From Candidatus Omnitrophota bacterium (lineage in GTDB: Bacteria; Omnitrophota; Gorgyraeia; Gygaellales; Profunditerraquicolaceae): a stretch of 64,000 bases of DNA. A program made the position numbers and the translations under genes. This document shows positions 1 through 64,000 of this stretch, piece by piece. The stretch is from the NCBI GenBank assembly GCA_028715785.1, contig JAQURC010000001.1:12766-76765 (forward strand). The letters run 5' to 3'. Every line of letters begins with the position of its first letter. The stretch's first letter is position 1. The notes beneath the pieces were generated by a model that saw nothing but the letters and a program-made list of their open reading frames with translations, was not told where the DNA came from and did not search any database.

Positions 1-911
<911 letters not shown>

Positions 912-913
912 AT

Positions 914-2533
914 ATGTCGACGAATAAATTATTAGGGGAGATGCTGGTAAAAAGAAATTGTATTACCCAGGAGCAGCTTGACCAGGTGCTTAAGGACCCT
1001 GTCTGCCAGGAGGATATGCTCGGGGCTGTTCTGGTGAACAAGGGCCTGTTAAAAGAAGAGGACTTGCTCAAAGCGCTTTCCGAGCAGTTCAATTTACCGT
1101 TTTTCGCCCGCTTAAAAGACGCCCACATCTCTACGGAGGCGATTAAGGCTGTGCCGGCCAAATTCGTCAAGCACTATGGTTTTATGCCGATTAGTTTGGA
1201 GGGCCAGGTTTTGACCGTGGCGGTATTTAACCCCATGGATGTTTGGCTGGCGGAAAATATCAAATTGAACCTGGGGTTTAGGGTCAGCCGGATTTTAACT
1301 TCCCGGCGCGAGGTGGAGGCGGCGATACATAAATATTACGGGGCGGTGGCCGGAACCGTCGATAAGATCATGGAGGAGAAGATCGGCCAGGGCACAAAGT
1401 TAGCCAAGGATGAGAGCGTTGAAGATATTGAGAAAAACGCGGGTGAAGCATCGGTGATCGAGCTGGTTAACCAGATAATCAGCGAAGCAATCAAGATGCG
1501 CGCCACGGATATCCATATTGAGATATACGTGGACAAGGTAGTCTTGCGTTACCGTATTGACGGGGTCCTTCGGGAAATGAAGATGCCCCAGGACGCTTAT
1601 TATATCGAGCCGGCGATTGTTTCACGGATTAAAATTATGTGCCATTTGGATGTCGTCGAACACCGCGTCCCGCAGGACGGCCGGGCAAAGGTGCGCCTGC
1701 TTGACGGGCAGGAAGTAGACTTAAGGGTTTCGATATTGCAGGGATATTTCGGGGAGAATGTAGTTATCCGTATCCTGCCTTCCCAGGTGTTATTGGATTT
1801 GAATAAAATTGGATTTTCACCCGAAGATTTAAAAACGATCGAGAGGCTTTTACAAAGACCCCACGGGATTATTTTAATTACCGGCCCTACCGGAAGCGGC
1901 AAGACCACTACGCTTTATACCTGCTTAAGCCGCCTGAACCGCAAAGAGGTGAAAATTATCAGTATTGAAGACCCGGTTGAATACGCCATCGAAGGGATAA
2001 CCCAGATCCATGTTAATCCTAAAGTAGGTTTGACTTTTGCCAGCGCCTTAAGGAGCGTCTTAAGGCATGACCCGGATATTATGATGATCGGGGAGATCCG
2101 TGATTCTGAAACCGCGGACCTGGCGATCCGCTCGTCGCTTACCGGGCATTTAGTTTTTTCCACCCTGCATACCAATGATTCTGCTACCGGTATTGCCCGG
2201 CTGATGGATATGGGTATCGAACCGTATCTTTTAGCTTCTTCGGTTGAGGTAATTATCGCCCAGCGCCTGGTGCGCCTGCTTTGCCCGTTATGCAAAGGCC
2301 GCGGTTGTGAATCTTGCAGTGAGACGGGATTTAAGGGGAGAAGGGCGATATATGAAATTATGCTTATCGATGATGAAATCCGCGGTATGATTACCGAGCA
2401 TAAGAACGCCCAGGATATTAAGGCCAAAGCCAGGGAAAAGGGCATGCGCACGCTTATGGAGAATGGCATGCTTTTGGTCCAGCAGGGTTTAACGACTAAA
2501 GAAGAGATCATGCGGGTGGTGGAATTGGAGTAA
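914..2533 (+). CDS. gspE: Type II secretion / type IV pilus assembly ATPase (GspE/PilB family)
   Basis: N-terminal GSPII_E_N-like domain. Walker A LITGPTGSGKTTTLY. Tetracysteine CPLCKGRGCESC typical of GspE/PilB. ATG at 914 preferred over ORF-track start 887, which overlaps atpD. Confidence 0.9.
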   Translation: MSTNKLLGEMLVKRNCITQEQLDQVLKDPVCQEDMLGAVLVNKGLLKEEDLLKALSEQFNLPFFARLKDAHISTEAIKAVPAKFVKHYGFMPISLEGQVLTVAVFNPMDVWLAENIKLNLGFRVSRILTSRREVEAAIHKYYGAVAGTVDKIMEEKIGQGTKLAKDESVEDIEKNAGEASVIELVNQIISEAIKMRATDIHIEIYVDKVVLRYRIDGVLREMKMPQDAYYIEPAIVSRIKIMCHLDVVEHRVPQDGRAKVRLLDGQEVDLRVSILQGYFGENVVIRILPSQVLLDLNKIGFSPEDLKTIERLLQRPHGIILITGPTGSGKTTTLYTCLSRLNRKEVKIISIEDPVEYAIEGITQIHVNPKVGLTFASALRSVLRHDPDIMMIGEIRDSETADLAIRSSLTGHLVFSTLHTNDSATGIARLMDMGIEPYLLASSVEVIIAQRLVRLLCPLCKGRGCESCSETGFKGRRAIYEIMLIDDEIRGMITEHKNAQDIKAKAREKGMRTLMENGMLLVQQGLTTKEEIMRVVELE

Positions 2534-2573
2534 AAATAGAAACGGTTCCTTTATTTCAATAGGAGACATAAGT

Positions 2574-3800
2574 TTGGAATTTAAATATAAGGCCAAGAAA
2601 AACCTCAATGAAGTTGTCGAGGGTAAGATCGACGGCGGTAGTGTGGAGCAGGTGCTTGAAGAACTGCAGGCAAAAGGGCTTGTGCCGGTTTCCGTCGAGC
2701 CGTTAGCCGGCCCTCCTGTTTCCGCCCCACCATCCCCCAAACCCGAAACTGTTTCCAGCCCAATCGGGAAATGGGGTTTAAAAAACCTGGTTTTATTCAC
2801 TCAGAAACTTTACAATCTGGTTAATTCCCGCGTAGAGCTGCTTAGCGCCTTGAGGCTGTTAGAAAAGAACAGCCAGAATAAGACAGAAAAATTGTTGCTC
2901 GGCGAGGTGGTAAAGAATATTAAAGACGGCGTTTCGTTTTCCAGCTGCCTTAGCCGTTACCCGCAGTATTTCCCGCAATTTTACGTTAATATAATCCACA
3001 CCGGCGAGGCAACCGGCAAGCTCAAAGATGCTCTTATCCAGCTCTTGGATTACCTGCGCCGGTTTGAGGATTTAAGGACCAAGGTAAAGCAGGCGCTGGC
3101 TTATCCCATATTCATGACTTTGGTTGGCGCAGGCACAATATTTGTAATGCTTACTTTTGTCCTGCCGCGCTTGGCCGGGATGTTCGAAGATTTCCAGGCG
3201 CAGCTGCCCTTGCCCACGCTTATTTTGCTCAATATCGCCAATTTCCTTAAGGCTTATTGGATATTTATAATCGGATCTATTATTATGCTTGTTCTCGCTT
3301 TTAAGATCAGGGGCGCAGGCAAAGAAAGTGTTTTTAGCCGGCTGAAATATCATATCCCGATTGCCAAAGATATTGTCTATAAACAGTCGGTAGCGAATTT
3401 TTCCAGGAGTTTATCCCTGCTTTTGCAAAGCGGAGTGAACCTGCTTTCTGCTCTGGCCGACGCCGGCCCGATAATCGGCAACCCGGTTTATGTCAGCCAG
3501 CTTGAGCAGGTGCGCAAAGATATCAGCCAAGGCATGCCTTTTTCAGATTCCCTGGCCAAATTCAAGATCTTCCCGGACTTTTTTGTGCAGATGATCCGCG
3601 TCGGCGAAGAAGGGGGCAGGCTGGATAGCGTGCTTGCGGATATCGCCGATTCTTATGAAAAAGAGATTGAGGCGGATTTAAAGGTTGTCAGTTCCCTTAT
3701 TGAACCGGCAATAATTTTGGTCCTGGGCCTGGTTATCGGGGCGATGGTTATTGCCATGCTCCTGCCGATATTTAATATGAACACCCTCGTTGGCGGATAA
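2574..3800 (+). CDS. gspF: Type II secretion / type IV pilus inner-membrane platform protein (GspF/PilC family)
   Basis: 408 aa with two T2SSF-like repeats and 3 TM segments. TTG start 8 nt after AGGAGA. Position immediately after gspE. Confidence 0.85.
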   Translation: MEFKYKAKKNLNEVVEGKIDGGSVEQVLEELQAKGLVPVSVEPLAGPPVSAPPSPKPETVSSPIGKWGLKNLVLFTQKLYNLVNSRVELLSALRLLEKNSQNKTEKLLLGEVVKNIKDGVSFSSCLSRYPQYFPQFYVNIIHTGEATGKLKDALIQLLDYLRRFEDLRTKVKQALAYPIFMTLVGAGTIFVMLTFVLPRLAGMFEDFQAQLPLPTLILLNIANFLKAYWIFIIGSIIMLVLAFKIRGAGKESVFSRLKYHIPIAKDIVYKQSVANFSRSLSLLLQSGVNLLSALADAGPIIGNPVYVSQLEQVRKDISQGMPFSDSLAKFKIFPDFFVQMIRVGEEGGRLDSVLADIADSYEKEIEADLKVVSSLIEPAIILVLGLVIGAMVIAMLLPIFNMNTLVGG

Positions 3801-3854
3801 AAACAAGGGGACGGTTCTCGAAAACAGAGAACCGTCCCCAATATTCCAATATTC

Positions 3855-5228
3855 ATGAAAACTAAAGTAATCATTGAACTTGCGGAGTCCTATCTTAAGG
3901 TCGGTATCGGCCGAAGGGTTGCGGTTGAGCCCCTGGCCAGCACCGAACCGGCGGTTATTTCCAATGCTTTAAGCTTGATATTAAAACAAAATAAATGCAG
4001 TAAAAACTTCGATGTTTTTGTGGTGTTTAACCGCAACAAAATAACCGTTCGCCGCGTAGACCTGCCTTCGCAAGACCCCAAGGAGCTTGAACAGATGCTG
4101 GGCTTGTGCCTGGTGCGCCAGATCCCCTATCAAAAAGAAGAGGTTTGCTGGGCATATCAGAATTTGGGATTTGACGGCACAAACAACAGCCACCTGATCC
4201 TGGCCATTGCCTTAAAAAATGTTTTTAAAAATATTGTCAATGCTTTTATCCCCATAAATATCCTCCCGGAAGCCATATTAATGAGCTCGCAAGGGCTCCT
4301 GCATTATGTGGCTGAAGCATGCAAAGATAAATCTTTGCTGGAGGGTTCGTATCTGATCCTGGATATTGACGCAAATTACAGCGATTTGGTGCTGGTGCAT
4401 GATCACAAACTAGGCTCGAGCGTGGTAATACCGCAGGGGGCAGTCCAGTTAAAAAACGAGCAGGAAAAAGAAAAATTTGCCATTGAATTGAAGCAGGCGC
4501 TGGTTGCCTTGAATAATGAAATTCCCGAAGCCAAATGCGACAGGTTATTCTTAACCGGGGCGGCAGCCGAACATCTTGTTTTTATCGAGTCAGTCCTGGG
4601 CAGGGATTTTAATTTGAAGGCGCAGTATCTTTCTTCCAGAGAGTATGATACTTTTATCTCCGGAGGCTTAAAGGACATTTCTTTGTCTGCGGTGATGGGG
4701 TTTAATTCGCAGATAGCCAAGGACGATATTAAATTTATTGTCCCCGAGCTGCAGATAAAAAAAGAAATGAAATCCAAAGTGCAACAATTGATGATCCTGG
4801 GGGTCCTCCTGGTTTATATCTTGATTTCTTTGGGCGGAATTGCTTTGCTCAGGCTTATTCAGCAGCAGCTTTATTCAGCCAGCCTCAAGGGGAGAGTTGT
4901 CTCTTTAGCTAAAGAGACCAAGGACCTGGAGGATATTACCGAAAAATTAAAAATTGCCAGGCAATACGTAGACTCCAAGTCTTCGGTATTATCTTCTTTA
5001 TATTCGCTAAATAGATTATGCCCGGAGAGCGTAACCATTACCAATTTTAACTGGGAGCTTCAAAAGAGCCTGTCTTTCAGGGGGTACGCGCAACAGATCC
5101 CGGATATTTTAGCTTTTACCAATACTCTTAGCAATTCCGAATCTTTTAAGGGCGCGCAAAACCGTTACACCCGCAGGCGTAAATTAAAGGATAAGGATGT
5201 GGTTGATTTTGAGGTTGTCGTAAAATGA
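3855..5228 (+). CDS. pilM: PilM-like actin-fold assembly ATPase fused to a PilN-like transmembrane/coiled-coil domain
   Basis: N-terminal ~300 aa has PilM-like blocks (LILDIDANYSDLVLV, LFLTGAAAEHL). A single TM (LMILGVLLVYILISLGGIALL) is followed by a coiled coil and a PilN-like C-terminus. Confidence 0.6.
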   Translation: MKTKVIIELAESYLKVGIGRRVAVEPLASTEPAVISNALSLILKQNKCSKNFDVFVVFNRNKITVRRVDLPSQDPKELEQMLGLCLVRQIPYQKEEVCWAYQNLGFDGTNNSHLILAIALKNVFKNIVNAFIPINILPEAILMSSQGLLHYVAEACKDKSLLEGSYLILDIDANYSDLVLVHDHKLGSSVVIPQGAVQLKNEQEKEKFAIELKQALVALNNEIPEAKCDRLFLTGAAAEHLVFIESVLGRDFNLKAQYLSSREYDTFISGGLKDISLSAVMGFNSQIAKDDIKFIVPELQIKKEMKSKVQQLMILGVLLVYILISLGGIALLRLIQQQLYSASLKGRVVSLAKETKDLEDITEKLKIARQYVDSKSSVLSSLYSLNRLCPESVTITNFNWELQKSLSFRGYAQQIPDILAFTNTLSNSESFKGAQNRYTRRRKLKDKDVVDFEVVVK

Positions 5229-5758
5229 GAGAACTGACTTCCAAGGAAAAAATATTATCGGCATGCATCGGTTTATTGCTGGGGTTATTTATGGTTAAAA
5301 GCTTTGTCCTGGGCCCGATATACGAAAAAACCGCTGTTTTTTCCGCAGAGATAGAGCAGTCTAAAATGGCTATACGTAAATACCTGGCCTTAAACCATAA
5401 CCGCACCCAGATCCTTAAGGCGCAAAAACAAATCGAAGGTTATTCCAGCCTCCGGGGATCTGACGAAGAAAAATCAGCGATGGTGATGAGCAAGGTTGAG
5501 GCTGAAGCCAGGAGATCCAAACTGCAAATATTAGACATGAATGCAATCGGGGCGACCAAGGTAAAGGGCGGAGTGGTTACGCTTTACCGTGTTTCCTTGC
5601 GCGCCGAAGGCCAGCTGAAAAATATCCTGGATTTTATCTCCGGGATTGAAGGGGCAAATATTTTGTTGGAGGTTGAGAAAATCAGTTTGTCTGCCAAGGA
5701 TGAAACCGGAAGCGTTTTAAAAATAGATGCAACCATATTAGGAGTTTCATTTTCTTAA
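5225..5758 (+). CDS. PilO/GspM-like pilus assembly protein
   Basis: 177 aa with an N-terminal TM and coiled coil, then a small periplasmic domain. 4-bp overlap with pilM-N. Call rests on operon context. Confidence 0.45.
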   Translation: MRELTSKEKILSACIGLLLGLFMVKSFVLGPIYEKTAVFSAEIEQSKMAIRKYLALNHNRTQILKAQKQIEGYSSLRGSDEEKSAMVMSKVEAEARRSKLQILDMNAIGATKVKGGVVTLYRVSLRAEGQLKNILDFISGIEGANILLEVEKISLSAKDETGSVLKIDATILGVSFS

Positions 5759-5775
5759 GTGTCGCCTAATATGTA

Positions 5776-5801
5776 GTAGGGGAGGTTTAAACCTCCCCTA
5801 C
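5776..5801. repeat. 26-bp perfect palindrome GTAGGGGAGGTTTAAACCTCCCCTAC (REP-like hairpin family, copy 1)
   Basis: Exact inverted repeat centred on TTTAAA. Intergenic between the pilO-like gene and gspG. Identical core at 11448 and 14488, covariant cores at 15911 and 60555. Confidence 0.8.
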
Positions 5802-5831
5802 AGCTGTTAATAACTAACCAGGGAGGCGTCC

Positions 5832-6230
5832 ATGAAAAAAGCTTTTACCTTGATTGAGTTAATGCTGGTAGTAATTATTATCGGAGTTTTATCGGCGATG
5901 GTCGTCCCTAGGCTTGCCGGCCGCTCCGAGCAGGCGCGCGCGCAGGCGGCAAAAACAGATATTAATTCCAGTATCCCGCTTGCCCTTGATCTTTATGAGA
6001 TGGATATGGGCCGCTATCCTGAATCCCTGGATTACCTGAGGACGCGCCCGCCGGCGGAGGGGGATAGCTGGCATGGCCCATATTTAAAGAAGAGGCCGAT
6101 GGACCCCTGGAATAAACCTTATCTATATAAAGCCCCGGGCGACCATAATCCGGATGGCTACGATCTTTTTTCTGCCGGTAAGGATGGACAACCCGGCACA
6201 ACAGACGATATTATAAACTGGGGTGAATAA
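5832..6230 (+). CDS. gspG: Major pseudopilin (GspG family, prepilin-type N-terminal cleavage/methylation)
   Basis: MKKAFTLIELMLVV prepilin leader. C-terminal DPWNKPYLYKAPGDHNPDGYDLFSAGKDGQPGTTDDIINWG matches the GspG signature. Confidence 0.8.
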   Translation: MKKAFTLIELMLVVIIIGVLSAMVVPRLAGRSEQARAQAAKTDINSSIPLALDLYEMDMGRYPESLDYLRTRPPAEGDSWHGPYLKKRPMDPWNKPYLYKAPGDHNPDGYDLFSAGKDGQPGTTDDIINWGE

Positions 6231-6615
6231 TTTGAAAGGGTTCACTTTAGTCGAGATTATGATCAGCGTATTGATACTGGGATTTGGTTTGACCCTGGCG
6301 GCCAATTCCTATATTGTTGCCTTAAGAGGAATAAACTCTACGGCTAACAGCATCGAAGCTTTGCGCCTGGGGCGAGAAAAGCTGGATGCCCTTGAGGCCT
6401 CCAGTTTAAAAGACGGCTTATCCGCTTCCGTTAGCCGGGATATTTTAAAATCTTCCGCTAAAAATTATGATTATAAACAGGAAATCATTGAGATGACCCT
6501 GCCAAAAGATTTAGCTAAAATTCTCGTAAAGGCCTGCCTGAGCCTTAGCTGGCAGGAACAGAATGCCACAAAAAATGTCGCCCTTTCCACATACCTGCCC
6601 AGACAAAAACAATAA
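6223..6615 (+). CDS. Minor pseudopilin (GspI-like)
   Basis: MNNLKGFTLVEIMISVLIL prepilin N-terminus. ~130 aa. Overlaps the gspG stop. Confidence 0.55.
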   Translation: MNNLKGFTLVEIMISVLILGFGLTLAANSYIVALRGINSTANSIEALRLGREKLDALEASSLKDGLSASVSRDILKSSAKNYDYKQEIIEMTLPKDLAKILVKACLSLSWQEQNATKNVALSTYLPRQKQ

Positions 6616-7171
6616 ACTAGGCGCCTTCACTTTAGTGGAGCTGCTTATCGCGGTTTCTATATTTTCCGTCGTAAGCATCGCCATCTATTCGACTTTTAGT
6701 TCAGGCGCATCTGTTTTAAGCCGCGTAAAAAATATTGACCTTGCCCAGCAGAAGATCTTGCTTAAAACCGAGAGATTTTCCAGGGAATTAAGGGAACTTC
6801 CCGCTTGCAGGAAGCAGTTGTTCCTTGGCGCTAAAACAAAAATTAGTTTCCCCGGTAATTCCGATTATATCCCCTGCCGTATAACTTATTATTTTGATGA
6901 CGCCTCTTCTTGTTTTATGCGCGTAGCGGATAAACTAAGCCAGATCATTACCCCCGAGGGAAAAATAGACGCGCAGTTTAAATCCAAGCCCGTGGTTTTT
7001 TTATCCAAGGTCAAAGAAATAAAATTCAGCTACCTTGTTTTAGACCTGGCTAAGAACGAATATAAGTGGATAGATGAATGGCAGCAGGATTATCTGCCTG
7101 TTGCCGTTAAGTTAACCGTTACCAGCCAAACCCAAGAATATGTCTCGACGGTATTTTTACCCAAAGCATAA
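6563..7171 (+). CDS. Minor pseudopilin (GspJ-like)
   Basis: GAFTLVELLIAVSIF prepilin motif after a short leader. The true start may be the ATG at 6575. ~200 aa. Confidence 0.5.
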   Translation: MPQKMSPFPHTCPDKNNKLGAFTLVELLIAVSIFSVVSIAIYSTFSSGASVLSRVKNIDLAQQKILLKTERFSRELRELPACRKQLFLGAKTKISFPGNSDYIPCRITYYFDDASSCFMRVADKLSQIITPEGKIDAQFKSKPVVFLSKVKEIKFSYLVLDLAKNEYKWIDEWQQDYLPVAVKLTVTSQTQEYVSTVFLPKA

Positions 7172-8081
7172 ACATAAGCCAGAAGGCCATAAGAAAGCAA
7201 GCATCCTGGTGGTCTGCCTCTGGGCGATAATGATCCTTTCCATATTGGGCATGGGTTTGTCCGGCCTGGTTTTCCAGGAGATCAAGTTTGCCAGGACTTA
7301 TCAACGGTTATGTTTTTCTTTGCCCATGGCCAGAGGAGCGTTAAAAGAAGTATTCTACTTAAGGCAAACGGACATTAGCCCTGCTTTTGATACCTTTGAT
7401 GAATTAACCAAAGAGAATGAAACGGCCTTGTGCGGGGGCAATTCTTACAGATACTATTTTGCGGATAAAAGCGGCCCCGCCGATAAAAGCCCGGTTGTTA
7501 CCAGCCAGATTATCGACGAGAGCGCGCTGATTAATTTAAATACCGCTTCCAAGGATGTGCTGATGAGGCTGCCGGGGATGGATGAAGAGCTGGCGGAAAA
7601 AACAGTTAATTCCGGGCTGCGCCCTTTTAGCTCGATCAATGAAGTGTTTTTAGTCGAAGGCATGGGCCGCGATAATTTTATGCTTTTTAAGGATTTGATC
7701 ACTGTGTATGGGGCAGGGAAAATAAATATTAATACCGCAGGCAAAGCGGTACTTTTAGCCTTGGGTTTAGATGATGAGTTGGTGGGAGTGATTTTGCGTT
7801 TTCGGCAAGAGCACAAGATCCCCAATCCCGATCCGGCATCCACCGAAGATCTGGGTTATGGTTTTTCCAGTGCCAGTAAGATACTCGATGATTTAAGGGC
7901 GTTTACCTTTTTGAGTTTAAAGCAGGAGCAGGCTCTCCTGGGGCTGCTTCCCGTCCTGGATGTAAAATCAGAGTATCTGCGTTTTAATATTATCCCTTAC
8001 TCCGGCGGCAGGCAGGGGGTGCGCTATAGCATTGTTATCCATCCGGCAAGCAAAACGATTCTCTCCTGGAATGAACAATAA
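7140..8081 (+). CDS. Minor pseudopilin GspK-like protein with two helix-hairpin-helix motifs
   Basis: Hydrophobic N-terminus ILVVCLWAIMILSILGMG. INLNTASKDVLMRLPGMDEELAEK and KININTAGKAVLLALGL HhH motifs are characteristic of GspK. Confidence 0.6.
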   Translation: MSRRYFYPKHKHKPEGHKKASILVVCLWAIMILSILGMGLSGLVFQEIKFARTYQRLCFSLPMARGALKEVFYLRQTDISPAFDTFDELTKENETALCGGNSYRYYFADKSGPADKSPVVTSQIIDESALINLNTASKDVLMRLPGMDEELAEKTVNSGLRPFSSINEVFLVEGMGRDNFMLFKDLITVYGAGKININTAGKAVLLALGLDDELVGVILRFRQEHKIPNPDPASTEDLGYGFSSASKILDDLRAFTFLSLKQEQALLGLLPVLDVKSEYLRFNIIPYSGGRQGVRYSIVIHPASKTILSWNEQ

Positions 8082-8197
8082 TTGGCTTGACAAAGAAGAC
8101 TATATTTATTAAGATTAAATAGTAAAATTTTACTATATAACAGGAGCGCGCCGGTTGTTTTTGGAGCTAAACTCATTAATTTCAATAAGGTTAGGGA

Positions 8198-8464
8198 ATG
8201 ATTTGGGAAGCTGAAACTGAAAGTAAATTTAAGACCCTGATTTCCAAAATACCCGTATTCCATCGGCATATTACCGAATCAGTGGTCAGCCGCCAAGCAG
8301 AGAAAATCGCCGGCAATCGTAATTGCAGCCAGGTGGAAGATCGGGATGTGATCGCCGCTTTTTTCTCCGATGTCCCCTCGCCGTTCTACAGCATGATGGT
8401 CCGTCTTCTTGAGCAGAATGGTTTTGATTATAAAAAGTACGGTTTTCCAAAGGAGACTCGGTGA
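8198..8464 (+). CDS. Small PCP_red-like domain protein (protochlorophyllide-reductase 57 kDa C-terminal-like fold), function unknown
   Basis: 88 aa. WEAETESKFKTLISKIPVFHRHITESVVSRQAEKIAG resembles PCP_red family small proteins. First gene after a promoter-like gap (TTGACA at 8089). Confidence 0.35.
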   Translation: MIWEAETESKFKTLISKIPVFHRHITESVVSRQAEKIAGNRNCSQVEDRDVIAAFFSDVPSPFYSMMVRLLEQNGFDYKKYGFPKETR

Positions 8465-9468
8465 TGCGTATAGCAATCATTGGCGCCGGGGCCATAGGCT
8501 GTTTGGTTGCCGCTTATCTTAAGGAAAAGGGCGAAGATGTAACCTTAGTCGGCCGCAGTGGTGCGGTCAAGGCGATTAGAGAAAACGGTATTATTGTTTC
8601 AGGGATCAGGGGCAATCTTTTGGCGCATATCGGCATTTCCGACACCCTGAACTATGTCCCGGATTTAGCGATCCTGGCTACTAAAACACAGGATATCAAT
8701 TCTGTTTTGCAGGATAACTCGCATTTACTGCAGAACTCCCTCTTGTTGACCATTCAAAACGGCGTCCGGGCGGATAGTCTGGTTGCCCGGTACGTGCCTG
8801 CGCAGAAGGTTATTTCCAGCATAGTCATGTTCGGTGCAACCAACTTAGAGCCGGGCAAGGTAGTGCATAATTTCGAAGGCAGCTGGGTATTGGGGAGTTT
8901 CTTTAATCCCAATCCTTCCGAGTCTCTGCTGTCCGTGAGCCTGGTTTTAGATAAGGCGTTCCCGACGATAATAAGCAAAGACATAAAGGGGATGAAATAT
9001 TTGAAGATTTTTGTCAATGCCAGCAATTGCCTGCCGGCAATCATCGGCAAGAGCATGCAGGAGGTCTTTAGCGACCTGGCGGTCAGCCGGATCAGTATCG
9101 CTATCTGGAAAGAAGCCTTCAGGATTATCGATTATATCGGGATAGATCTGGTCTCTCTCCCGGGGTTCCCGCTGGAAAACCTTACCAAGCTTACTTCGAT
9201 GCCCAGCGAGTTGGCGGCCCAGGTTTTTTCGGAACGCATGAAAAACCTGAGCAAAGAACCGTTATACGGTTCGATACTACAGAGCATAATGCGCGGTAAC
9301 CTTTCGGAGATCGATTATATTAACGGTGAATTTGTGCGCCTGGCCGAAGAGAATTCTATGCAGGCTCCTTTAAATAAGATTTTAGTGGAGATGGTGCATC
9401 AGGTGGAAAAGAATAACCGGTTTTTCAGCAAAGAAGATTTAATCCAGAAAACAAAAGAGTTGATTTAG
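8461..9468 (+). CDS. 2-dehydropantoate 2-reductase family oxidoreductase (ApbA/PanE-like)
   Basis: N-terminal Rossmann IAIIGAGAIGCLVAAYL...DVTLVGR. ~335 aa typical of the ketopantoate reductase family. 4-bp overlap with the upstream gene. Confidence 0.65.
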   Translation: MMRIAIIGAGAIGCLVAAYLKEKGEDVTLVGRSGAVKAIRENGIIVSGIRGNLLAHIGISDTLNYVPDLAILATKTQDINSVLQDNSHLLQNSLLLTIQNGVRADSLVARYVPAQKVISSIVMFGATNLEPGKVVHNFEGSWVLGSFFNPNPSESLLSVSLVLDKAFPTIISKDIKGMKYLKIFVNASNCLPAIIGKSMQEVFSDLAVSRISIAIWKEAFRIIDYIGIDLVSLPGFPLENLTKLTSMPSELAAQVFSERMKNLSKEPLYGSILQSIMRGNLSEIDYINGEFVRLAEENSMQAPLNKILVEMVHQVEKNNRFFSKEDLIQKTKELI

Positions 9469-9472
9469 AAAA

Positions 9473-10060
9473 ATGAAAGAAGTTAAAACCCCTTTTCCCC
9501 GCTTAAAACTTACCGTAACCCAAGTCTTGGGGGATTGTTACCACGGTTATAAAAGCGGCGATGAAATTATTTTAGAAGATTTTACCCACGCCCCGGTCCA
9601 TTTTTGCTTAGGGCTGGCGCACGCGCTTTTTCCGGTAATCTATGCTTTGAGCTTTGGGGCAAAATTCGGGTTCCGCGATAACCAACGCTCTTTACTGGTC
9701 ACCTGCCCCGACGGAGGAAAGCTGGAATTTAAGGCCGAGATTTTAGATAAAGGGGGTAAACTTGAGGTTGTCCCAAGAGATCCCCGGCATAAAGGGCCAA
9801 ATCCCAAGAAGATGGTTATTGAGGTAGTTGAGGCAAAAGGGAAATGCGCCTTTGGATATAAAGTCGGGGACAAATGGGAGACGCAGGGTTTAAAATGTAT
9901 CCCGGGTTTTTGCGGGGCGGCATTCCACACGGCTTTTCCGGCATTGTTTGCCTTAAATTTCGGAGCCAAATTTTTCTTTATGCCGGATCCGGATTCAATC
10001 GATACGGTTACCTGCCCGGACGGCGGCAATATTGTGTTTAAGGTGACAAGGGTCGAATAA
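9473..10060 (+). CDS. Tandem-duplicated TIGR04076-family protein (two ~95-aa repeats with conserved Cys/His/Pro residues)
   Basis: Both halves carry KGxCxxGYKxGD...CP.GFCxxAFHxxFPxxxALxFGAKF...TCPDGG...VFKVTRVE. Internal repeat visible by eye. Confidence 0.55.
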   Translation: MKEVKTPFPRLKLTVTQVLGDCYHGYKSGDEIILEDFTHAPVHFCLGLAHALFPVIYALSFGAKFGFRDNQRSLLVTCPDGGKLEFKAEILDKGGKLEVVPRDPRHKGPNPKKMVIEVVEAKGKCAFGYKVGDKWETQGLKCIPGFCGAAFHTAFPALFALNFGAKFFFMPDPDSIDTVTCPDGGNIVFKVTRVE

Positions 10061-10083
10061 TCATTAAAGTAATTTACGACCCT

Positions 10084-10162
10084 TGTCATTGCGAGGAGCG
10101 TAGCGACGAAGCAATCACTAAAAGCGAGATTGCTTCGGGCACTTCGTGACCTCGCAATGACA
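10084..10162. repeat. MITE-like element, TGTCATTGCGAG...CTCGCAATGACA family, copy 1 (79 bp)
   Basis: 12-bp terminal inverted repeats plus inner inverted repeat GAAGCAATC/GATTGCTTC. Intergenic before the KS gene. Confidence 0.7.
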
Positions 10163-10178
10163 CAAGAAGGAATATTAT

Positions 10179-11441
10179 ATGAATAAACGACGAGTTGTGA
10201 TTACCGGCATTGGAGTAATTTCGCCAAACGGCATTGGTAAATATAACGCCTGGGAAGGTTTTTCCAGCGGAAAAAGCGGGGTACGTTTAGTTGACGGCTT
10301 TGACGTCTCGGTTTTTAATACCAAGATTGCCGCCGAAGTCAGGGATTTTGACCCTTTTAAATTAGGGCTGAACCACCAGGAGGCCATGCGTATGGACCGC
10401 TATGTGCAGTTCGGGGTAACTGCCGGCAAAATGGCGGTAGAGGACAGTAAATTAGATTTTTCCAAAGAAGATACCCGGCGCATCGGAGTTTGTTTGGCCA
10501 ATGCCATCTGCGGGACAAAATATATGGAGGAGGAGTTTGCTTTAGTTACCGAGGACGGGAAAAAACCGATTAATCCGGCTTTAGTGCGGCCGGATTTATA
10601 CGACGCGGCGATGTTTAACACTCCTTCGATAGAAATCAGCGCGCGTTTTGGCTTAAAAGGGATTTGCAATACTATTTCTACCGGATGCACTGCCGGCACG
10701 GATTCATTGGGTTTTGGTTTAGAAAGTATCCAGGATGGGGAGCAGGATGTAATGATCTGCGGGGCCGCGGAAGCCCCGCTTACCCCGATCACCTTCGGCG
10801 CTTTTGATGTGGTCAATGTTTTATCCGTGCACAATGACCATCCGCAGAAAGCATCGCGCCCTTTTGATAATCAGCGCGACGGATTTGTGCTCGGAGAAGG
10901 GGCGGGGATTCTAGTCCTTGAAGAATTAAATCACGCTTTAAAACGCAATGCCCCGATTTATTGCGAAGTGTTAGGTTTTGGCACCAGCTGTAATGCCTTT
11001 CACATGACCGACCTGCCTTCCGACGGCCGGGCAATGGAAACCTGTATCAGCTTGGCTTTAAAAGATGCGGAAATAAAACCGGATGAAATTGATTATATTA
11101 ACGCCCATGGCTCAAGCACGCGGATGAATGATATTTTTGAAACCAACGCCTACAAGGCGATTTTCGGCCAGTATGCTTATAAGCTGCCGATCAGTTCGCT
11201 TAAGTCCATGATCGGACATCCCCTGGCTGCGGCAAATGCCATTGAGATGACCATGGTTTCGATGATGTTTGAAAAAAACATCCTGCCTCCGACGATAAAT
11301 CAGGACGAAAAAGACCCGCAGTGCGATTTATATTATATTCCCAATCAGGCAATCCAGAAAAAAGTTAACACGATCATAAAAACCAGCAGCGGTTTTTCAG
11401 GGATACATTCGTCATTGGTTTTAAAAAGGTTTAAGGAGTAA
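10179..11441 (+). CDS. Beta-ketoacyl-ACP synthase (KAS I/II-type, catalytically intact; KS-alpha-like)
   Basis: Active-site Cys in TISTGCTAGTDS. His in AFHMTD and INAHGSST. GHPLAAANAIE. Full Cys-His-His triad. Confidence 0.9.
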   Translation: MNKRRVVITGIGVISPNGIGKYNAWEGFSSGKSGVRLVDGFDVSVFNTKIAAEVRDFDPFKLGLNHQEAMRMDRYVQFGVTAGKMAVEDSKLDFSKEDTRRIGVCLANAICGTKYMEEEFALVTEDGKKPINPALVRPDLYDAAMFNTPSIEISARFGLKGICNTISTGCTAGTDSLGFGLESIQDGEQDVMICGAAEAPLTPITFGAFDVVNVLSVHNDHPQKASRPFDNQRDGFVLGEGAGILVLEELNHALKRNAPIYCEVLGFGTSCNAFHMTDLPSDGRAMETCISLALKDAEIKPDEIDYINAHGSSTRMNDIFETNAYKAIFGQYAYKLPISSLKSMIGHPLAAANAIEMTMVSMMFEKNILPPTINQDEKDPQCDLYYIPNQAIQKKVNTIIKTSSGFSGIHSSLVLKRFKE

Positions 11442-11447
11442 TCCAGA

Positions 11448-11473
11448 GTAGGGGAGGTTTAAACCTCCCCTAC
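11448..11473. repeat. 26-bp palindrome GTAGGGGAGGTTTAAACCTCCCCTAC (REP-like, copy 2) with flanks CCAGAG/TCTGTGGATAA
   Basis: Identical core to 5776 and 14488. Between the two KS genes. Confidence 0.8.
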
Positions 11474-11493
11474 TCTGTGGATAACTTAGAATA

Positions 11494-12735
11494 ATGGAAA
11501 AAATCGCAATTACCGGCATCGGCGTAGTCAGCCCTTCGGGTATCGGAAAGCGGCAGTTCTGGGCAAACCTTAAAAGCGGGCGCTCGTTTATTAAAAAGAT
11601 CACCCGTTTTGACGCCTCATTATACCCGGCGCATATTGCCGGCCAGATCGACGATTTGGAAAAATACAGCCATATTTCCGAAAGGCTCTTAAAAAAAATC
11701 GACGCCTTTTCGCATATGGCGCTGGTGGCTTCGGAGATGGCCCTGCAGGACGCCGGGATCGATATTAAAAATGAGGATCCAAGTCTTGTGGGGATTTTTT
11801 TGGGCAACGCTATCGGCGGCTGGCTGTATGCTGAAACCGAATTAAGGGATTTATATTTAGAAGGCCGGGAGGGCGTTTCGCCTTATATGGCCTCGGCCTG
11901 GTTTCCCGCGGCTCCCCAGGGGCAGGTCTCCATTTATTATGGAATAAAAGGTTTTAGCAAGACCGTGGTCAGCGACCGGGCCAGCTCTTCGATGGCTTTA
12001 GGGTACGCCAGGAAAGTTTTAGCTAAAAACAAACTAAATATGATTTTGGCAGGGGGGATGGAGGCTCCGGTTACCCCGTATGCCTTATTATGTTGTAATA
12101 CTTATGGGGCGCTATCTAAGAATAACAACAATCCCCAGGGAGCGTACCGGCCATTCGATAAACAGCGCAGCGGTTTTGTCATCGGCGAAGGCGCCGGAAT
12201 TGTAGTAATGGAAAGTATCCCGCGCGCCCAAGAAAGAGGAGCAAATATTTTAGGGGTAATTAGCGGATACGGCACCACTTGTGACGGGGCGGATAGGATT
12301 AATTGCGCCAGTGACGGCAAAGAGTTGGCGCGCGCCATTAATATGGCGCTTAGTGACGCAAAGGTAAATCCCGAAGAGATCGGTTATATCAGTTTAGATG
12401 GTTTAGCAGTTGATCTTTGGGATAATTCTGAAATTGCGGCGTTGAAACTGGTTTTTGGAAATAATTTAAAAAATATTCCGCTCAGCTGCCCCAAATCCAT
12501 GTTCGGGAATTTGCTCGGCGCATCCGGGGCATTGGATATGATTATCGCGCTTTTAACTATGGAGCACGGTTTGGTTGCCCCGACTTTAAATTTAGAGGCC
12601 CCGGTTTTGAACAATTTAAATTATGTGGCCGGTGAAGCCAGGGAATATAAAGTAAGCAAGTCTTTGATCATCTCGCGCGGCCGCGGCGGGATTAATTCGG
12701 TTCTAGTAGTTGAGAAAAACGGAGGAAAAAAATGA
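11494..12735 (+). CDS. Ketosynthase-like protein lacking the catalytic triad (chain-length-factor / KS-beta-like partner)
   Basis: Thiolase-fold KS homology throughout. The active-site position reads SDRASS (Cys->Arg). The His positions read GTTCDG and ISLDGLAV (His->Cys/Asp). 4-bp ATGA overlap with the downstream radical SAM gene. Confidence 0.75.
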   Translation: MEKIAITGIGVVSPSGIGKRQFWANLKSGRSFIKKITRFDASLYPAHIAGQIDDLEKYSHISERLLKKIDAFSHMALVASEMALQDAGIDIKNEDPSLVGIFLGNAIGGWLYAETELRDLYLEGREGVSPYMASAWFPAAPQGQVSIYYGIKGFSKTVVSDRASSSMALGYARKVLAKNKLNMILAGGMEAPVTPYALLCCNTYGALSKNNNNPQGAYRPFDKQRSGFVIGEGAGIVVMESIPRAQERGANILGVISGYGTTCDGADRINCASDGKELARAINMALSDAKVNPEEIGYISLDGLAVDLWDNSEIAALKLVFGNNLKNIPLSCPKSMFGNLLGASGALDMIIALLTMEHGLVAPTLNLEAPVLNNLNYVAGEAREYKVSKSLIISRGRGGINSVLVVEKNGGKK

Positions 12736-14192
12736 AAATATTATTCGTTATGCCCAGGGTAGGCGCGTGGGCGACGCACGGCATTCACCGGTCACCGAAC
12801 CAGCTTTACGCGCACTGGGCTGCGTATGCGCGGGAGAGGGGTTACGAAGATGTCGCGGTCATCGACGGAAGGGCCCTGGAAATACCCATGGAGCAGCTGG
12901 TGGAGCAGGTAAAGGCAAAAAACCCGGATGTAGTGGTCATGGGAGAGCAACTGCACGGTTATGGCGGCTACGGCGTATTACGGCATTTTAAAGACGCGGC
13001 CATTGGGATTAAAAAAGCGCTGCCTAAAACAAAAATAATTCTCGGCGGGCTATGGTATTCAGCAATGCCGGTGCCGACATTAGAGGAGAACTCCGCGGTT
13101 GACTTTGTGGTTATGGGTGAAGAGGAATCTTTCGGAGACTTGATCGAAGCAATAGATAAAAATAAGCCGCTTGGCGATGTGGGTGGCGTTACTTCCCGTA
13201 TTGACGGGGCAATTGTTATGGGCCCGCATAAGCCGCTGATGGAAGATTTAGACAAGCTTCCTTTGCCGGCTTATGATTTATTTCCGATGGATAAATACGT
13301 GGGCCATACTTATTGGAAACCGTTTGTGGATATGGTAACCTCAAGGGGCTGCCCTTCAGCCTGTACTTTTTGCTACGAATGGGACCAGTTTGATCCGCGT
13401 TCGCCTTCAGATTTCTTGAAATGGCGGGCTAAATCTCCGGAAAGAGTCATGGAAGAAATGAATCTTCTGCATAGAAAATACGGGGTTAAAGTCGTAGTTA
13501 TTCAGGACGATAATTTTAATGTCGACCCTAAAAGAGTGCAGAAGTTTTGCGAACTTAAAAAAGCATCGAATAATCCAATCAAGTGGGTATCTTTAGGCCG
13601 GGCTGTTGATTGGGTCAATTGCGAATCCATCCTGCCCCTGATGAAAGAAAATGGTTTATTCATGGGCGTTTTTGGCATCGAGGTGACGACCCAGTCAGAG
13701 CTTAAACGGATCGCCAAAGGCATTACTATCGACCAGATTAAAAAAACCATAGAGATCTTACGCAAGAATGATATCGCTATCGTGGCGGATATCATGATGG
13801 GTTTTGATTATGACACCGAGGCTATCGTCAAGCAGAGGTTTGAGTTTACCGATATGGTGGACCCGGATATTTTATGGGTAGGTTATGTTACCCCTGCCCC
13901 GAATTCACCGATGTGGAGGATTGCTCTAAAGAAAAACTGGATTGATCCTAAGAAAGTAGATTTTAGCCAATGGGATTTTCTCCATCCGGTAATCCCTACG
14001 GACCATCTATCCACAGAAGACCTTGGCCGTTTGGGTTCCTGGTGCATGCGTGAATTTTTCTCAAAGCCCGGGCGGATAAACAGGATTATGGAGAGTAATT
14101 TTGATCCGTTAGCCAAGCTCTGTTTCAAGGATGTTATGGATGGAATAGGCAAATGGGAAGCAGTCGCGACAAAAGGCGAAGTGCAGATATAA
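12732..14192 (+). CDS. Class B (cobalamin-binding) radical SAM enzyme
   Basis: N-terminal B12-binding-like domain, then radical SAM SRGCPSACTFCYE (CxxxCxxC). 486 aa. The first ~300 nt are markedly GC-rich. Confidence 0.85.
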   Translation: MKILFVMPRVGAWATHGIHRSPNQLYAHWAAYARERGYEDVAVIDGRALEIPMEQLVEQVKAKNPDVVVMGEQLHGYGGYGVLRHFKDAAIGIKKALPKTKIILGGLWYSAMPVPTLEENSAVDFVVMGEEESFGDLIEAIDKNKPLGDVGGVTSRIDGAIVMGPHKPLMEDLDKLPLPAYDLFPMDKYVGHTYWKPFVDMVTSRGCPSACTFCYEWDQFDPRSPSDFLKWRAKSPERVMEEMNLLHRKYGVKVVVIQDDNFNVDPKRVQKFCELKKASNNPIKWVSLGRAVDWVNCESILPLMKENGLFMGVFGIEVTTQSELKRIAKGITIDQIKKTIEILRKNDIAIVADIMMGFDYDTEAIVKQRFEFTDMVDPDILWVGYVTPAPNSPMWRIALKKNWIDPKKVDFSQWDFLHPVIPTDHLSTEDLGRLGSWCMREFFSKPGRINRIMESNFDPLAKLCFKDVMDGIGKWEAVATKGEVQI

Positions 14193-14197
14193 TGTGC

Positions 14198-14251
14198 CAC
14201 CCCGCGCTTATAGGAATTGCGCGGGTGTGCCCTTGTGGGCTAGGAGAATAA
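14198..14251 (+). promoter_or_regulatory. Conserved two-hairpin 5' leader element (copy 1) ending in AGGAG-N7-ATG of the acp gene
   Basis: CCCCGCGCTTATAGGAATTGCGCGGGTGTGCCCTTGTGGGCTAGGAGAATAAATG. Same module upstream of rpsT, pilT and prfB. Confidence 0.6.
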
Positions 14252-14491
14252 ATGGATATAAAAATAAAAGTTAAAGAAGTGTTGGCGAATTTGCTAAAAG
14301 TTAAAATTGAAGAGTTAAAGGATGAGGTATCTTTGATCAACAGTATCGGCGTGGATTCTACCGAGATGGTGGAGTCGGTAATTGCCCTGGAAAAATCATT
14401 TGGGGTCAAGCTTAGCCCCAAGGAGATCACCAAGAATTCGACCATTAACGATATCGTAAATAATATCCAGCCAAAGTTATCCACAGAGTAG
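14252..14491 (+). CDS. Acyl carrier protein
   Basis: 79 aa. GVDSTEMVE phosphopantetheine-attachment motif. The stop TAG lies inside the REP palindrome. Confidence 0.8.
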   Translation: MDIKIKVKEVLANLLKVKIEELKDEVSLINSIGVDSTEMVESVIALEKSFGVKLSPKEITKNSTINDIVNNIQPKLSTE

Positions 14492-14513
14492 GGGAGGTTT
14501 AAACCTCCCCTAC
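14488..14513. repeat. 26-bp palindrome GTAGGGGAGGTTTAAACCTCCCCTAC (REP-like, copy 3), left flank TTATCCACAGA
   Basis: Identical core. Overlaps the acp stop codon. Confidence 0.8.
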
Positions 14514-14540
14514 TACGGGAATGGGAAAGGAGTTAGAGGG

Positions 14541-15341
14541 GTGAAGATTGTTGACTTGAGCCTGCCCATCGATGAAAAGGCTTTTGAGGTGCACAAGGTT
14601 GAGATCGAGCGGATAACCCATAAAGCCGGCGTCGATAAGTTCAACCGGGTGATTATGGGCAAGACCCTCTTAGGCAGAATAAAATACGCCTTAGGCGCCC
14701 GCATCGTCAGAAAGGGGCAGCTGCCCGATGAAGAATTCCTCTCTTTGGAGATTGTACATGCTCCGGTGCATATAGGAACACACCTGGATTACTCCTTCCA
14801 TTATGGATCAAAATCAGAAAATCGCCCTTCCAAGACCGCGGATGAGATCCCGTTAGAATATTGTTACCAGGACGGGGTTAAACTTGACTTCCGGCATAAA
14901 AGACCCAATGAAGTAATCAAGGCGCCGGATATAGAAAGCGCCCTGAAAAAGATAAATTATCAGCTTAAGCCTTTAGATATTGTGTTATTGCACACCGCCG
15001 CCGATAAGCTCTATGGCGGGCCAAAATATTTCTCGGATTATCCCGGGGTTGATCCTGGGGCCATCGGTTATCTTTTGGATAAAGGAATTAAAATCTTTGG
15101 CACAGACACGATGGGGATTGACCGGCCATACAAATTTATGCTTAAGGAATTCCTGGAAACAGGGGACCCCAAAACTTTTTATCCGGCGCATTTTTATGGA
15201 CGGAAAAGAGAATTTATTCATATAGAACGCCTGGCTAACTTAGAGAAGTTGCCGGATTGTGGATTTAAAATTATCTGTTTTCCTATACGCATCAAAAATA
15301 CCGGGGCCGCCTGGGCCAGAGTGGTGGCTTTTTTAGATTAA
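14541..15341 (+). CDS. Putative cyclase family protein (PF04199-like; kynurenine formamidase/polyketide cyclase fold)
   Basis: HAPVHIGTHLDYSFHYG matches the HxGTHxDxPxH cyclase signature. GTG start after AAGGAG. Confidence 0.7.
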   Translation: MKIVDLSLPIDEKAFEVHKVEIERITHKAGVDKFNRVIMGKTLLGRIKYALGARIVRKGQLPDEEFLSLEIVHAPVHIGTHLDYSFHYGSKSENRPSKTADEIPLEYCYQDGVKLDFRHKRPNEVIKAPDIESALKKINYQLKPLDIVLLHTAADKLYGGPKYFSDYPGVDPGAIGYLLDKGIKIFGTDTMGIDRPYKFMLKEFLETGDPKTFYPAHFYGRKREFIHIERLANLEKLPDCGFKIICFPIRIKNTGAAWARVVAFLD

Positions 15342-15455
15342 TGGCGTAAAACGGGTCCTGTCTTGGGTATTTTCTAGCGCTAAACGCGCGTCGAAAACAC
15401 CCAAGCCACCCGTTTTATCAAAATCTAAAAAAGCAAAATAATAGCGGAGGATGAA

Positions 15456-15896
15456 ATGGGACATACTTGCAATTCAATAATTATTAAGGCGCCTTATGAG
15501 TTAGTTTTTGATATCTCTAATGACATCCCGCGCTGGACGCAGTTGTTCGGCAGCGAATATAAAAAAGCCGAAATCCTAAAAAAAGAAGCCAACAAAATCA
15601 CTTTTCGCCTTACCGACGACGAAGATAAATCCTGGGTTTCCTGGAGATTGTTATACAAGGATAATTTCTTTACCTATTCGGAGCGCTATGAACCGAAATT
15701 CCCCTTTAATTATATGAAAATTATCTGGCTCTATACGCCAAAGCCCGAAGGGATAGAGTTAACTTGGATCCAGCATTTCCAGATGGATGAAAAGGCCAAG
15801 TTTAACGATGAGCAGGTGGAAGGTTTTATCAATAAACATTCCAAAGAGAACTTATTGATTTTTAAGAAGGTTATTGAAGAGGCAGCACTTAAATAA
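15456..15896 (+). CDS. SRPBCC superfamily protein (polyketide cyclase/dehydrase-like, Bet v1 fold)
   Basis: 146 aa. IIKAPYELVFDISNDIPRWTQLF N-terminus and overall pattern typical of Polyketide_cyc2/SRPBCC proteins. Confidence 0.55.
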   Translation: MGHTCNSIIIKAPYELVFDISNDIPRWTQLFGSEYKKAEILKKEANKITFRLTDDEDKSWVSWRLLYKDNFFTYSERYEPKFPFNYMKIIWLYTPKPEGIELTWIQHFQMDEKAKFNDEQVEGFINKHSKENLLIFKKVIEEAALK

Positions 15897-15910
15897 AGGT
15901 TATTCACAAT

Positions 15911-15936
15911 GTAGCGGACGTTTAAACGTCCGCTAC
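15911..15936. repeat. 26-bp palindrome GTAGCGGACGTTTAAACGTCCGCTAC (REP-like, copy 4; covariant arms)
   Basis: Same architecture and TTTAAA centre as 5776. Both arms changed in a complementary way. Confidence 0.75.
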
Positions 15937-15967
15937 GGTCAGGTTAGGATTATACGGGAGGTTAATT

Positions 15968-16744
15968 ATGAGCACAGATTTAAAAGGCAGGATTGCCATT
16001 GTTACCGGTGCCAGCCGCGGTATCGGTAAATCTTTAGCTTCAACCGCAGCAGGTTTGGGCATAAATTTAGTTATCGGCGCCAGAGGACAAGGCCCTTTAG
16101 AAGAAACTGCGGATGAGCTTGCCAGGAAATATAAGGTCCGGGTATTGCCGGTTGCCTGCGACGTCACAAAATTAGAGGACTTGGAAAATTTGGTAAACAA
16201 GGCTAAAGCTGAATTCGGCAAAGTCGATATTTTGATTAATTGCGCCGGAGTTTCCTCGCAATATCCTTTTAACGAGCAGCCGATCGAGGATTTTGAAAAA
16301 TTGGCGCATACGAATTATCTGGGCTATGTGCGGTTAATCCGCCTGGTAATTAACGATATGATCAAACAAAAATACGGGGCGATCATCAATATCGTTTCCG
16401 GCTCGACGCTGGTGGATCCTGTCCCCAGAAATTTCATTGTTTACAGCTCGCTTAAAGTCGGCCTGCGCGCTTTTTCAAAAGGCCTGTTTTGGGAGTTGCG
16501 CGACCACGGGATCAAGGTTACTTCTATTTTACCCGGAGTCACCGATACGGATTTAACCGGCAAGCTTAAGGATATTACCAGCGATACATCGCGCCTTATG
16601 AGCACGCAGGCAATCGAGGATGCGGTGCGTTTTGCTTTGACTGTGCCGGCTAATGTTTGTCCTCTTGAGATCTCGGTAATTAACCAACAAACACCTTGGA
16701 CTGCTCCGGTAATACCGTTTAAACAGCAGCACCCGGGAAAATAA
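15968..16744 (+). CDS. SDR-family oxidoreductase (ketoreductase-like)
   Basis: TGASRGIGKSLA cofactor motif. YSSLKVGLRAF (YxxxK) catalytic motif. Confidence 0.85.
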   Translation: MSTDLKGRIAIVTGASRGIGKSLASTAAGLGINLVIGARGQGPLEETADELARKYKVRVLPVACDVTKLEDLENLVNKAKAEFGKVDILINCAGVSSQYPFNEQPIEDFEKLAHTNYLGYVRLIRLVINDMIKQKYGAIINIVSGSTLVDPVPRNFIVYSSLKVGLRAFSKGLFWELRDHGIKVTSILPGVTDTDLTGKLKDITSDTSRLMSTQAIEDAVRFALTVPANVCPLEISVINQQTPWTAPVIPFKQQHPGK

Positions 16745-16757
16745 GCGGAGAGAAGAA

Positions 16758-17369
16758 ATGAAAAAAATATTTTTTGCGGCAGCAACAGTAGTTTTATTTA
16801 CGGCAGGGGTTTGTTTAGCTGAAGGCGGTAATTTATTAATTGATGATTTTGAAATTTCAGTTACCGGCGGCCCCGAAGGAACGGTTGATTTCGGCGCAGG
16901 TAACGGCTCAAGCGTGGAGGTAACAGCGGCTAGTGATATTAAAAATAGCGGCAATCAGGCATTAAAGGTAGTTTATGACGCATCTCCGGGAGGATATATT
17001 TATGTAGCCCGCGGCTTTGGGCTTGACGCCAGGAACGCTAACTGGCCAATCCAGCCTTCGGATATTAAATGGGAAGAATACAGCGCGATATCATTCTATG
17101 TTTACGGAGCGGATTCTAAAGCGAAAATCGCTTTTGATATAAAAGATAACGGCGGGGAGATCTGGCGTTTTATGACCGAGGATGATTTTAAAGGCTGGAA
17201 GAAAGTAGTTTGCAGTTTTGATAAATTTGTCGTGCGCGACGATTGGCAGCCAAACGACGCGGACAATAACAAGCAGTTGGATTTTCCGGTTAAGATCTTC
17301 CAATTTGAACCGCTTCCCGGATCAAAAGGGACTTTTTATTTTGACACGGTGGAGCTGGTTAGAAAATAA
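16758..17369 (+). CDS. Secreted beta-sandwich protein (CBM11/CIA30-like), function unknown
   Basis: Signal peptide MKKIFFAAATVVLFTAGVCLA. Gly/aromatic-rich beta-strand pattern. Confidence 0.35.
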   Translation: MKKIFFAAATVVLFTAGVCLAEGGNLLIDDFEISVTGGPEGTVDFGAGNGSSVEVTAASDIKNSGNQALKVVYDASPGGYIYVARGFGLDARNANWPIQPSDIKWEEYSAISFYVYGADSKAKIAFDIKDNGGEIWRFMTEDDFKGWKKVVCSFDKFVVRDDWQPNDADNNKQLDFPVKIFQFEPLPGSKGTFYFDTVELVRK

Positions 17370-17382
17370 GAAAGGTGGGGAT

Positions 17383-17796
17383 ATGAATAACCAGGATGTT
17401 AAAAATTTAAAGAAACGTTATTTTATCTGGCTCTATAAAACCGCCAAAGAAACCTTTGATAAATATGAACGCAAGTTTACGCAAGTCGATATCGATAAGG
17501 ATATCCTGGCGGAAATGGAGAAAGAGCTTTTAGGTTCCTACCTTCCCCATGAAAAAGATGCCCTGCAGAGGCAGATCAACGATTTTCAGAAATATATCGA
17601 AAATAAGGAAAAGGCCTGTTCAGAACTCAGGGACCAGCATAGAAAGATCAATCCGGATTTTATTTTCTCGGAAATAAAACTGAATGCGATTGAGAAGGTA
17701 ATCGTCAGGGGGTTGGGCAGGAGGGGGCTGGAAGAGATCAGGTCCCTTTATGAAAAAGAGATGGCCGAACGCATCTTAAAGAGCACGGAGCATTGA
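17383..17796 (+). CDS. Hypothetical coiled-coil protein
   Basis: ATG at 17383 after AAAGGTGGGG. The upstream part of the ORF-track frame overlaps the previous gene. Confidence 0.4.
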   Translation: MNNQDVKNLKKRYFIWLYKTAKETFDKYERKFTQVDIDKDILAEMEKELLGSYLPHEKDALQRQINDFQKYIENKEKACSELRDQHRKINPDFIFSEIKLNAIEKVIVRGLGRRGLEEIRSLYEKEMAERILKSTEH

Positions 17797-18707
17797 TGTT
17801 AATCGACGCGCATAGCCACTGGCTGCCGGATGAAATAATTAATAATGCCCATTTTTTCCATAAGGGCTGGGGGGATATCCAGGCGCAGCTGGCGATCATG
17901 GAGGCGCTGGGGATCAACCGGGCGGTTTTAAGTTATCCTAATTCGGACGCGCATTTGAAATTAGGCAGTGTCAGCCAAGTGGCGCATATTTATAATGATA
18001 ATGTCGCCAAAATTTTAAAGGCCCATCCCAAAAGATTTATCGGCGCCGCAGTTTTGCCTGTGGATAATTCCGTCGATATGCTGGAAGAGCTAAGGCGGGC
18101 AATCAATGAACTGGGTTTTAAGGCAATTTCCCTTGCCTCAAGCTATAACGGTATATATTTAGACGATAAGATGTTTTTACCTATATATAAAGAAGCGCAA
18201 GAGAAGGATATCCCGATCTTTGTGCATCCGCAGATTGTAAACCCGATAGGTTTTGAGCGGGTCAAGGATCCGCTGCTTACTCCGGTTGTTGAATATGTTT
18301 TTGACACCACGATTTCAATCGGCAAGCTTTTAATGTCGGATATTTTGCGCCAGTATCCTAAAGTAAAATTTATTTTCGCCCATTTCGGCGGGGCAATCTG
18401 CTATCTTAAGCAGCGTTTTGACGCCACCTATCAGATGCTGCGGGGGATGAACTTTGTCAAAGACCTGCAGGGGCTTCCTTCGGATTATCTTAAGAATATT
18501 TACGTTGATACCAGCGGCGATACTACTAGCGCGAATTTTCTGCTTGCCCTTGAACTTATGGGGCCTAAACATATTTTGTGGGGCAGCGACTGGCCGGCAA
18601 AGAAAGATGTTGCCAGCGGCATCAAAGCCGTCAACGATTTGGATATATCCCAGGAGAATAAACAGAATATCCTGGGGGGAAATTTAGAAAAATTATTTGT
18701 TCTTTAG
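17793..18707 (+). CDS. Amidohydrolase-2 family metal-dependent hydrolase (TIM barrel)
   Basis: N-terminal IDAHSHW metal-binding motif. ~300 aa. Confidence 0.65.
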   Translation: MMLIDAHSHWLPDEIINNAHFFHKGWGDIQAQLAIMEALGINRAVLSYPNSDAHLKLGSVSQVAHIYNDNVAKILKAHPKRFIGAAVLPVDNSVDMLEELRRAINELGFKAISLASSYNGIYLDDKMFLPIYKEAQEKDIPIFVHPQIVNPIGFERVKDPLLTPVVEYVFDTTISIGKLLMSDILRQYPKVKFIFAHFGGAICYLKQRFDATYQMLRGMNFVKDLQGLPSDYLKNIYVDTSGDTTSANFLLALELMGPKHILWGSDWPAKKDVASGIKAVNDLDISQENKQNILGGNLEKLFVL

Positions 18708-18933
18708 TATTTTGCTCTTTCAGGATATTGTTCGCGTGCGAAATTTTTCGCCGTGTGCTGCGGTTTACGGCTCGCTCCGGCAGCGCAGTGTTCCTTGCGT
18801 ATTATGAGATTGCCTGCGCTCGCCGTAACTCCTTGCACACATTTGCCGAAAAATTTCTAATGCACGCTCCACAATATCCTTCGAGTAAAATTTAACCGAG
18901 CAAGTCTCGTCACCGCAAAACGGAGTAAGGATT

Positions 18934-19308
18934 ATGATAAAATTATTGAATTTAATTATCGGGGGAGCGGCGGGGACAATTGCCAGGTATCTTTTGGCCG
19001 GCGTTGTTTACAGGTTTATGGGCGCCGGGTTCCCTTACGGCACCTTAATTGTCAATATCAGCGGCTGTTTTATCCTGGGTTTTCTAGCTTCTTTATCGGA
19101 TAAGAAATTTATCCTGGGCCCGGATGCCAGGATCCTGTTGATGATCGGTTTTTGCGGAGCGTATACCACATTTTCAACCTTGATCTTTGAAACCGACAGT
19201 TTAGTCAGGAATGGCCAGGCAGTCCGCGCTTTTACCAATATTTTTGCCAGCGTAATTTTTGGTTTTATATTATTCAGGATAGGCAGCTTATTAGGAGAGA
19301 TAATATGA
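18934..19308 (+). CDS. crcB: Fluoride ion channel CrcB/Fluc
   Basis: 124 aa with four TM segments. GxxGTxxRY-like N-terminus (GGAAGTIARYLL). Confidence 0.85.
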   Translation: MIKLLNLIIGGAAGTIARYLLAGVVYRFMGAGFPYGTLIVNISGCFILGFLASLSDKKFILGPDARILLMIGFCGAYTTFSTLIFETDSLVRNGQAVRAFTNIFASVIFGFILFRIGSLLGEII

Positions 19309-19634
19309 AAATTCCCGCGGATGGAAAGCTTTTAAGGATTTTTATCGGTGAGGCGGACAAATGGAACGGCCGGCCGCTTTATGAGGAGATTATATTGTTG
19401 GCCAAGAAGGAAAAATTGGCCGGGGCAACGGCAATCAAAGGATTTATGGGGTTTGGCTGTAAAAGCCATATGCATACCGCTAATTTATTGCGGCTTTCCG
19501 AGGACCTGCCGGTGGTTATTGAAATCGTGGATAGCGAAGAGAAAATCAATCAGTTTATTCCGCAGTTGGATAGCATGGTTAAGGAAGGGCTGGTTACTCT
19601 CGAAAAAGCAAACGTAATTATGTACCGGGCGTAA
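19305..19634 (+). CDS. DUF190 family protein (commonly co-transcribed with crcB)
   Basis: 109 aa. LRIFIGEADKWNGRPLYEEII pattern. 4-bp overlap with crcB. Confidence 0.65.
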   Translation: MKIPADGKLLRIFIGEADKWNGRPLYEEIILLAKKEKLAGATAIKGFMGFGCKSHMHTANLLRLSEDLPVVIEIVDSEEKINQFIPQLDSMVKEGLVTLEKANVIMYRA

Positions 19635-19658
19635 TCGTAATTAAGAGGAGAAACTAAA

Positions 19659-20408
19659 ATGCAAATGCAGAAGAATGTTCATCTCACAGGCAAGGATTTA
19701 ACGGAAATGGTCCAGCTTCGGAGGCAGGATGTGGGCAAATACGCCATTGTTCCCGGGCCGCGCGACCGGCTGGATGTTTTAATGAAAAAAATAGAAAACC
19801 CGGTGCGTAATTTTTCGTTTATGGAATACACTATGTATACCGGCACTTATGAGGGGATCAAGGTTACCGGGATTAACGGCGGGAGGTTTTCCACGGACAC
19901 TTCGATTACTACCGAGGTAATGTGCAATGCCGGGATACAAAATATTATCCGCATCGGCACAGCCGGCGCCCTTGATGAAAATATCAAAGTTGGCGATCTG
20001 TTTGTAGTAGATGAGGTTATCCGCGGGGACGGGGTAACCCCTTATTATGTGGATAAAGATTTTAAAACAGTCAGTGACAAGAAGATCTCCGACCTTCTTT
20101 TTGAGATTGCCAAAGGCATGGGGTTAAACGTGCACCGCGGCAAGGCATGGACTACGGATGCGCTTTTACGCGAAACCCGCGAAATTGTCGAAGCCAAGCG
20201 CAAAGAAGGAGCAAGGGCGGTAGATATGGTTTCCTCAACGCTCTTGACTATCTGCCAGACTTATAATATTAAAGCCGGATCAATCCTGGCGGTAAGCGAT
20301 AACGTGATCACCGGAGAGATGGGCTTTATGAATCCACTTTATTATATGGCGGAAAGTAATTTAATAAAGATTGCATTGGAATTAGTTAAAAAATTAGAGG
20401 GCAAATAA
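19659..20408 (+). CDS. DeoD-type purine/MTA nucleoside phosphorylase (PNP_UDP_1 family)
   Basis: TGTYEGIKVTGINGG...IIRIGTAGAL...MVSSTLLTICQTYNIKAGSILAVSDNV parallels DeoD/Udp conserved blocks. Confidence 0.7.
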   Translation: MQMQKNVHLTGKDLTEMVQLRRQDVGKYAIVPGPRDRLDVLMKKIENPVRNFSFMEYTMYTGTYEGIKVTGINGGRFSTDTSITTEVMCNAGIQNIIRIGTAGALDENIKVGDLFVVDEVIRGDGVTPYYVDKDFKTVSDKKISDLLFEIAKGMGLNVHRGKAWTTDALLRETREIVEAKRKEGARAVDMVSSTLLTICQTYNIKAGSILAVSDNVITGEMGFMNPLYYMAESNLIKIALELVKKLEGK

Positions 20409-20411
20409 ACT

Positions 20412-20556
20412 TGTCATTGCGAGCCCCGAAGGGGCGAAGCAATCTCGCTTTTAAGATTGCGCAGCCTGTTCCGAGCGAAGCGAAGGAATCCGGTTGCGAG
20501 GGGCTGCTGGTTTGCTTCGGCTTCGCCTCGCAACCGCTGCGCTCCTCGCAATGACA
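20412..20556. repeat. MITE-like element, TGTCATTGCGAG family, copy 2 (145 bp, composite)
   Basis: Terminal IRs TGTCATTGCGAG / CTCGCAATGACA with an extra internal partial copy (GGTTGCGAGG...CCTCGCAACC). Its translation forms the spurious N-terminal extension of ORF 20457. Confidence 0.7.
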
Positions 20557-20561
20557 CTAAA

Positions 20562-21482
20562 ATGACTATGAAATTTTCTCCCTTATTTTGGCCGATACAA
20601 TTGAAGGGCAATGTAATTTACATCTTGGATGAAACTAAATTGCCGCAAAGGTTGGTTTATCTCAAGGCCAAAAATTACTTAGAGGCATGCCGGGCAATCA
20701 AGCAGATGAAGACCCGCGCCGTAGGCCAGGTGCTTTTGGTAATGTATGCCTTTCTTTTAAGCAAGCGGCAGAATAAAAATTTAGCCAAAGTCGCCAAAGC
20801 CATTAACGCCACCCGGCCGACCCTATCCTTTAAATTTTTAACCGATATGGTTTTAAGCTGGGAAAAAGGCGGCGCGCCGCTTGAAAAAAGTATTTTAGGT
20901 TTCCTAGCGATGCTTAAAACCAAACGTATCGAGCAGGCCAGGGAGGCGGCTAAATTACTTAAAGACGGCGATGTAGTCTTGACACACTGTAATATCAGCG
21001 GCCTGATGCCCTTAATTGCCGAGTTTGCCAAAGAGCAGGGCAAGAAAATAAGTTTTTACGTTACGGAAACCCGTCCGTATTTGCAAGGCTCGCGCCTTAC
21101 TGCCTGGGAAATCCAGCGCGCGGGTTTTGATGTTACGATCATCACCGATAATATGGTGGCATATTTATTATCGTTAGGTAGAGTGACCAAAGTTATCGTC
21201 GGAGCAGACCACTTAACCTTAAACGGGGACATCGCCAATAAGATCGGCACCTATCAGATCGCGGTAGTCGCCAGGTATTTCAAGATTCCTTTTTACGTAA
21301 TCTGTCCGCCGGCATCGAAATTAAAAAGCGGAAAAGAAATTAAAATTGAAATCCGGCCGGATAATGAATTAAAAATTTATCAGGGGCTGCATTTGGCGCC
21401 CAAAGAGGTTAAAGCGTATTATCCGGCCTTTGACGTTACGCCGGCAAAATTAATTACCCGGCATATTCATTTGGGGGTTTAA
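20562..21482 (+). CDS. mtnA: S-methyl-5-thioribose-1-phosphate isomerase (eIF-2B alpha/beta/delta family)
   Basis: YVTETRPYLQGSRLTAWE and GADHLTLNGDIANKIGTYQIAVVA blocks. The ATG at 20562 follows the MITE, whose terminal CAATGAC supplies an upstream in-frame ATG-ACA-CTA-AAA-TGA mini-ORF. Confidence 0.8.
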   Translation: MTMKFSPLFWPIQLKGNVIYILDETKLPQRLVYLKAKNYLEACRAIKQMKTRAVGQVLLVMYAFLLSKRQNKNLAKVAKAINATRPTLSFKFLTDMVLSWEKGGAPLEKSILGFLAMLKTKRIEQAREAAKLLKDGDVVLTHCNISGLMPLIAEFAKEQGKKISFYVTETRPYLQGSRLTAWEIQRAGFDVTIITDNMVAYLLSLGRVTKVIVGADHLTLNGDIANKIGTYQIAVVARYFKIPFYVICPPASKLKSGKEIKIEIRPDNELKIYQGLHLAPKEVKAYYPAFDVTPAKLITRHIHLGV

Positions 21483-22478
21483 ATGCCAGAGCAGGAATTA
21501 AAACTGGAAATTATCCAGGTAGGCAGGCGGCTTTATGCTGCCGGCCTGGCCGTAGCCAAGTCCGGAAATTTAAGCGCACGGCTTGACAGCGAGAATATCC
21601 TGATTACCGCCACCGGAACAGCCTTGGGCCAGTTAAAAGAAAGCGATATCGTTAAGGTAAATTTAGCCACCGGTAAATCCGAGGCAGGGCCGAACCCCAG
21701 CTCCGAACTGCCTTTGCACAGTTTAGTCTATAAAAATTTTCCGGCTAAGGTTGTAATCCATTGCCATCCGCCGCTAATTAACGGATATTTTGCCGTCGCC
21801 AAAACGCTTAAGGCAATGAGTTTTGAAACTAAATTTTATCTCGGAGATATTCCGGTAATCCCCCAGGAAACCCCGACGGTGACGGCTCCTGCGCCGGTTA
21901 TCGCGGCATTAAAAACAAATAATCTGGTTATCTTGAAGAATCACGGGACAGTGGCAATTGGCGATAAGTTTGAAGAGGCCCTAAGTATTACCGAAGCATT
22001 AGAGGAGGCGGTTAAAAGCGCCGCCGTTGGCCGGCTGTTTGATAAAAACATTTTGGATGATTTAGACTTGGCTTTAAAAGATGATTTAAAGCGCAATGAC
22101 CCGGCCTATGCCATGTTTAGCCTGCCGCATATCCAGGCAATCGTGGATTTAGTCAACAAGGATGAGTTTATCGCCCAAAAGGGAAAAGAGCTGGGCCTGA
22201 CGGTGCAGCTGGCGATCAAGCTCGATGACACGAGCGAGGTTTTTAAATTTAGTTTTGAGCAAGGCAAAATCGTAAAACTGGATACTGACAGCCTTGCCCC
22301 TTTTGTTATTTCCGCGCCCCGGCCTGTATGGGAGCAGGTATTTTTAGGCAAACTGGATTCATTTGTGGCAGTTACCCAGGGTAAAATGAAATTAAGCGGC
22401 CAATTAGGCCAGCTTTCCAAATGGTATGTCCCGTTTAACCGCCTTTTTGTTTTATTCCGGGAGGTAAAAATCAAATGA
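21483..22478 (+). CDS. Class II aldolase/adducin-domain protein fused to a C-terminal SCP2-like domain (candidate methylthioribulose-1-P aldolase or dehydratase)
   Basis: VVIHCHPPLINGYFAV class II aldolase metal-binding block. C-terminal ~110 aa with GKMKLSGQLGQLSK is SCP2-like. Confidence 0.65.
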   Translation: MPEQELKLEIIQVGRRLYAAGLAVAKSGNLSARLDSENILITATGTALGQLKESDIVKVNLATGKSEAGPNPSSELPLHSLVYKNFPAKVVIHCHPPLINGYFAVAKTLKAMSFETKFYLGDIPVIPQETPTVTAPAPVIAALKTNNLVILKNHGTVAIGDKFEEALSITEALEEAVKSAAVGRLFDKNILDDLDLALKDDLKRNDPAYAMFSLPHIQAIVDLVNKDEFIAQKGKELGLTVQLAIKLDDTSEVFKFSFEQGKIVKLDTDSLAPFVISAPRPVWEQVFLGKLDSFVAVTQGKMKLSGQLGQLSKWYVPFNRLFVLFREVKIK

Positions 22479-23962
22479 ATTTAAAATGCCCGCTTTATAT
22501 CAACGGACAATTTATCGAAACCGCGGAAAAACAGAATATCATTAATCCCTCTACCGGTAAGGTGATTGCTGAGTCTTCTCATGCTTCGGTAAAAGAGGTG
22601 GAACTGGCTATATCCGCTGCCCGAGAAGCTTTTGATCATGGGCCCTGGCCGCATTTTTCTTTAGCTGAGCGTAAGGAATTTATTTCAAAGATCGCTCAAG
22701 GCATTTTAGCTAATGCTGGAGAACTTGCCCAGTTGGAGACACACAATACCGGCAAGCCGATCAAAGAAACTACTTTTATGGATATCCCCTCTAGCGCGAA
22801 AACTTTTGAGTTTATGGCGGACAATTTTGCCGCCTATCTTCACAATGAAAAAGTCAATATTCCTGAAGATGCCCAGGCCAAGATAGTTTCTGAAGCTATA
22901 GGGGTGGTGGTTTTGATTGTGCCTTGGAACTATCCGCTATTAATCGCCTGTTGGAAGCTGGCTTCCGCTTTGGCTGCCGGTAACACGGTTATTTTAAAGC
23001 CCTCCAGCCTTACTCCGCTTACGGCCTTAGAACTTGCAAAAATTATCCATCAAGCCGGTTTTCCCGCCGGAGTGGTAAATGTAATTAACGCAACCGGAGC
23101 AAAAATCGGGGAACATCTTTGCGCGGATAAACGCGTGGATATGGTCTCCTTTACCGGCAGCAACGAAACAGGCAAACAGGTCCTGCAGTATTCTTCCAAA
23201 AACGTGAAGAAGCTGATTATGGAGCTTGGCGGCAAATCCGCCAATTTGATATTTAATGATGTGGATTTGGATGTGGCGGTGAATAGCTCCCTTACCTCTA
23301 TTTTTTTAAACCAGGGGCAGATGTGCACGGCGATGTCGCGGATTTTCGTGCAAGAGGGTATTTATGATAATTTTCTGGCCAGCTTTATCGAGAAGGCCAA
23401 ACGCATAAAATTGGGTTTAGCCGATAATTTTGAAACGCAGATGGGCCCCTTGATCACCGACGCGCAGCGCAAAAAAGTCATTGCTTATATTGACAAGGCA
23501 AAGGCCGAAGGAGGCCAGGTCTTGTGCGGGGGGAAAATTCCGGAAGACGCGGAACTGAAAAACGGTTATTTCTTTGAGCCCACGGTTTTAGTTGACGTCG
23601 GAGCGCATTTGCATATAGCCAAGGAAGAGGTTTTTGGCCCGGTAGTCTTGGTGCATAAATTTTCCAGTCCGGATGAAGCCGTGGCTTTAGCCAATAGCGT
23701 GGATTTTGGTTTGGCTGCCTGCATTTGGAGCAAAGATTTATCTTTGGCACAGGATTTGGCCAAAAAAATAAATGCCGGCACGGTTTGGATCAATACTTAC
23801 GGCATGTTTTATAACCAGCTTCCTTACGGCGGGTTTAAGCAGAGCGGCTTCGGCAAGGAGCTGGGCCGGCACGGATTTTTGGAATATACCCGTTTAAAAA
23901 ATATAATTATCGACCAGTCCCAGGCAGGCAAGCCCCTGGTTAATTACTGGTACGGATTCTAA
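22475..23962 (+). CDS. NAD(P)-dependent aldehyde dehydrogenase
   Basis: 495 aa. ELGGKSANLIF and catalytic Cys in QGQMCTAMSRIFV. FTGSNETGK. ALDH-family architecture. Confidence 0.85.
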   Translation: MNLKCPLYINGQFIETAEKQNIINPSTGKVIAESSHASVKEVELAISAAREAFDHGPWPHFSLAERKEFISKIAQGILANAGELAQLETHNTGKPIKETTFMDIPSSAKTFEFMADNFAAYLHNEKVNIPEDAQAKIVSEAIGVVVLIVPWNYPLLIACWKLASALAAGNTVILKPSSLTPLTALELAKIIHQAGFPAGVVNVINATGAKIGEHLCADKRVDMVSFTGSNETGKQVLQYSSKNVKKLIMELGGKSANLIFNDVDLDVAVNSSLTSIFLNQGQMCTAMSRIFVQEGIYDNFLASFIEKAKRIKLGLADNFETQMGPLITDAQRKKVIAYIDKAKAEGGQVLCGGKIPEDAELKNGYFFEPTVLVDVGAHLHIAKEEVFGPVVLVHKFSSPDEAVALANSVDFGLAACIWSKDLSLAQDLAKKINAGTVWINTYGMFYNQLPYGGFKQSGFGKELGRHGFLEYTRLKNIIIDQSQAGKPLVNYWYGF

Positions 23963-25506
23963 TGAATGCAGCCAGACTCTTAGAGCAGCGCGCAAAAGAA
24001 TACGGGCAGAAAACGGCGGTTATTTTCCGCCAGGAGGAGATTTCATTTGCCCGGTTAAAGGACAGGGTATTTTCTCTAAGCGCCAGCCTGCTTAAGCTGG
24101 GCGTCAAGCCGCATGATTTAGTCGCAATTTATCTTCCTAACCGGCCGGAATATATTGTCAGCTATCTGGCGATCTGGTCCATCGGCGCCTGCAGCGTGCC
24201 GTTGGATTTTATGCTTACCGAAGATGAAATAACCTCCTGCCTGGCGCACTGCCAGGCAAAAATTTTAATTACCAAACATAAAGCCGGTATCTCATTTGCA
24301 AATTTAAAGGCCAGGCTCCCTTTATTAAAAAATATTATTTTCTGTCAGTCAGAAGATAAAGAATGCTTAAGTTTCGAGAAATTGCTGGAGGAGGGGGCCA
24401 AAGAAAACCCCGGAATAGAAATTAACGAGAAAGATCCCGCCATAATTTTTTATACCTCCGGCACTACCGGTAAGCCCAAAGGCGTCTTGATCAATTATGC
24501 CCAATTGGATGCCCCGCCAAAATCCATGGCCTTTTTTGTCAACTCGGATTTAAGCGCAAAAGATACCGCGCTCTGCGCTTTGCCATTCTCCCACTTAGGC
24601 GGGTTAATTTATATCCAGAATATGCTCTCTTTCGGCTTATCCCTGGTCCTAATGGAGCGTTTTATGCCTTTGGATTTTTTGAAAAACGTGCAGAATTATA
24701 AAGTTAATTTTTTCTGGATTGTCCCTTCGATGTATTACGCGCTCCTGCAGTTAAAAGAGTTTGAGACATTTGATTTATCCAGCCTGCGCTGGATTGTTAC
24801 TTTCGGCGCTTCCAATTCTCCGGATGCTTTACGCAGGTTTCATCAGTTTTGTCCCAAGGCTTATCTTTTAAACGGCTGGGGCCTGACCGAGACCAATGCC
24901 CCCACCGTAGTGCTGCCGATGGGCTCGGAAAATATCGAAAGCGTAGGGCGCCCTGCCCCTTGGATTGAGGTCAAGATATTTTCAGAGAGCGGCCAGGAGT
25001 TGCCCGCAGGCCGGATAGGGGAAGTAGCGGTAAAGAGCTGGGTAGTTACCGACGGATATTTTAAGGATGCGGAATTAACGCAGGAAACTATCCGCGCTGG
25101 CTGGTTTTACACCGGAGACTTAGGCAGGTTTGATGTCCGGGGTTTTCTTTATATCGTCGGCAGGAAAAAAGAAATGATTAAGGTCGGCGGCGAGATTGTT
25201 TTTGAGCCGGAGGTGGAGGCAGCCTTACAAAAATATCCGGATATTGCGGAAGCCGCGGTAATCGGAGTGGCCGATAAGCTAAGAGGAGAGGCGCCCAAGG
25301 CATTTTTGGTGGCTAAAGAAGGCAGGAAAGTTTGCGAAGAAGATTTACGTTATTTCTTGCGCCAGCATTTGGCGCATTTTAAGATTCCGCATTATTTCGA
25401 ATTTTGCGCCTGTCTTCCCAAGAACCGCGTTGGTAAGATTGATAAAGAACGATTACGTTTGTGTCATTGCGAGGGCGAAGCCCGAAGCAATCTTAAACAT
25501 ATATAA
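23962..25506 (+). CDS. AMP-dependent acyl-CoA synthetase/ligase
   Basis: YTSGTTGKPKGV AMP-binding motif. The last ~14 codons and the stop are supplied by the downstream MITE. Confidence 0.8.
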   Translation: MNAARLLEQRAKEYGQKTAVIFRQEEISFARLKDRVFSLSASLLKLGVKPHDLVAIYLPNRPEYIVSYLAIWSIGACSVPLDFMLTEDEITSCLAHCQAKILITKHKAGISFANLKARLPLLKNIIFCQSEDKECLSFEKLLEEGAKENPGIEINEKDPAIIFYTSGTTGKPKGVLINYAQLDAPPKSMAFFVNSDLSAKDTALCALPFSHLGGLIYIQNMLSFGLSLVLMERFMPLDFLKNVQNYKVNFFWIVPSMYYALLQLKEFETFDLSSLRWIVTFGASNSPDALRRFHQFCPKAYLLNGWGLTETNAPTVVLPMGSENIESVGRPAPWIEVKIFSESGQELPAGRIGEVAVKSWVVTDGYFKDAELTQETIRAGWFYTGDLGRFDVRGFLYIVGRKKEMIKVGGEIVFEPEVEAALQKYPDIAEAAVIGVADKLRGEAPKAFLVAKEGRKVCEEDLRYFLRQHLAHFKIPHYFEFCACLPKNRVGKIDKERLRLCHCEGEARSNLKHI

Positions 25507-25558
25507 TTATTTAGGATTGCTTCGTCGTCGCAAAAAAACGCTCCTCCTGGCAATGACA
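25463..25558. repeat. MITE-like element, TGTCATTGCGAG family, copy 3 (96 bp)
   Basis: TGTCATTGCGAGG...GAAGCAATC...GATTGCTTCG...CTCCTGGCAATGACA. Overlaps the 3' end of the acyl-CoA ligase gene. Confidence 0.7.
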
Positions 25559-25576
25559 CTAATTTAGAATACAATC

Positions 25577-26608
25577 ATGCAAGATATTAAGGAATTAGGT
25601 TTAAAAGAGCTGGAAGATAAATTACAATCCTTAGGCCTTCCCAAATACCACGCCAGACAAATCTTCAAATGGATCTATCAAAAAGGAGCCCTTGATTTTA
25701 ACAACATGAGCGATTTACCGGCAGCTTTAAGGAAGAAGTTAGCCGGTGAATTTTATATCCTGGGCCTTGAGCTTGCGGACCTGCAGAGATCTAGCGACGG
25801 GACAACCAAGTTCCTTTTTGAGTTAAAAGATAAAAACCTGATTGAAGCGGTGAATATCCCGGCGGCCCGGCGGGTTACCGGCTGCATCTCCTCGCAGGTA
25901 GGCTGCAAATTTTCCTGCCAATTTTGCGCAAGCAGCCTAAAAGGATTTAAGCGTAATTTAACCGTCGGCGAAATTCTGGATGAAGCGCTTTATTTAAAAA
26001 ACAATACGCAGCAGGCGGAGTTGACGCATATAGTGTTTATGGGCACCGGAGAGCCTTTGGATAATTACGAAGACGTGCTTAAATCCATCCGTATGATTAA
26101 TTCCCCTTATGCCTTTAATATCGGCGCCCGGCGGATTACCATCTCAACCAGCGGGATTATCCCGGGGATAAAGAAGCTGGCAGGCGAGGATTTACAGATC
26201 GAGCTTTCCATATCTTTGCACGCAGCCGATGATAAGACCCGCAGCCAGCTTATGCCGGTAAATAAACGGTATCCCCTGGAAGCGCTAATCAAATGCTGCC
26301 ATGAATATATTGCTAAAACCAACCGCCAGATTACTTTTGAGTATATCCTAATCAAAGGGGTTAATTCTAGTTTGCCTTCAGCGCAAAATCTGGTTAAGCT
26401 TTTAAAAGACCTGAGATTAGCCAAGGTAAACCTGATCCCGGCAAACCCAATTACCGCATTGAAGATCATCCCTCCGTCAAAAGCAGAGATCGGGGCATTT
26501 AAAGAATGTTTGTTTAAAAGCGGGATTAATGTTACATTAAGGCAGGAGCGCGGGCAGGATATCCAGGCGGCATGCGGACAATTGAGGTTAAGGTATGAGA
26601 ATAAATAA
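25577..26608 (+). CDS. rlmN: 23S rRNA/tRNA (adenine-C2)-methyltransferase, radical SAM
   Basis: CISSQVGCKFSCQFCAS radical SAM cluster in RlmN context. C-terminal ...IQAACGQL. Confidence 0.85.
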   Translation: MQDIKELGLKELEDKLQSLGLPKYHARQIFKWIYQKGALDFNNMSDLPAALRKKLAGEFYILGLELADLQRSSDGTTKFLFELKDKNLIEAVNIPAARRVTGCISSQVGCKFSCQFCASSLKGFKRNLTVGEILDEALYLKNNTQQAELTHIVFMGTGEPLDNYEDVLKSIRMINSPYAFNIGARRITISTSGIIPGIKKLAGEDLQIELSISLHAADDKTRSQLMPVNKRYPLEALIKCCHEYIAKTNRQITFEYILIKGVNSSLPSAQNLVKLLKDLRLAKVNLIPANPITALKIIPPSKAEIGAFKECLFKSGINVTLRQERGQDIQAACGQLRLRYENK

Positions 26609-26613
26609 ATTAT

Positions 26614-26699
26614 TGTCATTGCGACTGCGAGGCGAAGCCGAAGCAGGAAGCAATCTCTTTAAAAGGATTGCTTCGTCGCTGCCGCTCCTGGCAATGACG
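26614..26699. repeat. MITE-like element, TGTCATTGCGAG family, copy 4 (86 bp)
   Basis: TGTCATTGCGACTGCGAGG...GAAGCAATC...GATTGCTTCG...CTCCTGGCAATGACG. Its right terminus provides the ATG of the downstream lipoprotein gene. Confidence 0.7.
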
Positions 26700-27281
26700 A
26701 CTGTTTGTTCACTCATTATTTTTTCCGGCTGCGCAAAGCGGGAAATTAAAAACGCGGATTCAAAAGGCAAGGTTATTATCTGTTTCGGAGACAGCCTTAC
26801 CTTTGGTTATGGCGCCTCCCCCGGGGAGGATTACCCTGCAGCGCTGGCAAAATTAGTAAAACTTCCGGTGATTAATGCCGGCGGAGACGGAGATACCACA
26901 TTTATTGCTTTAGAGCGTTTAGATAATGATGTCTTGGCTAAAAATCCGCGCCTGGTGATTGTGGAGTTTTGCGGGAATGATTTTCTTAAAAAAATACCCA
27001 AAGAGGACACGGTCAGGAATTTAAGCGAAATTATCGGCCGCATCCAGGAGAAAGGGGCGATGGTTGCCCTGGTGGATATCAGTTCCGGGATGTTTTTCCA
27101 GGAATACCGCCGGGCTTTTAAAAAACTGGCCGCTGAGAAGGGGGCGATATTTGTCCCGGTAGTTTTGGGTAAAATTATCACTAACCCGGCGATGAAAAGC
27201 GATTTTTTCCACCCCAACGCCCGCGGCTACAAAATCATTGCCAGCCGGGTCTATAACGTAATAAACCGGTATATCCAATAA
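26694..27281 (+). CDS. SGNH/GDSL-family hydrolase lipoprotein
   Basis: Lipobox LIIFSGC. GDSLTFGYG block I. GNDF block III. C-terminal DFFHPN (DxxH). Start ATG lies inside the MITE terminal repeat. Confidence 0.7.
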   Translation: MTTVCSLIIFSGCAKREIKNADSKGKVIICFGDSLTFGYGASPGEDYPAALAKLVKLPVINAGGDGDTTFIALERLDNDVLAKNPRLVIVEFCGNDFLKKIPKEDTVRNLSEIIGRIQEKGAMVALVDISSGMFFQEYRRAFKKLAAEKGAIFVPVVLGKIITNPAMKSDFFHPNARGYKIIASRVYNVINRYIQ

Positions 27282-27283
27282 AG

Positions 27284-27517
27284 ATGAAGAAAATAAGTTT
27301 AAAGCAGATGAAGGAAAAACAAAAAGGGATTGTTTGCGATATTTCCGCCGGCCCGGCTTTGCAGAACAAGTTTATGAGCATGGGGATTTATAAAGGCAGG
27401 GAGATTGCCAAGATCAGCCATATCGGTTTAAAAGGCCCGGTTGCCATCAAGGTTGGCAGGAGCGTTCTGGTCCTAGGGCATGGGGTGGCCAGTAAAATCA
27501 CCATCGAAATCCAATGA
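27284..27517 (+). CDS. feoA: Ferrous iron transport protein A (FeoA)
   Basis: 77-aa SH3-like protein directly upstream of feoB with a 4-bp overlap. Confidence 0.7.
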   Translation: MKKISLKQMKEKQKGIVCDISAGPALQNKFMSMGIYKGREIAKISHIGLKGPVAIKVGRSVLVLGHGVASKITIEIQ

Positions 27518-29241
27518 TCAAAAAAATATTCTTAATCGGCAATCCAAATGTCGGCAAGAGCGTGGTTTTTTCGCGGCTTACCGGAGTTCAGGTTATCTCC
27601 TCTAACTATGGCGGAACGACAGTTGAGATTACCCGCGGGGTTTTAAAACTCGGAGGCCAGGAGATTGAAGTGGTGGACCTGCCGGGAACATATTCGCTTG
27701 AGGCAAGCTCTAAATCCGAGGAAGTAGCCGTAACGATATTAAAAGATTACCCTAAAGAAGAGTGCGTGGTGGTCAATATCGTTGATTCTACAAACCTGGA
27801 GCGCAATCTTTATCTGAGCTTAGAGCTTATCGAAGAGGGGCTGCCGGTAATTGTGGCTTTAAATATGTGCGATGAGGCCAAACATCACGGGGTGAGTATT
27901 CAGGTCGATAAACTGGAAAAAATCCTGGGAGTGCCGGTTATCCCGACTTGCGCGATTACCGGTTTAGGCATTAAGCTGCTTTTAGAAAGGATCGCGGAAA
28001 CCAAACCCGTAGAGCGCCAAAGATTTTCACATCGGCAGCGTTGGCAGGAAATCGGCAATATTATCGGACAGGTGCAGCAATTGACCCATCGTCATCACAG
28101 CCTGCGGGAAATTTTGGAGGATGCCTCGGTCAGGCCGTTTAGCGGCGCGCTAATTGCTATCGCAATAATCCTGGTTTCATTTGAGGTTGTGCGTTTTATC
28201 GGTGAAAATTTAATTAATAGGATCGCCGATCCAATATTTCTTAACCTCTACCAGCCTCTTTTGGCCAAGCTCAGTTCTTTTCTGGGTGAGGAGAGTTTTA
28301 TCCACCATTTGGTAATCGGGGACCTGATTAACGGCCGGATTGATTTTAAACAGTCTTTAGGGATATTGACGACCGCCCCTTATATCGAATTTGCCATGGT
28401 GCTGCCTTATATCATTTCGTTTTACTTTGTGTTGGGATTACTGGAGGATATCGGTATCCTGCCGCGCCTAGCGATGCTTTTGGATAATATTTTACACCAT
28501 TTAGGGCTGCACGGTTTTGCGATTATTCCGGTATTGTTGGGTTTAGGCTGCAATGTTCCCGGGATTTTAGCTACCCGTAATCTTGAATCCAGGCGCGAGC
28601 GTTTTATTGCCGCGACATTAATTTCTATCGGAGTGCCTTGCGTGGCATTGCAGGCAATGATCTTCGGCCTCTTGGGCAGGTTCTCCGGTTGGTATGTTTC
28701 CGGGGTGTATCTGGTGCTTTTGGCTGTTTGGCTGGTTTTAGGAATAATCCTTAATCATACGGTCAAAGGTTACAGCCCGGAGCTTTTAATCGAGATTCCC
28801 CCATACCGGCTGCCGTCGCTGTCGACATTATGGAAAAAGCTGTTTTTACGGATCAAGGGATTTTTAATCGAAGCCGCGCCGCTGGTCTTAGTGGGTGTTT
28901 TGATCATCAATGTTCTTTTATATTTTAAGTTGTTTGGTTTATTAACCGGCATCTTTGCCCCGGTGATTAAAGGATTGTTTGGTTTACCTAAAGAGGCCGT
29001 GGTTTCTTTGGTGATGGGGTTGTTTCGCAAAGATGTGGCAGTGGGCATGCTTATGCCGCTGGCATTAACCGCCAAACAGTTATTCATTACTGCGGTGCTT
29101 TTAGCGATATCTTTTCCCTGCGTGGCAACCTTTGTCGTATTTTTTAAGGAATTAGGGCTAAAGGATTTAATCAAGGCTTCCCTGATCATGCTTACCGTTG
29201 CCCTGGTTACCGGGACATTGCTTAATTTTGTTATTCATTAA
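27514..29241 (+). CDS. feoB: Ferrous iron transporter B (FeoB)
   Basis: N-terminal G domain IFLIGNPNVGKSVVFSRLTG...DLPGTYSL. Polytopic membrane C-terminus. Confidence 0.85.
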   Translation: MIKKIFLIGNPNVGKSVVFSRLTGVQVISSNYGGTTVEITRGVLKLGGQEIEVVDLPGTYSLEASSKSEEVAVTILKDYPKEECVVVNIVDSTNLERNLYLSLELIEEGLPVIVALNMCDEAKHHGVSIQVDKLEKILGVPVIPTCAITGLGIKLLLERIAETKPVERQRFSHRQRWQEIGNIIGQVQQLTHRHHSLREILEDASVRPFSGALIAIAIILVSFEVVRFIGENLINRIADPIFLNLYQPLLAKLSSFLGEESFIHHLVIGDLINGRIDFKQSLGILTTAPYIEFAMVLPYIISFYFVLGLLEDIGILPRLAMLLDNILHHLGLHGFAIIPVLLGLGCNVPGILATRNLESRRERFIAATLISIGVPCVALQAMIFGLLGRFSGWYVSGVYLVLLAVWLVLGIILNHTVKGYSPELLIEIPPYRLPSLSTLWKKLFLRIKGFLIEAAPLVLVGVLIINVLLYFKLFGLLTGIFAPVIKGLFGLPKEAVVSLVMGLFRKDVAVGMLMPLALTAKQLFITAVLLAISFPCVATFVVFFKELGLKDLIKASLIMLTVALVTGTLLNFVIH

Positions 29242-29339
29242 TTAAACCGGCCGATTTATTCTCTGTTGACTTAAGGTTATCATTGTAGTATTTTAAATTA
29301 GTGGTTTTATTAACAAAAAATAGAGAGGAGGGAGGGAGA

Positions 29340-30056
29340 ATGAAGAGGTTGTTTTTATTTGCGGTTGTTGTCAGTTTTTGTTTGTATTTACCGTTAGATA
29401 AGGCAGCTGCAGAGTCAGATGAAGCTCTGGCTCAAGGGGAGATTTCTTCTGATGTGCAGCAGGTAAAAGAACAGCGTCAACAGTTAAAGTCTGATATTGG
29501 GGAAGCAAGAAGCGAGCAAAAAGATTTGCGGGATCAGATTCGGGCGGCAACGCAGGCAGGAGATTATGAGAAAGCAAGAGAGCTTAGGGGGCAGTTAAGG
29601 ACAACGCGCCAGGAGAATAGGCAGCAGATAAAACAGGAAGCCCAGGCATTGAAGGGATCAAGGCAGGAATTAAAACATGATATAGGCCAGGCGCATCCAC
29701 GGGCAGCAGACCGTCTTGAAGATGTCCGTGACAGGAGAGAAGATATCCGTGATCGCAGAGAAGACGTCCGTGACCGTCGTGAAGATCGGCGCGACCGCGG
29801 GGAAGATGTCCGCGACCGTCGGGAGGACAGGGTTGATCGCCGGGAGGATGTGCGCGACCGGCGTGAAAATAGGCTTGATCGTCGGGAAGACGTGCGCGAT
29901 AGAAGAGAAGACGTCCGTGATCGAGGCCAGAAGCAGGGAGTTAGGGATCATGGCGCCGGTGTAGGCAGGGGAGCCGGACAGGGCGGTGCGCATAGGCCAG
30001 AATCGGTAAGGCCGGCTGGCGGTGGAGGGGCAAGAGGCGGCGGCAAGCGGCGTTAA
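29340..30056 (+). CDS. Secreted low-complexity protein with ~10 tandem heptad repeats (EDVRDRR) and a Gly-rich tail
   Basis: Signal peptide MKRLFLFAVVVSFCLYLPLDKAAA after GGAGGGAGGGAGA. 21-bp DNA tandem repeats encode the heptads. Confidence 0.5.
   Translation: MKRLFLFAVVVSFCLYLPLDKAAAESDEALAQGEISSDVQQVKEQRQQLKSDIGEARSEQKDLRDQIRAATQAGDYEKARELRGQLRTTRQENRQQIKQEAQALKGSRQELKHDIGQAHPRAADRLEDVRDRREDIRDRREDVRDRREDRRDRGEDVRDRREDRVDRREDVRDRRENRLDRREDVRDRREDVRDRGQKQGVRDHGAGVGRGAGQGGAHRPESVRPAGGGGARGGGKRR
29704..29922. repeat. Coding 21-bp tandem repeat array (~10 units) inside the heptad-repeat protein gene
   Basis: Repeating GAAGATGTCCGTGACCGTCGT-like units. GC-rich relative to surroundings. Also generates spurious alternate-frame ORFs. 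Confidence 0.7.
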
Positions 30057-30076
30057 TTTAATTGTTATTAATAGGA

Positions 30077-30112
30077 ATAGGGGGCAGAATTAATTCTGCC
30101 CCCTATTTTTTT
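30077..30112 (+). terminator. Rho-independent terminator (perfect 14-bp stem ATAGGGGGCAGAATT/AATTCTGCCCCCTAT followed by T7)
   Basis: Perfect palindrome followed by TTTTTTT, downstream of the repeat-protein gene. Confidence 0.7.
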
Positions 30113-30114
30113 AG

Positions 30115-30197
30115 TACCGGGAGAGGGACTTGAACCCACATGAGCTTGCGCTCGGCAGCTTTTGAGGCTGCTGCGTCTGCCATTTCGCCATCCCGGC
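30115..30197 (-). tRNA. tRNA-Leu (anticodon CAA)
   Basis: Reverse complement GCCGGGATGGCGAAATGGCAGACGCAGCAGCCTCAAAAGCTGC...GTGGGTTCAAGTCCCTCTCCCGGTA. Anticodon loop CTCAAAA. Long variable arm. TTCAAGT T-loop. Discriminator A. No encoded CCA. Confidence 0.75.
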
Positions 30198-30210
30198 ATA
30201 TATTTTTAAG

Positions 30211-30239
30211 TTGACGCTAAGCATTTTATATTCTAAAAT
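30211..30239 (+). promoter_or_regulatory. Sigma70-like promoter for tRNA-Ala (TTGACG-N17-TAAAAT)
   Basis: Consensus-like boxes with 17-nt spacing, ~25 nt upstream of the tRNA. Confidence 0.45.
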
Positions 30240-30263
30240 AGCAAAGGTCAATACATAAATTTT

Positions 30264-30339
30264 GGGGCTGTAGCTCAGCTGGGAGAGCACTTGCATGGCA
30301 TGCAAGGGGTCAGGAGTTCGATCCTCCTCAGCTCCACCA
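30264..30339 (+). tRNA. tRNA-Ala (anticodon GGC) with encoded CCA
   Basis: GGGGCTGTAGCTCAGCTGGGAGAGC...CTTGCATGGCATGCAAG...GGTTCGATCC...CAGCTCCACCA. G3:U70 alanine identity pair present. Confidence 0.85.
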
Positions 30340-30385
30340 ATTTTTTAAAAGGGCGGATAGTTTCCGTCCTTTGTTTTATAAGCTA

Positions 30386-30414
30386 TTGACGCTCATTTTA
30401 GGAGGGGGTATAAT
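30386..30414 (+). promoter_or_regulatory. Sigma70-like promoter (TTGACG-N17-TATAAT) placing the TSS within a few nt of the nfo ATG (leaderless-type)
   Basis: The -10 ends 9 nt before the ATG at 30424. No SD sequence between them. Confidence 0.45.
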
Positions 30415-30423
30415 CTAAACATT

Positions 30424-31272
30424 ATGATCCTAGGCGCGCATATTTCCGGGGCAGCTAAGATTTACCAGACGCTGGATATCGCTCACGGTTTAAAGTGCGA
30501 TACCATGCAGATATTCAGCCGTTCCCCGCAGTCCTGGCGCAACGGCAGCCAAATTGCCCCCGAAGAGATCAAGGAATTTATCATCCGGCGCAAGAAATAT
30601 AAAATTAACCCGGTTTTTATCCATATATCTTACCTGATCAATCTGGCTTCCCCTGATGCGCGCCTCTATCACGGCTCCATCCAGGCCTATATCGAGGATA
30701 TCCAGGAGGCGGGTAAGTTAGGCGCCGATTATATTGTTACGCATATGGGCAGCCATAAGGAGACCTCCGAGGATGCCGGGATCAAGCGGTTGATTGAGGC
30801 GCTGAATAAAATAATCGAAAAGACCAGAGATTCAAAGGTCGGAATATTATTGGAGAATACTTCCGGCAGCGGCTCCTGGCTGGGCTATAGATTCTATCAT
30901 CAGCATAAAATTATCAAAGGCATAAAAGAAAAATCGCGCGTAGGTTTGTGCCTGGATACCGCCCATGCTTATCTGGCCGGCTATAACCTGGCAACTGAAG
31001 ACGGGCTTGAGAAAATGATTGATGAGATTGATGAGATGGTTGGAATAAAATTAATTAAGCTCATCCATCTTAATGACGCCGCCGGAGAGTTAGGCTGCCA
31101 CTATGACCGCCACGCTCATATCGGCCAGGGCCATATTGGCTTGGCCGGAATGAAAAGAATTATCAATCATCCTAAGTTAAAGAATATCCCGATGATTTTA
31201 GAAACACCCAAAAGCACCGAAAACAGCGATAAGGAAAATCTGGCTTTGGTCAGAAAGCTGGCACGCAAATAA
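30424..31272 (+). CDS. nfo: Endonuclease IV (AP endonuclease family 2)
   Basis: 282-aa TIM-barrel protein with [19 protein letters not shown] and HLNDA metal-binding blocks. Confidence 0.85.
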
Positions 31273-31273
31273 A

Positions 31274-33673
31274 ATGCATTACGATTTTAAAAAGGTCGAA
31301 GAAAAATGGCAGAAGCACTGGCAGAAAACCCATGCCTTCCGCGCGCAGGCCGACCCTAAGCGCAAAAAATATTACCTGTTGGAAATGTTTCCCTATCCCA
31401 GCGGTAAAATCCATATGGGCCATGTGCGTAATTACACCATCGGCGATGTCGCCAGCCGTTTTAAGACCCTGGAAGGTTATAACGTAATGCACCCGATGGG
31501 TTTTGATGCCTTTGGCCAGCCGGCGGAGAACGCGGCGATAAAAAATAAAACCAAGCCCGGCGACTGGACGCGTAAATGCATCAAGGAGATGGAAACAGAG
31601 TTAAAAAAAATGGGTTTTTCTTATGACTGGGAGCGGGAAGTTTCTACCTGCCAAAGCGATTATTATCAATGGAACCAGTGGATCTTCCTCAAAATGCTTG
31701 AACGCGGCCTGGCGTATAGGAAGGCTTCGCAAGTCAACTGGTGCCCAAGCTGCGCCACGACTTTAGCCAATGAAGAAGTTATCGAAGGCGGCTGCTGGCG
31801 CTGCCATACAAAAGTAGAACAAAAAGATTTAGAGCAATGGTATTTAAAGATTACCGAATATAAAGAAAGGTTGCTGGAGGATTTGAGCCAGCTTAAAGAT
31901 TGGCCCCCGCGGGTTTTGGCAATGCAGAATAACTGGATCGGCAAAAGCAGCGGTGTGGATATTTATTTTCGCCTGGAGAATAGCGATAAATTAATTTCAG
32001 TATTTACTACCCGGGTGGATACTATTTTTGGGGCAACCTATATTGTTTTGGCCCCGGAGCACCCGTTAGTTTTAGATTTGATTAAAGGCACACGTCAGGA
32101 AAAAGAGGCCTTAGAGTTTATTAAAAAGGTTGCCAGCGAAAGTAAAATAGTGCGCGCCGCATCCGATGTTAAAAAAGAAGGGGTTTTTACCGGAAGCTTC
32201 GCGATTAATCCGGTAAATAATGAAAAGGTCCCGGTTTGGATTGCCGATTATGTTTTGATGGAATATGGAACGGGTGCGATTATGGCTGTGCCTACGCATG
32301 ACGGGCGGGATTTTCTTTTTGCCAAAGAGCATAAATTGCCGATGCGTATTGTCATCTCGCCTAAAGACGGGTCTTTAAAATCCGCGGAAGAATTAACGCA
32401 GGCATATGAAGGTAATGGCGTGCAAATAAATTCCGGAGAATTTAACGGCTTAGATAATCGGGAGGCAAAGACAAAGATCGCCCAATGGATGGAGGCTAGG
32501 GGCATTGGTAAAATTCAAACGCATTGGCGTTTACGTGATTGGTTGATTTCCCGCCAGCGTTATTGGGGCACCCCGATACCGGTGATTTATTGCCCGGCCT
32601 GCGGCATTGTTCCTGTCCCTTGTCAAGATTTACCCATTGAGCTGCCCGCTGATGCGCCTTTTACCGGAGAAGGCGGAAGCCCTTTAGGCAAGGTCAAGAA
32701 ATTTGTAGAGGTAAAATGTCCTAAGTGTAAAGCAAATGCCCGGCGCGAAACCGATACAATGGCCACTTTTTTTGACTCCTCATGGTATTTCTTAAGGTTC
32801 TGCTCGCCTAAATTTAAAGCCGGACCGTTTGATGTGAATGAAGCCAAATACTGGATGACCGTTGACCAGTATATCGGCGGCATTGAACACGCGATCTTGC
32901 ATTTATTGTATTCCCGTTTTTTTACTAAATTTTTCCAGGATTTAAAGATGGTTGATTTCAGCGAGCCATTCGATAAACTGCTCACTCAAGGGATGGTCCT
33001 AAAAGACGGCGAGGTTATGTCAAAGTCCAGGGGCAATATCGTTGATCCGGACTCAATGATCAAAAATTACGGCGCCGATGCCCTGCGCCTGTTTATCTTA
33101 TTTGCCGCTCCGCCGGAAACCGAGCTGGAGTGGGAGGAGCGCGGGTTAGAAGGAGCGTATAAATTTTTAAACCGTGTCTGGCGGATCCAGGAAAATTTAA
33201 AAGACGATGCAGATCCGCAGGTATTAAAAGCTTTACACAGGACGATAAAAAAAGTAGGCGCGGATTTTAGCGAATTTAAGTTTAACACGGCTATTGCCAG
33301 CTTAATGGAGTTGACCAACGTTATTTATCAGTCAGGCGCGGATAAACAGGTATTTTCTGCCTTGATAATTATGCTTAGCCCGATTGTCCCGCATTTTGCC
33401 GAGGAGCTTTGGCAGATTTTAGGGCATAAGGAAAGTATATTTAAAACCGGCTGGCCTAAATATGATCCCCAGTTATTGATTGAAGAAAAAGTGGAGTTGG
33501 TGATCCAGGTTAACGGTAAGCTGCGCAGTAAAATTGAAGTGCCATGCGGCATATCCGAAGATAAGCTTAAGGAGCTGGTATTTAAAGATGAGAAATTGGC
33601 CCCTTGGCTGGAAGGCAAAACCCCGAAGAAATTCATTCTTGTCCCGCAAAAACTCGTCAATATCGTAATCTAA
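31274..33673 (+). CDS. leuS: Leucyl-tRNA synthetase
   Basis: [13 protein letters not shown] (HIGH). VMSKSRGN (KMSKS). CP1 editing domain. 799 aa. Confidence 0.95.
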
Positions 33674-33676
33674 TAA

Positions 33677-34385
33677 GGGGGACGTCCTCTTAGGGGACAC
33701 CCTTATATTAAAATAATTGTTAGAAGCGGCCTCTTTTTACGTCAATTAAAGTAAAAGGAGGATTTTTTATGCCAAGAAAAGCGCGAGAGTTGATTGACGG
33801 GGGACATTACCATGTTGTAACCAGGGGGATTGATTGTAGGAGATTATTTAGGGATGAAACAGATAACCAGTATTTTTTAGACATCATGGCTGCTAATCTG
33901 CCGAAATTCAAAATTTCAATTTTTCATTATTGTCTTATGGTAAACCACATTCATCTGTTGATTAAAGCCATAAGAGCAGCGGATCTGCCAAAGTTTATGC
34001 AGGTAGTTTTACAAGGATACGCTCATTATTTCAGAAAGAAATACCTTTCGGCAGGATTTATTTTTCAGAACCGATATAGAAGCCGGTTAATCGATAATGA
34101 TCTCTATCTCTTGGAATGCGGCCGGTATATCGAAAAGAACCCTCTGAGATCAAAAATAGTGTCAGAGCTTTCCAGATATCGCTGGAGCAGTTATCTGCTA
34201 TATGCAACTGGTAAACAAAATGACATAGTTAAGGCATTGGATCCTTTATATTTAGATTTAGCCAGTACAGACGAGAAACGCAGGGAGGCGTATGTTAATT
34301 ATGTCTTACAGGGGCGGCCATATGAAGATATTTTAGATAAAGAATTTCATATCAAATAGGGTGTCCCTTTTTAGGACGTCCCCCC
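33677..34385 (+). mobile_element. REP-associated tyrosine transposase (RAYT) unit: tnpA-REP gene flanked by 26-bp inverted repeats
   Basis: Left IR GGGGGACGTCCTCTTAGGGGACACCC (33677-33702). Right IR GGTGTCCCTTTTTAGGACGTCCCCCC (34360-34385). They are reverse complements apart from the central loop. Confidence 0.75.
33769..34359 (+). CDS. IS200/IS605-like Y1 (HuH) transposase of the REP-associated (RAYT) type
   Basis: 196 aa. HuH motif GHYHVVTRG. Second His cluster NHIHLLI. Catalytic Tyr region QNRYRSRLIDND...RYIEKNP. Typical RAYT size. Confidence 0.8.
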   Translation: MPRKARELIDGGHYHVVTRGIDCRRLFRDETDNQYFLDIMAANLPKFKISIFHYCLMVNHIHLLIKAIRAADLPKFMQVVLQGYAHYFRKKYLSAGFIFQNRYRSRLIDNDLYLLECGRYIEKNPLRSKIVSELSRYRWSSYLLYATGKQNDIVKALDPLYLDLASTDEKRREAYVNYVLQGRPYEDILDKEFHIK

Positions 34386-34748
34386 AATTAAAACATCCTT
34401 AATGTCAAAAAGCAGTCTTTGGTAATCGATGGGTTTTTCGACATAGACGGTGATCCCGCTTTTGGCGGCGACATGCTTGTCGATCTCTTCATGTTTTAAG
34501 GAGGTGGCGATAATCGGTGTATCGATAAACTCCGGCAGGCTTTTTATATCCTGGGCGACTTTAAAACCGCTTTCATCCGGCAGGACCAGATCAAGGAGTA
34601 TGCAATCCGGTTTCTCCGCCTTAACTTTTTCTACGCCTTCCTTGCCGCTGTAGGCAGTTACTACCTGGTAACCCGCCTTAAGTAACGCTTCCTTATTTTC
34701 CTTGGCGATGTTGTAATCATCGTCAATGATCAGGATTTTCTTAGGCAT
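34371..34748 (-). CDS. Single-domain response regulator (CheY-like receiver)
   Basis: MPKKILIIDDD...ILLDLVLPDESG...ATSLKHE receiver motifs. Start chosen at MPKK, not the longer ORF-track frame. The stop overlaps the RAYT right IR. Confidence 0.75.
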   Translation of the reverse strand: MPKKILIIDDDYNIAKENKEALLKAGYQVVTAYSGKEGVEKVKAEKPDCILLDLVLPDESGFKVAQDIKSLPEFIDTPIIATSLKHEEIDKHVAAKSGITVYVEKPIDYQRLLFDIKDVLIGGTS

Positions 34749-34890
34749 AATTAAATTATACACTAAAAAACCCATGATTACAATTAGATAAGGCCCTGTT
34801 TCCCGATTGGCTGGGAAACAGTTTCTCATTCGATAGTTAGATTATGGGGTTTTGTGCGTCTATTGAAGCGGAAAGGAGAGCCAAAGCGGC

Positions 34891-35220
34891 ATGTTTAATT
34901 TTACCCCGGAAGAAAGAAAGGTCATTCTGTTCATTTTAGGGCTGGCGTTTTGCGGGCTGGCGTTAAGTAATTTAGCCAAAGCCGGCTGCCGCATCGAGAG
35001 AATAGTTTGTCCGCAAGTCCAATTAGCCAGAATAAACCTTAATCAAGTAACGTTGGAAGAATTAACCCGGTTTAAATGCGTCTCGGCGAAATTGGCTCAA
35101 GCCATCATAGAGCGCCGTAACCTGGGTAAAAAATTTGCCAGCTTAGAGGAGCTCAAAGAGGTTAAAGGGATAGGGGATAAACGCTACGAGAAATTAAAGG
35201 AGGTATTCTTTATCGAATGA
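34891..35220 (+). CDS. comEA: ComEA-like helix-hairpin-helix DNA-binding competence protein
   Basis: N-terminal TM. INLNQVTLEELTRFKCVSAKLAQAIIERRN and ELKEVKGIGDKRYEKLK HhH motifs. Confidence 0.7.
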   Translation: MFNFTPEERKVILFILGLAFCGLALSNLAKAGCRIERIVCPQVQLARINLNQVTLEELTRFKCVSAKLAQAIIERRNLGKKFASLEELKEVKGIGDKRYEKLKEVFFIE

Positions 35221-36728
35221 AACGCCCTCTTGCGGCCCTGACCGTATTTTATTGCCTAGGGATTATTCTAGCCGACCTTATGCCGGCAGGCTTGCGGATA
35301 ATTATGGCAGCAGGTGTAATTATTTTTTTTGCGGCAAGCTTATTGAGGGTAAAAAATTATATATTTGCGGCCTTACTGTTATTTTTAGCGCTGCTTTTCG
35401 GGTATTTAAGCTTAAAAAATTCCTGCCAATTGCCTAAATGCCATATCGCCAAATTAATTCCCTATAAAGCTGAGTCTGTTTCAGTGGTAGGCGTTATTGA
35501 TAATGATCCTATCTACCAGGACAGAAATGTATCCTTTATCCTTAAGACAGAAAAAGTGGGAATAGGCGACTTTTGGCAGAAGGCCTGTGGTAAGATTTTG
35601 GTCAGGGTTTTTAAAAAAGAGGCATTTTTTTATGGGGATAGATTATTTTTAAGAGGGAATTTATATCGACCATTTTCTTTCTCAAAGGGATTTGATTATA
35701 GGAATTACCTAAAACATCAGAATATCTACCTTATCCTTAGCCTAGGAAAAGATAGCGGCATGGTTAAGCATCTGGAGAAAAATGCCGGTAATTCCGTATT
35801 ATCTTTTTCCTTTAAGATAAAGCACCGATTCAGGGAGGTAATTATTAAGAATCTATCCCCTTTCTCGGCAGGCATAATGAATGCCCTTATCTTAGGAGAT
35901 AGGCAGGATTTGTCTCAGCATTTGTTGGATATTCTAATGAAATTAGGCACCATTCACATAATTGCAATCTCAGGATTTAATGTAGGAATAGTTGCTTTTA
36001 TAATCTTATTAATTTTAAAAATAATAAAAATCCCCAGAAAACCGCGCTATATCTTTACGATATTGTTGTTGATTATTTATTGCGTTCTAACCGGCGCAAG
36101 CCCACCGGTAGTGCGCGCAACGGTTATGGCGGTTATTTTCCTTTGTGCCTATTTTTTTGAGCGAGAGGTGGATATTTACAATTCCCTGTCACTTGCCATA
36201 TTAATAATACTTGGGGTTAACCCTTGGCAGATTTTTGAGATTAGTTTTCAACTTTCATTCTTAAGCGTGATTTCTATTGTCTGGCTTACGCCCAAAATTA
36301 AATCCATATTTCCAGAAAAGTTAGATAAAATACCGTGGCTGCGTTTTCTAATTTTAACATTCTCTGTATCATTCGCAGCCTGGATTGGACTCTTACCTTT
36401 AATTGCCTATTACTTTAGGACTTTCACGACCATTACCGTATTGGCAAATATGATTATTGTCCCTTATTCGGCTGTTATTACAACTACAGGGTTTAGTTTT
36501 GCGCTGATCGGCATATTAATTCCTCCTTTGGCCCCTATCTTCGCAGTGACCAATGAGTTGCTTATCTTAATATTATTTAGGATTCATTATTTCTTAGTCG
36601 GCATCCCCGGAGCATATTTTAAGCTGCCCAACATATCTTTTGTTTACGTTCTTCTTTATTACATCCTGCTTGCGTCAATTTTTAATTTCCCTAAGTTTTA
36701 TTTTAATAATAGGTTGCATAAAAAGTAG
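35217..36728 (+). CDS. comEC: ComEC/Rec2 DNA internalisation channel (competence domain only, no C-terminal metallo-beta-lactamase domain)
   Basis: Polytopic membrane protein with the Competence-domain pattern (IAISGFNVGIVAF...). 4-bp overlap with comEA. Confidence 0.75.
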   Translation: MKRPLAALTVFYCLGIILADLMPAGLRIIMAAGVIIFFAASLLRVKNYIFAALLLFLALLFGYLSLKNSCQLPKCHIAKLIPYKAESVSVVGVIDNDPIYQDRNVSFILKTEKVGIGDFWQKACGKILVRVFKKEAFFYGDRLFLRGNLYRPFSFSKGFDYRNYLKHQNIYLILSLGKDSGMVKHLEKNAGNSVLSFSFKIKHRFREVIIKNLSPFSAGIMNALILGDRQDLSQHLLDILMKLGTIHIIAISGFNVGIVAFIILLILKIIKIPRKPRYIFTILLLIIYCVLTGASPPVVRATVMAVIFLCAYFFEREVDIYNSLSLAILIILGVNPWQIFEISFQLSFLSVISIVWLTPKIKSIFPEKLDKIPWLRFLILTFSVSFAAWIGLLPLIAYYFRTFTTITVLANMIIVPYSAVITTTGFSFALIGILIPPLAPIFAVTNELLILILFRIHYFLVGIPGAYFKLPNISFVYVLLYYILLASIFNFPKFYFNNRLHKK

Positions 36729-36889
36729 CCTTGTAGAGCGGAGTTTTATTTGAATAAGGTGTATGTAAGTGGTAAAATACAGCCATAAATATTATAACTT
36801 TCGGTTGGCCGTTGGTTGCGGCGGCTCGGGATGGCGATAAAACAGCCTTTTAATTCCTGATAAAACATGCTTAAGCTAAAACCAGGGTT

Positions 36890-37190
36890 TCAATATGCGG
36901 ATAGAAAAGAAATAAGCTTGAAAGGGGGTTGAAAATATTATTTTCCTGGGGGGTGTCGGATGCGCTGGATTTGACGCAGAAAGCAAGGGCATCCTAAGAA
37001 AAATATTACAAAAGGAGGCAGATTTATTTTTCATTTTGGGCGACCTTGTATGTTCGGGTACCGTATATTTATAACCGGCGGAGGCGGAGCGAGAATCTAC
37101 GAATTAGAAAAAGATAGGTTAAGGTCACGCCATGCCATAAGGCTGGATTTAGAGAATGATGATGCGGTAATTTTTGAAGTTATGCCTATT
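36890..37190 (+). pseudogene. Possible decayed calcineurin-like metallophosphoesterase gene remnant
   Basis: No ORF >60 aa in 470 bp of GC-elevated sequence. Frame fragments read MRIEKK*, ...KEADLFFILGDLVCSGTVYL* (GDxxxxG phosphoesterase-like) and ARIYELEKDRLRSRHAIRLDLENDDAVIFEV. A G6 homopolymer sits at the frame break. Confidence 0.25.
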
Positions 37191-37195
37191 ATATT

Positions 37196-37789
37196 ATGAA
37201 GAAAATACTTTTTCTGGCTGTTATTTTAATATTAATTTGCGCGGGAACCTCGCTTCTTTACCATAATACTCAACAAGCGGATATAAATTATTATCAAGGC
37301 CGTAGATTATTTGAAAAGGGCAAGTTCGAACAGGCAATGCAATTTTTTCATAAGGCTTCTGACGTAGAGCCATCACGGCTCGATGTGCTTAAAGATTTGG
37401 CTTATACCTACCAGTGGACGGGTGAATATGAGAAAGCAGCAAGTATCTTTCAACAAATTCTTTCCCTTAAGCCGCATGATAACGAGATAAAAAAATCCTT
37501 AGCCCAGACTTTAAGTTGGCGGAAAGAATACGAGAAAGCCATCCGGCTTTATAAAGAGGTTATCGCAGACTCAAATAGCCTTGATGCCAAGAGACAATTG
37601 GCCGAAGTCTATATATGGAATAATCAGTTTAAAGAAGCCAAGGAAATTCTGGCTGAGATTTTAAAGATAGCTCCCCAAGACAGGAAAGCGAAATTCTTGC
37701 TTGCCAAAGCCATGCAGTATTCCGGCCAGGCAGAACAGGCTATTAAGATCTACAAAGAGCTCTTAGAGGAGAGGAATAGAGATGAATAA
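37196..37789 (+). CDS. TPR-repeat protein (N-terminal TM/signal anchor)
   Basis: Multiple 34-aa TPR units (YYQGRRLFEKGKFEQAMQFF...). Confidence 0.7.
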   Translation: MKKILFLAVILILICAGTSLLYHNTQQADINYYQGRRLFEKGKFEQAMQFFHKASDVEPSRLDVLKDLAYTYQWTGEYEKAASIFQQILSLKPHDNEIKKSLAQTLSWRKEYEKAIRLYKEVIADSNSLDAKRQLAEVYIWNNQFKEAKEILAEILKIAPQDRKAKFLLAKAMQYSGQAEQAIKIYKELLEERNRDE

Positions 37790-39416
37790 AAGAAGAGCCG
37801 GCAGCCATAAAAAAGAAATTTTTATTCTGGTTATTTTGTGTATTTTAATCAGCTTTGCTCTTGCATGGGCAGCTGACATTGAAACAAAAGAAATCAAAAG
37901 ATCCCTGGCAGAAGCTTATGTGGCTAGCGGAGATTACGCGCAGGCGGAAAAGATCCTTAAAGGCCTTATTAAAAATGACCCTCGAAACCTGGAAGCCAAA
38001 ATTTCCCTTGCGGACTTTTTCGCCTATAAACATGAGTTCGATAAAGCCGTCATTTTATATAAAGAGATTCTTAACGCGAAAAAGGATTTGGAAATTAAGA
38101 AAAAACTGGCAGATGTCTTAAGTTGGGATAAAAGATACGCGGAATCTTTGGAGTTGTATGATGAAATACTTAAGGAGAAAGAGGATGTCGGGGCAGGATT
38201 GCAGAAGGCGCGTGTCTTGGGTTGGGAAAGAAGATATGCGGAGTCGCTGAAAGAATACCATCGCATATACGAAGCCAGCCGCAATGAGCTGATTGGATTG
38301 GAAATGAAAGCAAAAGAGGCATATTGGAATAACCGGGTAAAAAGCGCCGCAAGCCATTATAACGAACTTATCAAAAATGATCCCGCTAATCTTGAGGCTA
38401 TGTTTGATTTAAGCCAGACATATGCTTATCAGTCTATGTGGAAGGATGCCCTTCAGGCATACCAGAGGATACTTGATATATCGCCTACTCATTTCAGGGC
38501 CAAGGAAGGATTAAAAAAGGCAAAGCTTATATCAGAACATTGTTCTTTAAAGTCTGGATACGAATTTTTTGAAGCTGACAGCACCGGCAGGGATCAGGAT
38601 ATTAGAAGGAGCAGTTTTTTTAATGAGTTCAATTATCCGCTGAATTATAATCTTAGCCTTAGCGCCGTATACCGGTTAACCTACAGGAGCTTTGCCGATT
38701 TTAGCGGCCTCTTGGAAAATGAGTGGAGGATAAAAGCGTCCTATATTAATAACCCGGACTGGCGGCTTGATGGATTTTATGATTTTATTGTTTATAACAG
38801 AGATATAAATACCATGCATACTTTTGGAGCAAGCTACAATTTTAGGATCTTTGATTACGGGATCTCCAATTTTTCTTATGAGAGGGAAAGGCTTGAAAAT
38901 AACAGTACCGTTATCAGGGGCAGGTTTTACAGCGATAATTATAAAGAGCGGCTGGATATGGAGATTAATAAAAGGCTTAAATTGGGGATGGATTACCTGT
39001 TTGCCAGTTATTCAGACGGCAATTACAAGCTTGAGCCGGGAATGGATCTTTTGTATTATTTTTCCCTTGATCCAAAGAGGCTCACGGTTAAATACAGGTA
39101 TTTCTATAATAATTTCGATAAGAAGGTGAGCGATTATTTCTCGCCCAAAGGTTTTTCTACGAATTCTCTGGCATTCAATTGGAGGCATTTTTTAAACAAG
39201 GAAGAGATATTTTTCGGCGCCGATGACCTTTATTATGGTCTGGGTTATGAAATTACAGTGGATTCCAAGAATGTGGTAGGCAATAAGTTCAGCGCGGAGC
39301 TAAATTGGGACATCAGTAAAAGTCTAAACATCAATATAAAAGGATCGGTGGTAAAATCCAGCTCAAACGTTTATAAGGATAAAAATATAATTACGGCAGT
39401 AAAATATTATTTCTAA
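37782..39416 (+). CDS. TPR-containing outer-membrane beta-barrel export protein (BcsC/PgaA-like)
   Basis: N-terminal TPRs. C-terminal ~300 aa of alternating Tyr/Phe-rich beta-strands ending in ...AVKYYF (C-terminal Phe, OMP signature). Confidence 0.6.
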   Translation: MNKRRAGSHKKEIFILVILCILISFALAWAADIETKEIKRSLAEAYVASGDYAQAEKILKGLIKNDPRNLEAKISLADFFAYKHEFDKAVILYKEILNAKKDLEIKKKLADVLSWDKRYAESLELYDEILKEKEDVGAGLQKARVLGWERRYAESLKEYHRIYEASRNELIGLEMKAKEAYWNNRVKSAASHYNELIKNDPANLEAMFDLSQTYAYQSMWKDALQAYQRILDISPTHFRAKEGLKKAKLISEHCSLKSGYEFFEADSTGRDQDIRRSSFFNEFNYPLNYNLSLSAVYRLTYRSFADFSGLLENEWRIKASYINNPDWRLDGFYDFIVYNRDINTMHTFGASYNFRIFDYGISNFSYERERLENNSTVIRGRFYSDNYKERLDMEINKRLKLGMDYLFASYSDGNYKLEPGMDLLYYFSLDPKRLTVKYRYFYNNFDKKVSDYFSPKGFSTNSLAFNWRHFLNKEEIFFGADDLYYGLGYEITVDSKNVVGNKFSAELNWDISKSLNINIKGSVVKSSSNVYKDKNIITAVKYYF

Positions 39417-39418
39417 CT

Positions 39419-40945
39419 ATGAAGTTAAATAAAATAGCCGTTTTCAATTTATTGCCTGTTTTTACCCTGATTGCCGTCTTAATTTATATTATTATCAGGG
39501 TGGGTTTATTTTTTATCGGCAGTTATTCAATAATAGACAGGGTTTTCGCTGTCATACTGATACTGGGGGATTTTTTTGTTCTTCTGCACAGCATTGGTTA
39601 TGCCTTGAATATTTTGAGGGTTGTCCCCGGCAAAAAAGGAAATTTAGCCGATGAAGCATCCGCAAAGGAAAAGTGGGAAGACTCGCCGCCGGTAGCCATC
39701 TTGGTTGCTGCCCGGCATGAGCCAAAAGAGGTTTTGGACGATACTTTTATGACGCTTTACAATCTTAATTACAGGAATAAAACAGTTTATTTCCTTGATG
39801 ACAGCTCCGAGGAAGAATATAAAAGAGAAGCTGAAGAATTAAGCAAGGAATATAATCTAAAACTTTTTAGAAGGGAACAAAGGCACGGCGCCAAGGCCGG
39901 GATTATAAACGATTGCCTTAAAAATCTGGCGGAGAAATACGTGGTTATTTTTGACGCTGACCAGAACCCTCTTCCGGATTTTTTGGGAGATCTCGTGCCG
40001 ATAATGGAGCAAAATGAAAGGCTTGGTTTTATACAGACACCCCAGTTTTACTCAAACATAGAAGAGACAAGAGTTGCCAGGGCTGCCGCATTTCAACAGG
40101 CGGTATTTTATGAATACATCTGCGAAGGAAAAGGTTCGGGCGGCGCGATGTTTTGTTGCGGAACCAATATTATTTTCAGGCGAGACGCTCTTTTAGATGT
40201 AGGCGGGCTTGATGAGTCTACGGTCACCGAGGATTTTGCCACTTCCGTTAAGCTGCATAGCCGCGGCTGGAAGTCGCTTTATTATAACCATGTATCCACC
40301 TTTGGGATGGCGCCCCAAGATCTCGTTGGTTATTTTAAGCAACAGTTCAGATGGGCAACAGGGACAATATCAGTGTTTAAAAAATTGCTCCGGAGATTCT
40401 TTACTCACCCCTTTTCCTTAAGGCCAATACAGTGGTGGGAATATTTTTTATCAAGTTCTTATTATTTGATAGGACTTGCTTTTTTCTGTTTGATGATTTG
40501 CCCGGTAGTATATCTTTTGTTTAAGGTGCCCTCATTTTTCGTCAAGCCGGAGATATATTTTGCGGCTTATTTACCTTACATCATCCTTTCAATGATGGTT
40601 TTTTATATTTTACTTGGTTCAAGAAGCTATAAGATAAAAGACTTATTTTTAGGCCAGCTGCTGGGGGTATGCACATTTTCTGTTTATATCAGGGCAGCAG
40701 TATCTGCTTTTTTAGGGGTTAAAACTACTTTTGGAATAACCGAAAAGACCAAAGGAAAGGCAACGCCGTATATAAAATTATGGCCTCAGCTAACTTTTAT
40801 GCTTTTAAATTTTATAGCCGCAGCCTGGGGTATAAATAGGTTTATCTATGAAAGAGAGCCGGCAATACTGGTTAACGGGTTCTGGGCTTTTTACCATTTT
40901 GGAATTTTATCCAGTATATTCTATTTTAACCAGGAAGCCAGATGA
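39419..40945 (+). CDS. Processive family-2 glycosyltransferase (cellulose/hyaluronan-synthase-like exopolysaccharide synthase), no PilZ domain
   Basis: YFLDDSSEE, VIFDADQNP (DxD), TVTEDFAT (TED) and QQFRWATG (QxxRW) motifs in order. 2+~5 TM segments. Confidence 0.8.
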   Translation: MKLNKIAVFNLLPVFTLIAVLIYIIIRVGLFFIGSYSIIDRVFAVILILGDFFVLLHSIGYALNILRVVPGKKGNLADEASAKEKWEDSPPVAILVAARHEPKEVLDDTFMTLYNLNYRNKTVYFLDDSSEEEYKREAEELSKEYNLKLFRREQRHGAKAGIINDCLKNLAEKYVVIFDADQNPLPDFLGDLVPIMEQNERLGFIQTPQFYSNIEETRVARAAAFQQAVFYEYICEGKGSGGAMFCCGTNIIFRRDALLDVGGLDESTVTEDFATSVKLHSRGWKSLYYNHVSTFGMAPQDLVGYFKQQFRWATGTISVFKKLLRRFFTHPFSLRPIQWWEYFLSSSYYLIGLAFFCLMICPVVYLLFKVPSFFVKPEIYFAAYLPYIILSMMVFYILLGSRSYKIKDLFLGQLLGVCTFSVYIRAAVSAFLGVKTTFGITEKTKGKATPYIKLWPQLTFMLLNFIAAAWGINRFIYEREPAILVNGFWAFYHFGILSSIFYFNQEAR

Positions 40946-41886
40946 GAAATTTATTTTGGATAGGAATCTTTGTTTTGGTTGTTGCAAGCGCCGCCGCGCT
41001 TATTTACCATGGAAGAACAGGCTCATATTGTTATACGGGAGCATTCTTGACGGATAACCCAGCCAAAGATGATATAACTAATTTTAAAAATAGGTATGGG
41101 AAAAAGCCGTTTCTGGTTATGGTTTTTATTGATTGGGATAAATTTTTAGATGACAGAGTGATAAAAGATGTCTATTCGCAAGGCAGTGTTTTATGCGTTA
41201 CCTGGGAACCCTGGAACGCGCAGACTCAAGAAGGCATTAATTTTGATGAGCTGTTAGCGGGAAAATATGATAAATACATAACTGATTTATCCTTGCAGCT
41301 TAAGAATATCGAAAAGGGTGTTTTTATCAGGTTTGGCCATGAAATGAACGGGAATTGGTATCCTTGGGCTGGAACTAAGATAGGCGGGGATAAGTTTATC
41401 GCGGCATATAAATATGTAAAAGACATATTTGATAAAACAGGCGCAATTAATGTAAAATGGGTTTTTTCCATAAACTGGGAGGACGCGCCCAAAGAAAATA
41501 ACTCCTTTGTATCGTATTATCCCGGCGACGCATACGTAGATTATATCGGCATAGACGGTTATAATTGGGGCAATACAAAGCCGTGGAGCAGGTGGCTGAG
41601 TTTCCGCGATATTTTCTTAAAGGTTTACAATACTATTGTTGAGAATTATAATAAGCCTGTATTAATAACGGAATTCAGCTCTACTGGTAAGGGGGGAGAT
41701 AAGGCAGGCTGGATTAAGGGGGCGATGAGCGAAATCAAGAAAATGAAAAAAATAAAGGCATTTGTCTTATTTAACGCCGACAAAGAGACAGATTGGAGTT
41801 TTCCGCATAACAGCGGATGCGCAGAGGAGCTTAAAAGGCAGCTGAAGAGCCCATATTTTATAGACATGCCGGGAGAAAACCTATGA
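40942..41886 (+). CDS. Glycoside hydrolase, GH26-like (beta-mannanase/mixed-linkage glucanase fold)
   Basis: RFGHEMNGNWYPW (acid/base Glu) and LITEFS (nucleophile Glu) blocks. N-terminal signal anchor. Confidence 0.6.
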   Translation: MRNLFWIGIFVLVVASAAALIYHGRTGSYCYTGAFLTDNPAKDDITNFKNRYGKKPFLVMVFIDWDKFLDDRVIKDVYSQGSVLCVTWEPWNAQTQEGINFDELLAGKYDKYITDLSLQLKNIEKGVFIRFGHEMNGNWYPWAGTKIGGDKFIAAYKYVKDIFDKTGAINVKWVFSINWEDAPKENNSFVSYYPGDAYVDYIGIDGYNWGNTKPWSRWLSFRDIFLKVYNTIVENYNKPVLITEFSSTGKGGDKAGWIKGAMSEIKKMKKIKAFVLFNADKETDWSFPHNSGCAEELKRQLKSPYFIDMPGENL

Positions 41887-42122
41887 TAAAAAAAGAAGAG
41901 CTGTTGAAATTCTTAAAAGAGGCCGAGGTATTGGAAGAAAAAAGCATACCTGTTTATACTAAACATCTTGACAGCACCTTATTTCTCTCCGGATTCAGTA
42001 AAGAGGAGCAGGAGGAACTAAAGAAAGTTCTTTTAATCCTGAAGAAAGGGTCAGAAGAACATAGAGAAATATACGAAGATTTAATTAATAAGATAAGGGA
42101 GTCCGCTAAAGATGTTTACTAA
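41883..42122 (+). CDS. Small hypothetical protein (helical, EExxH-like motifs)
   Basis: 79 aa. Overlaps flanking genes by 4 bp/11 bp, suggesting translational coupling inside the EPS operon. Confidence 0.35.
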   Translation: MIKKEELLKFLKEAEVLEEKSIPVYTKHLDSTLFLSGFSKEEQEELKKVLLILKKGSEEHREIYEDLINKIRESAKDVY

Positions 42123-42639
42123 AGAAGATTATAAGAAATACTTTGAACAGCTTGCCGGGATTGAAAGGCTTATGATATACCTTGTCAGGGACATGCTTCT
42201 TTTGATAGAAGATGAGGGGTTAAAGGATACGCTAAGCCGGATTGCAAGCGATGAAGTAAGGCATTATGAATATGTAAAGCAGTTATTTGACAGCCTCTTG
42301 TTAGGTGGCGAGCAAGACAAGCGGCAGTTTGTCCGCCGCCATTCATTAGGCAGAATGAAAATAAAAGTTGTGGGTAAAGATATCATTTTTGATGCATATT
42401 GCGCGAATATTTCCCAGACAGGAGTATGCATAGAATTTGAAGGGGGAAAAGCGCCCGAAGGCGATCTTGAGTTATGGATTGAGTTTTTTGATAAACAAGA
42501 ACCCCAGCATCATTTCGGCAGGATTGTGTGGTCTGCGCAAATAGATCCGGAATTGAGCGTGGGAAAGATAAATTATAAAGGAGGGTTAGAGTTTCAAGAA
42601 AAAGCGGCCTATTATGAAAATAATTTTAAAAAAAGCTAA
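42112..42639 (+). CDS. Stand-alone PilZ-domain (c-di-GMP receptor-like) protein
   Basis: C-terminal RRHSLGR...NISQTGVCI matches the PilZ RxxxR / (D/N)xSxxG motifs. Immediately downstream of the GT2 synthase locus. Confidence 0.55.
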   Translation: MFTKEDYKKYFEQLAGIERLMIYLVRDMLLLIEDEGLKDTLSRIASDEVRHYEYVKQLFDSLLLGGEQDKRQFVRRHSLGRMKIKVVGKDIIFDAYCANISQTGVCIEFEGGKAPEGDLELWIEFFDKQEPQHHFGRIVWSAQIDPELSVGKINYKGGLEFQEKAAYYENNFKKS

Positions 42640-42873
42640 CCATATCAGTTAACGTTGGGGGAAAAGGCATTAGGATTCAAACCTACCTTTTAAAAAACTC
42701 CCACCTAAGAGATATCCTGAAAATGCAAAATATGTAACTGTAAATATAGGCCTGTCCGGCTTGATTTATCCGCATCCGGCCGGCCTTTTTAGCGCTCCTG
42801 CCTCGATGTCGATCAATTTACTCTTAACCATAAATGCCATCATGGTTAAGCTGCCGTTTGCCTATATTTACCT

Positions 42874-42902
42874 TTGACAAAGCCATTCGGCTATGCTAAA
42901 TT
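42874..42902 (+). promoter_or_regulatory. Sigma70-like promoter (TTGACA-N17-TAAATT) ~9 nt upstream of the bamD ATG (leaderless-type)
   Basis: Perfect -35 hexamer. AT-rich -10. No SD. Confidence 0.4.
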
Positions 42903-42911
42903 CATAATATT

Positions 42912-43865
42912 ATGAAACGCATAATTTTAAGCTTGTTAATAATTTCCTTTTTGTCTATCCAGCCGGCATATTCTTACTGGATTTGGACTCCCAAAAGCGG
43001 CAAATGGGTAAACCCGAAAAGCCTGCCAAAGGATAATCCTAAAGAACAGTTTGCGTATGCCAAGTCTTATTTTGATAATAATAAATACGAAGAAGCAAAG
43101 CGTGAATTCCGTAAACTGCTTAAGGCTTATCCTAAGTCTGCTGAAGCCGCGGAAAGCCAGTATTATCTGGGTTTGGTAGAAGAGCAGCAGGGTAAATTAT
43201 ATGAAGCATTCCAGGCTTATCAAATGGTTATCGACAAATATCCTTTTAGCGAGCGCATCCAGGAGATCATTGAGAAGGAATATAAAATTGCCGAGAAATT
43301 TATGGCCGGGGAAAAACGTAAAGCATTGGGCATAGATTTGCCTGTGGATAACCCGGCGATCGAGATATTTGGGAAGGTGGTGGAAAATTCCACCTACGGG
43401 CCTCTGGCGCCAAAAGCGCAATATAAATTAGGCCTGGTCTTAAAAGGACTGCTGCGTTATTACGAGGCCGAAGAGGAATTTAATAAAGTGGTTTCCCGCT
43501 ATCCGGACAGCGAATGGGCATCGGCGGCAAAATTCCAGATCGCCTCCTGCCGGGCCAGCCTGTCCAAAGGCGCAGCTTACGACCAGGGCGCGGCGCAGGA
43601 GGCTAAAGAAAGGTTTGAGGATTTTGTAAAAGAGCATCCCGATGCCGTGCTTTCACTGGATGCGCAGAAAAACATCGATCAAATCCGGGAGAAGGAGGCG
43701 CAAGCCAGCTATGATATCGCCCGTTTTTATGAAAAACAAAGAGCCTTTGATTCGGCAAAGATCTATTATAATGACATCATCAATAACCACGCGGAAAGCC
43801 CCTGGGCCAAGGAAGCTTCGGCTAGGTTACAGATAATGGAGCAGAAAAATGAAAAAAAGAATTAA
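42912..43865 (+). CDS. bamD: Outer membrane protein assembly factor BamD-like TPR lipoprotein
   Basis: Signal peptide. TPR-like repeats (YYLGLVEEQQGKLYEAFQAYQMVIDKYPFSE...). Size and context with lptE. Confidence 0.6.
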   Translation: MKRIILSLLIISFLSIQPAYSYWIWTPKSGKWVNPKSLPKDNPKEQFAYAKSYFDNNKYEEAKREFRKLLKAYPKSAEAAESQYYLGLVEEQQGKLYEAFQAYQMVIDKYPFSERIQEIIEKEYKIAEKFMAGEKRKALGIDLPVDNPAIEIFGKVVENSTYGPLAPKAQYKLGLVLKGLLRYYEAEEEFNKVVSRYPDSEWASAAKFQIASCRASLSKGAAYDQGAAQEAKERFEDFVKEHPDAVLSLDAQKNIDQIREKEAQASYDIARFYEKQRAFDSAKIYYNDIINNHAESPWAKEASARLQIMEQKNEKKN

Positions 43866-44430
43866 ATTTTCTTTATTCCTGATTAGCGCATTTTGCCTCT
43901 TAACCGCTGTTTTAGCCGGTTGCGGCTATACCAGCCGCTCGATGATTTCCGGCAAATACCGGACAATCTACATCGCACCCTTCCTGAATAAAGTAGATAT
44001 AACTCAGGAGGCTTATTCCGCTAATAAATACCGAATTTACCGTCCGATGCTGGAAACGGATATTACCAAAAAAGTAATTAACAAGTATCTTTTTGACGGA
44101 AACCTGAAACCGATAAAGGAAGACCTGGCGGATTTAGCGCTCAAGGGGGAATTGATTGAATACCGTAAAGACCCTTTGAGTTATACTGCAAACGGCGAGG
44201 ATGTTACCGAATACCGCATCAATATCTATGTAAATTTAAGCCTCTGGGATAAAAAAGAAAATAAACTTGTTTGGGAAGAGAAGAACTTTAACGGCAACTA
44301 TTCTTATTTTGTCAGGACCTCAACGATAAATCCGGGAAATGTGGTTGTAGTATCCGAAGATACGGCGGTGACCAATGCTATCGAAGACCTTGCCCGCCGG
44401 ATTGTCGAGCGTACAGTTGAGCAATGGTAA
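43849..44430 (+). CDS. lptE: LPS-assembly lipoprotein LptE-like
   Basis: Lipobox LAGCGY. ~190 aa. Immediately upstream of holA as in the enterobacterial leuS-lptE-holA arrangement. Confidence 0.5.
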   Translation: MKKRIKFSLFLISAFCLLTAVLAGCGYTSRSMISGKYRTIYIAPFLNKVDITQEAYSANKYRIYRPMLETDITKKVINKYLFDGNLKPIKEDLADLALKGELIEYRKDPLSYTANGEDVTEYRINIYVNLSLWDKKENKLVWEEKNFNGNYSYFVRTSTINPGNVVVVSEDTAVTNAIEDLARRIVERTVEQW

Positions 44431-44431
44431 T

Positions 44432-45070
44432 ATGGTTTATTTACTTGTCGGCCAGGATGTGGCGGCTAAAGAAACCCAGCTTAAGAAAATAAAACAGGAA
44501 TCCCTTCCGAAAGAGCTGCAAGATTTCAATCTTGATACCTTATACGCTAAAGAAATAACTTTAAAAGATATCCAGGAGCGTCTTCTGGCCATTCCGCTAA
44601 AAAGCGCCAAAAGAATCGTAGTGATTAAAGACGCGCATTTTCTTAATGCGCAGTCCCGTAATTTCCTCTTGAGCTATGCCAAAAAACCCCATCAACAATT
44701 AATCCTGGTTTTGGATTTCCAGCAGTATGATTATAAGGATGAATTTATTAAGGGTATATCCGCGCATGGTTCGCTGCTGCGTTTTAAGGAGGTAACCAAT
44801 CCGGACACCTTCACTTTAAACCGGCAGATTGAATTAAGGCAAACCGATTATGCCCTGCGCATATTAAATCAGCTCCTTAAAGAGGGAGAGGCCCCGGAGC
44901 GTATCCTCGGAGGCTTGCGTTTTGCCTGGGAGAAGCAGGATATCCGGACTCAAGCAGCCAGAAGGAAGCTTAAGCTCCTGCTTAATTGCGATATAGAGAT
45001 AAAAACAGGCCGTTTAAAGCCTGCTTTTGCTTTGGAAAAATTAGTGGTAAACTTATGCGGATTTGCTTAA
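44432..45070 (+). CDS. holA: DNA polymerase III delta subunit (short form)
   Basis: MVYLLVGQD...IVVIKDAHFLN...LILVLDF pattern of HolA N-terminal domains. ATG at 44432 chosen. Confidence 0.55.
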   Translation: MVYLLVGQDVAAKETQLKKIKQESLPKELQDFNLDTLYAKEITLKDIQERLLAIPLKSAKRIVVIKDAHFLNAQSRNFLLSYAKKPHQQLILVLDFQQYDYKDEFIKGISAHGSLLRFKEVTNPDTFTLNRQIELRQTDYALRILNQLLKEGEAPERILGGLRFAWEKQDIRTQAARRKLKLLLNCDIEIKTGRLKPAFALEKLVVNLCGFA

Positions 45071-45316
45071 GCGGCGCATCAGGCGCGATTTTTTGCGGTT
45101 AGCTGTGCCTGCGGGGATTATATTTTTCTTGGCCGCCTTATCCAGCTGGGAAAAGACCTTGGAGATAAATGTTTTGGCTTCGCCAGCGTCTTTTTTAGCA
45201 ATTAATTCCTGGAATTTTTTGACGGCTTTTTTAAGCTGCAGCTTGACCTTAAGATTACGGGCATGCTTTCTTTTATTTACGCGGTTGCTTTTTAATGATG
45301 TTCTGCGTCTTGGCAT
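45053..45316 (-). CDS. rpsT: 30S ribosomal protein S20
   Basis: MPRRRTSLKSNRVNKRKHARNLKVKLQLKKAVKKF... 87 aa, basic. Confidence 0.9.
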   Translation of the reverse strand: MPRRRTSLKSNRVNKRKHARNLKVKLQLKKAVKKFQELIAKKDAGEAKTFISKVFSQLDKAAKKNIIPAGTANRKKSRLMRRLSKSA

Positions 45317-45370
45317 ATATTCTCCTTGCCCAGAAGGGCATACCCGCGCAATTCCTTATAAGCGCGGGGT
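45317..45370 (-). promoter_or_regulatory. Conserved two-hairpin 5' leader element (copy 2, minus strand) directly upstream of rpsT
   Basis: Reverse complement CCCCGCGCTTATAAGGAATTGCGCGGGTATGCCCTTCTGGGCAAGGAGAATATATG. Confidence 0.6.
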
Positions 45371-45412
45371 ATTAATTTTATAGATTAATATTATTAACAT
45401 AATTAACCGCTC

Positions 45413-46963
45413 ATGTCAACAAACAAATATTCCTTAAATAGCCAGAATCAGGCGGTTGCCCGTTCAGCCGGGGTGATTAGCCTGGCTACCCTTGCCTCGC
45501 GCATCCTGGGATTTATAAGGGACATAGTCATCGCCCGGCTGTTTGGAATCTATGTTTATGCCCAGGCCTTTGTCATCGCTTTTCGCATACCCAACCTTTT
45601 CCGCGACCTGGTCGGCGAAGGGGCTTCTAATGCCGCGATTGTCCCGGTCTTAAGCGAATATAACCTTAAGCGTCCCAAAGAAGAGTTCTGGGAGCTGGCC
45701 AATCTCCTGCTTAACCTGCTTTTGGTTATACTTAGCGCAATAACCATACTGGGGATTATTTTTTCTCCGTTGATCGTGCGCCTGATTGCTCCCGGATTTA
45801 TTGCCTCTCCGGATAAGCTGCAGGCAACCATTAATTTAAACCGGATGATCTTTCCCTATATACTGCTTATCGGCCTGTCTGTTTATGCCATGGCCGTGCT
45901 TAACTCGCTGAAGAATTTTACGGTTTCGGCGTTTGCTCCCTGTTTTTTAAATATCTCGATAATTATTTGCTCTCTGCTTTTGGGGGAAGGCACAAAGGGC
46001 CTGGCAACCGGAGTCTTGCTGGGCGGCATCCTGCAGTTGGCAGTGCAGGTCCCGGTTTTGTATAAGAAAGGTTTCCGTCCAAAACTCAAGCTTGATTTTA
46101 AACATCCCGGGTTAATCCAGATTAAAAAATTAATGCTGCCGCGGCTGGCAAGTTCCGGCATTTACCAGCTGAATAATTTTGTGGATTCGATTTTCGGTTC
46201 GTTGGCCGCCGTTGTCGGAGACGGAGGGGTAGCCGTGCTTTATTTTGCCTATCGGCTTATCCAATTCCCCATAGGTATTTTTAGCAATGCCATTGCCCAG
46301 GCAATCCTGCCGACCTTCTCGACGCAGGTATTGGAAGACAGCCATGAGAACCTTAAAATTACCCTTTCCTGGGGGCTGCGCGCGGTTCTTTTTGTGATGT
46401 TACCGATAACCGCGCTTTTTATGGTTTTGGCCCAGCCTTTGGTTTTTACTTTTTTTGGCGGCGGCAGGTTTGATTCTCATTCGGGTTTTTTGACCAGCAA
46501 CGCCTTATTTTTCTATAGTATCGGCTTATGCGCTTACGGGAGCACGAAAATATTGCAATGCTGTTTTTTTGCCCTCAAGGATACGGCCACTCCCGCAAAA
46601 ATAGCCGGCCTTGCCCTGGTGATGAATGTTATCCTGAATACACTTTTGATGTTTCCGCTTAAAACCGGCGGCCTGGCTTTGGCAACCTCGATTTCCGGGA
46701 TAGCCGTTTTTTTTCTCCTGTTTTTTATTCTGGGCAGGCGCCTGGGAGGGTTCGGAGAACGTAAAATATTATTTTCGTTCCTGCGTATTTTTGCCGCATC
46801 CAGCTGCATGGCCGGCGTCTGTTTCCTGGTGAACCGGGCCTTAAACCTTGGCTGGGCGTTATTTTGCGGGGTTTTATCTTATATTGTTTTTTGTTTTATT
46901 TTTGGCGTCGTTGAATTAAAAGAGCTTATCCGGAAATTCTTATGGGGAAGGTACAAGATCTAA
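45413..46963 (+). CDS. murJ: Lipid II flippase MurJ (MviN)
   Basis: 516 aa, 14 TM. N-terminal ARSAGVISLATLASRILGFIRDIVIARLFG and FRIPNLFRDLVGEGA blocks. Confidence 0.9.
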   Translation: MSTNKYSLNSQNQAVARSAGVISLATLASRILGFIRDIVIARLFGIYVYAQAFVIAFRIPNLFRDLVGEGASNAAIVPVLSEYNLKRPKEEFWELANLLLNLLLVILSAITILGIIFSPLIVRLIAPGFIASPDKLQATINLNRMIFPYILLIGLSVYAMAVLNSLKNFTVSAFAPCFLNISIIICSLLLGEGTKGLATGVLLGGILQLAVQVPVLYKKGFRPKLKLDFKHPGLIQIKKLMLPRLASSGIYQLNNFVDSIFGSLAAVVGDGGVAVLYFAYRLIQFPIGIFSNAIAQAILPTFSTQVLEDSHENLKITLSWGLRAVLFVMLPITALFMVLAQPLVFTFFGGGRFDSHSGFLTSNALFFYSIGLCAYGSTKILQCCFFALKDTATPAKIAGLALVMNVILNTLLMFPLKTGGLALATSISGIAVFFLLFFILGRRLGGFGERKILFSFLRIFAASSCMAGVCFLVNRALNLGWALFCGVLSYIVFCFIFGVVELKELIRKFLWGRYKI

Positions 46964-48186
46964 GGGAAAAGATTTTAGCGGCTCCGGATTCTCCGGGTGT
47001 TTATTTGATGCGCGACAGCGCCGGGGAGGTGCTTTATGTCGGCAAGGCCAATTCGCTAAAAAAGCGTCTTTTTAGTTATCTAGCCAATAATTTAGACGCC
47101 AAAACCTCGGCCTTGATCTCTAAGACAGCAGGCTTGGAGTTTAAGTTATCCGCTAATGAGGCGATGGCCTTATTGCTGGAGGCCGGCCTCATCCATGAGC
47201 TTAAGCCAAGATACAATATTTCTCTTAAAGATGACAAGAGTTTTCCTTTGGTTAAGATCTCCAACGAAGAGTTTCCGGCAATTTCTATTACGCGCAGGAA
47301 AAATGGGGCGGCCGGACGATACCTGGGGCCTTATACCAACGCCAAGCTCCTGAAAAATGCGCTTAAAATTATCCGGCATAGTTTTGGGTACCGCTCATGC
47401 CGGCGCCTGCCCAAGCAGAGCTGTATTTATTACCGGATCAATCTCTGCCCGGCTCCTTGTATCGGCGGGATCAGCGCTAAAGAATATAAGGCCCTGATTG
47501 ACAAAATTATTTTTGTTTTAGAAGGAAGGACGGATCTGTTGATCCGCAAGCTGAATAAGTCAATGCAGGATAAATCCCGGGCCCATGATTTTGAGGCGGC
47601 CGCCAGGAGGCGCGATCAGATCATTGTTTTATCCGAGATGTCGGCATCTCCCGGAAGGTTTACCCGCCAAGGGGAATTAGAGGACTTAAAAAACAGGCTG
47701 GGTTTGGAAAATCTGCCCGAAAGGATCGAGGGGTTTGATATTTCCAATATTTCAGGAAAGCAGGCCGTCGGTTCAATGGTCAGTTTTCAAAATGGCATCG
47801 CGGATAAAAATAACTACCGCCGTTTTCGCATCAAGGGTTTTTCCGGGATCAACGATTATAAAATGCTTGCGGAGGTGGTCACCCGGCGCTATAGCCGGCT
47901 GGCCAGGGAAAAGGCGGCCTTGCCGGATCTCCTGCTTATCGACGGAGGCAGGGGGCACCTATTGGCCGCTTCCTCGGAATTGAGAAAGCTTAACCTTACT
48001 ATTCCCCTGGTCAGCATTGCCAAAGAAAAAGAGAATATCTATAGCAGTACAAAATCCGGCGTTTTAGTTTTTCCTAAAGATACGCCGGCAATAAATTTGA
48101 TCCGCCGCATACGCGATGAGGCGCATCGGTTTGCTTTGAGTTACCATCGTATCTTGCGCAAAAAAGAGATATTTAAAAAATGCTGA
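46942..48186 (+). CDS. UvrC-family excinuclease, short form (GIY-YIG + UVR + endonuclease region; lacks C-terminal RNase H-like/HhH part)
   Basis: GIY-YIG GVYLMRDSAGEVLYVGKANSLKKR. UVR-like FEAAARRRDQIIVL. 414 aa versus ~600 for canonical UvrC. Confidence 0.65.
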   Translation: MGKVQDLREKILAAPDSPGVYLMRDSAGEVLYVGKANSLKKRLFSYLANNLDAKTSALISKTAGLEFKLSANEAMALLLEAGLIHELKPRYNISLKDDKSFPLVKISNEEFPAISITRRKNGAAGRYLGPYTNAKLLKNALKIIRHSFGYRSCRRLPKQSCIYYRINLCPAPCIGGISAKEYKALIDKIIFVLEGRTDLLIRKLNKSMQDKSRAHDFEAAARRRDQIIVLSEMSASPGRFTRQGELEDLKNRLGLENLPERIEGFDISNISGKQAVGSMVSFQNGIADKNNYRRFRIKGFSGINDYKMLAEVVTRRYSRLAREKAALPDLLLIDGGRGHLLAASSELRKLNLTIPLVSIAKEKENIYSSTKSGVLVFPKDTPAINLIRRIRDEAHRFALSYHRILRKKEIFKKC

Positions 48187-49151
48187 ATTTTCAAAGGATA
48201 AGAGGGGTTTTGTTTTATTTAAGCGTGTTTTTGTTTTTTGCCGGGCTCCCCCTTATCATTTCTTTTGCTTTAGGGTATAAATTCAATGCGCATACTTTAA
48301 AATTCTCCAAGACCGGGTTAATTTTCGTTAAGACCCAGCCCGACGGGGCAAAAATATATCTTAACGGAAAGCTCATCCCCCAGAGGAGCCCGGCAAGTAT
48401 GCAAGAGCTGGTCCCCGGTGTTTATAAAATTTCCATAGAGTTAGCGCAGCATTATCCCTGGAAAGGAGAGGTTGATGTGGAGGCAGGCAAGGTCAGCCGC
48501 CTGGATAAGGTCATCCTCTTCCCCCTAAGGCCTAACCTCCAGCAGTTGAATCAGGAGAGGTTTTCTTCTTTTCACATCGACACTGAAAAGAAACTGATTT
48601 ATTATCTGGATCGGGAAAATAAGGTTGTTTACAGGTCGGACTTAGAAGCGAACAATTTTGAGGATGTGGCAAGTTTACCAGAAAAATTTACGCAGATTGC
48701 CGGCTGGCAGGTCTGCGAGGATAAAAGAAAACTGTTTGTTTTTAATCCGCATCAGATCAGCGTGGTTTTTTTTGATAATCAGGGCGATTATGGGTATCCG
48801 GATTACCCCGTATTTTTGGATTACCCGCAGGAAAAGATAGCCAGTGTTTTTTGGCATTCGGACAGCTACCATTTGATCGTGCTGACCGACAAACACGTCC
48901 AGGTAATTGAGTCCAGGCCGCGGGCCTTGCCGGTTAATTTGGTGGAATTGAATAAAGAAGGGGCAGCGGCATTTTATGATCGCCAAGAAAACGCGCTTTA
49001 TTTCAGCGACAGCCAAAGGAGCCCCGATGGCAGTTTTTATAATAACCTGTATAAGTTGAACTTAAGCACCAGTTCTCTTTTGTTGGAAAGGCTGATGGCC
49101 CAGCCCTTCAAGGGCGTTAAATCGATAAGAAAGGAAAGGCCCGGTGAATAA
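48180..49151 (+). CDS. PEGA-domain membrane protein
   Basis: N-terminal TM, then QPDGAKIYLNGKLIPQRSPASMQELVPGVYKISIELAQHYPWKGEV (PEGA pattern). Confidence 0.55.
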   Translation: MLNFQRIRGVLFYLSVFLFFAGLPLIISFALGYKFNAHTLKFSKTGLIFVKTQPDGAKIYLNGKLIPQRSPASMQELVPGVYKISIELAQHYPWKGEVDVEAGKVSRLDKVILFPLRPNLQQLNQERFSSFHIDTEKKLIYYLDRENKVVYRSDLEANNFEDVASLPEKFTQIAGWQVCEDKRKLFVFNPHQISVVFFDNQGDYGYPDYPVFLDYPQEKIASVFWHSDSYHLIVLTDKHVQVIESRPRALPVNLVELNKEGAAAFYDRQENALYFSDSQRSPDGSFYNNLYKLNLSTSSLLLERLMAQPFKGVKSIRKERPGE

Positions 49152-50637
49152 GAGAGTGTTCTTAAGGCGCGCCTTGGAAATTATACCCGGAGGATTGTCC
49201 TGGGGGGTAATCATTTCGTTGATCCTCTTGTCTATTGTGCATCCGGTAGCCAGCGCCATAATAATCATTACTTTTGATTTCTATTGGATTATTCGCACGG
49301 TTTATCTGACCACTCTTTTGATCATGGCGCATCACCGGCTTTTCCAGCTTCGGCGCGAGGATTGGCTGCAGCGTTGTTTGGGGCTGCCCAAAGATAAAGG
49401 TTTCTTGCGATTGTATCAATTAATCATATTTCCGGTTTATAACGAGGGCCTGGAGGTCTTGCGGCCGTCTTTGTCCGCTTTAAGCAGGAGCCATTACCCG
49501 GAAGAAAGGATTATCGTGGTTATGGCTTTTGAAGAACGCAATATCCACGCGCATGATAATGCTTTAATTTTGGAAAAAGAATTTGCCGGCCGGTTCGGCG
49601 CCTATTTGTCCACCTTCCATCCCGATGGTTTATCCGGGGAGGCCCGGACCAAAGGGGCAAACGCCACCTGGAGCGCTAAAGCTGCCAGAAAATTCATCGA
49701 TAGCCGCAAGATTGCTTATGAAGATGTGATCGTTTCCTGTTTTGACGCGGATACCTGTGTCGAGCCGCAATATCTTGGGTGTCTGAGTTACCATTTTTTG
49801 ACTTCCGATAAGAAACATCAGGCAAGTTACCAGCCGATGCCGGTTTATAATAATAATATCTGGCAGGCCCCTTCCTTTGCCAGGCTGGTTGAGATCAGCA
49901 GTTCATTTTGCCAGTTGATTGAAAGCATGCGCCTGGAAAAGTTCGTTACATTTTCAAGCCACAGCATGAGTTTTAAGACGCTGGTGGAGGTGGATTATTG
50001 GCCGACGAACATGATCTCCGATGATTCGGTGATCTATTGGAAAGGGTATCTGCATTATAACGGAGATTACCGGGTGGTACCGTTATATATCACGGTTTCC
50101 ATGGACGTGGCTTATTCCAGCAATATCTGGCGGACCATTGTTGTGCAGTATAAGCAGAAGAGGAGATGGGCCTGGGGGGTGGAGAATTTTCCTTTCGTCG
50201 TCGATGGATTTATAAAAAATAAAGATATCCCGCTGGCCAATAAATTAAGGAGGTCATTCCATCTTTTAGAAAGCCATGTCACCTGGGCCGTCTGGGCGTT
50301 TATACTTGTGGTGATCGGATACCTGCCCATACTTTTCGGCGGGGCTTTTTTCAGCCAGATGGCCATTGCTTATAATTTACCGAAAATCACCGGATTATTA
50401 TTCCGGTTTACTTTGTTGACCAGTTTGACCTGGATATTCTTAAGCTGGACAATTTTGCCTCCGAAACCTAAAGGGGTCAGTGTATTTAAGAATGTGCTTT
50501 TGGTTTTGGAGTGGGTCTTTGTCCCGTTTATAATCTTGATTGTCGGTTCCTTCCCGGCAATCGATGCCCAGAGCCGGCTGATGTTTGCCAAATATATGGA
50601 ATTTAATCCTACGTTAAAAGGGGATAAGGTGTTATAA
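49144..50637 (+). CDS. Membrane-embedded family-2 glycosyltransferase-like protein
   Basis: SCFDADT (DxD-like), ISDDS and QYKQKRRWAWG (QxxRW-like) motifs with N- and C-terminal TM clusters. Confidence 0.55.
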   Translation: MNKRVFLRRALEIIPGGLSWGVIISLILLSIVHPVASAIIIITFDFYWIIRTVYLTTLLIMAHHRLFQLRREDWLQRCLGLPKDKGFLRLYQLIIFPVYNEGLEVLRPSLSALSRSHYPEERIIVVMAFEERNIHAHDNALILEKEFAGRFGAYLSTFHPDGLSGEARTKGANATWSAKAARKFIDSRKIAYEDVIVSCFDADTCVEPQYLGCLSYHFLTSDKKHQASYQPMPVYNNNIWQAPSFARLVEISSSFCQLIESMRLEKFVTFSSHSMSFKTLVEVDYWPTNMISDDSVIYWKGYLHYNGDYRVVPLYITVSMDVAYSSNIWRTIVVQYKQKRRWAWGVENFPFVVDGFIKNKDIPLANKLRRSFHLLESHVTWAVWAFILVVIGYLPILFGGAFFSQMAIAYNLPKITGLLFRFTLLTSLTWIFLSWTILPPKPKGVSVFKNVLLVLEWVFVPFIILIVGSFPAIDAQSRLMFAKYMEFNPTLKGDKVL

Positions 50638-50645
50638 TATTTATC

Positions 50646-50699
50646 CACTCCGCGCTTATAATGTATTGCGCGGGTGTGTCCTTATGGGCAGGAGGGAAA
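50646..50699 (+). promoter_or_regulatory. Conserved two-hairpin 5' leader element (copy 3) directly upstream of pilT
   Basis: CTCCGCGCTTATAATGTATTGCGCGGGTGTGTCCTTATGGGCAGGAGGGAAAATG. The G-U wobble in hairpin 2 keeps the pairing. Confidence 0.6.
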
Positions 50700-51773
50700 A
50701 TGGATATTAAGAAATTATTGCGGGAAATGGTGGACAAGAACGCCTCGGATCTTTTTTACCGTGCCGGAGGCACCCCCCGCCTGCGAATTGACGGCAAAAT
50801 CGTCTCTATGGATACCAAGGTTTTAAGCATGGAAGAGGTTATGTTTGCTACCGAACAGCTGGCTAGTGCCAAGCAGCTGGAAGTCTTCAGAAACTACCTG
50901 GACGTGGATTTTGCGGTATACCTGGATGAATTCAGGCGCCGTTTCCGGGTAAGTATATTTACGCAGAGAAATTGGCCTTCAATCGTTATTCGAAATGTGC
51001 GCAACAGTATAGCTACATTTGAAGAGCTGAATCTTCCTGCCGAGATATTTAAAAAACTCTCTATGGAAACCCGCGGCCTTGTGCTTCTGACCGGAAGTAT
51101 GGGCAGCGGCAAGTCCACGACGATTGCCAGCATGATCGAATATATCAATAATAACTCCAAAAAACACATCTTGACTGCCGAGGAGCCGATTGAGTTTACC
51201 TTCGAAGACAAGCAGTCAATTATCAACCAGCGGGAGCTGGGGGTCGATGTCACAACTTATTCCACCGCCCTGCGCGCCTTTACCCTGCAGAGCCCGGATG
51301 TGATGTTTATCGGCAATATCCGCGATTATGAAACCGTCTCCAGCGCCATTGCCGCCGCGGAAACCGGGGTTTTGGTTTTGAGCACTTTGCACACAATTAA
51401 TGCTTCCCAGTCCGTGGAAAGATTGATCAACTTTTTCCCTCCGCACCAGCATCAGGAGGTAAAGAATCAGTTGGCCTCGCTGCTTAAAGGGATAATTTCA
51501 TTACGCCTGGTGCCTGCTAAGCATGGTGTCGGAAGGGTCCCCGCTTATGAGATTATGCTTTTGACCCCCACGATCAGCCGCCTGATCCGCGAAGGAAAGA
51601 TTTGGGAGATCCCCGATTTTATCGACGATGGAGCGGTATTCGGTATGCAGTCGTTTACCCAATCTTTGGTTAAATTAGTTCATGAAGGCAAAATAAGCCT
51701 GGAGGATGCCACGCTTGCCGCGGATAGCCGCGAAGAATTTATGCTGGCCTACAGGGGGATCAAGAAATCTTAA
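50700..51773 (+). CDS. pilT: Type IV pilus retraction ATPase PilT
   Basis: Walker A LLTGSMGSGKSTT. No N-terminal GSPII_E_N domain and no tetracysteine. PilT-specific C-terminal region. ~358 aa. Confidence 0.85.
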   Translation: MDIKKLLREMVDKNASDLFYRAGGTPRLRIDGKIVSMDTKVLSMEEVMFATEQLASAKQLEVFRNYLDVDFAVYLDEFRRRFRVSIFTQRNWPSIVIRNVRNSIATFEELNLPAEIFKKLSMETRGLVLLTGSMGSGKSTTIASMIEYINNNSKKHILTAEEPIEFTFEDKQSIINQRELGVDVTTYSTALRAFTLQSPDVMFIGNIRDYETVSSAIAAAETGVLVLSTLHTINASQSVERLINFFPPHQHQEVKNQLASLLKGIISLRLVPAKHGVGRVPAYEIMLLTPTISRLIREGKIWEIPDFIDDGAVFGMQSFTQSLVKLVHEGKISLEDATLAADSREEFMLAYRGIKKS

Positions 51774-51837
51774 TGCAACAGTTTCCTCTTCACCTTGGGA
51801 ACTGCTTACGACCCAATCGGGAAATGGGGCCTAAGAC

Positions 51838-51892
51838 ACCCCGCGCTTATAAGGTATTGCGCGGGTCTGCCCTTGCGGGCAAGGAGATAATT
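51838..51892 (+). promoter_or_regulatory. Conserved two-hairpin 5' leader element (copy 4) directly upstream of prfB
   Basis: CCCCGCGCTTATAAGGTATTGCGCGGGTCTGCCCTTGCGGGCAAGGAGATAATTATG. Confidence 0.6.
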
Positions 51893-52991
51893 ATGCTAGA
51901 AGAAATTAAAAGTAAGCTTAGTGAAATCGGAGTAAGGATTGAGAACCTACGAGGTTATCTTTGACGTTGCCGGGAAAAAGAAACGGATAGATATTTTATC
52001 CGGCCAAATGTCTTCCGAAGGATTCTGGAATAATACCGAACAGTCTACCAGGATAGTCAGGGAATTGAAGGACCTTAAAGGCACGGTCGAGCCTTGGGAT
52101 CTGGCTTATAAAAAATATCAGGAGCTGGTTGAGCTTATCCCTTTGCTTAAAGAGGATGACCAGGACCTGATTTTAGATCTAACGCATAATGCCGGAGCCC
52201 TTACGGAAATAATCGATAAATTGGAATTCCAGGTGCTTTTGGGGGGCAGGCTGGATAAGAATAGCGCGATCTTAAGTATCAATGCCGGAGCAGGGGGCAC
52301 GGAATCCTGCGATTGGGCGGGGATGCTCTTTAGGATGTACAGCCGTTTTGCGCAAAGGTGCGGCTATAGCGTAAAGACAATCGATATACTTGCCGGAGAA
52401 GAAGCGGGGATTAAAAATATAACTGTTTTAATCGAAGGCCCGTATGCCTTTGGTTATTTAAAAGCCGAGCGCGGCGTGCATCGGTTAGTGCGTATTTCGC
52501 CTTTTGACGCCAATAAACGCAGGCATACCTCTTTTGCTTCCGTAGATGTGATCCCGGAAATAGAGGAGGAGCTGGATATAAAAATCGAGGAGAAAGACCT
52601 GCGCATAGATGTTTACCGGTCTAAGGGGGCCGGCGGCCAAAGCGTCAACACCACGGATTCGGCGGTGAGGATTACCCATATACCGACCGGAATCGTGGCG
52701 CAGTGCCAGAATGAGCGTTCGCAGTTTCAAAATAAACAGACAGCCCTAAAAATACTCAAGGCCCGTATTTATGAAGCCCAGCAGGCGAAAAAACAGGAGG
52801 AATTAAAACAGCAGGATGCGGATAAAAAGAAAATTGAGTGGGGCAGCCAGATCCGTTCGTATGTTTTACATCCCTATAATTTGGTTAAAGACCACCGCAC
52901 GGATTTTGAGACCGCAGACAGCCAGAAAGTTTTAGACGGCGGCCTGGATGAATTTATCGAGGCCTATTTAAAGTTCAGTGCCGGCAAATAA
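51893..52991 (+). CDS. prfB: Peptide chain release factor 2 with programmed +1 ribosomal frameshift (frame 0: 51893-51961, shift at CTT TGA C, frame +1 to 52991)
   Basis: Frame 0 MLEEIKSKLSEIGVRIENLRGYL stops at TGA 51962-51964 within GAGGTTATCTTTGAC (SD-like GAGG + CUU UGA C). +1 frame continues DVAGKKKRIDILSG... and contains GGQSVNTTDSAVRITHIPTG (GGQ) and SPF. Confidence 0.9.
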
Positions 52992-53000
52992 GAAGGAAAA

Positions 53001-55922
53001 ATGTTAGGTTTAATTAAAAAAATTATCCTGCAAAATAAACAGAATGCTATCCGCAGCAGGTTCCCCGGATTAAATATAACTTTACATTCTGAGATGCCCA
53101 GCCCTTCGATGAATAAGATGGTTGAAGTAGCCGGGCTGGTTAATTTGGTGAATTCTTTGGAGCCCAAGATAAGCGCCTTAAGCGATACGGCCTTGGCCGC
53201 CAAGTCGGATGAATTCAGGGAACATTTAAAAAATAAATCCGCGCAATTTTCCCAGGAGCTGGAGGAATTGCGCCAGGCCATGCTCAGGGTGGTTATTCCC
53301 GAAGAAAAGGAAAAATTAAAGGAAAAATTAAAGGTCAGCCGTAACCGGATCTTTGCCGAGATATTGCCCGAGGCTTTTGCCGTGGTCAGGGAGGCATCCA
53401 AGCGCACCATCGGCCTGAGGCATTTTGACGTGCAGATTGCCGGAGGCATTATCCTGCACGAAGGCAGGATCGCCGAGATGTCTACCGGAGAAGGAAAGAC
53501 CTTGGTGGCTACCCTGGCTGCCTATCTTAACGCTTTATTGGGCAAAGGGGTGCATGTGGTTACAGTCAACGATTATCTTGCCCGGCGCGACCGCCAGTGG
53601 ATGGGGCCGATTTATGAGTTCTTAGGTTTGTCCGTGGGCGCTATCCAGCATGATATGAGCGATGAAGAAAGAAAGGTTGCTTATGCCTGCGATATAACTT
53701 ACGGCACGAACAATGAATTTGGTTTTGATTATCTGCGCGATAATATGAAATATTCGCTTGAGGAATTGGTGCAGAGGCCTTTCTATTATGCTGTCGTCGA
53801 TGAGGTTGATTCGATATTAATCGATGAGGCGCGCACTCCTTTGATTATCTCCGGGCCTGCGGAGGAATCCACGGAAAAATATTACACTGCCAAGAAAATA
53901 GTCGAGCAATTAGACGGCCGCAGGGTCACGGAAAAAGACGAGATCGACGCAAAATATAAAGGCATAGACCTGGGCAAAGGATTTGACTATGTCGCCGATG
54001 AGAAGGCCCAGACCGTAGCCTTGACCGAGGCAGGAGAGATCAAGGCCTCAAAGCTTTGGGGCGTAGAGACCCTGCATGCCTTAGAAACAATCGAATACCG
54101 GCACCACACTATCCAGGCTTTACGGGCAAAAGAATTTTTCCAGCTCGATGTGGATTATGTGATTAAGGACGGGCAGGTGATTATCGTCGATGAATTTACG
54201 GGGCGCCTGATGCCCGGCCGGCGCTGGTCAGACGGCCTGCACCAGGCGGTTGAATCTAAGGAAGGTTTAAAGATCGAGCGGGAAAACCAGACTCTGGCCA
54301 CCATAACTTTCCAGAATTATTTCCGCATGTATGAAAAATTAGCGGGGATGACCGGCACGGCTTTTACCGAAGCCAACGAATTTAAAAGCATCTATCAATT
54401 GGACGTGGTTGTTTTGCCCACCAACAAAGTTTTAGCGCGCAAGAATTATTCCGACCGGATTTATAAAACCGAAAAAGAAAAATTTAACGCTGTCGTCGAT
54501 GAGATTGCCGAGCTTTACAATTTAGGCAAGCCCGTATTAGTCGGTACGATCACTATCGATAAATCCGAGAGGCTTTCGGAGATGCTCAAGCGCCGGGGGA
54601 TCCCGCACCAGGTATTAAATGCCAAATATCATGAAATGGAAGCCCAGATTATCGCCCAGGCCGGCAGTTATAAAGCCGTAACGATTGCCACCAATATGGC
54701 CGGCCGCGGCACGGATATACTTTTGGGAGGCAACCCCGAATTTATCGCCAAAAATGTGGCCAAAGAGAAATTGGACCCCCAGGATCCAGATTACCATAGT
54801 GAATATAAGAAGATACTTGAGCGTTATAAAACCGAGTCCGCCATTGAACATAATAAAGTAGTGGAATTAGGCGGGTTACATGTCTTAGGCACGGAGCGCC
54901 ATGAGGCCAGGCGTATCGATAATCAGCTGCGCGGCCGCAGCGGCCGCCAGGGGGATCCGGGATCTTCGCGTTTTTATGTTTCATTGAAGGATGACCTCAT
55001 GCGCCTGTTCGGCTCAGACAGGATCATCGGATTAATGGATAAACTGGGTTTAGAGGAGGGCCAGGTTATCGAACACCCCTGGGTCAGCGGCTCCATCGAG
55101 ATCGCCCAGCGCCGGGTGGAACAGCATAACTTTGAAATCAGGAAGCAGCTCTTAGAATATGATAATGTGATGAATAAACAAAGAGAGATTATTTACGGCC
55201 AGCGCCTGCAGATCCTGGAAGGTTTTTCTCTGAAAGAGAACATCATCGGAATTATTCCCAGGCTGGTGGATGATTATCTAAAAATTTACGGCCATGGGGA
55301 TTCCCCGGGGATAGACATAACCGGCCTGGTTAATTCGATAGTTTTAAATTTCGGGCTGCAGTTGGATACGCAGGCATTTATGAATCAAAACCCGCAGGAA
55401 TTGAATGATAAATTAACCGGCCTGATGCTTGAAGCTTATGGGAATAAAGAAAAGGAGATTGAACCGCAATTGCTGCGTAGTTTAGAGCGCATGGTCTTCC
55501 TGCAGATTATCGACAGTAAATGGAAGGACCATCTTTATGCCATGGACAGCCTGCGCGAGGGCATTGGTTTGCGCGCCTACGGGCAAAGGGATCCTTTAAT
55601 CGAGTATAAGCGTGAGGCCTTCGGCATGTTTAGCCAGATGATCGGGGCTATCGAAGAAGACGCGGTGCAGACTATCTTTAAATTACAGCCGGCCAGACCG
55701 GACAGGTTCCAGGGTGTTTTTAGCTCTGTCCCCAAGGAGTTTTCTCATCCTGAGGCGGACAAGTTTCAAGCTTCTTCTCCGGGAGAAGATTTGCCAGAAT
55801 TTGCCGCAGCCCCAAAAGAGCCGGCAGCTAAACCCGCGCAATCCCAGCATCCTAAAGTAGGCCGCAATGACCTCTGTCCTTGCGGTTCGGGCAAGAAATA
55901 TAAAAAGTGTTGCGGAAGATGA
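53001..55922 (+). CDS. secA: Preprotein translocase ATPase SecA
   Basis: 973 aa. DEAD-like motor. C-terminal zinc-binding [14 protein letters not shown]. Confidence 0.95.
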
Positions 55923-57415
55923 GCGCTACGATCCTGCCTGTGCTGGCCGCGGTTTTGTTGTCGCTTTCATTCTCCAGTTTTAATCTTTGGTTATTCGGCT
56001 GGTGGGCTTTTATCCCTCTTTTTTTCGCGCTGGAAAATAAATCCCTGCGCCGGTCGTTTATTACCGCTTATCTGTTCGGGATTGTTTTCTGGAGCCTGAC
56101 AATATACTGGCTCATCCATGTCACCTTAACCGGCCAGGTAGTTTTAATTCTATATCTGGCGGTATATCCGGCTATTTTTGGCTGCGTTTTTTATTTTTCC
56201 CGTTTTTTCTCACCGGCCTGCCGCCTGGTTTTTCTGCCCGCTTCCTGGGTATTATTGGAATATATCCGCAGCCGTTTATTTAGCGGATTTCCCTGGTCAC
56301 TGGCCGGGTTTTCCCAATACCAGAATTTGCCGGTTATCCAAATTGCCGATATCACCGGCGCCTGGGGAGTCAGTTTTCTGGTTGTTTTAGTTAATATCGC
56401 CGCCTATCTAATCTTGCGTAAACAATCAAGGATAAAGGTTTTTTTGATCTGCGCGTCAATACTGTTTTTATCTTTGCTCTACGGATTTTATAAATTAAGT
56501 TCTAAACCTGATTTGGCCGGAGCTGGAAAACCGTTGAAGGTTTCCGTAGTCCAGGGCAATATCCCCCAATATTTAAAATGGAATAAGCAGGCGGTCGATT
56601 TTATCTTAAATAATTATAAGGAATTGACGGCTGCGGCTGCTCAAGATAAGCCGGGCCTGGTTATCTGGCCTGAAGCATCTGTGCCGGGCGTCTTTGGGCA
56701 GGATGATGCCGAATTTAAACAGGTTTTTTCTTTAGCCGGCCGGCTAAAAATCAATTTATTGACCGGGGCGGTCTCGCGTTTTGGCCAGAGTTATTTTAAT
56801 AGCGCCCTGTTTATTGATAGTTCGGGTGAGCCGGCAGCAATTTATCATAAGCTCCATTTGGTGCCGTTCGGAGAATATATACCGCTTAAAAGTATTTTCC
56901 CATTTTTGCAGACGATCGCCCCTATCGGGGACATCGAGCCCGGAAGGGAATACACCATATTCAGGCAGCCGGCTGATTTCGGCGTGCTTATTTGTTTTGA
57001 GGATCTTTTTCCCGCGTTGTCCCGCCAGTTTGTAAAAAGAGGCGCAAGGTTTTTGGTTAATATTACCAATGACGCCTGGTATAAGGAGGGCAGCGCCCCT
57101 TACCAGCATTTTGCCGCTTCGGTTTTCAGGGCAGTTGAGAATCATGTGTACCTGGCCCGGGCAGCCAATACCGGGATCTCCGGATTTATCGGCCCTTCCG
57201 GCAGGATTTTATCAATAGTGGGCGGCGCGGGCGGCCGGAAGATTTTTGTAACAGGCTATTGCAGCCAGGATATTTATTTAATCCCGGCCCAGCGCACTTT
57301 CTACACCCGTTACGGAGATATCTTCATTATTTTTTGCCTGTTGCTTGAGTGTTTGGTGATAGTATTTTCTCGACCGCAAATTCATAAGATGCTAAGATAT
57401 AACCATGCGCAATAG
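55919..57415 (+). CDS. lnt: Apolipoprotein N-acyltransferase
   Basis: N-terminal polytopic membrane domain. C-terminal CN-hydrolase domain ([10 protein letters not shown]..., WPEAS, ICFEDLF). ATG at 55919 overlaps the secA stop (ATGA). An alternative GTG start exists at 55907. Confidence 0.85.
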
Positions 57416-58805
57416 AAAATTTTTAATCTTTTTACTGTTCTTATCGCTTAGCGGCTGCGTTACGGTTAAAAAACCTGATTTAGCCCGTTGGAAGGCCCTG
57501 CCGGCATTAGAATCGTTTAAAAAAGATGAACGGATTTTAATTTTGGCTCCGCATCCCGATGATGAAGCAATCGCCTGCGCCGGGGTCATTCAAGAGGCGC
57601 TTAGTTCCGGGGCTAAAGTGAAAGTGGCCTATTTGACCAACGGCGACCATAATGAACTGGCATTTATCGTTTATGAAAAAAGAATAACCGTCCGCCAGGG
57701 CGAATTTATCCATATGGGGCAGGTGCGCCGGAAAGAAGCCGTGAAAGCAATGGAATCTTTAGGGCTTTCTGAAAATGACCTGGTTTTTTTAGGATACCCC
57801 GATTTTGGCACCTTTGAAATCTTTTGCAATTATTGGCGCACCCAACGGCCCTTTCGTGACCGCCTGACCCGCATATCCTATGTTCCTTACAAAAACAACC
57901 CTTCTTATGGGGCGCCATATTACGGAGAAAGCATTTTAAACGACCTGGTTAACCAGATTTTAGATTTTAAACCCGATAAAATATTTGTTTCACATCCTTT
58001 CGATGTTAATGTCGACCATAAGTCATTATATCTGTTTCTTCAAGTGGTTTTGAGCGATTTAGAGGGCAAGGTCCCTAAGCCTAAAGTTTACCCCTACCTT
58101 GTGCACTGCGTCGGCTGGCCCAAGCCGCGGCATTACCATCCGGAACTGGAGCTATATCCGCCGGATAAATTCATCGGTTCCAAGATTAATTGGCAGCGTT
58201 TCAATTTGAGTTTTAAGCAATTGGATAAGAAACATGAGTCGGTCCTCTTTTATAAAAGCCAGACCCAATCCAGCGCTTTTTATTTATTGTCTTTTGCCAG
58301 GGAAAATGAGCTTTTCGGCGATTATCCGGCCCTTGAGCTGGCCCCAAAACCAAAAGACAGCCTAATTTCTTATCTGGGCGCTTCAAAAATATTCAGCGCC
58401 CCGCAGTATGCGCAGGATTCACGGGATTCTGATGCGGCAGAAGATAAGGGGCTTGTCAGCTACGCGCAGGAAAATAATTATTTTATCATCCGCCTGGATA
58501 CGCCTAAACAGCCTGGCAGCAGGCTCAAGGTAATGTTTTATATCTTTGGATATGCCAAGGACACCGCTTTTGCCCGGATGCCCAAGATACGCATTATTAC
58601 CGCGGGCAGGAAGTTTAAGGTATTTAGCGCCAAGGACAAAGTTGTCAATTCCGGAGTCCGCTTAGATTTCGGCAAGGACTATTTAATTTTAAGAGTCCCG
58701 CTTAAACTTTTAGGAGGGCCGGATTACCTGCTTACATCGCTTAAGGTTTACCATGGCAATTTACCCGTTGATGCCATAGGTTACCGTAAAATAAAAATTA
58801 AATAG
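57405..58805 (+). CDS. PIG-L/LmbE-family N-acetylglucosaminyl deacetylase-like lipoprotein with extra C-terminal domain
   Basis: Lipobox LSLSGC. ILILAPHPDDEAIACAG and HxxH-type motifs of the PIG-L family. Confidence 0.6.
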   Translation: MRNRKFLIFLLFLSLSGCVTVKKPDLARWKALPALESFKKDERILILAPHPDDEAIACAGVIQEALSSGAKVKVAYLTNGDHNELAFIVYEKRITVRQGEFIHMGQVRRKEAVKAMESLGLSENDLVFLGYPDFGTFEIFCNYWRTQRPFRDRLTRISYVPYKNNPSYGAPYYGESILNDLVNQILDFKPDKIFVSHPFDVNVDHKSLYLFLQVVLSDLEGKVPKPKVYPYLVHCVGWPKPRHYHPELELYPPDKFIGSKINWQRFNLSFKQLDKKHESVLFYKSQTQSSAFYLLSFARENELFGDYPALELAPKPKDSLISYLGASKIFSAPQYAQDSRDSDAAEDKGLVSYAQENNYFIIRLDTPKQPGSRLKVMFYIFGYAKDTAFARMPKIRIITAGRKFKVFSAKDKVVNSGVRLDFGKDYLILRVPLKLLGGPDYLLTSLKVYHGNLPVDAIGYRKIKIK

Positions 58806-58816
58806 GGGGAGGGTAT

Positions 58817-59302
58817 ATGTTGGAGTTGAAGCTAATAAAGATAGAGAAGCCGCTTGAGCTGAATTTTATTTTAGGCCAGGGGCATTTCATCAAAATAGTA
58901 GAGGACCTTTATGAGGCTTTAGTTAATAGCGCTCCGGGGATAAAATTCGGCCTGGCATTTACCGAAGCTTCAGGGGCGTGTAAAATAAGATGCGAAGGCA
59001 ACGATACTGCCCTTAAAGAGTTAGCCTGCAAAAATGCGCTGGAGCTGGCAAGCGGGCACAGTTTCATTATTTTCTTAAAAGACGCCTATCCGATCAATGT
59101 GTTAAATGCCATAAAGAACATCCCCGAAGTATGCAGCATATATTGCGCTACCGCTAACTCTGTAGAAGTAATTGTCGCAGAAAACCAAACCGGCCGGGGA
59201 ATATTAGGGGTAATTGACGGCCTAAGCCCTAAGGGCATAGAGGATGGTTCAGATGTCGCCTGGCGCAAGGGGCTGTTGCGTAAAATCGGCTATAAACTTT
59301 AA
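58817..59302 (+). CDS. Conserved hypothetical protein resembling the 'adenosine-specific kinase' (PF04008) family
   Basis: 161 aa. IIGQGHFIKIVEDLYEALV...GIKFGLAFTEASG...NVLNAIKNIPEVCSIYCATAN...GRGILGVIDG pattern recalled from that family. No search was run. Confidence 0.4.
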   Translation: MLELKLIKIEKPLELNFILGQGHFIKIVEDLYEALVNSAPGIKFGLAFTEASGACKIRCEGNDTALKELACKNALELASGHSFIIFLKDAYPINVLNAIKNIPEVCSIYCATANSVEVIVAENQTGRGILGVIDGLSPKGIEDGSDVAWRKGLLRKIGYKL

Positions 59303-59325
59303 CCGGGCCCGGAGCGGATTTATTA

Positions 59326-59353
59326 TTGAAATTCAAAAGCAGTTTGCTATAAT
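59326..59353 (+). promoter_or_regulatory. Sigma70-like promoter (TTGAAA-N16-TATAAT) 13 nt upstream of the lpxL-like ATG (leaderless-type)
   Basis: Consensus -10. No SD before the ATG at 59367. Confidence 0.45.
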
Positions 59354-59366
59354 TTGACTAAATTAT

Positions 59367-60278
59367 ATGGATACTAAAAAACTCCGTAAAAGCGCCGGCC
59401 GTTTTGCGGCATGGCTGGGATTGAATATATGTTCTTTGATCGTTAAGGTTATCCCTGCCGCCTGGCTTTATGTTTTTGCCAAGAACATTGCTATGCTGGC
59501 TTATGTTTTTGCGAAAAAACAAAGAAAGATCGCTTTGGACAGCCTGACTATCGCCTTCGGCAAGGAGAAATCCCGCCGGGAAATCGAAGAAATAGCCAGG
59601 AATTGTTTTATCTATATGGCCAAGAGCGCCGTTGAGCTGATGTTCTTTTTTGACAAGCCCCGGGCTTTAAGGGAAATGATAGAAATCCAGGGCCGCCAAA
59701 ATCTGGATAAGGCATTGGCCGGCGGCCGGGGCGCGATTTTAGTCAGCGCGCATTTTGGCAATTTCCCGCTTCTTTTAGGCAGGCTGGCATTGGAAGGATA
59801 TAAAGCCGGCGGAATTATGCGGCCGATGCGCGATAGCAGGGTAGAAAAGATTTTCCTGGAGAAAAGGGATAAGTTTGGCGTAAAGACAATTTACAGCCAG
59901 CCGCGCAATGAATGCGTGAATAACACAATTGCCGCTTTGCGCAATAATGAACTGGTTTTTATCCCCATTGACCAGAATTTTGGGACAGGGGGAGTGTTCG
60001 TGAATTTTTTTGGGGAGAAAGCGGCAACCGCTACCGGCCCGGTAATTTTTGCGCAGAGGACCAAAGCCGCCCTTATCCCGTGTTTTATCCTCAGGCAGCC
60101 TGATGACAGGCACAAGATAATTTTTGAAACAGAGCTGGAATTAAAAGAAGGCAAGGACCCCCAGGACACCATCTTGATAAATATCCAGAGGCTCACCGAT
60201 GTTATCGAATCTTATATACGCAGGTATCCTGCGGAATGGGGCTGGATCCACCGCAGATGGAAAAGTAAACCCGGTTAA
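59367..60278 (+). CDS. Lipid A biosynthesis (Kdo2-lipid IVA) acyltransferase, LpxL/HtrB family
   Basis: N-terminal TM. ILVSAHFGNF (HX4D-like acyltransferase motif region). ~300 aa. Confidence 0.7.
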   Translation: MDTKKLRKSAGRFAAWLGLNICSLIVKVIPAAWLYVFAKNIAMLAYVFAKKQRKIALDSLTIAFGKEKSRREIEEIARNCFIYMAKSAVELMFFFDKPRALREMIEIQGRQNLDKALAGGRGAILVSAHFGNFPLLLGRLALEGYKAGGIMRPMRDSRVEKIFLEKRDKFGVKTIYSQPRNECVNNTIAALRNNELVFIPIDQNFGTGGVFVNFFGEKAATATGPVIFAQRTKAALIPCFILRQPDDRHKIIFETELELKEGKDPQDTILINIQRLTDVIESYIRRYPAEWGWIHRRWKSKPG

Positions 60279-60294
60279 AAAAGGAGGAGTTAAA

Positions 60295-60519
60295 ATGGCG
60301 CAAGAAGAGAAAAAATGTTGTGGTTCAGGGGAGAGCTGTTGTGATCCTAAAAAAATGCTTTCAACGCTGCTTAAGGTCATTTTAGGCTTGGTGTTTTTAG
60401 TTTTAGGAGGCCTGGCAATTTATAAATTCTGGCCGGATCTTCTTACGATTATTAGGGGCGGGGTGGGTTTATTCCTGCTTTTAGCCGGTGTAATTACTTT
60501 GGCCATAGCCAAGGAGTGA
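60295..60519 (+). CDS. Small membrane protein with N-terminal Cys-rich motif (CCGSGESCCD) and two TM helices
   Basis: ATG at 60295 after AAAGGAGGAG. The ORF-track frame starts earlier inside lpxL. Confidence 0.4.
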   Translation: MAQEEKKCCGSGESCCDPKKMLSTLLKVILGLVFLVLGGLAIYKFWPDLLTIIRGGVGLFLLLAGVITLAIAKE

Positions 60520-60526
60520 AAATAAA

Positions 60527-60612
60527 AAGGGGACGTCTATTCTTTCTGTGCTTTGTAGCTGACGTTTAAACGTCAGCTACTCTGTGGATAAAAAATAGAA
60601 CGTCCCCTTTAT
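60527..60612. repeat. Nested palindrome: outer arms AAAGGGGACGT(T)CTATT enclosing 26-bp REP-like palindrome GTAGCTGACGTTTAAACGTCAGCTAC (copy 5, 60555-60580) plus TCTGTGGATAA flank
   Basis: Inner palindrome is covariant with copies 1-4. Outer arms share the GGGGACGT motif with the RAYT terminal IRs. Confidence 0.75.
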
Positions 60613-60615
60613 TAA

Positions 60616-62007
60616 ATGAAAAGCCAGATTTTTAAGCTGATCTCTTTGTTCCTCTTAGCCTTCTCCCTTGGCGCCTGCGCCAATTTTTCCGGGATGAACG
60701 CGCAGCAGTCCCTTTCCATCGGCATATTTTCCGCATCGATATTAGGCACTCTTTTCTTCTGGGATTTCCGACTCAGTTTTGCTTTTATCGGCACATCCAT
60801 ATTGTTGATGACCAAGACCATCGACCTGGAGCATGTCATTGAATTTTCATCGCTTGAGGTCATCCTTTTTCTGGTGGGGATGATGGTGATCATCGGGCTG
60901 CTTAAAGACTCGGGGGTTTTTGCCTGGATCGTCAGCCTCATTTTACGGATACCCAAATTGACCGGTAAAAGATTTGTTTTGTTTATTGCCCTCTTATCTG
61001 CCTTGCTTGCGTGCATGGTTGATGAAGTAACCTCGATCATTTTTATTGTGGCGGCGGTTCTGGAAATTTGCGATTATTTTGAGGTTAATCCCGTGCCTTT
61101 TGTGATCATCTCTGTTTTGGCTACCAATATCGGATCTGCGGCTACGGTTTTGGGAAACCCTATCGGCATACTTATTGCTTCAAAATCCGGCCTGACCTTC
61201 GAAGACTTTATCGCCAAAGCTTTCCCCCTGGTTTTATTTTGTTTGGCCGCCGCTATTTTTATCCTTTTGTTTTGGTACAGGAAATCCATAAAGTTCCTTG
61301 ACGGGCAGATGAAAAGCCTGGGGGCCAATGAAATATTGATCAGGTTGATTTCCGTGCCGCCGGAAAGAAACCTTAAAATAAGCCTGGGGATATTCGGGGC
61401 AATGCTTATTTTCATCTCTTTGCACCACCGCATGGAAATCGCCTGGGGCCTGCCGCCAAATACCGTTTTACTGGTCGTGCCCCTGGTTGCCAGCGGCCTG
61501 GTAATGATCTGGAAGCATCATCGGGCCAGGAAGTTTATCGAAAAGGACGTGGAGTGGTGGACCCTGCTTTTTTTCCTGCTCTTATTCGTGCAGGCAGGGA
61601 CATTAAAATATACCGGGGCAACTGTTTTTATCGCCAAGCAGATGCTTTCGGCAACCGGGAATAATTTGAACTTTTTGATTTCTTCCATGCTCTGGGTAAG
61701 CACAATCGGCTCAAGCGTCCTGGATAACGTGGTCCTGGTGGCAGCTTTTATCCCTGTGGTGCAGGGGTTTCAGAGTTTGAATATGAACCTGCAGCCGTTA
61801 TGGTGGGCTTTGCTTTTTGGCGGCTGCCTGGGAGGCAATATCACCCTTGTCGGCTCTACCGCAAATATCGTGGCCATCGGTATTGTTGAAAAGGAAAAAC
61901 GGATCAAGATAAGTTTTCTTACCTGGTTTTGGATCGGGTTATTGGTGGGTCTGGCGACTACTTTGATTGTTATGGCGGCGCTTATTTTCCTGCCGTTTTA
62001 CAGATAG
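60616..62007 (+). CDS. ArsB/NhaD-superfamily ion transporter (Na+/H+ antiporter NhaD or anion permease-like)
   Basis: 463 aa with ~12 TM segments. Internal duplication pattern. GNPIGILIA and GGNITLVGSTANIVA motifs. Confidence 0.65.
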   Translation: MKSQIFKLISLFLLAFSLGACANFSGMNAQQSLSIGIFSASILGTLFFWDFRLSFAFIGTSILLMTKTIDLEHVIEFSSLEVILFLVGMMVIIGLLKDSGVFAWIVSLILRIPKLTGKRFVLFIALLSALLACMVDEVTSIIFIVAAVLEICDYFEVNPVPFVIISVLATNIGSAATVLGNPIGILIASKSGLTFEDFIAKAFPLVLFCLAAAIFILLFWYRKSIKFLDGQMKSLGANEILIRLISVPPERNLKISLGIFGAMLIFISLHHRMEIAWGLPPNTVLLVVPLVASGLVMIWKHHRARKFIEKDVEWWTLLFFLLLFVQAGTLKYTGATVFIAKQMLSATGNNLNFLISSMLWVSTIGSSVLDNVVLVAAFIPVVQGFQSLNMNLQPLWWALLFGGCLGGNITLVGSTANIVAIGIVEKEKRIKISFLTWFWIGLLVGLATTLIVMAALIFLPFYR

Positions 62008-62063
62008 CTTGACAAATAAAAAAATATATGATAATTTATACCCAATCTTAAAAGGAGGCTGCG

Positions 62064-62588
62064 ATGGATTTAAAAAAATTTGCGCTTTTGTCCGGCTTTA
62101 TTATCTTAGTTACGGTTACTACGTTTATCGCCTTTGCAGAGGAGCCTGTTGCGGCTCCGGAAGCTCCTGCGGCGGCTCCGGTTGAGCAAACGGCTGCGCC
62201 CAAGGGTGAAAATGAAACACAGTGGGCCTGGGGCGAGGTAACCAATTTAGACGCGCAGGCAAAAACGCTTACCTTAAAGTGCCTGGATTATGAAACTGAT
62301 CAGGAGAAAAACATTGTTTTGACCGTCGATGAAAAGACGGGTTTTGAAAATATTAAAAGTTTCGATGAAATAAAGATAAATGACACTTTAAGCATAGACT
62401 ATACGGTTGGCTCCGACGGTAAGAATATCGCCAAGAACATCAATTTTGAGAAACCGGATTCCTCCCCTGCTGCTCCTGCTTCGGCTGTAGAAGCGCAGCC
62501 GGCGAGCCAACCGGTAGAAGCCGCCGGCTCATCCGCACCGGCAGCGCCACCAGCACCGGCTGTCCAAGAGTCCCAGGTTCAGCAATAA
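62064..62588 (+). CDS. Secreted protein with Pro/Ala-rich linkers, function unknown
   Basis: Signal peptide. AAPEAPAAAPVEQ and PAAPASAVEAQPAS low-complexity segments flank a ~90-aa globular domain. Confidence 0.4.
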   Translation: MDLKKFALLSGFIILVTVTTFIAFAEEPVAAPEAPAAAPVEQTAAPKGENETQWAWGEVTNLDAQAKTLTLKCLDYETDQEKNIVLTVDEKTGFENIKSFDEIKINDTLSIDYTVGSDGKNIAKNINFEKPDSSPAAPASAVEAQPASQPVEAAGSSAPAAPPAPAVQESQVQQ

Positions 62589-62704
62589 TTTTCGGCTAGC
62601 GTTTGCCCTTGGCGGAGTTTTGCCGGATAAAAACTTAAAAGGTGTTCAAAGGCAGGGCCTTAAAACCCTGCCTTAAGTTTTTCTATTACAGAATCCAATT
62701 TATT

Positions 62705-63343
62705 ATGCAAGATATAAAACTGATTATTTTTGATTTAGACGGCACCCTGGTGGATGCTTACGCGGCGATAAACAGCAGCTTTAATTATGTGCTGCGCAAA
62801 TTGGGGCTAAAACCGCAAAGAGCAGATGTCATCCGGCGTTCTGTGGGCTGGGGAGACCTGAATTTACTTAAGCCGTATGTTCCCGGCAGTGACCTGAAGC
62901 GGGCTTTGAGGCTATACCGCAGACATCATAAACATAGCCTGCTTGAGCATGCGCATCTCTATCCCCATGCCAGGCCTCTTTTGCGCCGTCTTAAAGCAGA
63001 AGGCTATAAATTGGCGGTAGCCAGTAATCGGCCAACCGAATTTTCCCTTATCTTATTAAGGCATCTGCGGCTGATAGAGCTGTTTGATTATGTGCTTTGT
63101 GCCGATAAATTAAGACACGGGAAGCCCAATCCGGAAATATTAAATAAAATAATCAAGCGTTTTTCTTTTAAAAAAGCGCAGGTTTTATATGTAGGAGATA
63201 TGGCCATCGATGCGCAGGCCGGCAGGCGCGCCAAGGTTAAAACAATAATTGTTACCGGGGGCTCCAGCAGCAACCTTGAGATTAAAAAAGAGAAGCCGTT
63301 TAAGGTTATTTCTAGAATCGACAGGCTTCCGGCATTACTTTGA
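62705..63343 (+). CDS. HAD-superfamily hydrolase (phosphoglycolate phosphatase-like)
   Basis: LIIFDLDGTLVD motif I. VASNRP motif II. YVGDMAIDAQAG motif III/IV. ATG at 62705. Confidence 0.75.
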   Translation: MQDIKLIIFDLDGTLVDAYAAINSSFNYVLRKLGLKPQRADVIRRSVGWGDLNLLKPYVPGSDLKRALRLYRRHHKHSLLEHAHLYPHARPLLRRLKAEGYKLAVASNRPTEFSLILLRHLRLIELFDYVLCADKLRHGKPNPEILNKIIKRFSFKKAQVLYVGDMAIDAQAGRRAKVKTIIVTGGSSSNLEIKKEKPFKVISRIDRLPALL

Positions 63344-63450
63344 TTTGGGTGACGAGCCTTGGCTTTGGCAGGACCCGTTAAGCTTAAGTTATCCGTATAA
63401 TTAGTTTCCCTTGACAGTCAGGTTAATCGGTAATATTATAAAAAATAAGC

Positions 63451-64000
63451 ATGAAAAAAAGTTTCCAATTACTTGGATGCGCGGTTACGCTGTTGTTTCT
63501 GGCAGGGTGTTTTTCGACAAAAGCGCATTCCGTGTTAGACAAATCTTTGATGGGCCAGCCGCTTAGCCCATACGCCGGAGCCCGCGCCAAAATCGCGGTT
63601 AACGATTTTGAGTTAAAAACCTCCGGGATAGACGCGCAGACCGGTTTGGCCGTAAAGGATTATTTTATTAGTATCCTAAATACTACCAAGCGTTTTACGG
63701 TCGTTGCCCCGCAAGAGGCGGATCTAGTTATCAGCGTCGGAATTATTGAGTTCATACCGGAGAGCTCCGGAGGAAAATCCGGTTTAGCCGGAGGCGGAAG
63801 CAGCGCCAGTAGTTTTATGGGGGGCCTGTTGGGGGAGGTTTTAAACAAAGCAAATATGCAACTGAGTTTGCGCATTATTGACCGGGCCAGCTCGACGGTA
63901 ATAAACAGCCGGGATATCCAAAGCCAGGCGGTGGAGAATCCCGGGAAGAAAATAAAGACTCCCCATGATAAGGTTTTTAAGGCGGGCTTAAGCGAATACG
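63451..64000 (+). CDS. Lipoprotein, CsgG-like fold suspected (3' end outside window)
   Basis: Lipobox FLAGC. KIAVNDFELKTSG...KRFTVVAPQEAD pattern. Open to the window end. Confidence 0.35.
   Translation, partial: MKKSFQLLGCAVTLLFLAGCFSTKAHSVLDKSLMGQPLSPYAGARAKIAVNDFELKTSGIDAQTGLAVKDYFISILNTTKRFTVVAPQEADLVISVGIIEFIPESSGGKSGLAGGGSSASSFMGGLLGEVLNKANMQLSLRIIDRASSTVINSRDIQSQAVENPGKKIKTPHDKVFKAGLSEY

Follow-up and report, generated by a model that had tools for sequence, protein, structure and literature searches.

A conserved Omnitrophota operon that probably encodes an oxygen-independent aromatic type II polyketide pathway with nucleoside by-product recycling

The analysed window, 64,000 nucleotides from a Candidatus Omnitrophota bacterium, contains a ~17-kb predicted operon (8198–25506) that probably encodes an oxygen-independent aromatic type II polyketide pathway, together with recycling of a nucleoside by-product (Table 1). 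A sequence-only reading of this DNA had placed the cluster at 8198–16744. The ten genes described there (g1–g10) were confirmed by their ORF positions, all on the plus strand, and by Pfam and NCBIfam scans, but this interval is only the front half of the conserved unit, which is about twice as long. Downstream of 16744, the unit continues with a gene that resembles decarboxylases and with a nucleoside/DHAP-shunt module, which comprises a phosphorylase, an MtnA-like isomerase, a class II aldolase with SCP2, an aldehyde dehydrogenase, and an acyl-CoA ligase. The genes g2, g4, g5, g7–g10, g13, and g20 are co-transcribed (predicted operon) and co-inherited with g6 and g16–g19. CrcB/DUF190 genes are interposed between the g1–g13 and g16–g20 parts, here and in 9 relatives. 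The G+C content is ~45–47%, thus the region is not markedly AT-rich, contrary to the earlier description. The pathway had been proposed to be undescribed, in agreement with the only published trace that we found, one catalogue entry.

Table 1. Predicted genes and sequence elements of the operon (window positions).
Feature	Position	Strand	Assignment	Basis or remark
Promoter-like site	8087..8115	+	TTGACA-17-TAAGAT	consensus scan, pattern match only; 116-nt gap between T2SS operon and g1
g1	8198..8464	+	88-aa protein, weakly DUF2621/PCP_red-like	Pfam
g2	8461..9468	+	ApbA/PanE-family NAD(P)H ketoreductase	TIGR00745 173.9 bits, cut-off 141
g3	9473..10060	+	tandem TIGR04076 protein, two repeats	NCBIfam
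Long hairpin repeat	10082..10180	+	element in g3/g4 spacer	fold -44.9 kcal/mol, z -6.9; second copy 20410-20574
g4	10179..11441	+	KS-alpha-type ketosynthase, Cys-His-His intact	PDB matches, KS tree
REP-type palindrome	11444..11474	.	GTAGGGGAGGTTTAAACCTCCCCTAC, lineage-specific insertion	repeat search + fold
g5	11494..12735	+	CLF-type non-condensing KS partner, KS fold	C->R, H->D, H->N at triad
g6	12732..14192	+	radical SAM, N-terminal B12-binding domain, BchE/HpnJ-like	Pfam/NCBIfam
Double-hairpin spacer repeat	14197..14241	+	ends in ACP ribosome-binding site	copies 45321 (-), 50646, 51837
g7	14252..14491	+	acyl carrier protein, DST serine motif	PF00550, E 1e-10
REP-type palindrome	14484..14514	.		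repeat search + fold
g8	14541..15341	+	PF04199 metal-dependent cyclase/hydrolase	Pfam
g9	15456..15896	+	TcmN/WhiE-type mono-domain aromatase/cyclase, SRPBCC	PDB matches
REP-type palindrome	15907..15937	.	variant copy	repeat search + fold
g10	15968..16744	+	classical SDR, candidate ketoreductase	Pfam/NCBIfam
g11	16758..17369	+	secreted CBM_11-like protein	Pfam
g12	17383..17796	+	137-aa protein, no family match	Pfam/NCBIfam
g13	17793..18707	+	Amidohydro_2, LigW/gamma-resorcylate decarboxylase-like	Pfam
g16	19659..20408	+	PNP_UDP_1 nucleoside phosphorylase, Udp/DeoD-like	Pfam/NCBIfam
g17	20457..21482	+	MtnA-like (IF-2B family) sugar-1-phosphate isomerase	TIGR00524 203.8 bits, cut-off 185.85
g18	21483..22478	+	class II aldolase + C-terminal SCP2-like lipid-binding domain	Pfam/NCBIfam
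g19	22475..23962	+	NAD(P)-dependent aldehyde dehydrogenase	Pfam/NCBIfam
g20	23962..25506	+	AMP-forming acyl-CoA/ACP ligase	Pfam/NCBIfam

Within Omnitrophota the cluster is highly conserved, as a near-universal operon and not a strain-specific one. It had been regarded as unexpected in this organism, yet the same gene order is found in all 80 genome matches listed, of 287 species-level genomes with the radical SAM gene. The listed matches come from Omnitrophota MAGs (the labels of some read Planctomycetales or just 'bacterium'), with protein identities of 70–95%. All 44 loci that hold the whole of g1–g10 are colinear, which answers the proposal to examine gene order in related MAGs. Among the loci with room for them, g12 and g13 are present in 43/43, g16–g18 are kept in 20/23, and g19 in 14/15. 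The same gene set occurs, rearranged, in loci L004 and L096 and in one Thermodesulfobacteriota genome, while variant L095 has the PKS and two radical SAM genes, with no shunt genes in ~10 kb downstream. The cluster of relatives includes an MFS exporter or MMPL/DUF1329/DUF1302 genes.

As judged from its sequences, the locus is a genuine aromatic type II PKS, because g4 and g5 fall into the KS-alpha and CLF clades, the Cys/His/His triad of g5 is replaced by R/D/N in 121/121 orthologues, the TcmN pocket is retained in g9, and g13 is decarboxylase-like. In a neighbor-joining tree with few reference sequences, two of them FabF, g4 groups with KS-alpha (98% bootstrap) and g5 with CLF (99%), both outside FabF. 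The sequence-only reading, which had proposed this comparison, was correct on the intact triad of g4 and on the loss of all three catalytic residues in its partner. The opposite outcomes that it named (a pair nested in FabF, an intact second triad, an unconserved order) were not observed, since the gene order is conserved. The top PDB matches of g4 are AntD of the Photorhabdus anthraquinone PKS (AntA-I; AntD/AntE, PDB 6SMO; chain 6smo_B, 1e-112) and the actinorhodin KS-alpha (1tqy_A, 2e-108), and every FabF entry ranks lower. The identity to AntD is only 45%, and AntE is absent from the best 60 of 100 PDB matches to g5. The His to Asp change of g5 is common to Streptomyces and Azospirillum CLFs; its Cys position is occupied by Arg, the canonical CLF residue being Gln.

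The PKS assignment is also in line with the TcmN/WhiE type of g9 and with homologues of g8 (38–43% identity) in bona fide type II PKS clusters of Streptomyces and Priestia, which also hold AMP-ligase genes. The PDB relatives of g9, first described as SRPBCC cyclase/dehydrase-like, are the WhiE and TcmN aromatase/cyclases only (E ~3e-24), and the alignment shows the TcmN pocket residues W28, F32, Y35, W65, S67, R69, R82, M91, W95, W108, Q110, and N136. The PF04199 family of g8 had been named correctly, but its motif, expected as HxGTHxDxPxH, reads HIGTHLDYSFH and therefore has Ser at the Pro position. The ACP (g7), the PanE-like reductase (g2, above its family cut-off and conserved in position in related loci), the tandem TIGR04076 repeats, and the SDR (g10) were recovered as first described; compared with ActKR, g10 is a generic SDR without specific similarity. 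The g3 protein carries an invariant Cys/His, its AF2 model (pLDDT 73) has no fold match in the PDB, and an NTF2-like protein stands in for it in L096. The small protein g1 is present, but its proposed similarity to PCP_red is weak (E 0.0065; DUF2621 E 1e-5; both below the gathering score); it accompanies the ApbA gene and lies directly 3' of the radical SAM gene in variant loci. The g11 gene is found in 38 related loci and g12 is always 5' of the Amidohydro_2 gene, whose product is nearest to LigW, gamma-resorcylate decarboxylase, and ACMSD. Pfam scans revealed no oxygenase family in any ORF of the operon, nor were FabA/FabZ-type dehydratase or enoyl reductase families found there. Neither malonyl-CoA:ACP transacylase nor PPTase was found in the Pfam scan of the window ORFs (a few of >120 aa were left out).

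The g6 protein is indeed a cobalamin-binding radical SAM enzyme, with the CxxxCxxC motif at C207/C211/C214, and the 4-bp ATGA overlap with g5 can be read straight from the sequence. It is the most conserved product of the operon (91% median identity) and forms its own tight family, the nearest other clusters showing 35–47% identity. It scores under the cut-off of every curated family, the best being BchE, the anaerobic Mg-protoporphyrin monomethyl ester cyclase (199 bits, cut-off 481), and HpnJ (152 bits, cut-off 578). These class B enzymes have the same domain order, B12-binding then radical SAM, but are found among tetrapyrrole and hopanoid genes, and g6, in its PKS context, lies far below both equivalog cut-offs. 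The suggested analogy with anammox ladderane-type clusters, where KS, ACP, and a B12-domain radical SAM enzyme also occur together in a PVC-superphylum relative, does not extend to the enzyme (TIGR04072 67.5 bits, cut-off 360), and the ARO/CYC, CLF, and decarboxylase of the Omnitrophota operon point to aromatic chemistry. For g6, the predicted reaction is a BchE-like benzylic oxidation or a C-methylation, so that the methylation first proposed is one possibility among others.

The g16–g20 set looks like the DHAP shunt for 5'-deoxyadenosine (MtnP or MtnN+MtnK, MtnA, Ald2): phosphorylase, isomerase (above the MtnA-related subfamily cut-off), and class II aldolase stand in a row, followed by aldehyde dehydrogenase. 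The differences are the phosphorylase, which resembles Udp/DeoD and not MtnP or MtnN, the extra SCP2 domain on the aldolase in all versions of the module, and the connection to a PKS/radical SAM operon. Orthologues of g16 show 86% median identity, with weak HpnG and futalosine-hydrolase matches. In some relatives g20 is located upstream of g1. A paralogous module with g6, phosphorylase, isomerase, aldolase, aldehyde dehydrogenase, and ligase genes has no KS within 16 kb; therefore the radical SAM substrate need not be a polyketide, and the g16–g20-type genes may be more than by-product salvage. This PKS-less module also includes the g11 gene and a CMAS/UbiE-type methyltransferase. Simple salvage leaves the SCP2 domain of the aldolase unexplained.

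In the aromatic pathway that we favor, the g20 ligase would activate an acyl starter, which the KS/CLF pair would lengthen with malonyl-ACP to a poly-beta-keto chain. First-ring closure and aromatization would be performed by g9, closure of a later ring or chain release by g8, carbonyl reduction by g10 and g2, and removal of the terminal carboxylate by g13. The g6 enzyme may take over the oxygenase step of aerobes, and g16–g19 would dispose of the 5'-deoxyadenosine it makes, via DHAP and acetaldehyde, the latter going to acetate. The product is likely to be lipophilic and destined for the envelope, because of the exporter or MMPL/DUF1329/DUF1302 genes of the relatives and the SCP2 domain of the aldolase. 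Given how little the sequences and the gene order vary among Omnitrophota, we infer a core physiological role, not that of a sporadic antibiotic. Several observations speak against this pathway: Arg instead of Gln in g5, the generic SDR, the lack of MCAT and PPTase in the scanned ORFs, the sub-cut-off scores of g6, the KS-less module, the Udp/DeoD-like g16, and the SCP2 domain.

There is a small chance that the locus combines two neighboring but functionally unrelated units, a PKS operon (g1–g13) and a general nucleoside/5'-deoxynucleoside salvage operon (g16–g20), as the shunt trio forms a pathway of its own in other bacteria, CrcB/DUF190 genes separate both parts, and the L095 cluster is not followed by shunt genes within ~10 kb. 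The adjacency, however, persists through three independent rearrangements (those of L004, L096, and the window type) and after transfer into a different phylum, start and stop codons overlap in L001, g16–g18 are mostly kept, and the paralogous module ties the same enzymes to a radical SAM gene again. These genes occur together in four arrangements, even without a PKS, and the radical SAM and phosphorylase genes overlap in L091 and L097, which favors a different and rather unlikely scheme, where the 'DHAP shunt' genes work on the substrate itself and not on a by-product. Here g6 would act in the manner of HpnH and MqnE and attach the 5'-deoxyadenosyl radical to its substrate, an unsaturated lipid or an aromatic; g16 would remove adenine by phosphorolysis, as HpnG/MqnB family enzymes remove the base; g17 would isomerize the ribose-1-phosphate conjugate; the SCP2-bearing aldolase would free DHAP and leave R-CH2-CHO, which g19 would oxidize to the acid and g20 activate as PKS starter. 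The lipid-binding SCP2 domain, the conservation of g16 at a level like that of g6, the weak matches of g16, and the HpnJ match of g6 agree with such trimming. On the other hand, g6 has a B12-binding domain, which to our knowledge the known adenosylating radical SAM enzymes lack, and does not match the HpnH or MqnE models; g16 resembles Udp/DeoD far more than it does HpnG or MqnB; L095 combines the PKS and two radical SAM genes without shunt genes in the ~10 kb downstream; and by-product salvage predicts co-location equally if g6, like BchE, uses several SAM per turnover.

Only a slight probability is given to a specialized, non-aromatic lipid route, comparable to those for ladderanes, aryl polyenes, or branched fatty acids, in which the B12-radical SAM enzyme methylates or cyclizes a reduced acyl chain. 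KS, ACP, and B12-radical SAM sets do occur in lipid clusters, TIGR04072 matches weakly, MMPL, DUF1329/DUF1302, and SCP2 suit a lipid-like product, and the methyltransferase of the PKS-less module fits as well. The absence of dehydratase and enoyl reductase families from the operon ORFs, the g9 pocket, the clades of g4 and g5, the ladderane model score (67 bits against 360), and a decarboxylase-like g13 suited to an aromatic acid all oppose it. Housekeeping fatty acid synthesis by FabF paralogues with chance neighbors is barely credible: g4 scores above the cut-off of PRK07314, a broad FabF-like subfamily model (452 bits against 387), but remains below the FabF equivalog cut-off (462 against 493.75), g5 and all its orthologues are catalytically dead, the tree separates both from the FabF references, and no FabD/G/Z/I set is present. 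The tree, the dead g5, and the equivalog score contradict this reading.

Among known systems, the Photorhabdus ant cluster holds the parts seen here (KS, CLF, ACP, KR, ARO/CYC, cyclase, and CoA ligase), also in a Gram-negative host, but is not known to have radical SAM, TIGR04076, PanE-like, Amidohydro_2, and nucleoside-shunt genes. The Streptomyces systems act, tcm, and whiE (reference clusters L087, L099) share the KS-alpha and CLF clades and the TcmN/WhiE-type ARO/CYC, and the L099 cluster has a PF04199 cyclase, an AMP-ligase, and an NTF2 protein as in Omnitrophota loci. Unlike Streptomyces, the Omnitrophota operon has Arg for Gln at the CLF Cys position and no FAD or ABM oxygenases, and its hosts are members of uncultured, presumably anaerobic phyla. 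The closest plasmid-borne KS are those of Azospirillum brasilense Sp7 plasmid p3 and a Priestia megaterium YC4-R4 plasmid (47.5% and 45%). The Priestia genes are ordered KS-CLF-ACP...AMP-ligase...cyclase-SRPBCC, while the Azospirillum cluster has MarR and RND export genes and, similar to the R/D/N of g5, a CLF with R-D-H. Both carry aerobic-style tailoring genes (ABM monooxygenases, cupins, SAM methyltransferases), with four ABM genes in the aerobe Azospirillum and none in the Omnitrophota operon, and both lack radical SAM, TIGR04076, PanE-like, and shunt genes.

The three REP-type hairpins fold with -23 to -34 kcal/mol (z -3.4 to -6.6). They had been taken as a sign of tuned expression, but at these sites most relatives show overlapping or abutting genes; the hairpins are lineage-specific insertions and no conserved feature of the cluster.

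The ten co-directional genes between positions 8198 and 16744 belong to the families given to them in the sequence-only reading, as the ORF listing and the Pfam and NCBIfam scans agree, and the sequence itself shows g5 and g6 overlapping by ATGA. The extent proposed for the unit is correct for these genes but falls short of its end, as g11-g20 also belong to it. On the basis of sequence comparisons, we conclude that the cluster encodes a putative aromatic type II polyketide synthase (PKS). No oxygenase, dehydratase or enoyl reductase family was found by Pfam scans in the operon ORFs (8198-25506).

Features of the enlarged operon and of its surroundings (positions in the window)
Feature	Position	Length	Assignment
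g1-g10	8198-16744		genes first described
g1-g20	8198-25506		enlarged operon
g1		88 aa	DUF2621 and PCP_red similarity, both sub-threshold
g2			ApbA/PanE reductase
g3			two TIGR04076 repeats
g4			ketosynthase (KS), Cys/His/His intact
g5			KS homologue, Arg/Asp/Asn at catalytic positions
g6			radical SAM (rSAM) protein with B12-binding domain
g7			ACP
g8			PF04199 cyclase
g9			SRPBCC protein
g10			classical SDR
g11			secreted, CBM_11-like
g12		137 aa	no family match
g13			Amidohydro_2 protein
g14/g15	18934-19634		CrcB and DUF190
g16			PNP_UDP_1 phosphorylase
g17			MtnA-like IF-2B isomerase
g18			class II aldolase with SCP2 domain
g19			aldehyde dehydrogenase (Aldedh)
g20			AMP-forming ligase
REP-type hairpins	5772, 11444, 14484, 15907, 60551
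Second repeat family	10082-10180 (g3/g4 spacer), 20410-20574 (g16/g17 spacer)	~100 nt	perfect-stem hairpin, -45 kcal/mol
Third repeat family	14197-14241, 45321-45370 (- strand), 50646-50690, 51837-51887
Transposase	33769-34359		IS200-like Y1 (RAYT-like), inverted repeats 33671-33703 and 34358-34390
Repeat-containing ORF	29301-30056	251 aa	no Pfam match; 21-nt units at 29709-29944

Of the PDB matches of g4, whose catalytic triad is intact, the top ones are AntD, from the anthraquinone PKS of Photorhabdus, and the actinorhodin KS-alpha, with every FabF ranking lower. On plasmids, the best relatives of g4 are KS genes from the type II PKS clusters of Azospirillum, Bacillus/Priestia, and Streptomyces. 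A neighbor-joining tree with 500 rooted bootstraps, a simple method on a small taxon sample, was built with E. coli FabB and FabF, a second FabF, AntD, and the Azospirillum and Streptomyces KS/CLF pairs as references. In this small-sample tree the cluster KS genes fall into the KS-alpha clade (98% bootstrap) and their KS-like partners, claimed earlier to be CLF-like, into the CLF clade (99%), while grouping with the two FabF references is seen in 0-4% of the bootstraps. The model scores are in line with this placement: g4 (462) and g5 (370) both stay under the cut-off of the FabF equivalog TIGR03150 (493.75). The housekeeping KAS II (FabF) assignment was rejected on these scores and the tree.

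Alignment of g5 to FabF bears out the proposed replacement of the triad, and the same Arg/Asp/Asn set is present in all 121 of the 121 orthologues retrieved; a KS pair nested within FabF, with an intact triad in its second member, is contradicted by the tree and by these residues. The His-to-Asp change is common to all CLFs in the KS/CLF alignment. At the position of the KS active-site Cys, g5 has Arg, as in the Azospirillum CLF, and not the canonical Gln, which is found in the Streptomyces reference CLF. The g4 and g5 genes are separated by 52 nt in the window and abut in most relatives. The ACP (g7; PF00550, E 1e-10) carries a DST motif with the phosphopantetheine serine. With the exception of the canonical CLF Gln, the predicted system has the sequence-level features of a type II aromatic PKS. 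An aryl-polyene or highly reducing type II PKS was rejected, FabA/FabZ-type dehydratases being absent from 8198-25506, and a catabolic role in aromatic degradation was rejected on the KS/CLF/ACP/ARO-CYC core.

The only solved structures that g9 matches are those of the WhiE and TcmN aromatase/cyclases (E about 3e-24). The TcmN residues W28, F32, Y35, W65, S67, R69, R82, M91, W95, W108, Q110, and N136 are kept in g9; these pocket residues are reported to be functionally important in the TcmN structure paper. Homologues of the cyclase g8 (38-43% identity) lie inside a Streptomyces cluster annotated 'ketosynthase chain-length factor' and inside the Priestia KS/CLF cluster, each of which also has an AMP-binding gene. 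The solved relatives of g13 are 5-carboxyvanillate decarboxylase (LigW), gamma-resorcylate decarboxylase, and ACMSD, and the protein would fit decarboxylation of an ortho-hydroxy aryl acid. No specific similarity of g10 to an ActKR-type C9 ketoreductase was seen.

Uncharacterised type II PKS clusters were also noted in two cultured bacteria, on plasmid p3 of Azospirillum brasilense Sp7 (130.9-145 kb) and on a plasmid of Priestia megaterium YC4-R4 (28-40 kb). The plasmid-borne relatives closest to g4, g8, and g9 lie in these clusters, whose hosts are possible tractable models for the non-actinobacterial KS/CLF lineage.

Three conserved proteins of the operon, namely the TIGR04076 protein (g3), the DUF2621-like protein (g1), and the 137-aa protein (g12), are without known function. 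The Cys and His residues of g3 are invariant; its AF2 model (shallow alignment, pLDDT 73) gave nothing below E 0.1 in a Foldseek search against the PDB, and no paper on the function of TIGR04076 was found in the literature search. In three variant loci the rSAM gene is directly followed by g1 and g2, which suggests that they work together. The fluoride channel gene CrcB and the DUF190 gene interrupt the stretch from g13 (decarboxylase-like) to g16 (phosphorylase), and occupy the same position in just 9 related loci.

A scan of species-representative genomes with the rSAM alignment gave relatives in 287 genomes, and the best 80 of these 287 are all MAGs labelled Omnitrophota/Omnitrophica, except some 'uncultured Planctomycetales' and one 'bacterium'. 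When the window proteins were mapped onto related loci, the gene order was found to be conserved, with g1-g10 colinear in 44/44 of the loci that contain all ten genes. Among loci with enough downstream sequence, g12 and g13 are present in 43/43, g16 in 22/23, the complete g16-g18 in 20/23, and g19 in 14/15, and the presence of g11 and g14/g15 varies. Between g9 and g10, 44 of 63 relatives carry an MFS transporter gene (e.g. 13010-14101 in the Thermodesulfobacteriota locus L001 and 8036-9172 in the divergent Omnitrophota MAG L004). This gene is absent at window positions 15897-15967, leaving the operon of this lineage without a dedicated exporter.

Across the Omnitrophota relatives the protein identity is 70-95%, with fixed gene order. 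A protein identical to g5 is encoded on a 303-kb contig of a Candidatus Omnitrophica MAG. Compared with the window proteins, the rSAM has a median identity of 91%, g3 and the phosphorylase each 86%, the KS and SDR each 84%, the CLF 80%, and the neighboring pseudopilin genes only about 60%. The same block is found in the Thermodesulfobacteriota genome, whose contigs reach 3.3 Mb, at 48-77% identity, with MarR and an MMPL transporter in front and DUF1329/DUF1302 genes behind. So high an identity across phyla implies that the whole block was probably transferred horizontally between them.

Rearranged versions also occur. In L004 the same genes stand in another order: the rSAM gene comes after the SDR gene, and the block opens with those for the ligase and phosphorylase. 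The order in the variant locus L096 is ligase, phosphorylase, isomerase, aldolase, Aldedh, rSAM, g1, ApbA, NTF2-like, KS, CLF, ACP, cyclase, SRPBCC, SDR, and Amidohydro_2. Another Ca. Omnitrophota MAG (L095, JBFMHM010000007.1, 1-21446) has two B12-rSAM genes and an inserted Schlafen/AlbA_2-HTH gene; behind its cluster lie a Mo-hydroxylase of the xanthine-dehydrogenase family, XdhC, and Moco biosynthesis genes, and no g16-g18 counterparts were found in the ~10 kb downstream. The Mo-hydroxylase might offer another way to hydroxylate under anaerobic conditions. A paralogous module (L091 1-11741, L097 5778-16202), with no KS gene within 16 kb, comprises CBM_11-like, methyltransferase, AMP-ligase, B12-rSAM, phosphorylase, split IF-2B isomerase, aldolase/SCP2, Aldedh, MMPL, and DUF1329 genes. 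Its ligase is 63-65% identical to g20, and its B12-rSAM 44% identical to g6.

The rSAM protein g6 has the invariant CxxxCxxC motif (C207-x3-C211-x2-C214), a B12-binding domain (PF02310, 39.3 bits vs the cut-off of 32.1), and a PF04055 domain (73 bits). When a sequence library is clustered at 50% identity, its family forms essentially one cluster, the nearest to it being just about five full-length clusters at 35-47%, with the BchE-like background at about 30%. The best curated models are BchE (199.5, cut-off 481) and HpnJ (152.4, cut-off 578), followed by P- and C-methylases, and g6 scores far below the cut-off of every one of them. The ladderane-type likeness suggested earlier does not hold for the rSAM, as TIGR04072 gives 67.5 where 360 is needed; a ladderane pathway was rejected on this score, on the tree, and on the lack of dehydratases. 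The solved relatives are distant (AprD4, the best at 62 bits, CysS, and TokK). The cobalamin dependence of g6 is not assured, because AprD4 is not known to use cobalamin. The protein g6 could plausibly perform either a BchE-like anaerobic oxidation of a benzylic CH2 or a C-methylation. In aerobic type II pathways benzylic oxidation is done by ABM or FAD oxygenases, and the cluster of the aerobic Azospirillum has four ABM genes whereas the Omnitrophota cluster has none. Given the paralogous module devoid of PKS genes, the substrate of g6 could instead be an acyl starter.

Downstream, the three genes of a putative DHAP shunt are consecutive and conserved: g16 (PF01048), g17 (TIGR00524, 203.8 vs the cut-off of 185.85), and g18 (PF00596). 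The phosphorylase g16 is Udp/DeoD-like, with no match to MtnP, and g17 scores 219.5 with the MtnA equivalog TIGR00512, under its cut-off of 279. The DHAP shunt is an established pathway converting 5'-deoxyadenosine or MTA to DHAP and an aldehyde. In the simplest reading, g16-g18 would act as such a shunt to remove the inhibitory 5'-deoxyadenosine made by g6, and g19 would then oxidise the aldehyde to the acid. This removal would be especially useful if g6 spends several SAM per turnover.

By-product removal leaves four features unexplained: the aldolase carries an SCP2 domain, the phosphorylase resembles Udp/DeoD and not MtnP, the phosphorylase is also very highly conserved, and the whole gene set travels with the rSAM paralogue. 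These features leave room for a more novel route in which the rSAM would adenosylate its substrate and the module would then trim the ribose, as HpnH/HpnG and MqnE/MqnB do, but g6 has a B12 domain and the HpnH and MqnE models give no match to it, and we consider this route unlikely. It also enters a wider proposal for the operon, equally doubtful in our judgement, in which an O2-independent polyketide quinone or phenolic lipid would be made as a core envelope or redox component of Omnitrophota. The BchE-like rSAM would replace the oxygenases, and the rSAM, phosphorylase, isomerase, SCP2-aldolase, Aldedh, and ligase would graft a two-carbon acid onto a lipid via an adenosylated intermediate (HpnH/HpnG-like), as the PKS starter. 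If this were true, the rSAM-to-ligase set would be a previously unknown route.

Almost all type II PKSs known come from aerobic actinomycetes; their products there are strain-specific antibiotics and pigments that oxygenases tailor. The Omnitrophota are very small bacteria and form a phylum that is uncultured and mostly anaerobic. In contrast to the actinomycete systems, the Omnitrophota cluster is without oxygenase and is joined to a BchE-like rSAM and a putative 5'-deoxynucleoside shunt; unlike the strain-specific clusters, it is kept across many species and has probably also passed to a phylum of sulfate reducers. Its conservation and fixed order, together with the absence of oxygenases and the rSAM/shunt coupling, point to a physiological product, for instance a molecule with a membrane, redox or envelope role, more than to an occasional antibiotic, and to anaerobic tailoring chemistry not described for aromatic polyketides. 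As far as shown, no new principle is involved, yet a core-like, oxygen-free aromatic PKS with rSAM/shunt coupling is unexpected in an uncultured phylum, and the compact, defined gene set makes the question open to a direct heterologous-expression test. The literature search found no paper describing the cluster, its conservation, its rSAM, or the shunt linkage, and nothing on type II PKSs in Omnitrophota or Desulfobacterota except a 2023 catalogue (PMC10132072), in which Ca. Omnitrophica is one of 14 phyla whose KS-CLF pairs fall in an 'unexplored non-actinobacterial clade'.

Strong palindromic hairpins are present in the g4/g5, g7/g8, and g9/g10 spacers, and two further repeated elements in the g3/g4 and g6/g7 spacers. 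The REP hairpins had been thought to tune expression, a role at odds with their distribution: the REP core occurs in just 2/84 related loci, and most of the relatives have overlapping or abutting genes at g4/g5 and g7/g8 (spacers of -1 to -4 nt). The IS200-like transposase of the window plausibly mobilises the REP-type hairpins, which are therefore mobile elements of this lineage and no designed feature of the operon. Members of the third repeat family end in a ribosome-binding site immediately before start codons. The Rfam scan of the whole window returned two tRNAs only, and neither a riboswitch for cobalamin or SAM nor any known leader RNA.

The cluster is preceded by a type II secretion operon (gspE-K), and the other genes of the window are housekeeping (RlmN, FeoB, LeuRS, MurJ, UvrC, RF, SecA, and Lnt). 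The G+C content is even (0.39-0.49 over the window, about 0.45-0.47 in the cluster), and the cluster therefore sits in the core chromosome and not in an island. Nearly all long ORFs of the window (1-64000) are on the + strand, an extreme co-orientation, with the GC skew positive throughout the 64 kb. The ORF that has no Pfam match contains at least 8 tandem copies of its 21-nt unit, each encoding a 7-residue repeat rich in Arg, Asp, and Glu.

Follow-up and report, generated by a model that had tools for sequence, protein, structure and literature searches.

The window analysed here, a 64-kb stretch of Omnitrophota DNA, carries four copies of a short palindromic repeat. Copy 1 follows a 195-aa ORF that stops at 10060 and precedes fabF (ATG 10179), copy 2 lies between the stop codon of the MTA phosphorylase gene (20406–20408) and mtnA, copy 3 occupies the 3′ end of an acyl-CoA ligase gene, and copy 4 begins 5 nt past the rlmN stop, within the signal-peptide coding region of a GDSL lipoprotein gene. 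The copies and the features that they touch are as follows.

10084–10162, no strand: copy 1, a 79-nt doublet with tags outward (covariance model 61.8 bits, E 6e-13)
20412–20556, no strand: copy 2, a 145-nt compound doublet (covariance model 37.6 bits)
20467–20535, no strand: nested degenerate units of the same superfamily, read from the sequence, in the right arm of copy 2
20467–20491, in copy 2: degenerate unit read as TGT-TCC-GAG-CGAAGC-GAA-GGAAT-CC
20492–20535, in copy 2: degenerate unit read as GGTTGCGAG...GTTTGCTTC-GGCTTCGCC-TCGCAACC
20551–20565, + strand: mini-ORF ATG ACA CTA AAA TGA, its start lying in the copy 2 right terminus and its stop overlapping the ATG at 20562
20568–21482, + strand: mtnA (IF-2B family), with the conserved start MKFSPLF shared with relatives
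25462–25558, no strand: copy 3, a 97-nt doublet in the 3′ end of the acyl-CoA ligase gene (covariance model 49.4 bits)
25462–25506, + strand: repeat-encoded ligase tail (CHCEGEARSNLKHI) and stop TAA (25504–25506), the stop lying in the doublet spacer
25565–25567, + strand: probable displaced ancestral ligase stop TAG, 9 nt before the rlmN ATG (25577)
26595–27281, + strand: GDSL lipase/lipoprotein gene from its ancestral start, the ATG overlapping the rlmN end by 14 nt, with GAGG 7 nt upstream
26613–26699, no strand: copy 4, an 87-nt (29-codon) stop-free in-frame insertion (covariance model 41–42 bits)
26694–26696, + strand: ATG in the right terminus of copy 4, taken as the lipoprotein start in a preliminary description of this DNA; it has no Shine-Dalgarno sequence (preceded by GCTCCTGGCA) and would lie within the outer stem

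A covariance model trained on 52 copies, all from other genomes, recovered exactly these four copies in a scan of the 64-kb window (E 1e-13 to 1e-6; next match E > 4), in agreement with the preliminary description. The left edge of copy 3 was placed at 25462, one nucleotide before the previously given 25463, and that of copy 4 at 26613 or 26614. The terminal inverted repeats described earlier are likewise present: TGTCATTGCGAG was found at all eight copy ends, exactly or with at most two mismatches, and a single further match in the window is due to chance. The proposed inner inverted repeat GAAGCAATC / GATTGCTTC is exact in copies 1, 3 and 4, but in copy 2 it is exact on the left only. Hairpin folding was confirmed for all four copies, with z = −3.2 to −7.8 (RNA) and −3.8 to −7.3 (DNA). 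The copies had also been said to share one orientation, but the GAGC-N3-GCGAC arm lies on the right in copies 2–4 and on the left in copy 1, which carries it as GAGCGTAGCGAC and is therefore inverted relative to the others.

The repeats are composed of smaller units. One unit consists of a YGTC tag, a 5-bp stem arm ATTGC, GAG, a variable side hairpin, (C)GAA, the GCAAT arm and a CC(A) tail, and a doublet consists of two such units in inverted order, tags outward, separated by a spacer of 10–30 nt. A census of 262 units at 120 genome loci contained 121 tags-outward doublets, no tags-inward doublets and 20 singletons, numbers that are biased to canonical doublets because the census was seeded with an exact doublet pattern. 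The tag was CGTC in 196 and TGTC in 55 of the 262 units, and 181 of the 262 ended in a CCA tail. In the window every tag reads TGTC apart from the right-hand tag of copy 4, which is CGTC, and the 3′ tails read CTC, CTT or CAC, not CCA. The outermost base (position −1) was C in 98 of 138 copies and in about 75% of units, so that the terminal TG..CA is not a feature of the family.

From the unit anatomy it is clear that conservation resides in the single bulged unit as a module, not in the long hairpin. The commonest side hairpin is a GC-GNA-GC mini-hairpin, whose short insert CGNAGC leaves N unconstrained (A 46, C 28, T 17, G 8), and longer inserts are mutually unrelated in sequence with the hairpin kept (stems of at least 6 bp in 14/57 versus 1.6/57 in shuffles). 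Head and tail co-vary across sister families (ATTGC/GCAAT 424/474, ATCCT/AGGAT 12/16 and ATTCT/AGAAT 3/3, with controls at 0–1), and in mixed doublets (4827–4888 of locus L311 and 6350–6435 of L049) pairing is kept within each unit and broken between units. Nearest-neighbour models, in which neither GNA loops nor tandem G·A pairs receive credit, give the canonical single unit only about −2.7 kcal/mol (z ~0) and fold the entire doublet much more stably, into a single long hairpin.

This architecture resembles that of the CGTC-tagged REPs (Di Nocera, De Gregorio and Rocco 2013, BMC Genomics 14:522; PMC3733652). According to that paper, these carry an unpaired CGTC tag, sometimes TGTC or CCTC, a stem that starts A-T, T-A and forms a perfect 8–9 bp helix with a 4–5 nt loop, and a CCA tail; they occur mostly as 'HH' doublets, often heterodimers, with spacers of 20–100 nt, TT and HT arrangements being rare. 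They are located near the 3′ ends of ORFs that are co-directional or convergent, some units lying within ORFs; they flank no RAYT or transposase gene and co-exist with GTAG REPs in one genome. The present elements share with them the unpaired CGTC/TGTC tag, the A-T start of the stem, the CCA tail, the HH doublets, often heterodimeric, the position relative to genes, the absence of a flanked transposase gene and the co-existence with GTAG REPs, but differ in their 5-bp stem, in the GA-rich internal loop that they conserve (GAG / (C)GAA) and in a side hairpin that is either a GNA mini-hairpin or variable. Their stem and loop sizes fit none of the four published families, CGTC-1 to CGTC-4, the string 'ATTGC' is absent from the text and supplements of PMC3733652, and a literature search by DNA string (GTCATTGCGAG and related strings) returned chance primer matches only. 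Host range differs as well: whereas CGTC REPs are reported from five phyla in PMC3733652, the core described here occurs beside unrelated genes in at least 12, namely Omnitrophota together with 11 or more other phyla or candidate phyla.

The doublets are also comparable to REPINs, in which an inverted REP pair and its spacer form the replicative unit, adopting a long hairpin or a 'clover' form with two hairpins; REPINs are intergenic, make no target-site duplication and differ in presence between strains (Bertels and Rainey 2011, PMC3116915). Both are inverted two-unit doublets that with their spacer can form a hairpin, either long or of the clover type, both are intergenic and variably present, and neither makes a target-site duplication. 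REPINs, however, have GTAG-type heads, flank a single-copy RAYT gene and carry lineage-own sequences inherited vertically, whereas here no RAYT is associated and the core is nearly identical from phylum to phylum, which the vertically inherited REPIN/RAYT biology does not explain. We consider it probable that the four copies are doublets of CGTC/TGTC-tagged REPs, that is, REPIN-like small non-autonomous palindromic mobile DNA whose overlaps with genes are passive. The earlier proposal of a miniature, non-coding palindromic family is supported to that extent.

The elements entered an Omnitrophota lineage recently, between tightly packed co-directional genes and without target-site duplication. 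About 35 syntenic relatives (RlmN 64–81% identical) lack the element where copies 3 and 4 sit in the window, a sister element present in the relative L311 is missing from the corresponding window site, and a covariance-model scan of 369 kb from relatives found copies in L311 only. The comparison of orthologous sites called for in the preliminary description has thus revealed presence/absence differences, and the elements therefore moved in, which constitutes clean empty-site evidence for recent movement of CGTC-type REP doublets in Omnitrophota. At the site of copy 1, L311, the closest relative, carries an element in the flipped orientation (75/79 identity to the reverse complement), and in L312 and L315 the site is empty, with a 3-nt gap. 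The empty sites for copy 1 and for the L311 element at 4827 are too rearranged (extra 30–40 nt) to give exact insertion boundaries. Strand flips between close relatives were found at three orthologous sites; the elements can invert in place. The genes around copies of the family at large were co-directional in 50 cases, convergent in 20 and divergent in 10, and the median distance from the upstream stop was ~30 nt.

Presence/absence differences would equally be expected of a MITE, as suggested earlier, which in its classical form would derive by deletion from a DDE-transposase IS bounded by YGTCATTGCGAG...CTCGCAATGACR and be moved via its 12–13 bp terminal inverted repeats. The (near-)perfect terminal inverted repeats and the TG...CA ends of the window copies are in keeping with such an origin, but TG..CA is not conserved and no target-site duplication of at least 3 bp rose above the background of shuffled flank pairs (138 copies, k = 3–6, every offset: observed 0–4 versus 0–1.8). 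A palindromic-target test was also negative. The strongest conservation falls on internal features of the unit (GAG/GAA and the co-variation of head and tail) that a terminal-repeat transposase does not need. No autonomous IS sharing the terminal inverted repeats was seen in ~2.3 Mb of locus DNA, and the genes between neighbouring elements were ordinary, except in L013, where two doublets enclose an IS256/Mutator transposase gene. This IS was rejected as a parent: it has its own unrelated inverted repeats and inserted between two doublets, the REP cluster being its target. We regard a MITE as very unlikely. Two other small element types, the Correia/NEMIS MITEs and the MIRUs, are similar in size, terminal inverted repeats, position at gene junctions and overlap with stop or start codons, but Correia elements make a TA target-site duplication and MIRUs are direct repeats, and these doublets have neither feature.

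The effects on neighbouring genes differ between copies. In relatives, the MTA phosphorylase and mtnA genes overlap (TAATG) or lie at most 10 nt apart; in the window they are separated by copy 2, whose right arm holds ~75 nt of nested degenerate units, so that it is not a simple copy, and in which 20513–20537 is linked to copy 4 by inverted repeat I18. A second in-frame ATG for mtnA lies at 20562, two codons before the conserved start. The mini-ORF noted earlier in front of mtnA is present, at corrected coordinates (20551–20565), but it has no counterpart in relatives and is probably incidental. The 5′ extension in ORF 20457 had been called spurious, correctly: it is an artefact of the repeat, which in annotation yields a false mtnA 5′ extension. 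Elsewhere the same junction has been invaded independently: L136, L137, L153 and L142 carry other palindromic families there, and L134 a single unit.

Copy 3 is missing from ~30 syntenic relatives, in which the ligase ends in ...GKIDKExLR followed by 1–11 variable residues. As stated in the preliminary description, the ligase ORF of the window (23962–25506) ends with 14 codons and a stop inside the repeat. In-silico removal of 25462–25558 restores ...LRLLI* followed by aatacaatcATG, and the restored junction agrees with those of the relatives L132 (TAAaatactatcATG) and L129 (TAGaaactatcATG). Judged from these alignments, copy 3 did displace the native ligase stop, adding 14 predicted codons, and annotation accordingly records a 14-residue tail in place of the native tail and stop.

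For copy 4, which is lacking in ~30 relatives, the start of the lipoprotein had been placed in the terminal CAATGAC of the repeat. This assignment is contradicted by those relatives, which conserve the equivalent of the upstream ATG at 26595, its 14-nt overlap with rlmN and the GAGGTTAA context. Because this ancestral ATG lies upstream, the ATG of the repeat itself is probably not the start, and ATG 26694 is at most an alternative one. From ATG 26595 the N-terminus reads MRINKL, 29 repeat-coded residues, TVCSLIIFSGC, a pre-sequence of 46 residues, as against 13 from ATG 26694. The chance probability of an in-frame, stop-free copy 4 is roughly 0.1–0.17, for which reason the open frame does not by itself prove translation through the repeat. 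In annotation the result is a 29-residue insert in a lipoprotein signal peptide, and repeat-coded peptides of this kind are typical of many spurious 'hypothetical proteins'. Rickettsia palindromic elements, of which RPE-4 and RPE-6 are classed as CGTC-type in PMC3733652, offer a parallel in that an in-frame palindromic insert is tolerated in a coding gene, as copy 4 adds 29 codons to a signal peptide; unlike there, only one of the four copies behaves so, and the enlarged protein is predicted from sequence.

These overlaps could instead reflect a selected cis-acting or small-RNA element that provides start and stop codons or translational coupling at gene boundaries. REPs in E. coli can reportedly stabilise upstream mRNA and damp translation within ~15 nt of the stop, the window copies form stable RNA hairpins (z down to −7.8), and three of the four start within 5 nt past a stop or hold a stop or ATG in use. 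The preliminary description considered the repeats systematically exapted for translation signals, or possibly a structured small RNA. Relatives without the element nevertheless keep the upstream GDSL start and the MKFSP start of MtnA, and ligase tails vary naturally among them, which counts against systematic exaptation. Nor did Rfam covariance models match the window or four other loci at gathering thresholds (matches at E up to 10 were at chance level), and a scan for promoter and terminator signals found nothing specific at any of the four copies. The strand flips at three orthologous sites and the identical core beside unrelated genes in at least 12 phyla also argue against selected function, which we regard as unlikely. 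Under the reading as REP doublets, insertions survived only where they could be tolerated, namely in a true gap, in a variable C-terminal tail and in the n/h-region of a signal peptide. The ligase stop and the 29 lipoprotein codons are therefore passive consequences, and the gene overlaps arise because the elements inserted into operons with native gaps of −14 to about 20 nt. An inserted element would be co-transcribed, and in operon mRNA it would form an RNA hairpin whose effect is neutral or, at most, mildly modulating.

The hairpins loosely resemble integron attC sites in their intergenic position and in their outer stem, unpaired or bulged middle, inner stem and variable apex, and they might also be regarded as terminators that evolved in place. 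But their termini read YGTCATTGCGAG, with no RYYYAAC/GTTRRRY core, and the neighbouring genes have housekeeping functions and keep their order in ~35 relatives, hence are not cassettes, with no integrase seen. As for terminators, no T-tract follows the hairpins, and an origin in place is excluded by near-identical sequence across phyla. We regard either explanation as extremely improbable.

If the copies are REP doublets, their movement would be mediated by a folded single-stranded intermediate that is recognised unit by unit, through an enzyme acting in trans that may be HUH/RAYT-like or of another kind. The sole Y1/RAYT-like gene in the window, a Y1_Tnp / REP_Tyr_transpos-like ORF at 33769–34359, was rejected as a cognate RAYT: it is flanked by GGGGGACGTCC...GGGGACACCC repeats and not by ATTGCGAG units. 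A tblastn search with its protein against 1.9 Mb around 230 element-carrying loci found no homologue. Because no enzyme was found, the HUH/single-strand route is proposed by analogy. A tentative possibility, which we think rather doubtful, is that the family and its sisters sharing the YGTC tag, 5-bp AT-start stem, GAG ... GAA and stem are substrates of a widely conserved or horizontally spread ssDNA enzyme that would recognise the tag and the GA-bulged hairpin with its GNA mini-hairpin cap. Such an enzyme, if it exists, would explain both the near-identical core across phyla and the in-place flips at three sites, and the elements would belong to an 'orphan' mobile-element system that has been without its enzyme since 2013. 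The unit-level module, the flips, the empty sites and the host range are usable constraints on which enzyme moves CGTC REPs.

With respect to distribution, the present data extend one almost invariant core to many phyla and reveal that doublets flip in place. Among complete genomes, Bradyrhizobium NZ_CP181318 and Chitinophagaceae CP197396 carry the family. The element is also carried by 110 IMG/VR contigs, and phages were considered as a vehicle and rejected: the genes that recur next to it encode capsids, tails and GTA clusters on high-GC, probably alphaproteobacterial, chromosomes, and the hits are therefore no evidence for phage transfer. Carriers of an almost identical core include Bradyrhizobium, Omnitrophota, Patescibacteria, Bacteroidota and Nostoc.

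Direct reading of the sequence confirmed all four stretches of the preliminary description, the coordinates of which were broadly right; copy 3 begins at 25462 and copy 4 is best delimited as 26613–26699.

The four palindromic repeats, each in a co-directional operon
10084–10162: copy 1, between a 195-aa ORF and fabF
20412–20556: copy 2, between the MTA phosphorylase (MTAP) gene and mtnA
25462–25558: copy 3, between the acyl-CoA ligase gene and rlmN
26613–26699: copy 4, between rlmN and the GDSL lipoprotein gene

The terminal repeat TGTCATTGCGAG, with up to two mismatches, matched 8 of 8 element ends and one chance site in 64 kb, and every copy folded far better than shuffled sequences on either strand, as RNA or DNA, in agreement with the proposed hairpin. 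Copies 1, 3 and 4 carry the inner inverted repeat GAAGCAATC/GATTGCTTC without mismatch, as does the left side of copy 2; copy 2 is a doublet with approximately 75 nt of nested, degenerate units in the right arm (20467–20535). Contrary to the preliminary description, the copies do not share one orientation: the GAGC-N3-GCGAC arm lies left in copy 1 and right in copies 2–4, copy 1 being inverted relative to the others. A covariance model built from 52 copies of other organisms recovered exactly the four copies (E 6e-13 to 1e-6) and no further match in the window. FabF homologues 83–95% identical come from MAGs named Candidatus Omnitrophica/Omnitrophota.

One scan of species-representative genomes yielded at least 120 loci, with 138 full elements and 262 units among the matches listed. 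The census consensus, YY-GTCATTGCGAG-[arm]-GAAGCAATCC-[10–30 nt spacer]-GGATTGCTTC-[arm]-CTCGCAATGAC-RR, is a doublet of inverted units, each running tag, ATTGC, GAG, insert, GAA, GCAAT, tail; the tag was CGTC in 196 and TGTC in 55 of the 262 listed units, and the tail CCA in 181. Inserts are of three kinds: CGNAGC in which any base may fill N (A 46, C 28, T 17, G 8), of the same form as the compact GC-GNA-GC DNA mini-hairpin described in the literature; GAGC-N3-4-GCGAC; and longer hairpins of unrelated sequence, in which perfect stems of at least 6 bp occurred in 14/57 as compared with 1.6/57 after shuffling. When arms were classed as S (short, CGNAGC), L (longer, GAGC-N3-4-GCGAC) or other (neither), the majority of 170 doublets were heterodimers (51 L/S, 41 S/other, 27 S/S and 2 L/L). 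Folded as DNA, the long hairpin reaches −22 to −27 kcal/mol, compared with about −2.7 kcal/mol for one canonical unit. Despite this thermodynamic preference, comparison across families points to the single unit as the conserved fold, because sister families that keep the tag and GAG/GAA change head and tail together (ATCCT/AGGAT 12/16, ATTCT/AGAAT 3/3, also ATGGC/GCCAT and ACCCT/AGGGT; controls 0–1), and because in mixed doublets (4827–4888 in L311, the contig of the closest relative, and 6350–6435 in locus L049) each unit is self-complementary while inter-unit pairing is broken. The single-unit fold corresponds to the 'clover' form of REPINs, proposed by Bertels and Rainey as the recognised form (PMC3116915). 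Unit heads can also reiterate: locus L051 (2729–2849) carries four direct GTCATTGCGA heads, 17–18 nt apart, before one complete doublet, and in copy 4 the TGCGA(C/G) head occurs twice (26614–26632).

The repeat family is real and of an already known kind, the CGTC-tagged repetitive extragenic palindromes (REPs) of Di Nocera et al. 2013 (PMC3733652). These have a CGTC/TGTC tag, an AT-start stem and a CCA tail, occur predominantly as tags-outward doublets, often heterodimers, lie near the 3′ ends of co-directional or convergent ORFs, are occasionally intragenic (including Rickettsia RPE-4/-6 and Neisseria dRS3), and had no dedicated transposase found. Compared by published description, the window family shares every defining feature except the stem and loop dimensions (8–9 bp and 4–5 nt); the same paper notes that its search could have missed variants with bulges. 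The gene context also agrees, a crude count over the listed loci giving 50 co-directional, 20 convergent and 10 divergent settings at a median of approximately 30 nt from the upstream stop. The same core was found in Omnitrophota (the window and L311), in Alphaproteobacteria, the majority among the matches listed, and in Gammaproteobacteria, Desulfobacteraceae, Bacteroidota, Ignavibacteriota, Zixibacteria, Chloroflexota, Patescibacteria, Planctomycetota, Spirochaetota, Cyanobacteria (Nostoc), Firmicutes, Binatia and Moduliflexus, with cultured isolates among the carriers. Many 'viral' carrier contigs from IMG/VR (L201–L310) are not free phages but GTA-like clusters, with GTA_TIM, capsid and tail-tube genes; their DNA is high-GC and probably alphaproteobacterial.

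The repeats had been proposed to supply start and stop codons to flanking genes. A scan for RlmN relatives gave approximately 35 syntenic metagenome contigs (MTAP-MtnA-aldolase-ALDH-ligase-RlmN-GDSL-orf77-FeoB), all of which lack the element at the copy 3 and copy 4 sites. In these relatives the ligase ends in GKIDKExLR plus 1–11 variable residues, and the ligase–rlmN gap is mostly 0–21 nt (43–50 nt in four contigs; an inserted gene in one); the native tail varies and is tolerant of change. The window ligase reads GKIDKERLRL followed by 14 repeat-coded residues and a stop within the doublet spacer. Because relatives are element-free and excision of 25462–25558 restores LRLLI* and then aatacaatcATG, matching L132 and L129, copy 3 does provide the stop and last 14 codons. 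Copy 4, by comparison, probably does not supply the GDSL start codon, because the window retains the ancestral ATG (26595), with the rlmN overlap and GAGG, and no Shine–Dalgarno sequence precedes the repeat's own ATG (26694). In approximately 30 relatives this gene starts at an ATG overlapping the rlmN end by 14 nt, with GAGGTTAA upstream, and encodes MK(R)IN...LSGC. Copy 4 is an 87-nt, in-frame, stop-free insert (expected by chance alone at approximately 0.1–0.17) giving MRINKL[LSLRLRGEAEAGSNLFKRIASSLPLLAMT]TVCSLIIFSGC; removing it leaves a textbook lipoprotein signal, MRINKLTVCSLIIFSGC, at the N terminus. The enlarged precursor would still resemble a signal peptide, because the repeat-coded segment ends in KR and a hydrophobic run follows. 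The mini-ORF described before mtnA is present (20551–20565) but has no counterpart in relatives, where MTAP and MtnA overlap stop to start (TAATG) or lie at most 10 nt apart and every MtnA begins MKFSP; the true start in the window is 20568. The gene-boundary reading was one-third right. The MTAP–mtnA junction is a repeatedly invaded spot: at least three different palindromic families entered it independently in Omnitrophota relatives, with other families in L136, L137, L153 and L142 and a single ATTGCGAG unit in L134 (923–1022).

The copy 1 site is a 2–3-nt gap in L312, L315 and, by gene coordinates, P0003, and is occupied in L311 (FabF 95%), the only source of copies when the covariance model was run over 369 kb of relatives; one L311 copy, a doublet of a sister family, occupies a position at which the window's own genes overlap. 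Comparison of orthologous doublets revealed opposite orientations within unchanged flanks at three independent sites, two of them among other fetched loci.

Sites with flipped doublets
L311 2182–2260 and copy 1: 75/79 identity once copy 1 is reverse-complemented, only 61/83 without reversal; flanks 94% and 87% identical
L232:1106, L241:1835 and L299:1364 versus L288:1820 and L254:4817
L232:2478 and orthologues

In total, 13 orthologous pairs were flipped, 49 had the same orientation and 6 were ambiguous. Such flips argue against a strand-specific RNA function. They fit either an event between the inverted arms (recombination or template switching) or excision and re-insertion; no mention of flipping in place was found in the REPIN paper (PMC3116915). 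Beyond the 2013 description, the bulged-unit architecture, head–tail covariation across sister families, broad host range of one core, flips and clean in-frame insertion in a signal peptide appear to be new.

No target-site duplication was enriched in the flanks of the listed copies, the palindrome reaches only 1–2 bp beyond GTC..GAC, and no RAYT or other recurrent gene was found near elements in the fetched loci. Given the tag-plus-hairpin anatomy, the lack of duplications and the analogy to RAYT/REP and IS200/IS605 systems, movement may involve a single-strand, unit-recognising enzyme. On a Patescibacteria contig (L013, 555–1870), an IS256/Mutator-family IS with its own inverted repeats GTAATTAGTACCCTAATGGTTGAT is bracketed exactly by two CGTC doublets (...CTCGCAATGG / IS / CCATTGCGAG...), a position that suggests targeting of REP tags.

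The window also encodes a RAYT-like tyrosine transposase (33769–34359; Pfam Y1_Tnp E 1e-13; NCBIfam REP_Tyr_transpos 54 bits, below the family cut-off), flanked at 33671–33703 and 34358–34390 by inverted repeats AAGGGGGACGTCCTCTTAGGGGACACCCT / AGGGTGTCCCTTTTTAGGACGTCCCCCC that contain TGTC and CGTC motifs, yet differ from ATTGCGAG units. A GTAG palindrome (60525–60610) is bracketed by the GGGGACGTC motif as well. The GTAG palindromes occupy gaps between genes of the operons that hold the four copies and resemble classical GTAG REPs, and GCGGGT...CCCAAG elements at the MTAP–mtnA junction of relatives resemble the two interspersed families of the window.

Other repeats in the window
5772–5802, 11444–11487, 14474–14514, 15900–15937, 60551–60591: GTAG-tagged perfect palindromes, GTTTAAAC centre; GTAGGGGAGGTTTAAACCTCCCCTAC and variants
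14197–14254, 45314–45370, 50646–50690, 51837–51887: first interspersed family, ACCCCGCGCTTATAAGG..GCGCGGGT..GCCCTTGCGGGCA
2745–2787, 34791–34825, 51800–51840: second interspersed family, GAAACTGTTTCCAGCCCAATCGGGAAATGGGG
29709–29944: tandem 21-nt repeats (family D1) inside ORF 29301–30056, at least 8 repeats, range spanning 12 periods

The D1 repeats would encode a heptad-like repeat of the D-R-x-E-D-V-R type.

Follow-up and report, generated by a model that had tools for sequence, protein, structure and literature searches.

What is a ketosynthase kept for when all three residues of its catalytic triad have been replaced? This question is raised by KS2 (11494..12735, plus strand), the second of two adjacent ketosynthase homologues in the window, by which we mean the whole 64,000-nucleotide stretch of DNA from a Candidatus Omnitrophota bacterium that was analysed. 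The gene lies 52 nt downstream of KS1 (10179..11441, plus strand), which is predicted to encode an active ketosynthase (KS-alpha) with an intact Cys-His-Lys-His set and presumably forms a heterodimer with KS2. The pairing of a dead ketosynthase with a live neighbour is what defines the chain-length factors (CLFs) of type II polyketide synthases (PKSs). We are confident that KS2 is such a factor, the KS-beta of a type II PKS that would form a heterodimer with KS1.

Loss of the catalytic triad in KS2

The open reading frame of KS2 encodes 413 aa from an ATG start to a TGA stop, and both ketosynthase halves are recognised by Pfam (PF00109 with 155 bits and PF02801 with 92 bits). The phmmer alignment to solved FabF structures is gapless and of high confidence around all three catalytic positions. 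Here, Cys is replaced by Arg162 (S-D-R-A-S opposite T-A-C-A-T in FabF), the first His by Asp267 (D-G-A-D-R-I opposite D-A-Y-H-I-T) and the second His by Asp302 (I-S-L-D-G-L opposite I-N-A-H-G-T). BLASTP against KS1, at 33% identity, gives the identical three residue equivalences. Both comparisons bear out the sequence-only reading of this DNA, which had claimed that Cys, His and His are lost. Realignment cannot restore these residues, because the candidates are too far away: KS2 contains five Cys (200, 201, 263, 271 and 332) and four His (47, 60, 74 and 358), and the nearest Cys or His is at least 38 residues from position 162 and at least 56 residues from position 302. Lys334 is retained and is invariant in the orthologues. 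That the fold is otherwise kept, as had also been claimed, agrees with the AlphaFold2 model (mean pLDDT 92.6), for which Foldseek yields TM values of 0.93–0.96 to FabF structures and of 0.93 to the act CLF (1tqy_B).

The substitutions are not a sequencing accident, as they are conserved across orthologues. Asp161 is found in all 207 KS2 orthologues compared, and Arg162 and Asp302 are each found in 204 of the 207. The first-His position is occupied by Asp in 186 of these proteins, by Asn in 14, by Ser in 4 and by His in 3. Orthologues at 55–60% identity still have the first His, and the loss of this residue is therefore recent.

Purifying selection on KS2 is strong and equals that on the active partner KS1. 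The dN/dS ratios, rough values at saturated dS, are both close to 0.05 (0.046 for KS2 and 0.047 for KS1). KS2 is 77–91% identical across 80 species-level genomes, and together with its cluster it is kept in at least 172 species-level genomes plus hundreds of metagenome contigs. This conservation speaks against KS2 being a functionless, decaying duplicate or mainly a scaffold for the radical SAM enzyme encoded by the following gene (12732..14192, plus strand). The loss of all three catalytic residues would be compatible with either fate, and so would the 4-nt ATGA overlap of KS2 with the radical SAM gene, from which translational coupling of the two had been proposed. The overlap exists in the window but is not conserved: other loci show gaps of −1 to 537 nt between the two genes, and in distant orthologous clusters the radical SAM gene lies kilobases upstream, in some variants before the reductase gene. 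What is conserved instead is that KS1 and KS2 adjoin and overlap: in 52 of about 80 orthologous loci, the two genes share 1 or 8 nt. KS-alpha/KS-beta gene pairs typically overlap. Given this selection and synteny, we regard a relic or scaffold as largely refuted and very improbable.

In the window, the KS1–KS2 spacer contains a 26-nt perfect palindrome (11448..11473, unstranded), a REP-like insertion at a place where most orthologous loci show gene overlap instead. By sequence repeat count, it is present in three copies in the window with zero expected by chance.

Assignment of KS2 to the chain-length factors

The two ketosynthase homologues fall into different parts of a neighbour-joining tree. 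KS1 is placed inside the KS-alpha clade with a bootstrap of 0.995. KS2 groups with the act CLF and with the CLFs of Clostridium beijerinckii/puniceum and Ktedonobacter at bootstrap values of 0.80–0.87, a moderate support obtained by a distance method with few reference sequences. The Cys-His-Lys-His set is intact in 71 of 71 KS1 orthologues, and the best solved-structure matches of KS1 are AntD (6smo_B, 380 bits) and the act KS-alpha (1tqy_A, 366 bits), with all FabF entries scoring lower. KS2 and the act CLF have in common the motifs AWF...GQ(I/V)SI, P-K, (A/L)DG and RGR, which are missing from FabF. Natural KS-CLF fusion proteins also occur among the relatives, such as P0122, in which the N-terminal half carries Cys-His-His and the C-terminal half does not. 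Such fusions lend a KS1–KS2 heterodimer indirect support. The tree, the motifs, the intact KS1 neighbour and the presence of an acyl carrier protein (ACP) and cyclases in the cluster all support the chain-length-factor-type partner that the sequence-only reading had seen in KS2.

One point against this assignment is that KS2 matches FabF better (291 bits) than the act CLF (260 bits). KS2 as a FabF is nevertheless rejected, with the triad missing and a TIGR03150 score of 369.9 against a cutoff of 493.75. KS2 also has Arg162 in place of the Gln that is typical of actinomycete CLFs at the Cys position. The conserved Gln of actinomycete CLFs is a 'chain initiation factor' signature. This Gln is a trait of the actinomycete CLF subgroup only; Arg at the Cys position is common to several non-actinobacterial CLFs, including those of Clostridium and Ktedonobacter. 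In the KSQ domains of modular PKSs, Gln occupies the Cys position and both His are kept. A KSQ loading-module decarboxylase is rejected for KS2, where the residues are Arg162 and, for both His, Asp. A further comparison, with ApeC, had been proposed earlier and turned out to be unsuitable: ApeC, an aryl polyene CLF, is only about half as long as its KS partner and has lost most of the second thiolase half (PMC8358021), whereas KS2 is full length with both Pfam halves. Chain length cannot be derived from the gate residues W110/A113/L117 of KS2 (F109/T112/F116 in the act CLF), as relatives with different assigned chain lengths have the GGW motif in common.

Similar to KS2, the act CLF (ActI-ORF2, 1TQY chain B) is a full-length thiolase-fold ketosynthase homologue encoded after its KS-alpha, with 36% identity to KS2. 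It has likewise lost Cys and both His: Gln stands at the Cys position, the first His is missing, and the second is replaced by Asp in the (A/L)DG context. It shares the Lys of the P-K motif. In contrast to KS2, it has Glu-Gln where KS2 has Asp-Arg, and the act cluster comes from an aerobic actinomycete host and is without B12-radical SAM or TIGR04076 genes.

The closest relative that we found in a cultured organism is the CLF of Clostridium beijerinckii/C. puniceum (P0130), with 43% identity to KS2. Judging by organism and gene context, P0130 is very likely to be the ClrB protein of the clostrubin pathway. As in KS2, its Cys position reads Asp-Arg and the second His is replaced by an acidic residue, here Glu. 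Its host is a strict anaerobe. The Clostridium cluster shares the KS-alpha, the PF04199 cyclase, the SRPBCC cyclase, Amidohydrolase_2 and the TIGR04076 domain, which is fused there to an ACP (PMC7693217). It differs in having KSIII and ACPS genes, hydrolases and a known product, clostrubin, and in showing no B12-radical SAM gene and no PanE-like reductase within 10 kb of the CLF.

AntD/AntE of the Photorhabdus AQ-256 anthraquinone PKS (6SMO) and the KS-CLF pair of Ktedonobacter racemifer are, like KS1/KS2, non-actinobacterial type II PKSs of 'ancestral' type. The Ktedonobacter CLF (P0159) carries the same Asp-Arg motif as KS2 but keeps the second His. AntE has Asp at the Cys/Gln position and is, like KS2, without the CLF Gln (PMC6638757). 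AntE was not among the PDB matches with the Archangium CLF as query.

The former active site of KS2

Among 88 CLFs, an Arg or Lys at position 162 is always accompanied by Asp or Glu at position 302; where 162 is Ile, Thr, Ser or Cys, position 302 is Ala or Asn in all but one case. This co-variation of a basic residue 162 with an acidic residue 302 suggests a structural ion pair. The former active site would be filled by the Arg162–Asp302 pair, possibly together with Asp267, in place of catalysis. KS2 keeps a ketosynthase-like fold but cannot be acylated.

The same site could also be read as a catalytic one, in which Asp161–Arg162 and Lys334 would serve malonyl-ACP decarboxylation for priming, in the 'chain initiation factor' manner proposed for the Gln of actinomycete CLFs, or would bind the carboxylate of an unusual starter. 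The invariant Asp161, the nearly invariant Arg162 and the invariant Lys334 are in line with this view, as is the recurrence of the D-R motif in the CLFs of Clostridium, Ktedonobacter, Archangium and Paenibacillus. We found no KSIII or acyltransferase for priming within the window, and published work ties the Gln of act and tcm CLFs to decarboxylation (PMC3691225; PMC6638757). However, position 162 is freely Lys, Cys, Ser, Thr or Ile in orthologous clusters with an unchanged gene set, and it co-varies in charge with position 302, as is expected of a structural ion pair and not of a catalytic residue. Both His, which ketosynthases need for decarboxylation, are gone in the KS2 lineage. The Asp of AntE further argues that no single chemistry is conserved at the Cys position. 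Catalysis by KS2 is in our view unlikely.

As a CLF, KS2 would most likely form an obligate heterodimer with KS1. KS1 would perform all decarboxylative condensations on the ACP encoded in the cluster, and KS2 would lend KS1 stability and would seal the substrate tunnel where the two subunits meet, thereby setting the length of the poly-beta-keto chain.

The gene cluster and its possible product

All cluster genes described below are on the plus strand. By profile matches, the radical SAM gene that follows KS2 encodes a B12-binding enzyme that is BchE/HpnJ-like but far under the BchE/HpnJ family cutoffs. Within the cluster, this gene shows the strongest conservation (dN/dS 0.023), and it remains with the cluster in rearranged variants. 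Its place between the CLF and ACP genes is unlike the textbook CLF setting. The ACP (14252..14491; 79 aa; PF00550 with 42 bits) carries its phosphopantetheine Ser in GVDST; it was recognised by synteny with locus L013, since D-S-T departs from the D-S-[LMIVF] motif. This gene had been overlooked in the sequence-only reading. Two putative cyclases are encoded downstream. The first is a PF04199 'cyclase' family protein (14541..15341, 97.6 bits) in the OxyN-type position of ancestral type II PKS clusters. The second is a mono-domain TcmN/WhiE-type aromatase/cyclase of the SRPBCC fold (15456..15896), for which the PDB matches are only the WhiE and TcmN ARO/CYC and one putative polyketide cyclase (about 88 bits, E about 1e-24). 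The poly-beta-keto chain would be folded by these two proteins, and the predicted product is aromatic. Oxygen-free tailoring of this product would fall to the B12-radical SAM enzyme, a PanE-like reductase and an amidohydrolase-2 enzyme.

A classical SDR (15968..16744), identified by profile match, is a possible ketoreductase. An assignment as act-KR-type ketoreductase is rejected: the protein is a generic SDR and is missing from clusters at 57% KS2 identity or less (L081 and L083), and it therefore offers no argument for a reduced polyketide. An Amidohydrolase_2 family protein (17793..18707) is kept with the cluster, including that of Clostridium. The Amidohydrolase_2 family includes aromatic-acid decarboxylases.

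Upstream of KS1, three further genes belong to the cluster. An 88-aa protein with no assigned function (8198..8464) is kept in synteny beside the reductase gene, and in variant clusters its gene directly follows the radical SAM gene. The reductase itself is a PanE/ApbA-family NAD(P)H reductase (8461..9468), identified by profile match and synteny. A tandem-fused TIGR04076 protein with two repeats (9473..10060), assigned by family match and conservation, has three invariant Cys per repeat and an invariant His in each, His24 in repeat 1 and His152 in repeat 2. Its gene is kept upstream of KS-alpha in many related clusters. The single-sequence model of this protein, with a pLDDT of 44, is too poor to be of use.

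KS, CLF, ACP, PF04199 cyclase and TcmN-type cyclase stay together as a set over KS2 identities from 91% to 43%, including C. beijerinckii/puniceum. This Omnitrophota gene set agrees with the 'ancestral' type II PKS architecture KS-CLF-ACP-TcmN-OxyN (PMC7693217).

A different product class would follow if KS1 and KS2 were the KS/CLF-like heterodimer of a fatty-acid-like or unusual-lipid pathway modelled on the anammox ladderane Cluster I. That cluster contains amxFabF2, the dead amxFabFmut, an ACP, a B12-radical SAM enzyme and a phytoene-dehydrogenase homologue, and the amxFabF2/amxFabFmut heterodimer has been shown experimentally and is needed for malonyl-ACP decarboxylation (bioRxiv 10.64898/2026.05.19.726425). 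In both systems, a live and a dead FabF homologue adjoin, accompanied by an ACP and a cobalamin radical SAM enzyme, and the dead partner is without Cys, His and His. Related variants of the Omnitrophota cluster add a PF01593 amine-oxidase/phytoene-desaturase-like gene, and the cluster is strongly conserved with its flanking synteny, in a housekeeping-like manner. Its strong conservation and vertical inheritance, and its B12-radical SAM gene, are unusual for an antibiotic-type aromatic PKS and resemble the anammox lipid cluster. The slightly better score of KS2 against FabF than against the act CLF points in the same direction.

The gene content and the sequence scores argue against such a lipid pathway. 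No FabZ-type dehydratase and no enoyl reductase were found in the Omnitrophota cluster; the anammox cluster has FabZ and is without aromatase or cyclases, whereas the Omnitrophota cluster encodes the SRPBCC protein with its TcmN/WhiE-type matches and the PF04199 cyclase. PDB entries 9S5H/9S5I probably represent the anammox amxFabF2/amxFabFmut proteins. KS1 scores only 277 bits against 9s5h_B (probably amxFabF2), well below its AntD and act KS-alpha matches, and KS2 scores 177 bits against 9s5h_C, compared to 260 bits against the act CLF. Both proteins are thus less similar to the anammox pair than to the act/Ant KS/CLF. The radical SAM enzymes are not orthologous, with 67 bits for the Omnitrophota enzyme against the ladderane family TIGR04072 at a cutoff of 360. 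In addition, Val/Thr occupies the Cys position of the anammox dead partner, whose gene lies upstream of that of the live partner. From the low 9s5h_C score, the missing FabZ and the radical SAM score far under the TIGR04072 cutoff, KS2 as an amxFabFmut orthologue is rejected, and a lipid pathway as such is improbable. The anammox system remains instructive for KS2 as a CLF: a dead FabF-like partner that is needed by the live one provides a precedent for a CLF-type partner.

KS2 alone is ordinary and belongs to a known kind of protein. Its value lies in its context, the as yet uncharacterised gene cluster of an uncultured Omnitrophota bacterium. The members of this phylum are tiny, have not been cultured and are for the most part anaerobic. 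KS-CLF pairs of Candidatus Omnitrophica were included, but not characterised, in a catalogue of 2023 (PMC10132072). The context found here is a predicted aromatic PKS of 'ancestral' type under strong purifying selection, with a B12-radical SAM enzyme and with a Cys/His-rich TIGR04076 family that is also present in the clostrubin-type cluster.

Tentatively, and with the odds rather against it, KS1/KS2 could stand at the centre of a strictly anaerobic and vertically inherited pathway to a novel aromatic polyketide with a physiological and not an antibiotic role, in Omnitrophota and in other uncultured anaerobes. The B12-radical SAM enzyme, the TIGR04076 proteins, the PanE-like reductase and the amidohydrolase-2 enzyme may be members of this pathway, and the product may be, for example, a redox-active quinone or pigment. 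If such a pathway exists, its oxygen-independent tailoring chemistry would be new, and the pairing of a basic residue 162 with an acidic residue 302 would be an undescribed way in which 'ancestral' CLFs seal a dead active site. The cluster bears on the debated need at the former CLF active site, be it Gln, Arg or Asp, in chain initiation. It also represents a defined target for heterologous reconstitution, addressing which products anaerobes make with type II PKSs and how aromatic polyketides are tailored there without oxygenases.

An inactive ketosynthase homologue and its probable partner

The window comes from a metagenome-assembled Candidatus Omnitrophota genome. KS2, the second of two adjacent ketosynthase homologues, is encoded on the plus strand at 11494–12735. 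The protein has 413 aa, both ketosynthase Pfam halves match, and an NCBI entry annotated as 'beta-ketoacyl-ACP synthase family protein' (Candidatus Omnitrophica bacterium) is 100% identical to it. The sequence-only reading had proposed that KS2 lost Cys, His and His of the catalytic triad while retaining the fold, and both parts are borne out in full. In phmmer alignments to solved FabF structures, which are gapless and of high confidence, Arg162 occupies the Cys position (S-D-R-A-S versus T-A-C-A-T in FabF), Asp267 the first-His and Asp302 the second-His position. Pairwise alignment with the neighbouring KS1 (10179–11441, plus strand; 33% identity) gives the identical three replacements; Cys, His, Lys and His are all kept in KS1. 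No gapped alignment can restore the triad, since the nearest Cys in KS2 lies at least 38 residues from position 162 and the nearest His at least 56 residues from position 302. From an alignment of 36 sequences, AlphaFold2 gave a model with a mean pLDDT of 92.6 that superimposes with TM ~0.95 on FabF structures and 0.93 on the actinorhodin chain-length factor (act CLF, 1tqy_B).

KS2 is almost certainly the chain-length factor partner of KS1, the type of role that the earlier reading had suggested. The top solved-structure matches of KS1 are AntD (6smo_B, 380 bits) and the actinorhodin KS (1tqy_A, 366 bits), KS-alpha subunits of aromatic type II PKSs that outscore every FabF. In a neighbour-joining tree with 200 bootstraps, KS1 falls into the KS-alpha clade (support 0.995) and KS2 groups with act CLF and further partners lacking the Cys (0.80–0.87). 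Act CLF, whose sequence was taken from the alignment of a relative, has Gln at the Cys position, lacks the first His and, within an (A/L)DG context shared with KS2, carries Asp at the second-His position. The motifs AWF...GQ(I/V)SI, P-K and RGR are common to both proteins and absent from FabF. Natural KS-CLF fusion proteins are present among the relatives. Of about 80 orthologous loci, 52 show an overlap of the KS1 stop with the KS2 start, 1 or 8 nt long. KS2 belongs to a known kind of protein; Candidatus Omnitrophica KS-CLF pairs are already found, uncharacterised, in a bioinformatic catalogue that also noted CLFs resembling FAS ketosynthases (PMC10132072).

In the window, KS1 and KS2 are separated by an inserted 52-nt spacer carrying a repeated palindrome. 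This perfect 26-nt palindrome, GTAGGGGAGGTTTAAACCTCCCCTAC, has three intergenic copies (5776–5801, 11448–11473 and 14488–14513; 0 expected by chance), of which the second forms the spacer and the third overlaps the ACP stop codon. In three other Omnitrophota loci (L004, L011, L032), the KS1–KS2 spacer holds related palindromes whose core is GGTTTAAACC. The element appears to be REP-like, either mobile or RNA-stabilising.

Residues in the former active site

KS2 carries Asp-Arg where actinomycete CLFs carry a conserved Gln that is linked to malonyl decarboxylation (PMC3691225; PMC6638757). Asp-Arg is not unique to KS2. Of the nearest representatives from clustering at 50% identity, the CLFs of Clostridium, Ktedonobacter racemifer, Archangium and Paenibacillus have it too, and AntE, the Photorhabdus anthraquinone CLF, is reported with Asp at the Cys position (PMC6638757). 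Across 88 CLFs of the cluster family, position 162 is mostly Arg, with Lys (5), Cys (2) and Ser, Thr or Ile (4) in the remainder. Arg or Lys at this position is always paired with Asp or Glu at 302, and Ile, Thr, Ser or Cys, one case excepted, with Ala or Asn. The side chains of the Cys and the second His contact each other in ketosynthases. From this contact and the covariation we infer that an Arg162–Asp302 ion pair may fill the dead pocket; a literature search found no paper on Arg at the CLF Cys position or on its covariation. A catalytic role for Asp-Arg is disfavoured by the variability of position 162 among CLFs.

The first-His position is Asp in the KS2 lineage and Asn or His in orthologues at 55–60% identity. 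Its loss is therefore recent, and it is probably unimportant. Two CLF orthologues in other loci have Cys at the active-site position (L089:4974–6215 and L168:5980–7224), the former with a Cys/His/Asn triad like the KASIII/CHS type. They are either reversions or evolutionary intermediates and may have retained activity.

Conservation of KS2 and its gene cluster

In a genome scan with one genome per species, KS2 relatives occur in at least 172 species-level genomes; the best 80 of these share 77–91% identity, nearly all labelled Omnitrophota. Asp161, Lys334, Asn339 and Arg397 are invariant in 207 orthologues, of which 204 have Arg162 and 204 have Asp302. Median dN/dS relative to the window gene (Nei-Gojobori) is 0.046 for KS2 and 0.047 for KS1, rough figures given saturated dS. 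The dead KS2 is clearly constrained as strongly as the live KS1. KS2 is no relic, and the reading as a pseudogene is contradicted by selection and synteny.

The ACP gene (14252–14491; 79 aa, GVDST motif) was found through synteny with other loci. It is followed 3' by a PF04199 cyclase and an SRPBCC protein. In the PDB, the SRPBCC protein matches nothing but the WhiE and TcmN aromatase/cyclases plus a single putative polyketide cyclase (~88 bits). The architecture of the cluster is KS-CLF-ACP-TcmN-OxyN, which has been described as 'ancestral' in non-actinomycete type II PKSs (PMC7693217). A metagenome scan detected at least 577 related stretches, and the 80 loci retrieved represent several rearranged variants. 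As KS2 identity drops, a core of PanE-like reductase, TIGR04076, KS, CLF, ACP, cyclase, SRPBCC protein and Amidohydrolase_2 is kept. It is complete in the orthologous loci L081 (57%) and L083 (45%) and persists at 43% in the clostrubin producers Clostridium beijerinckii and C. puniceum; the 4-kb contig of L086 (40%) shows only TIGR04076, KS, CLF, ACP and SRPBCC.

Several further genes were observed. In many orthologous loci, a 375-aa MFS transporter is encoded between aromatase/cyclase and SDR (e.g. L013:14384–15511); its gene is missing at this point in the window (15896–15968). An 88-aa protein (8198–8464), conserved beside the PanE-like reductase and directly after the radical SAM gene in variant clusters, has sub-threshold Pfam matches only (DUF2621, 26 bits; protochlorophyllide reductase B C-terminal domain, 17 bits). 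In many loci, the gene between SDR and amidohydrolase (16758–17369 in the window) encodes a CBM11-like, carbohydrate-binding protein whose N-terminus resembles a signal peptide; it has no obvious polyketide link. A 251-aa protein (29301–30056), whose N-terminal segment is hydrophobic and which contains an extended stretch of charged repeats of the DRREDVRDRRED type, gave no match in a Pfam search.

The most serious rival is that KS1 and KS2 serve a pathway for an unusual lipid, on the model of anammox Cluster I, where live and dead FabF homologues form a proven KS/CLF-like heterodimer beside a cobalamin radical SAM enzyme (bioRxiv 10.64898/2026.05.19.726425). However, the cluster has no FabZ and contains aromatase/cyclase genes, KS1 and KS2 are closer to the act and Ant subunits than to the 9s5h chains (probably the anammox amxFabF2/amxFabFmut structure), and the score of the radical SAM enzyme for the ladderane family is 67 bits, with a cutoff of 360. 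The role of KS2 is the same under the lipid and the aromatic reading.

Radical SAM enzyme and TIGR04076 proteins

The B12-binding radical SAM enzyme (12732–14192) is encoded between CLF and ACP in window-type clusters. Its gene keeps company with the cluster but shifts; in other variants it lies 5' of the 88-aa gene or AFOR. For the proposed translational coupling to KS2, the window shows an ATGA overlap, but this is not conserved among other loci (gap −1 to 537 nt); the overlap is local, since the gene moves among variants. KS2 as a scaffold for this enzyme is contradicted by the selection and synteny data. The gene is the most conserved in the cluster (dN/dS 0.023), and its PKS linkage survives several rearrangements. 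Against BchE the enzyme scores 199 bits, far under the cutoff of the BchE family. It is a candidate enzyme for tailoring an aromatic polyketide without oxygen; beyond a HemN-like radical SAM anthraquinone methylase (PMC9714029), we found no other precedent for such tailoring by radical SAM enzymes.

A few kb 3' of the cluster, 19659–25506 encodes a PNP_UDP_1 phosphorylase, an IF-2B/MtnA-like isomerase, a class II aldolase-SCP2 fusion, an aldehyde dehydrogenase and an AMP-binding ligase; in L081 the PKS is likewise followed by the first three. We take the five-gene set to resemble the DHAP shunt, which salvages the 5'-deoxyadenosine that radical SAM enzymes release as a by-product.

Members of the uncharacterised TIGR04076 family accompany PKS clusters of this type (window 9473–10060; L083:1179–1848; L086:95–658; L087:11260–11784). 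In Omnitrophota the family is present as a tandem fusion, and in more distant clusters as two separate genes that lie upstream of KS-alpha. Each repeat holds three invariant Cys, and His24 (repeat 1) and His152 (repeat 2) are likewise invariant. A single-sequence AlphaFold model reached pLDDT 44. In the C. beijerinckii cluster, TIGR04076 is fused to ACP directly after CLF. Cluster association, invariant Cys/His and this fusion suggest that TIGR04076 proteins are an unrecognised and possibly metal-binding component acting on the carrier protein or together with it. The remaining value of the KS2 cluster lies mostly in its product and its anaerobic tailoring enzymes.
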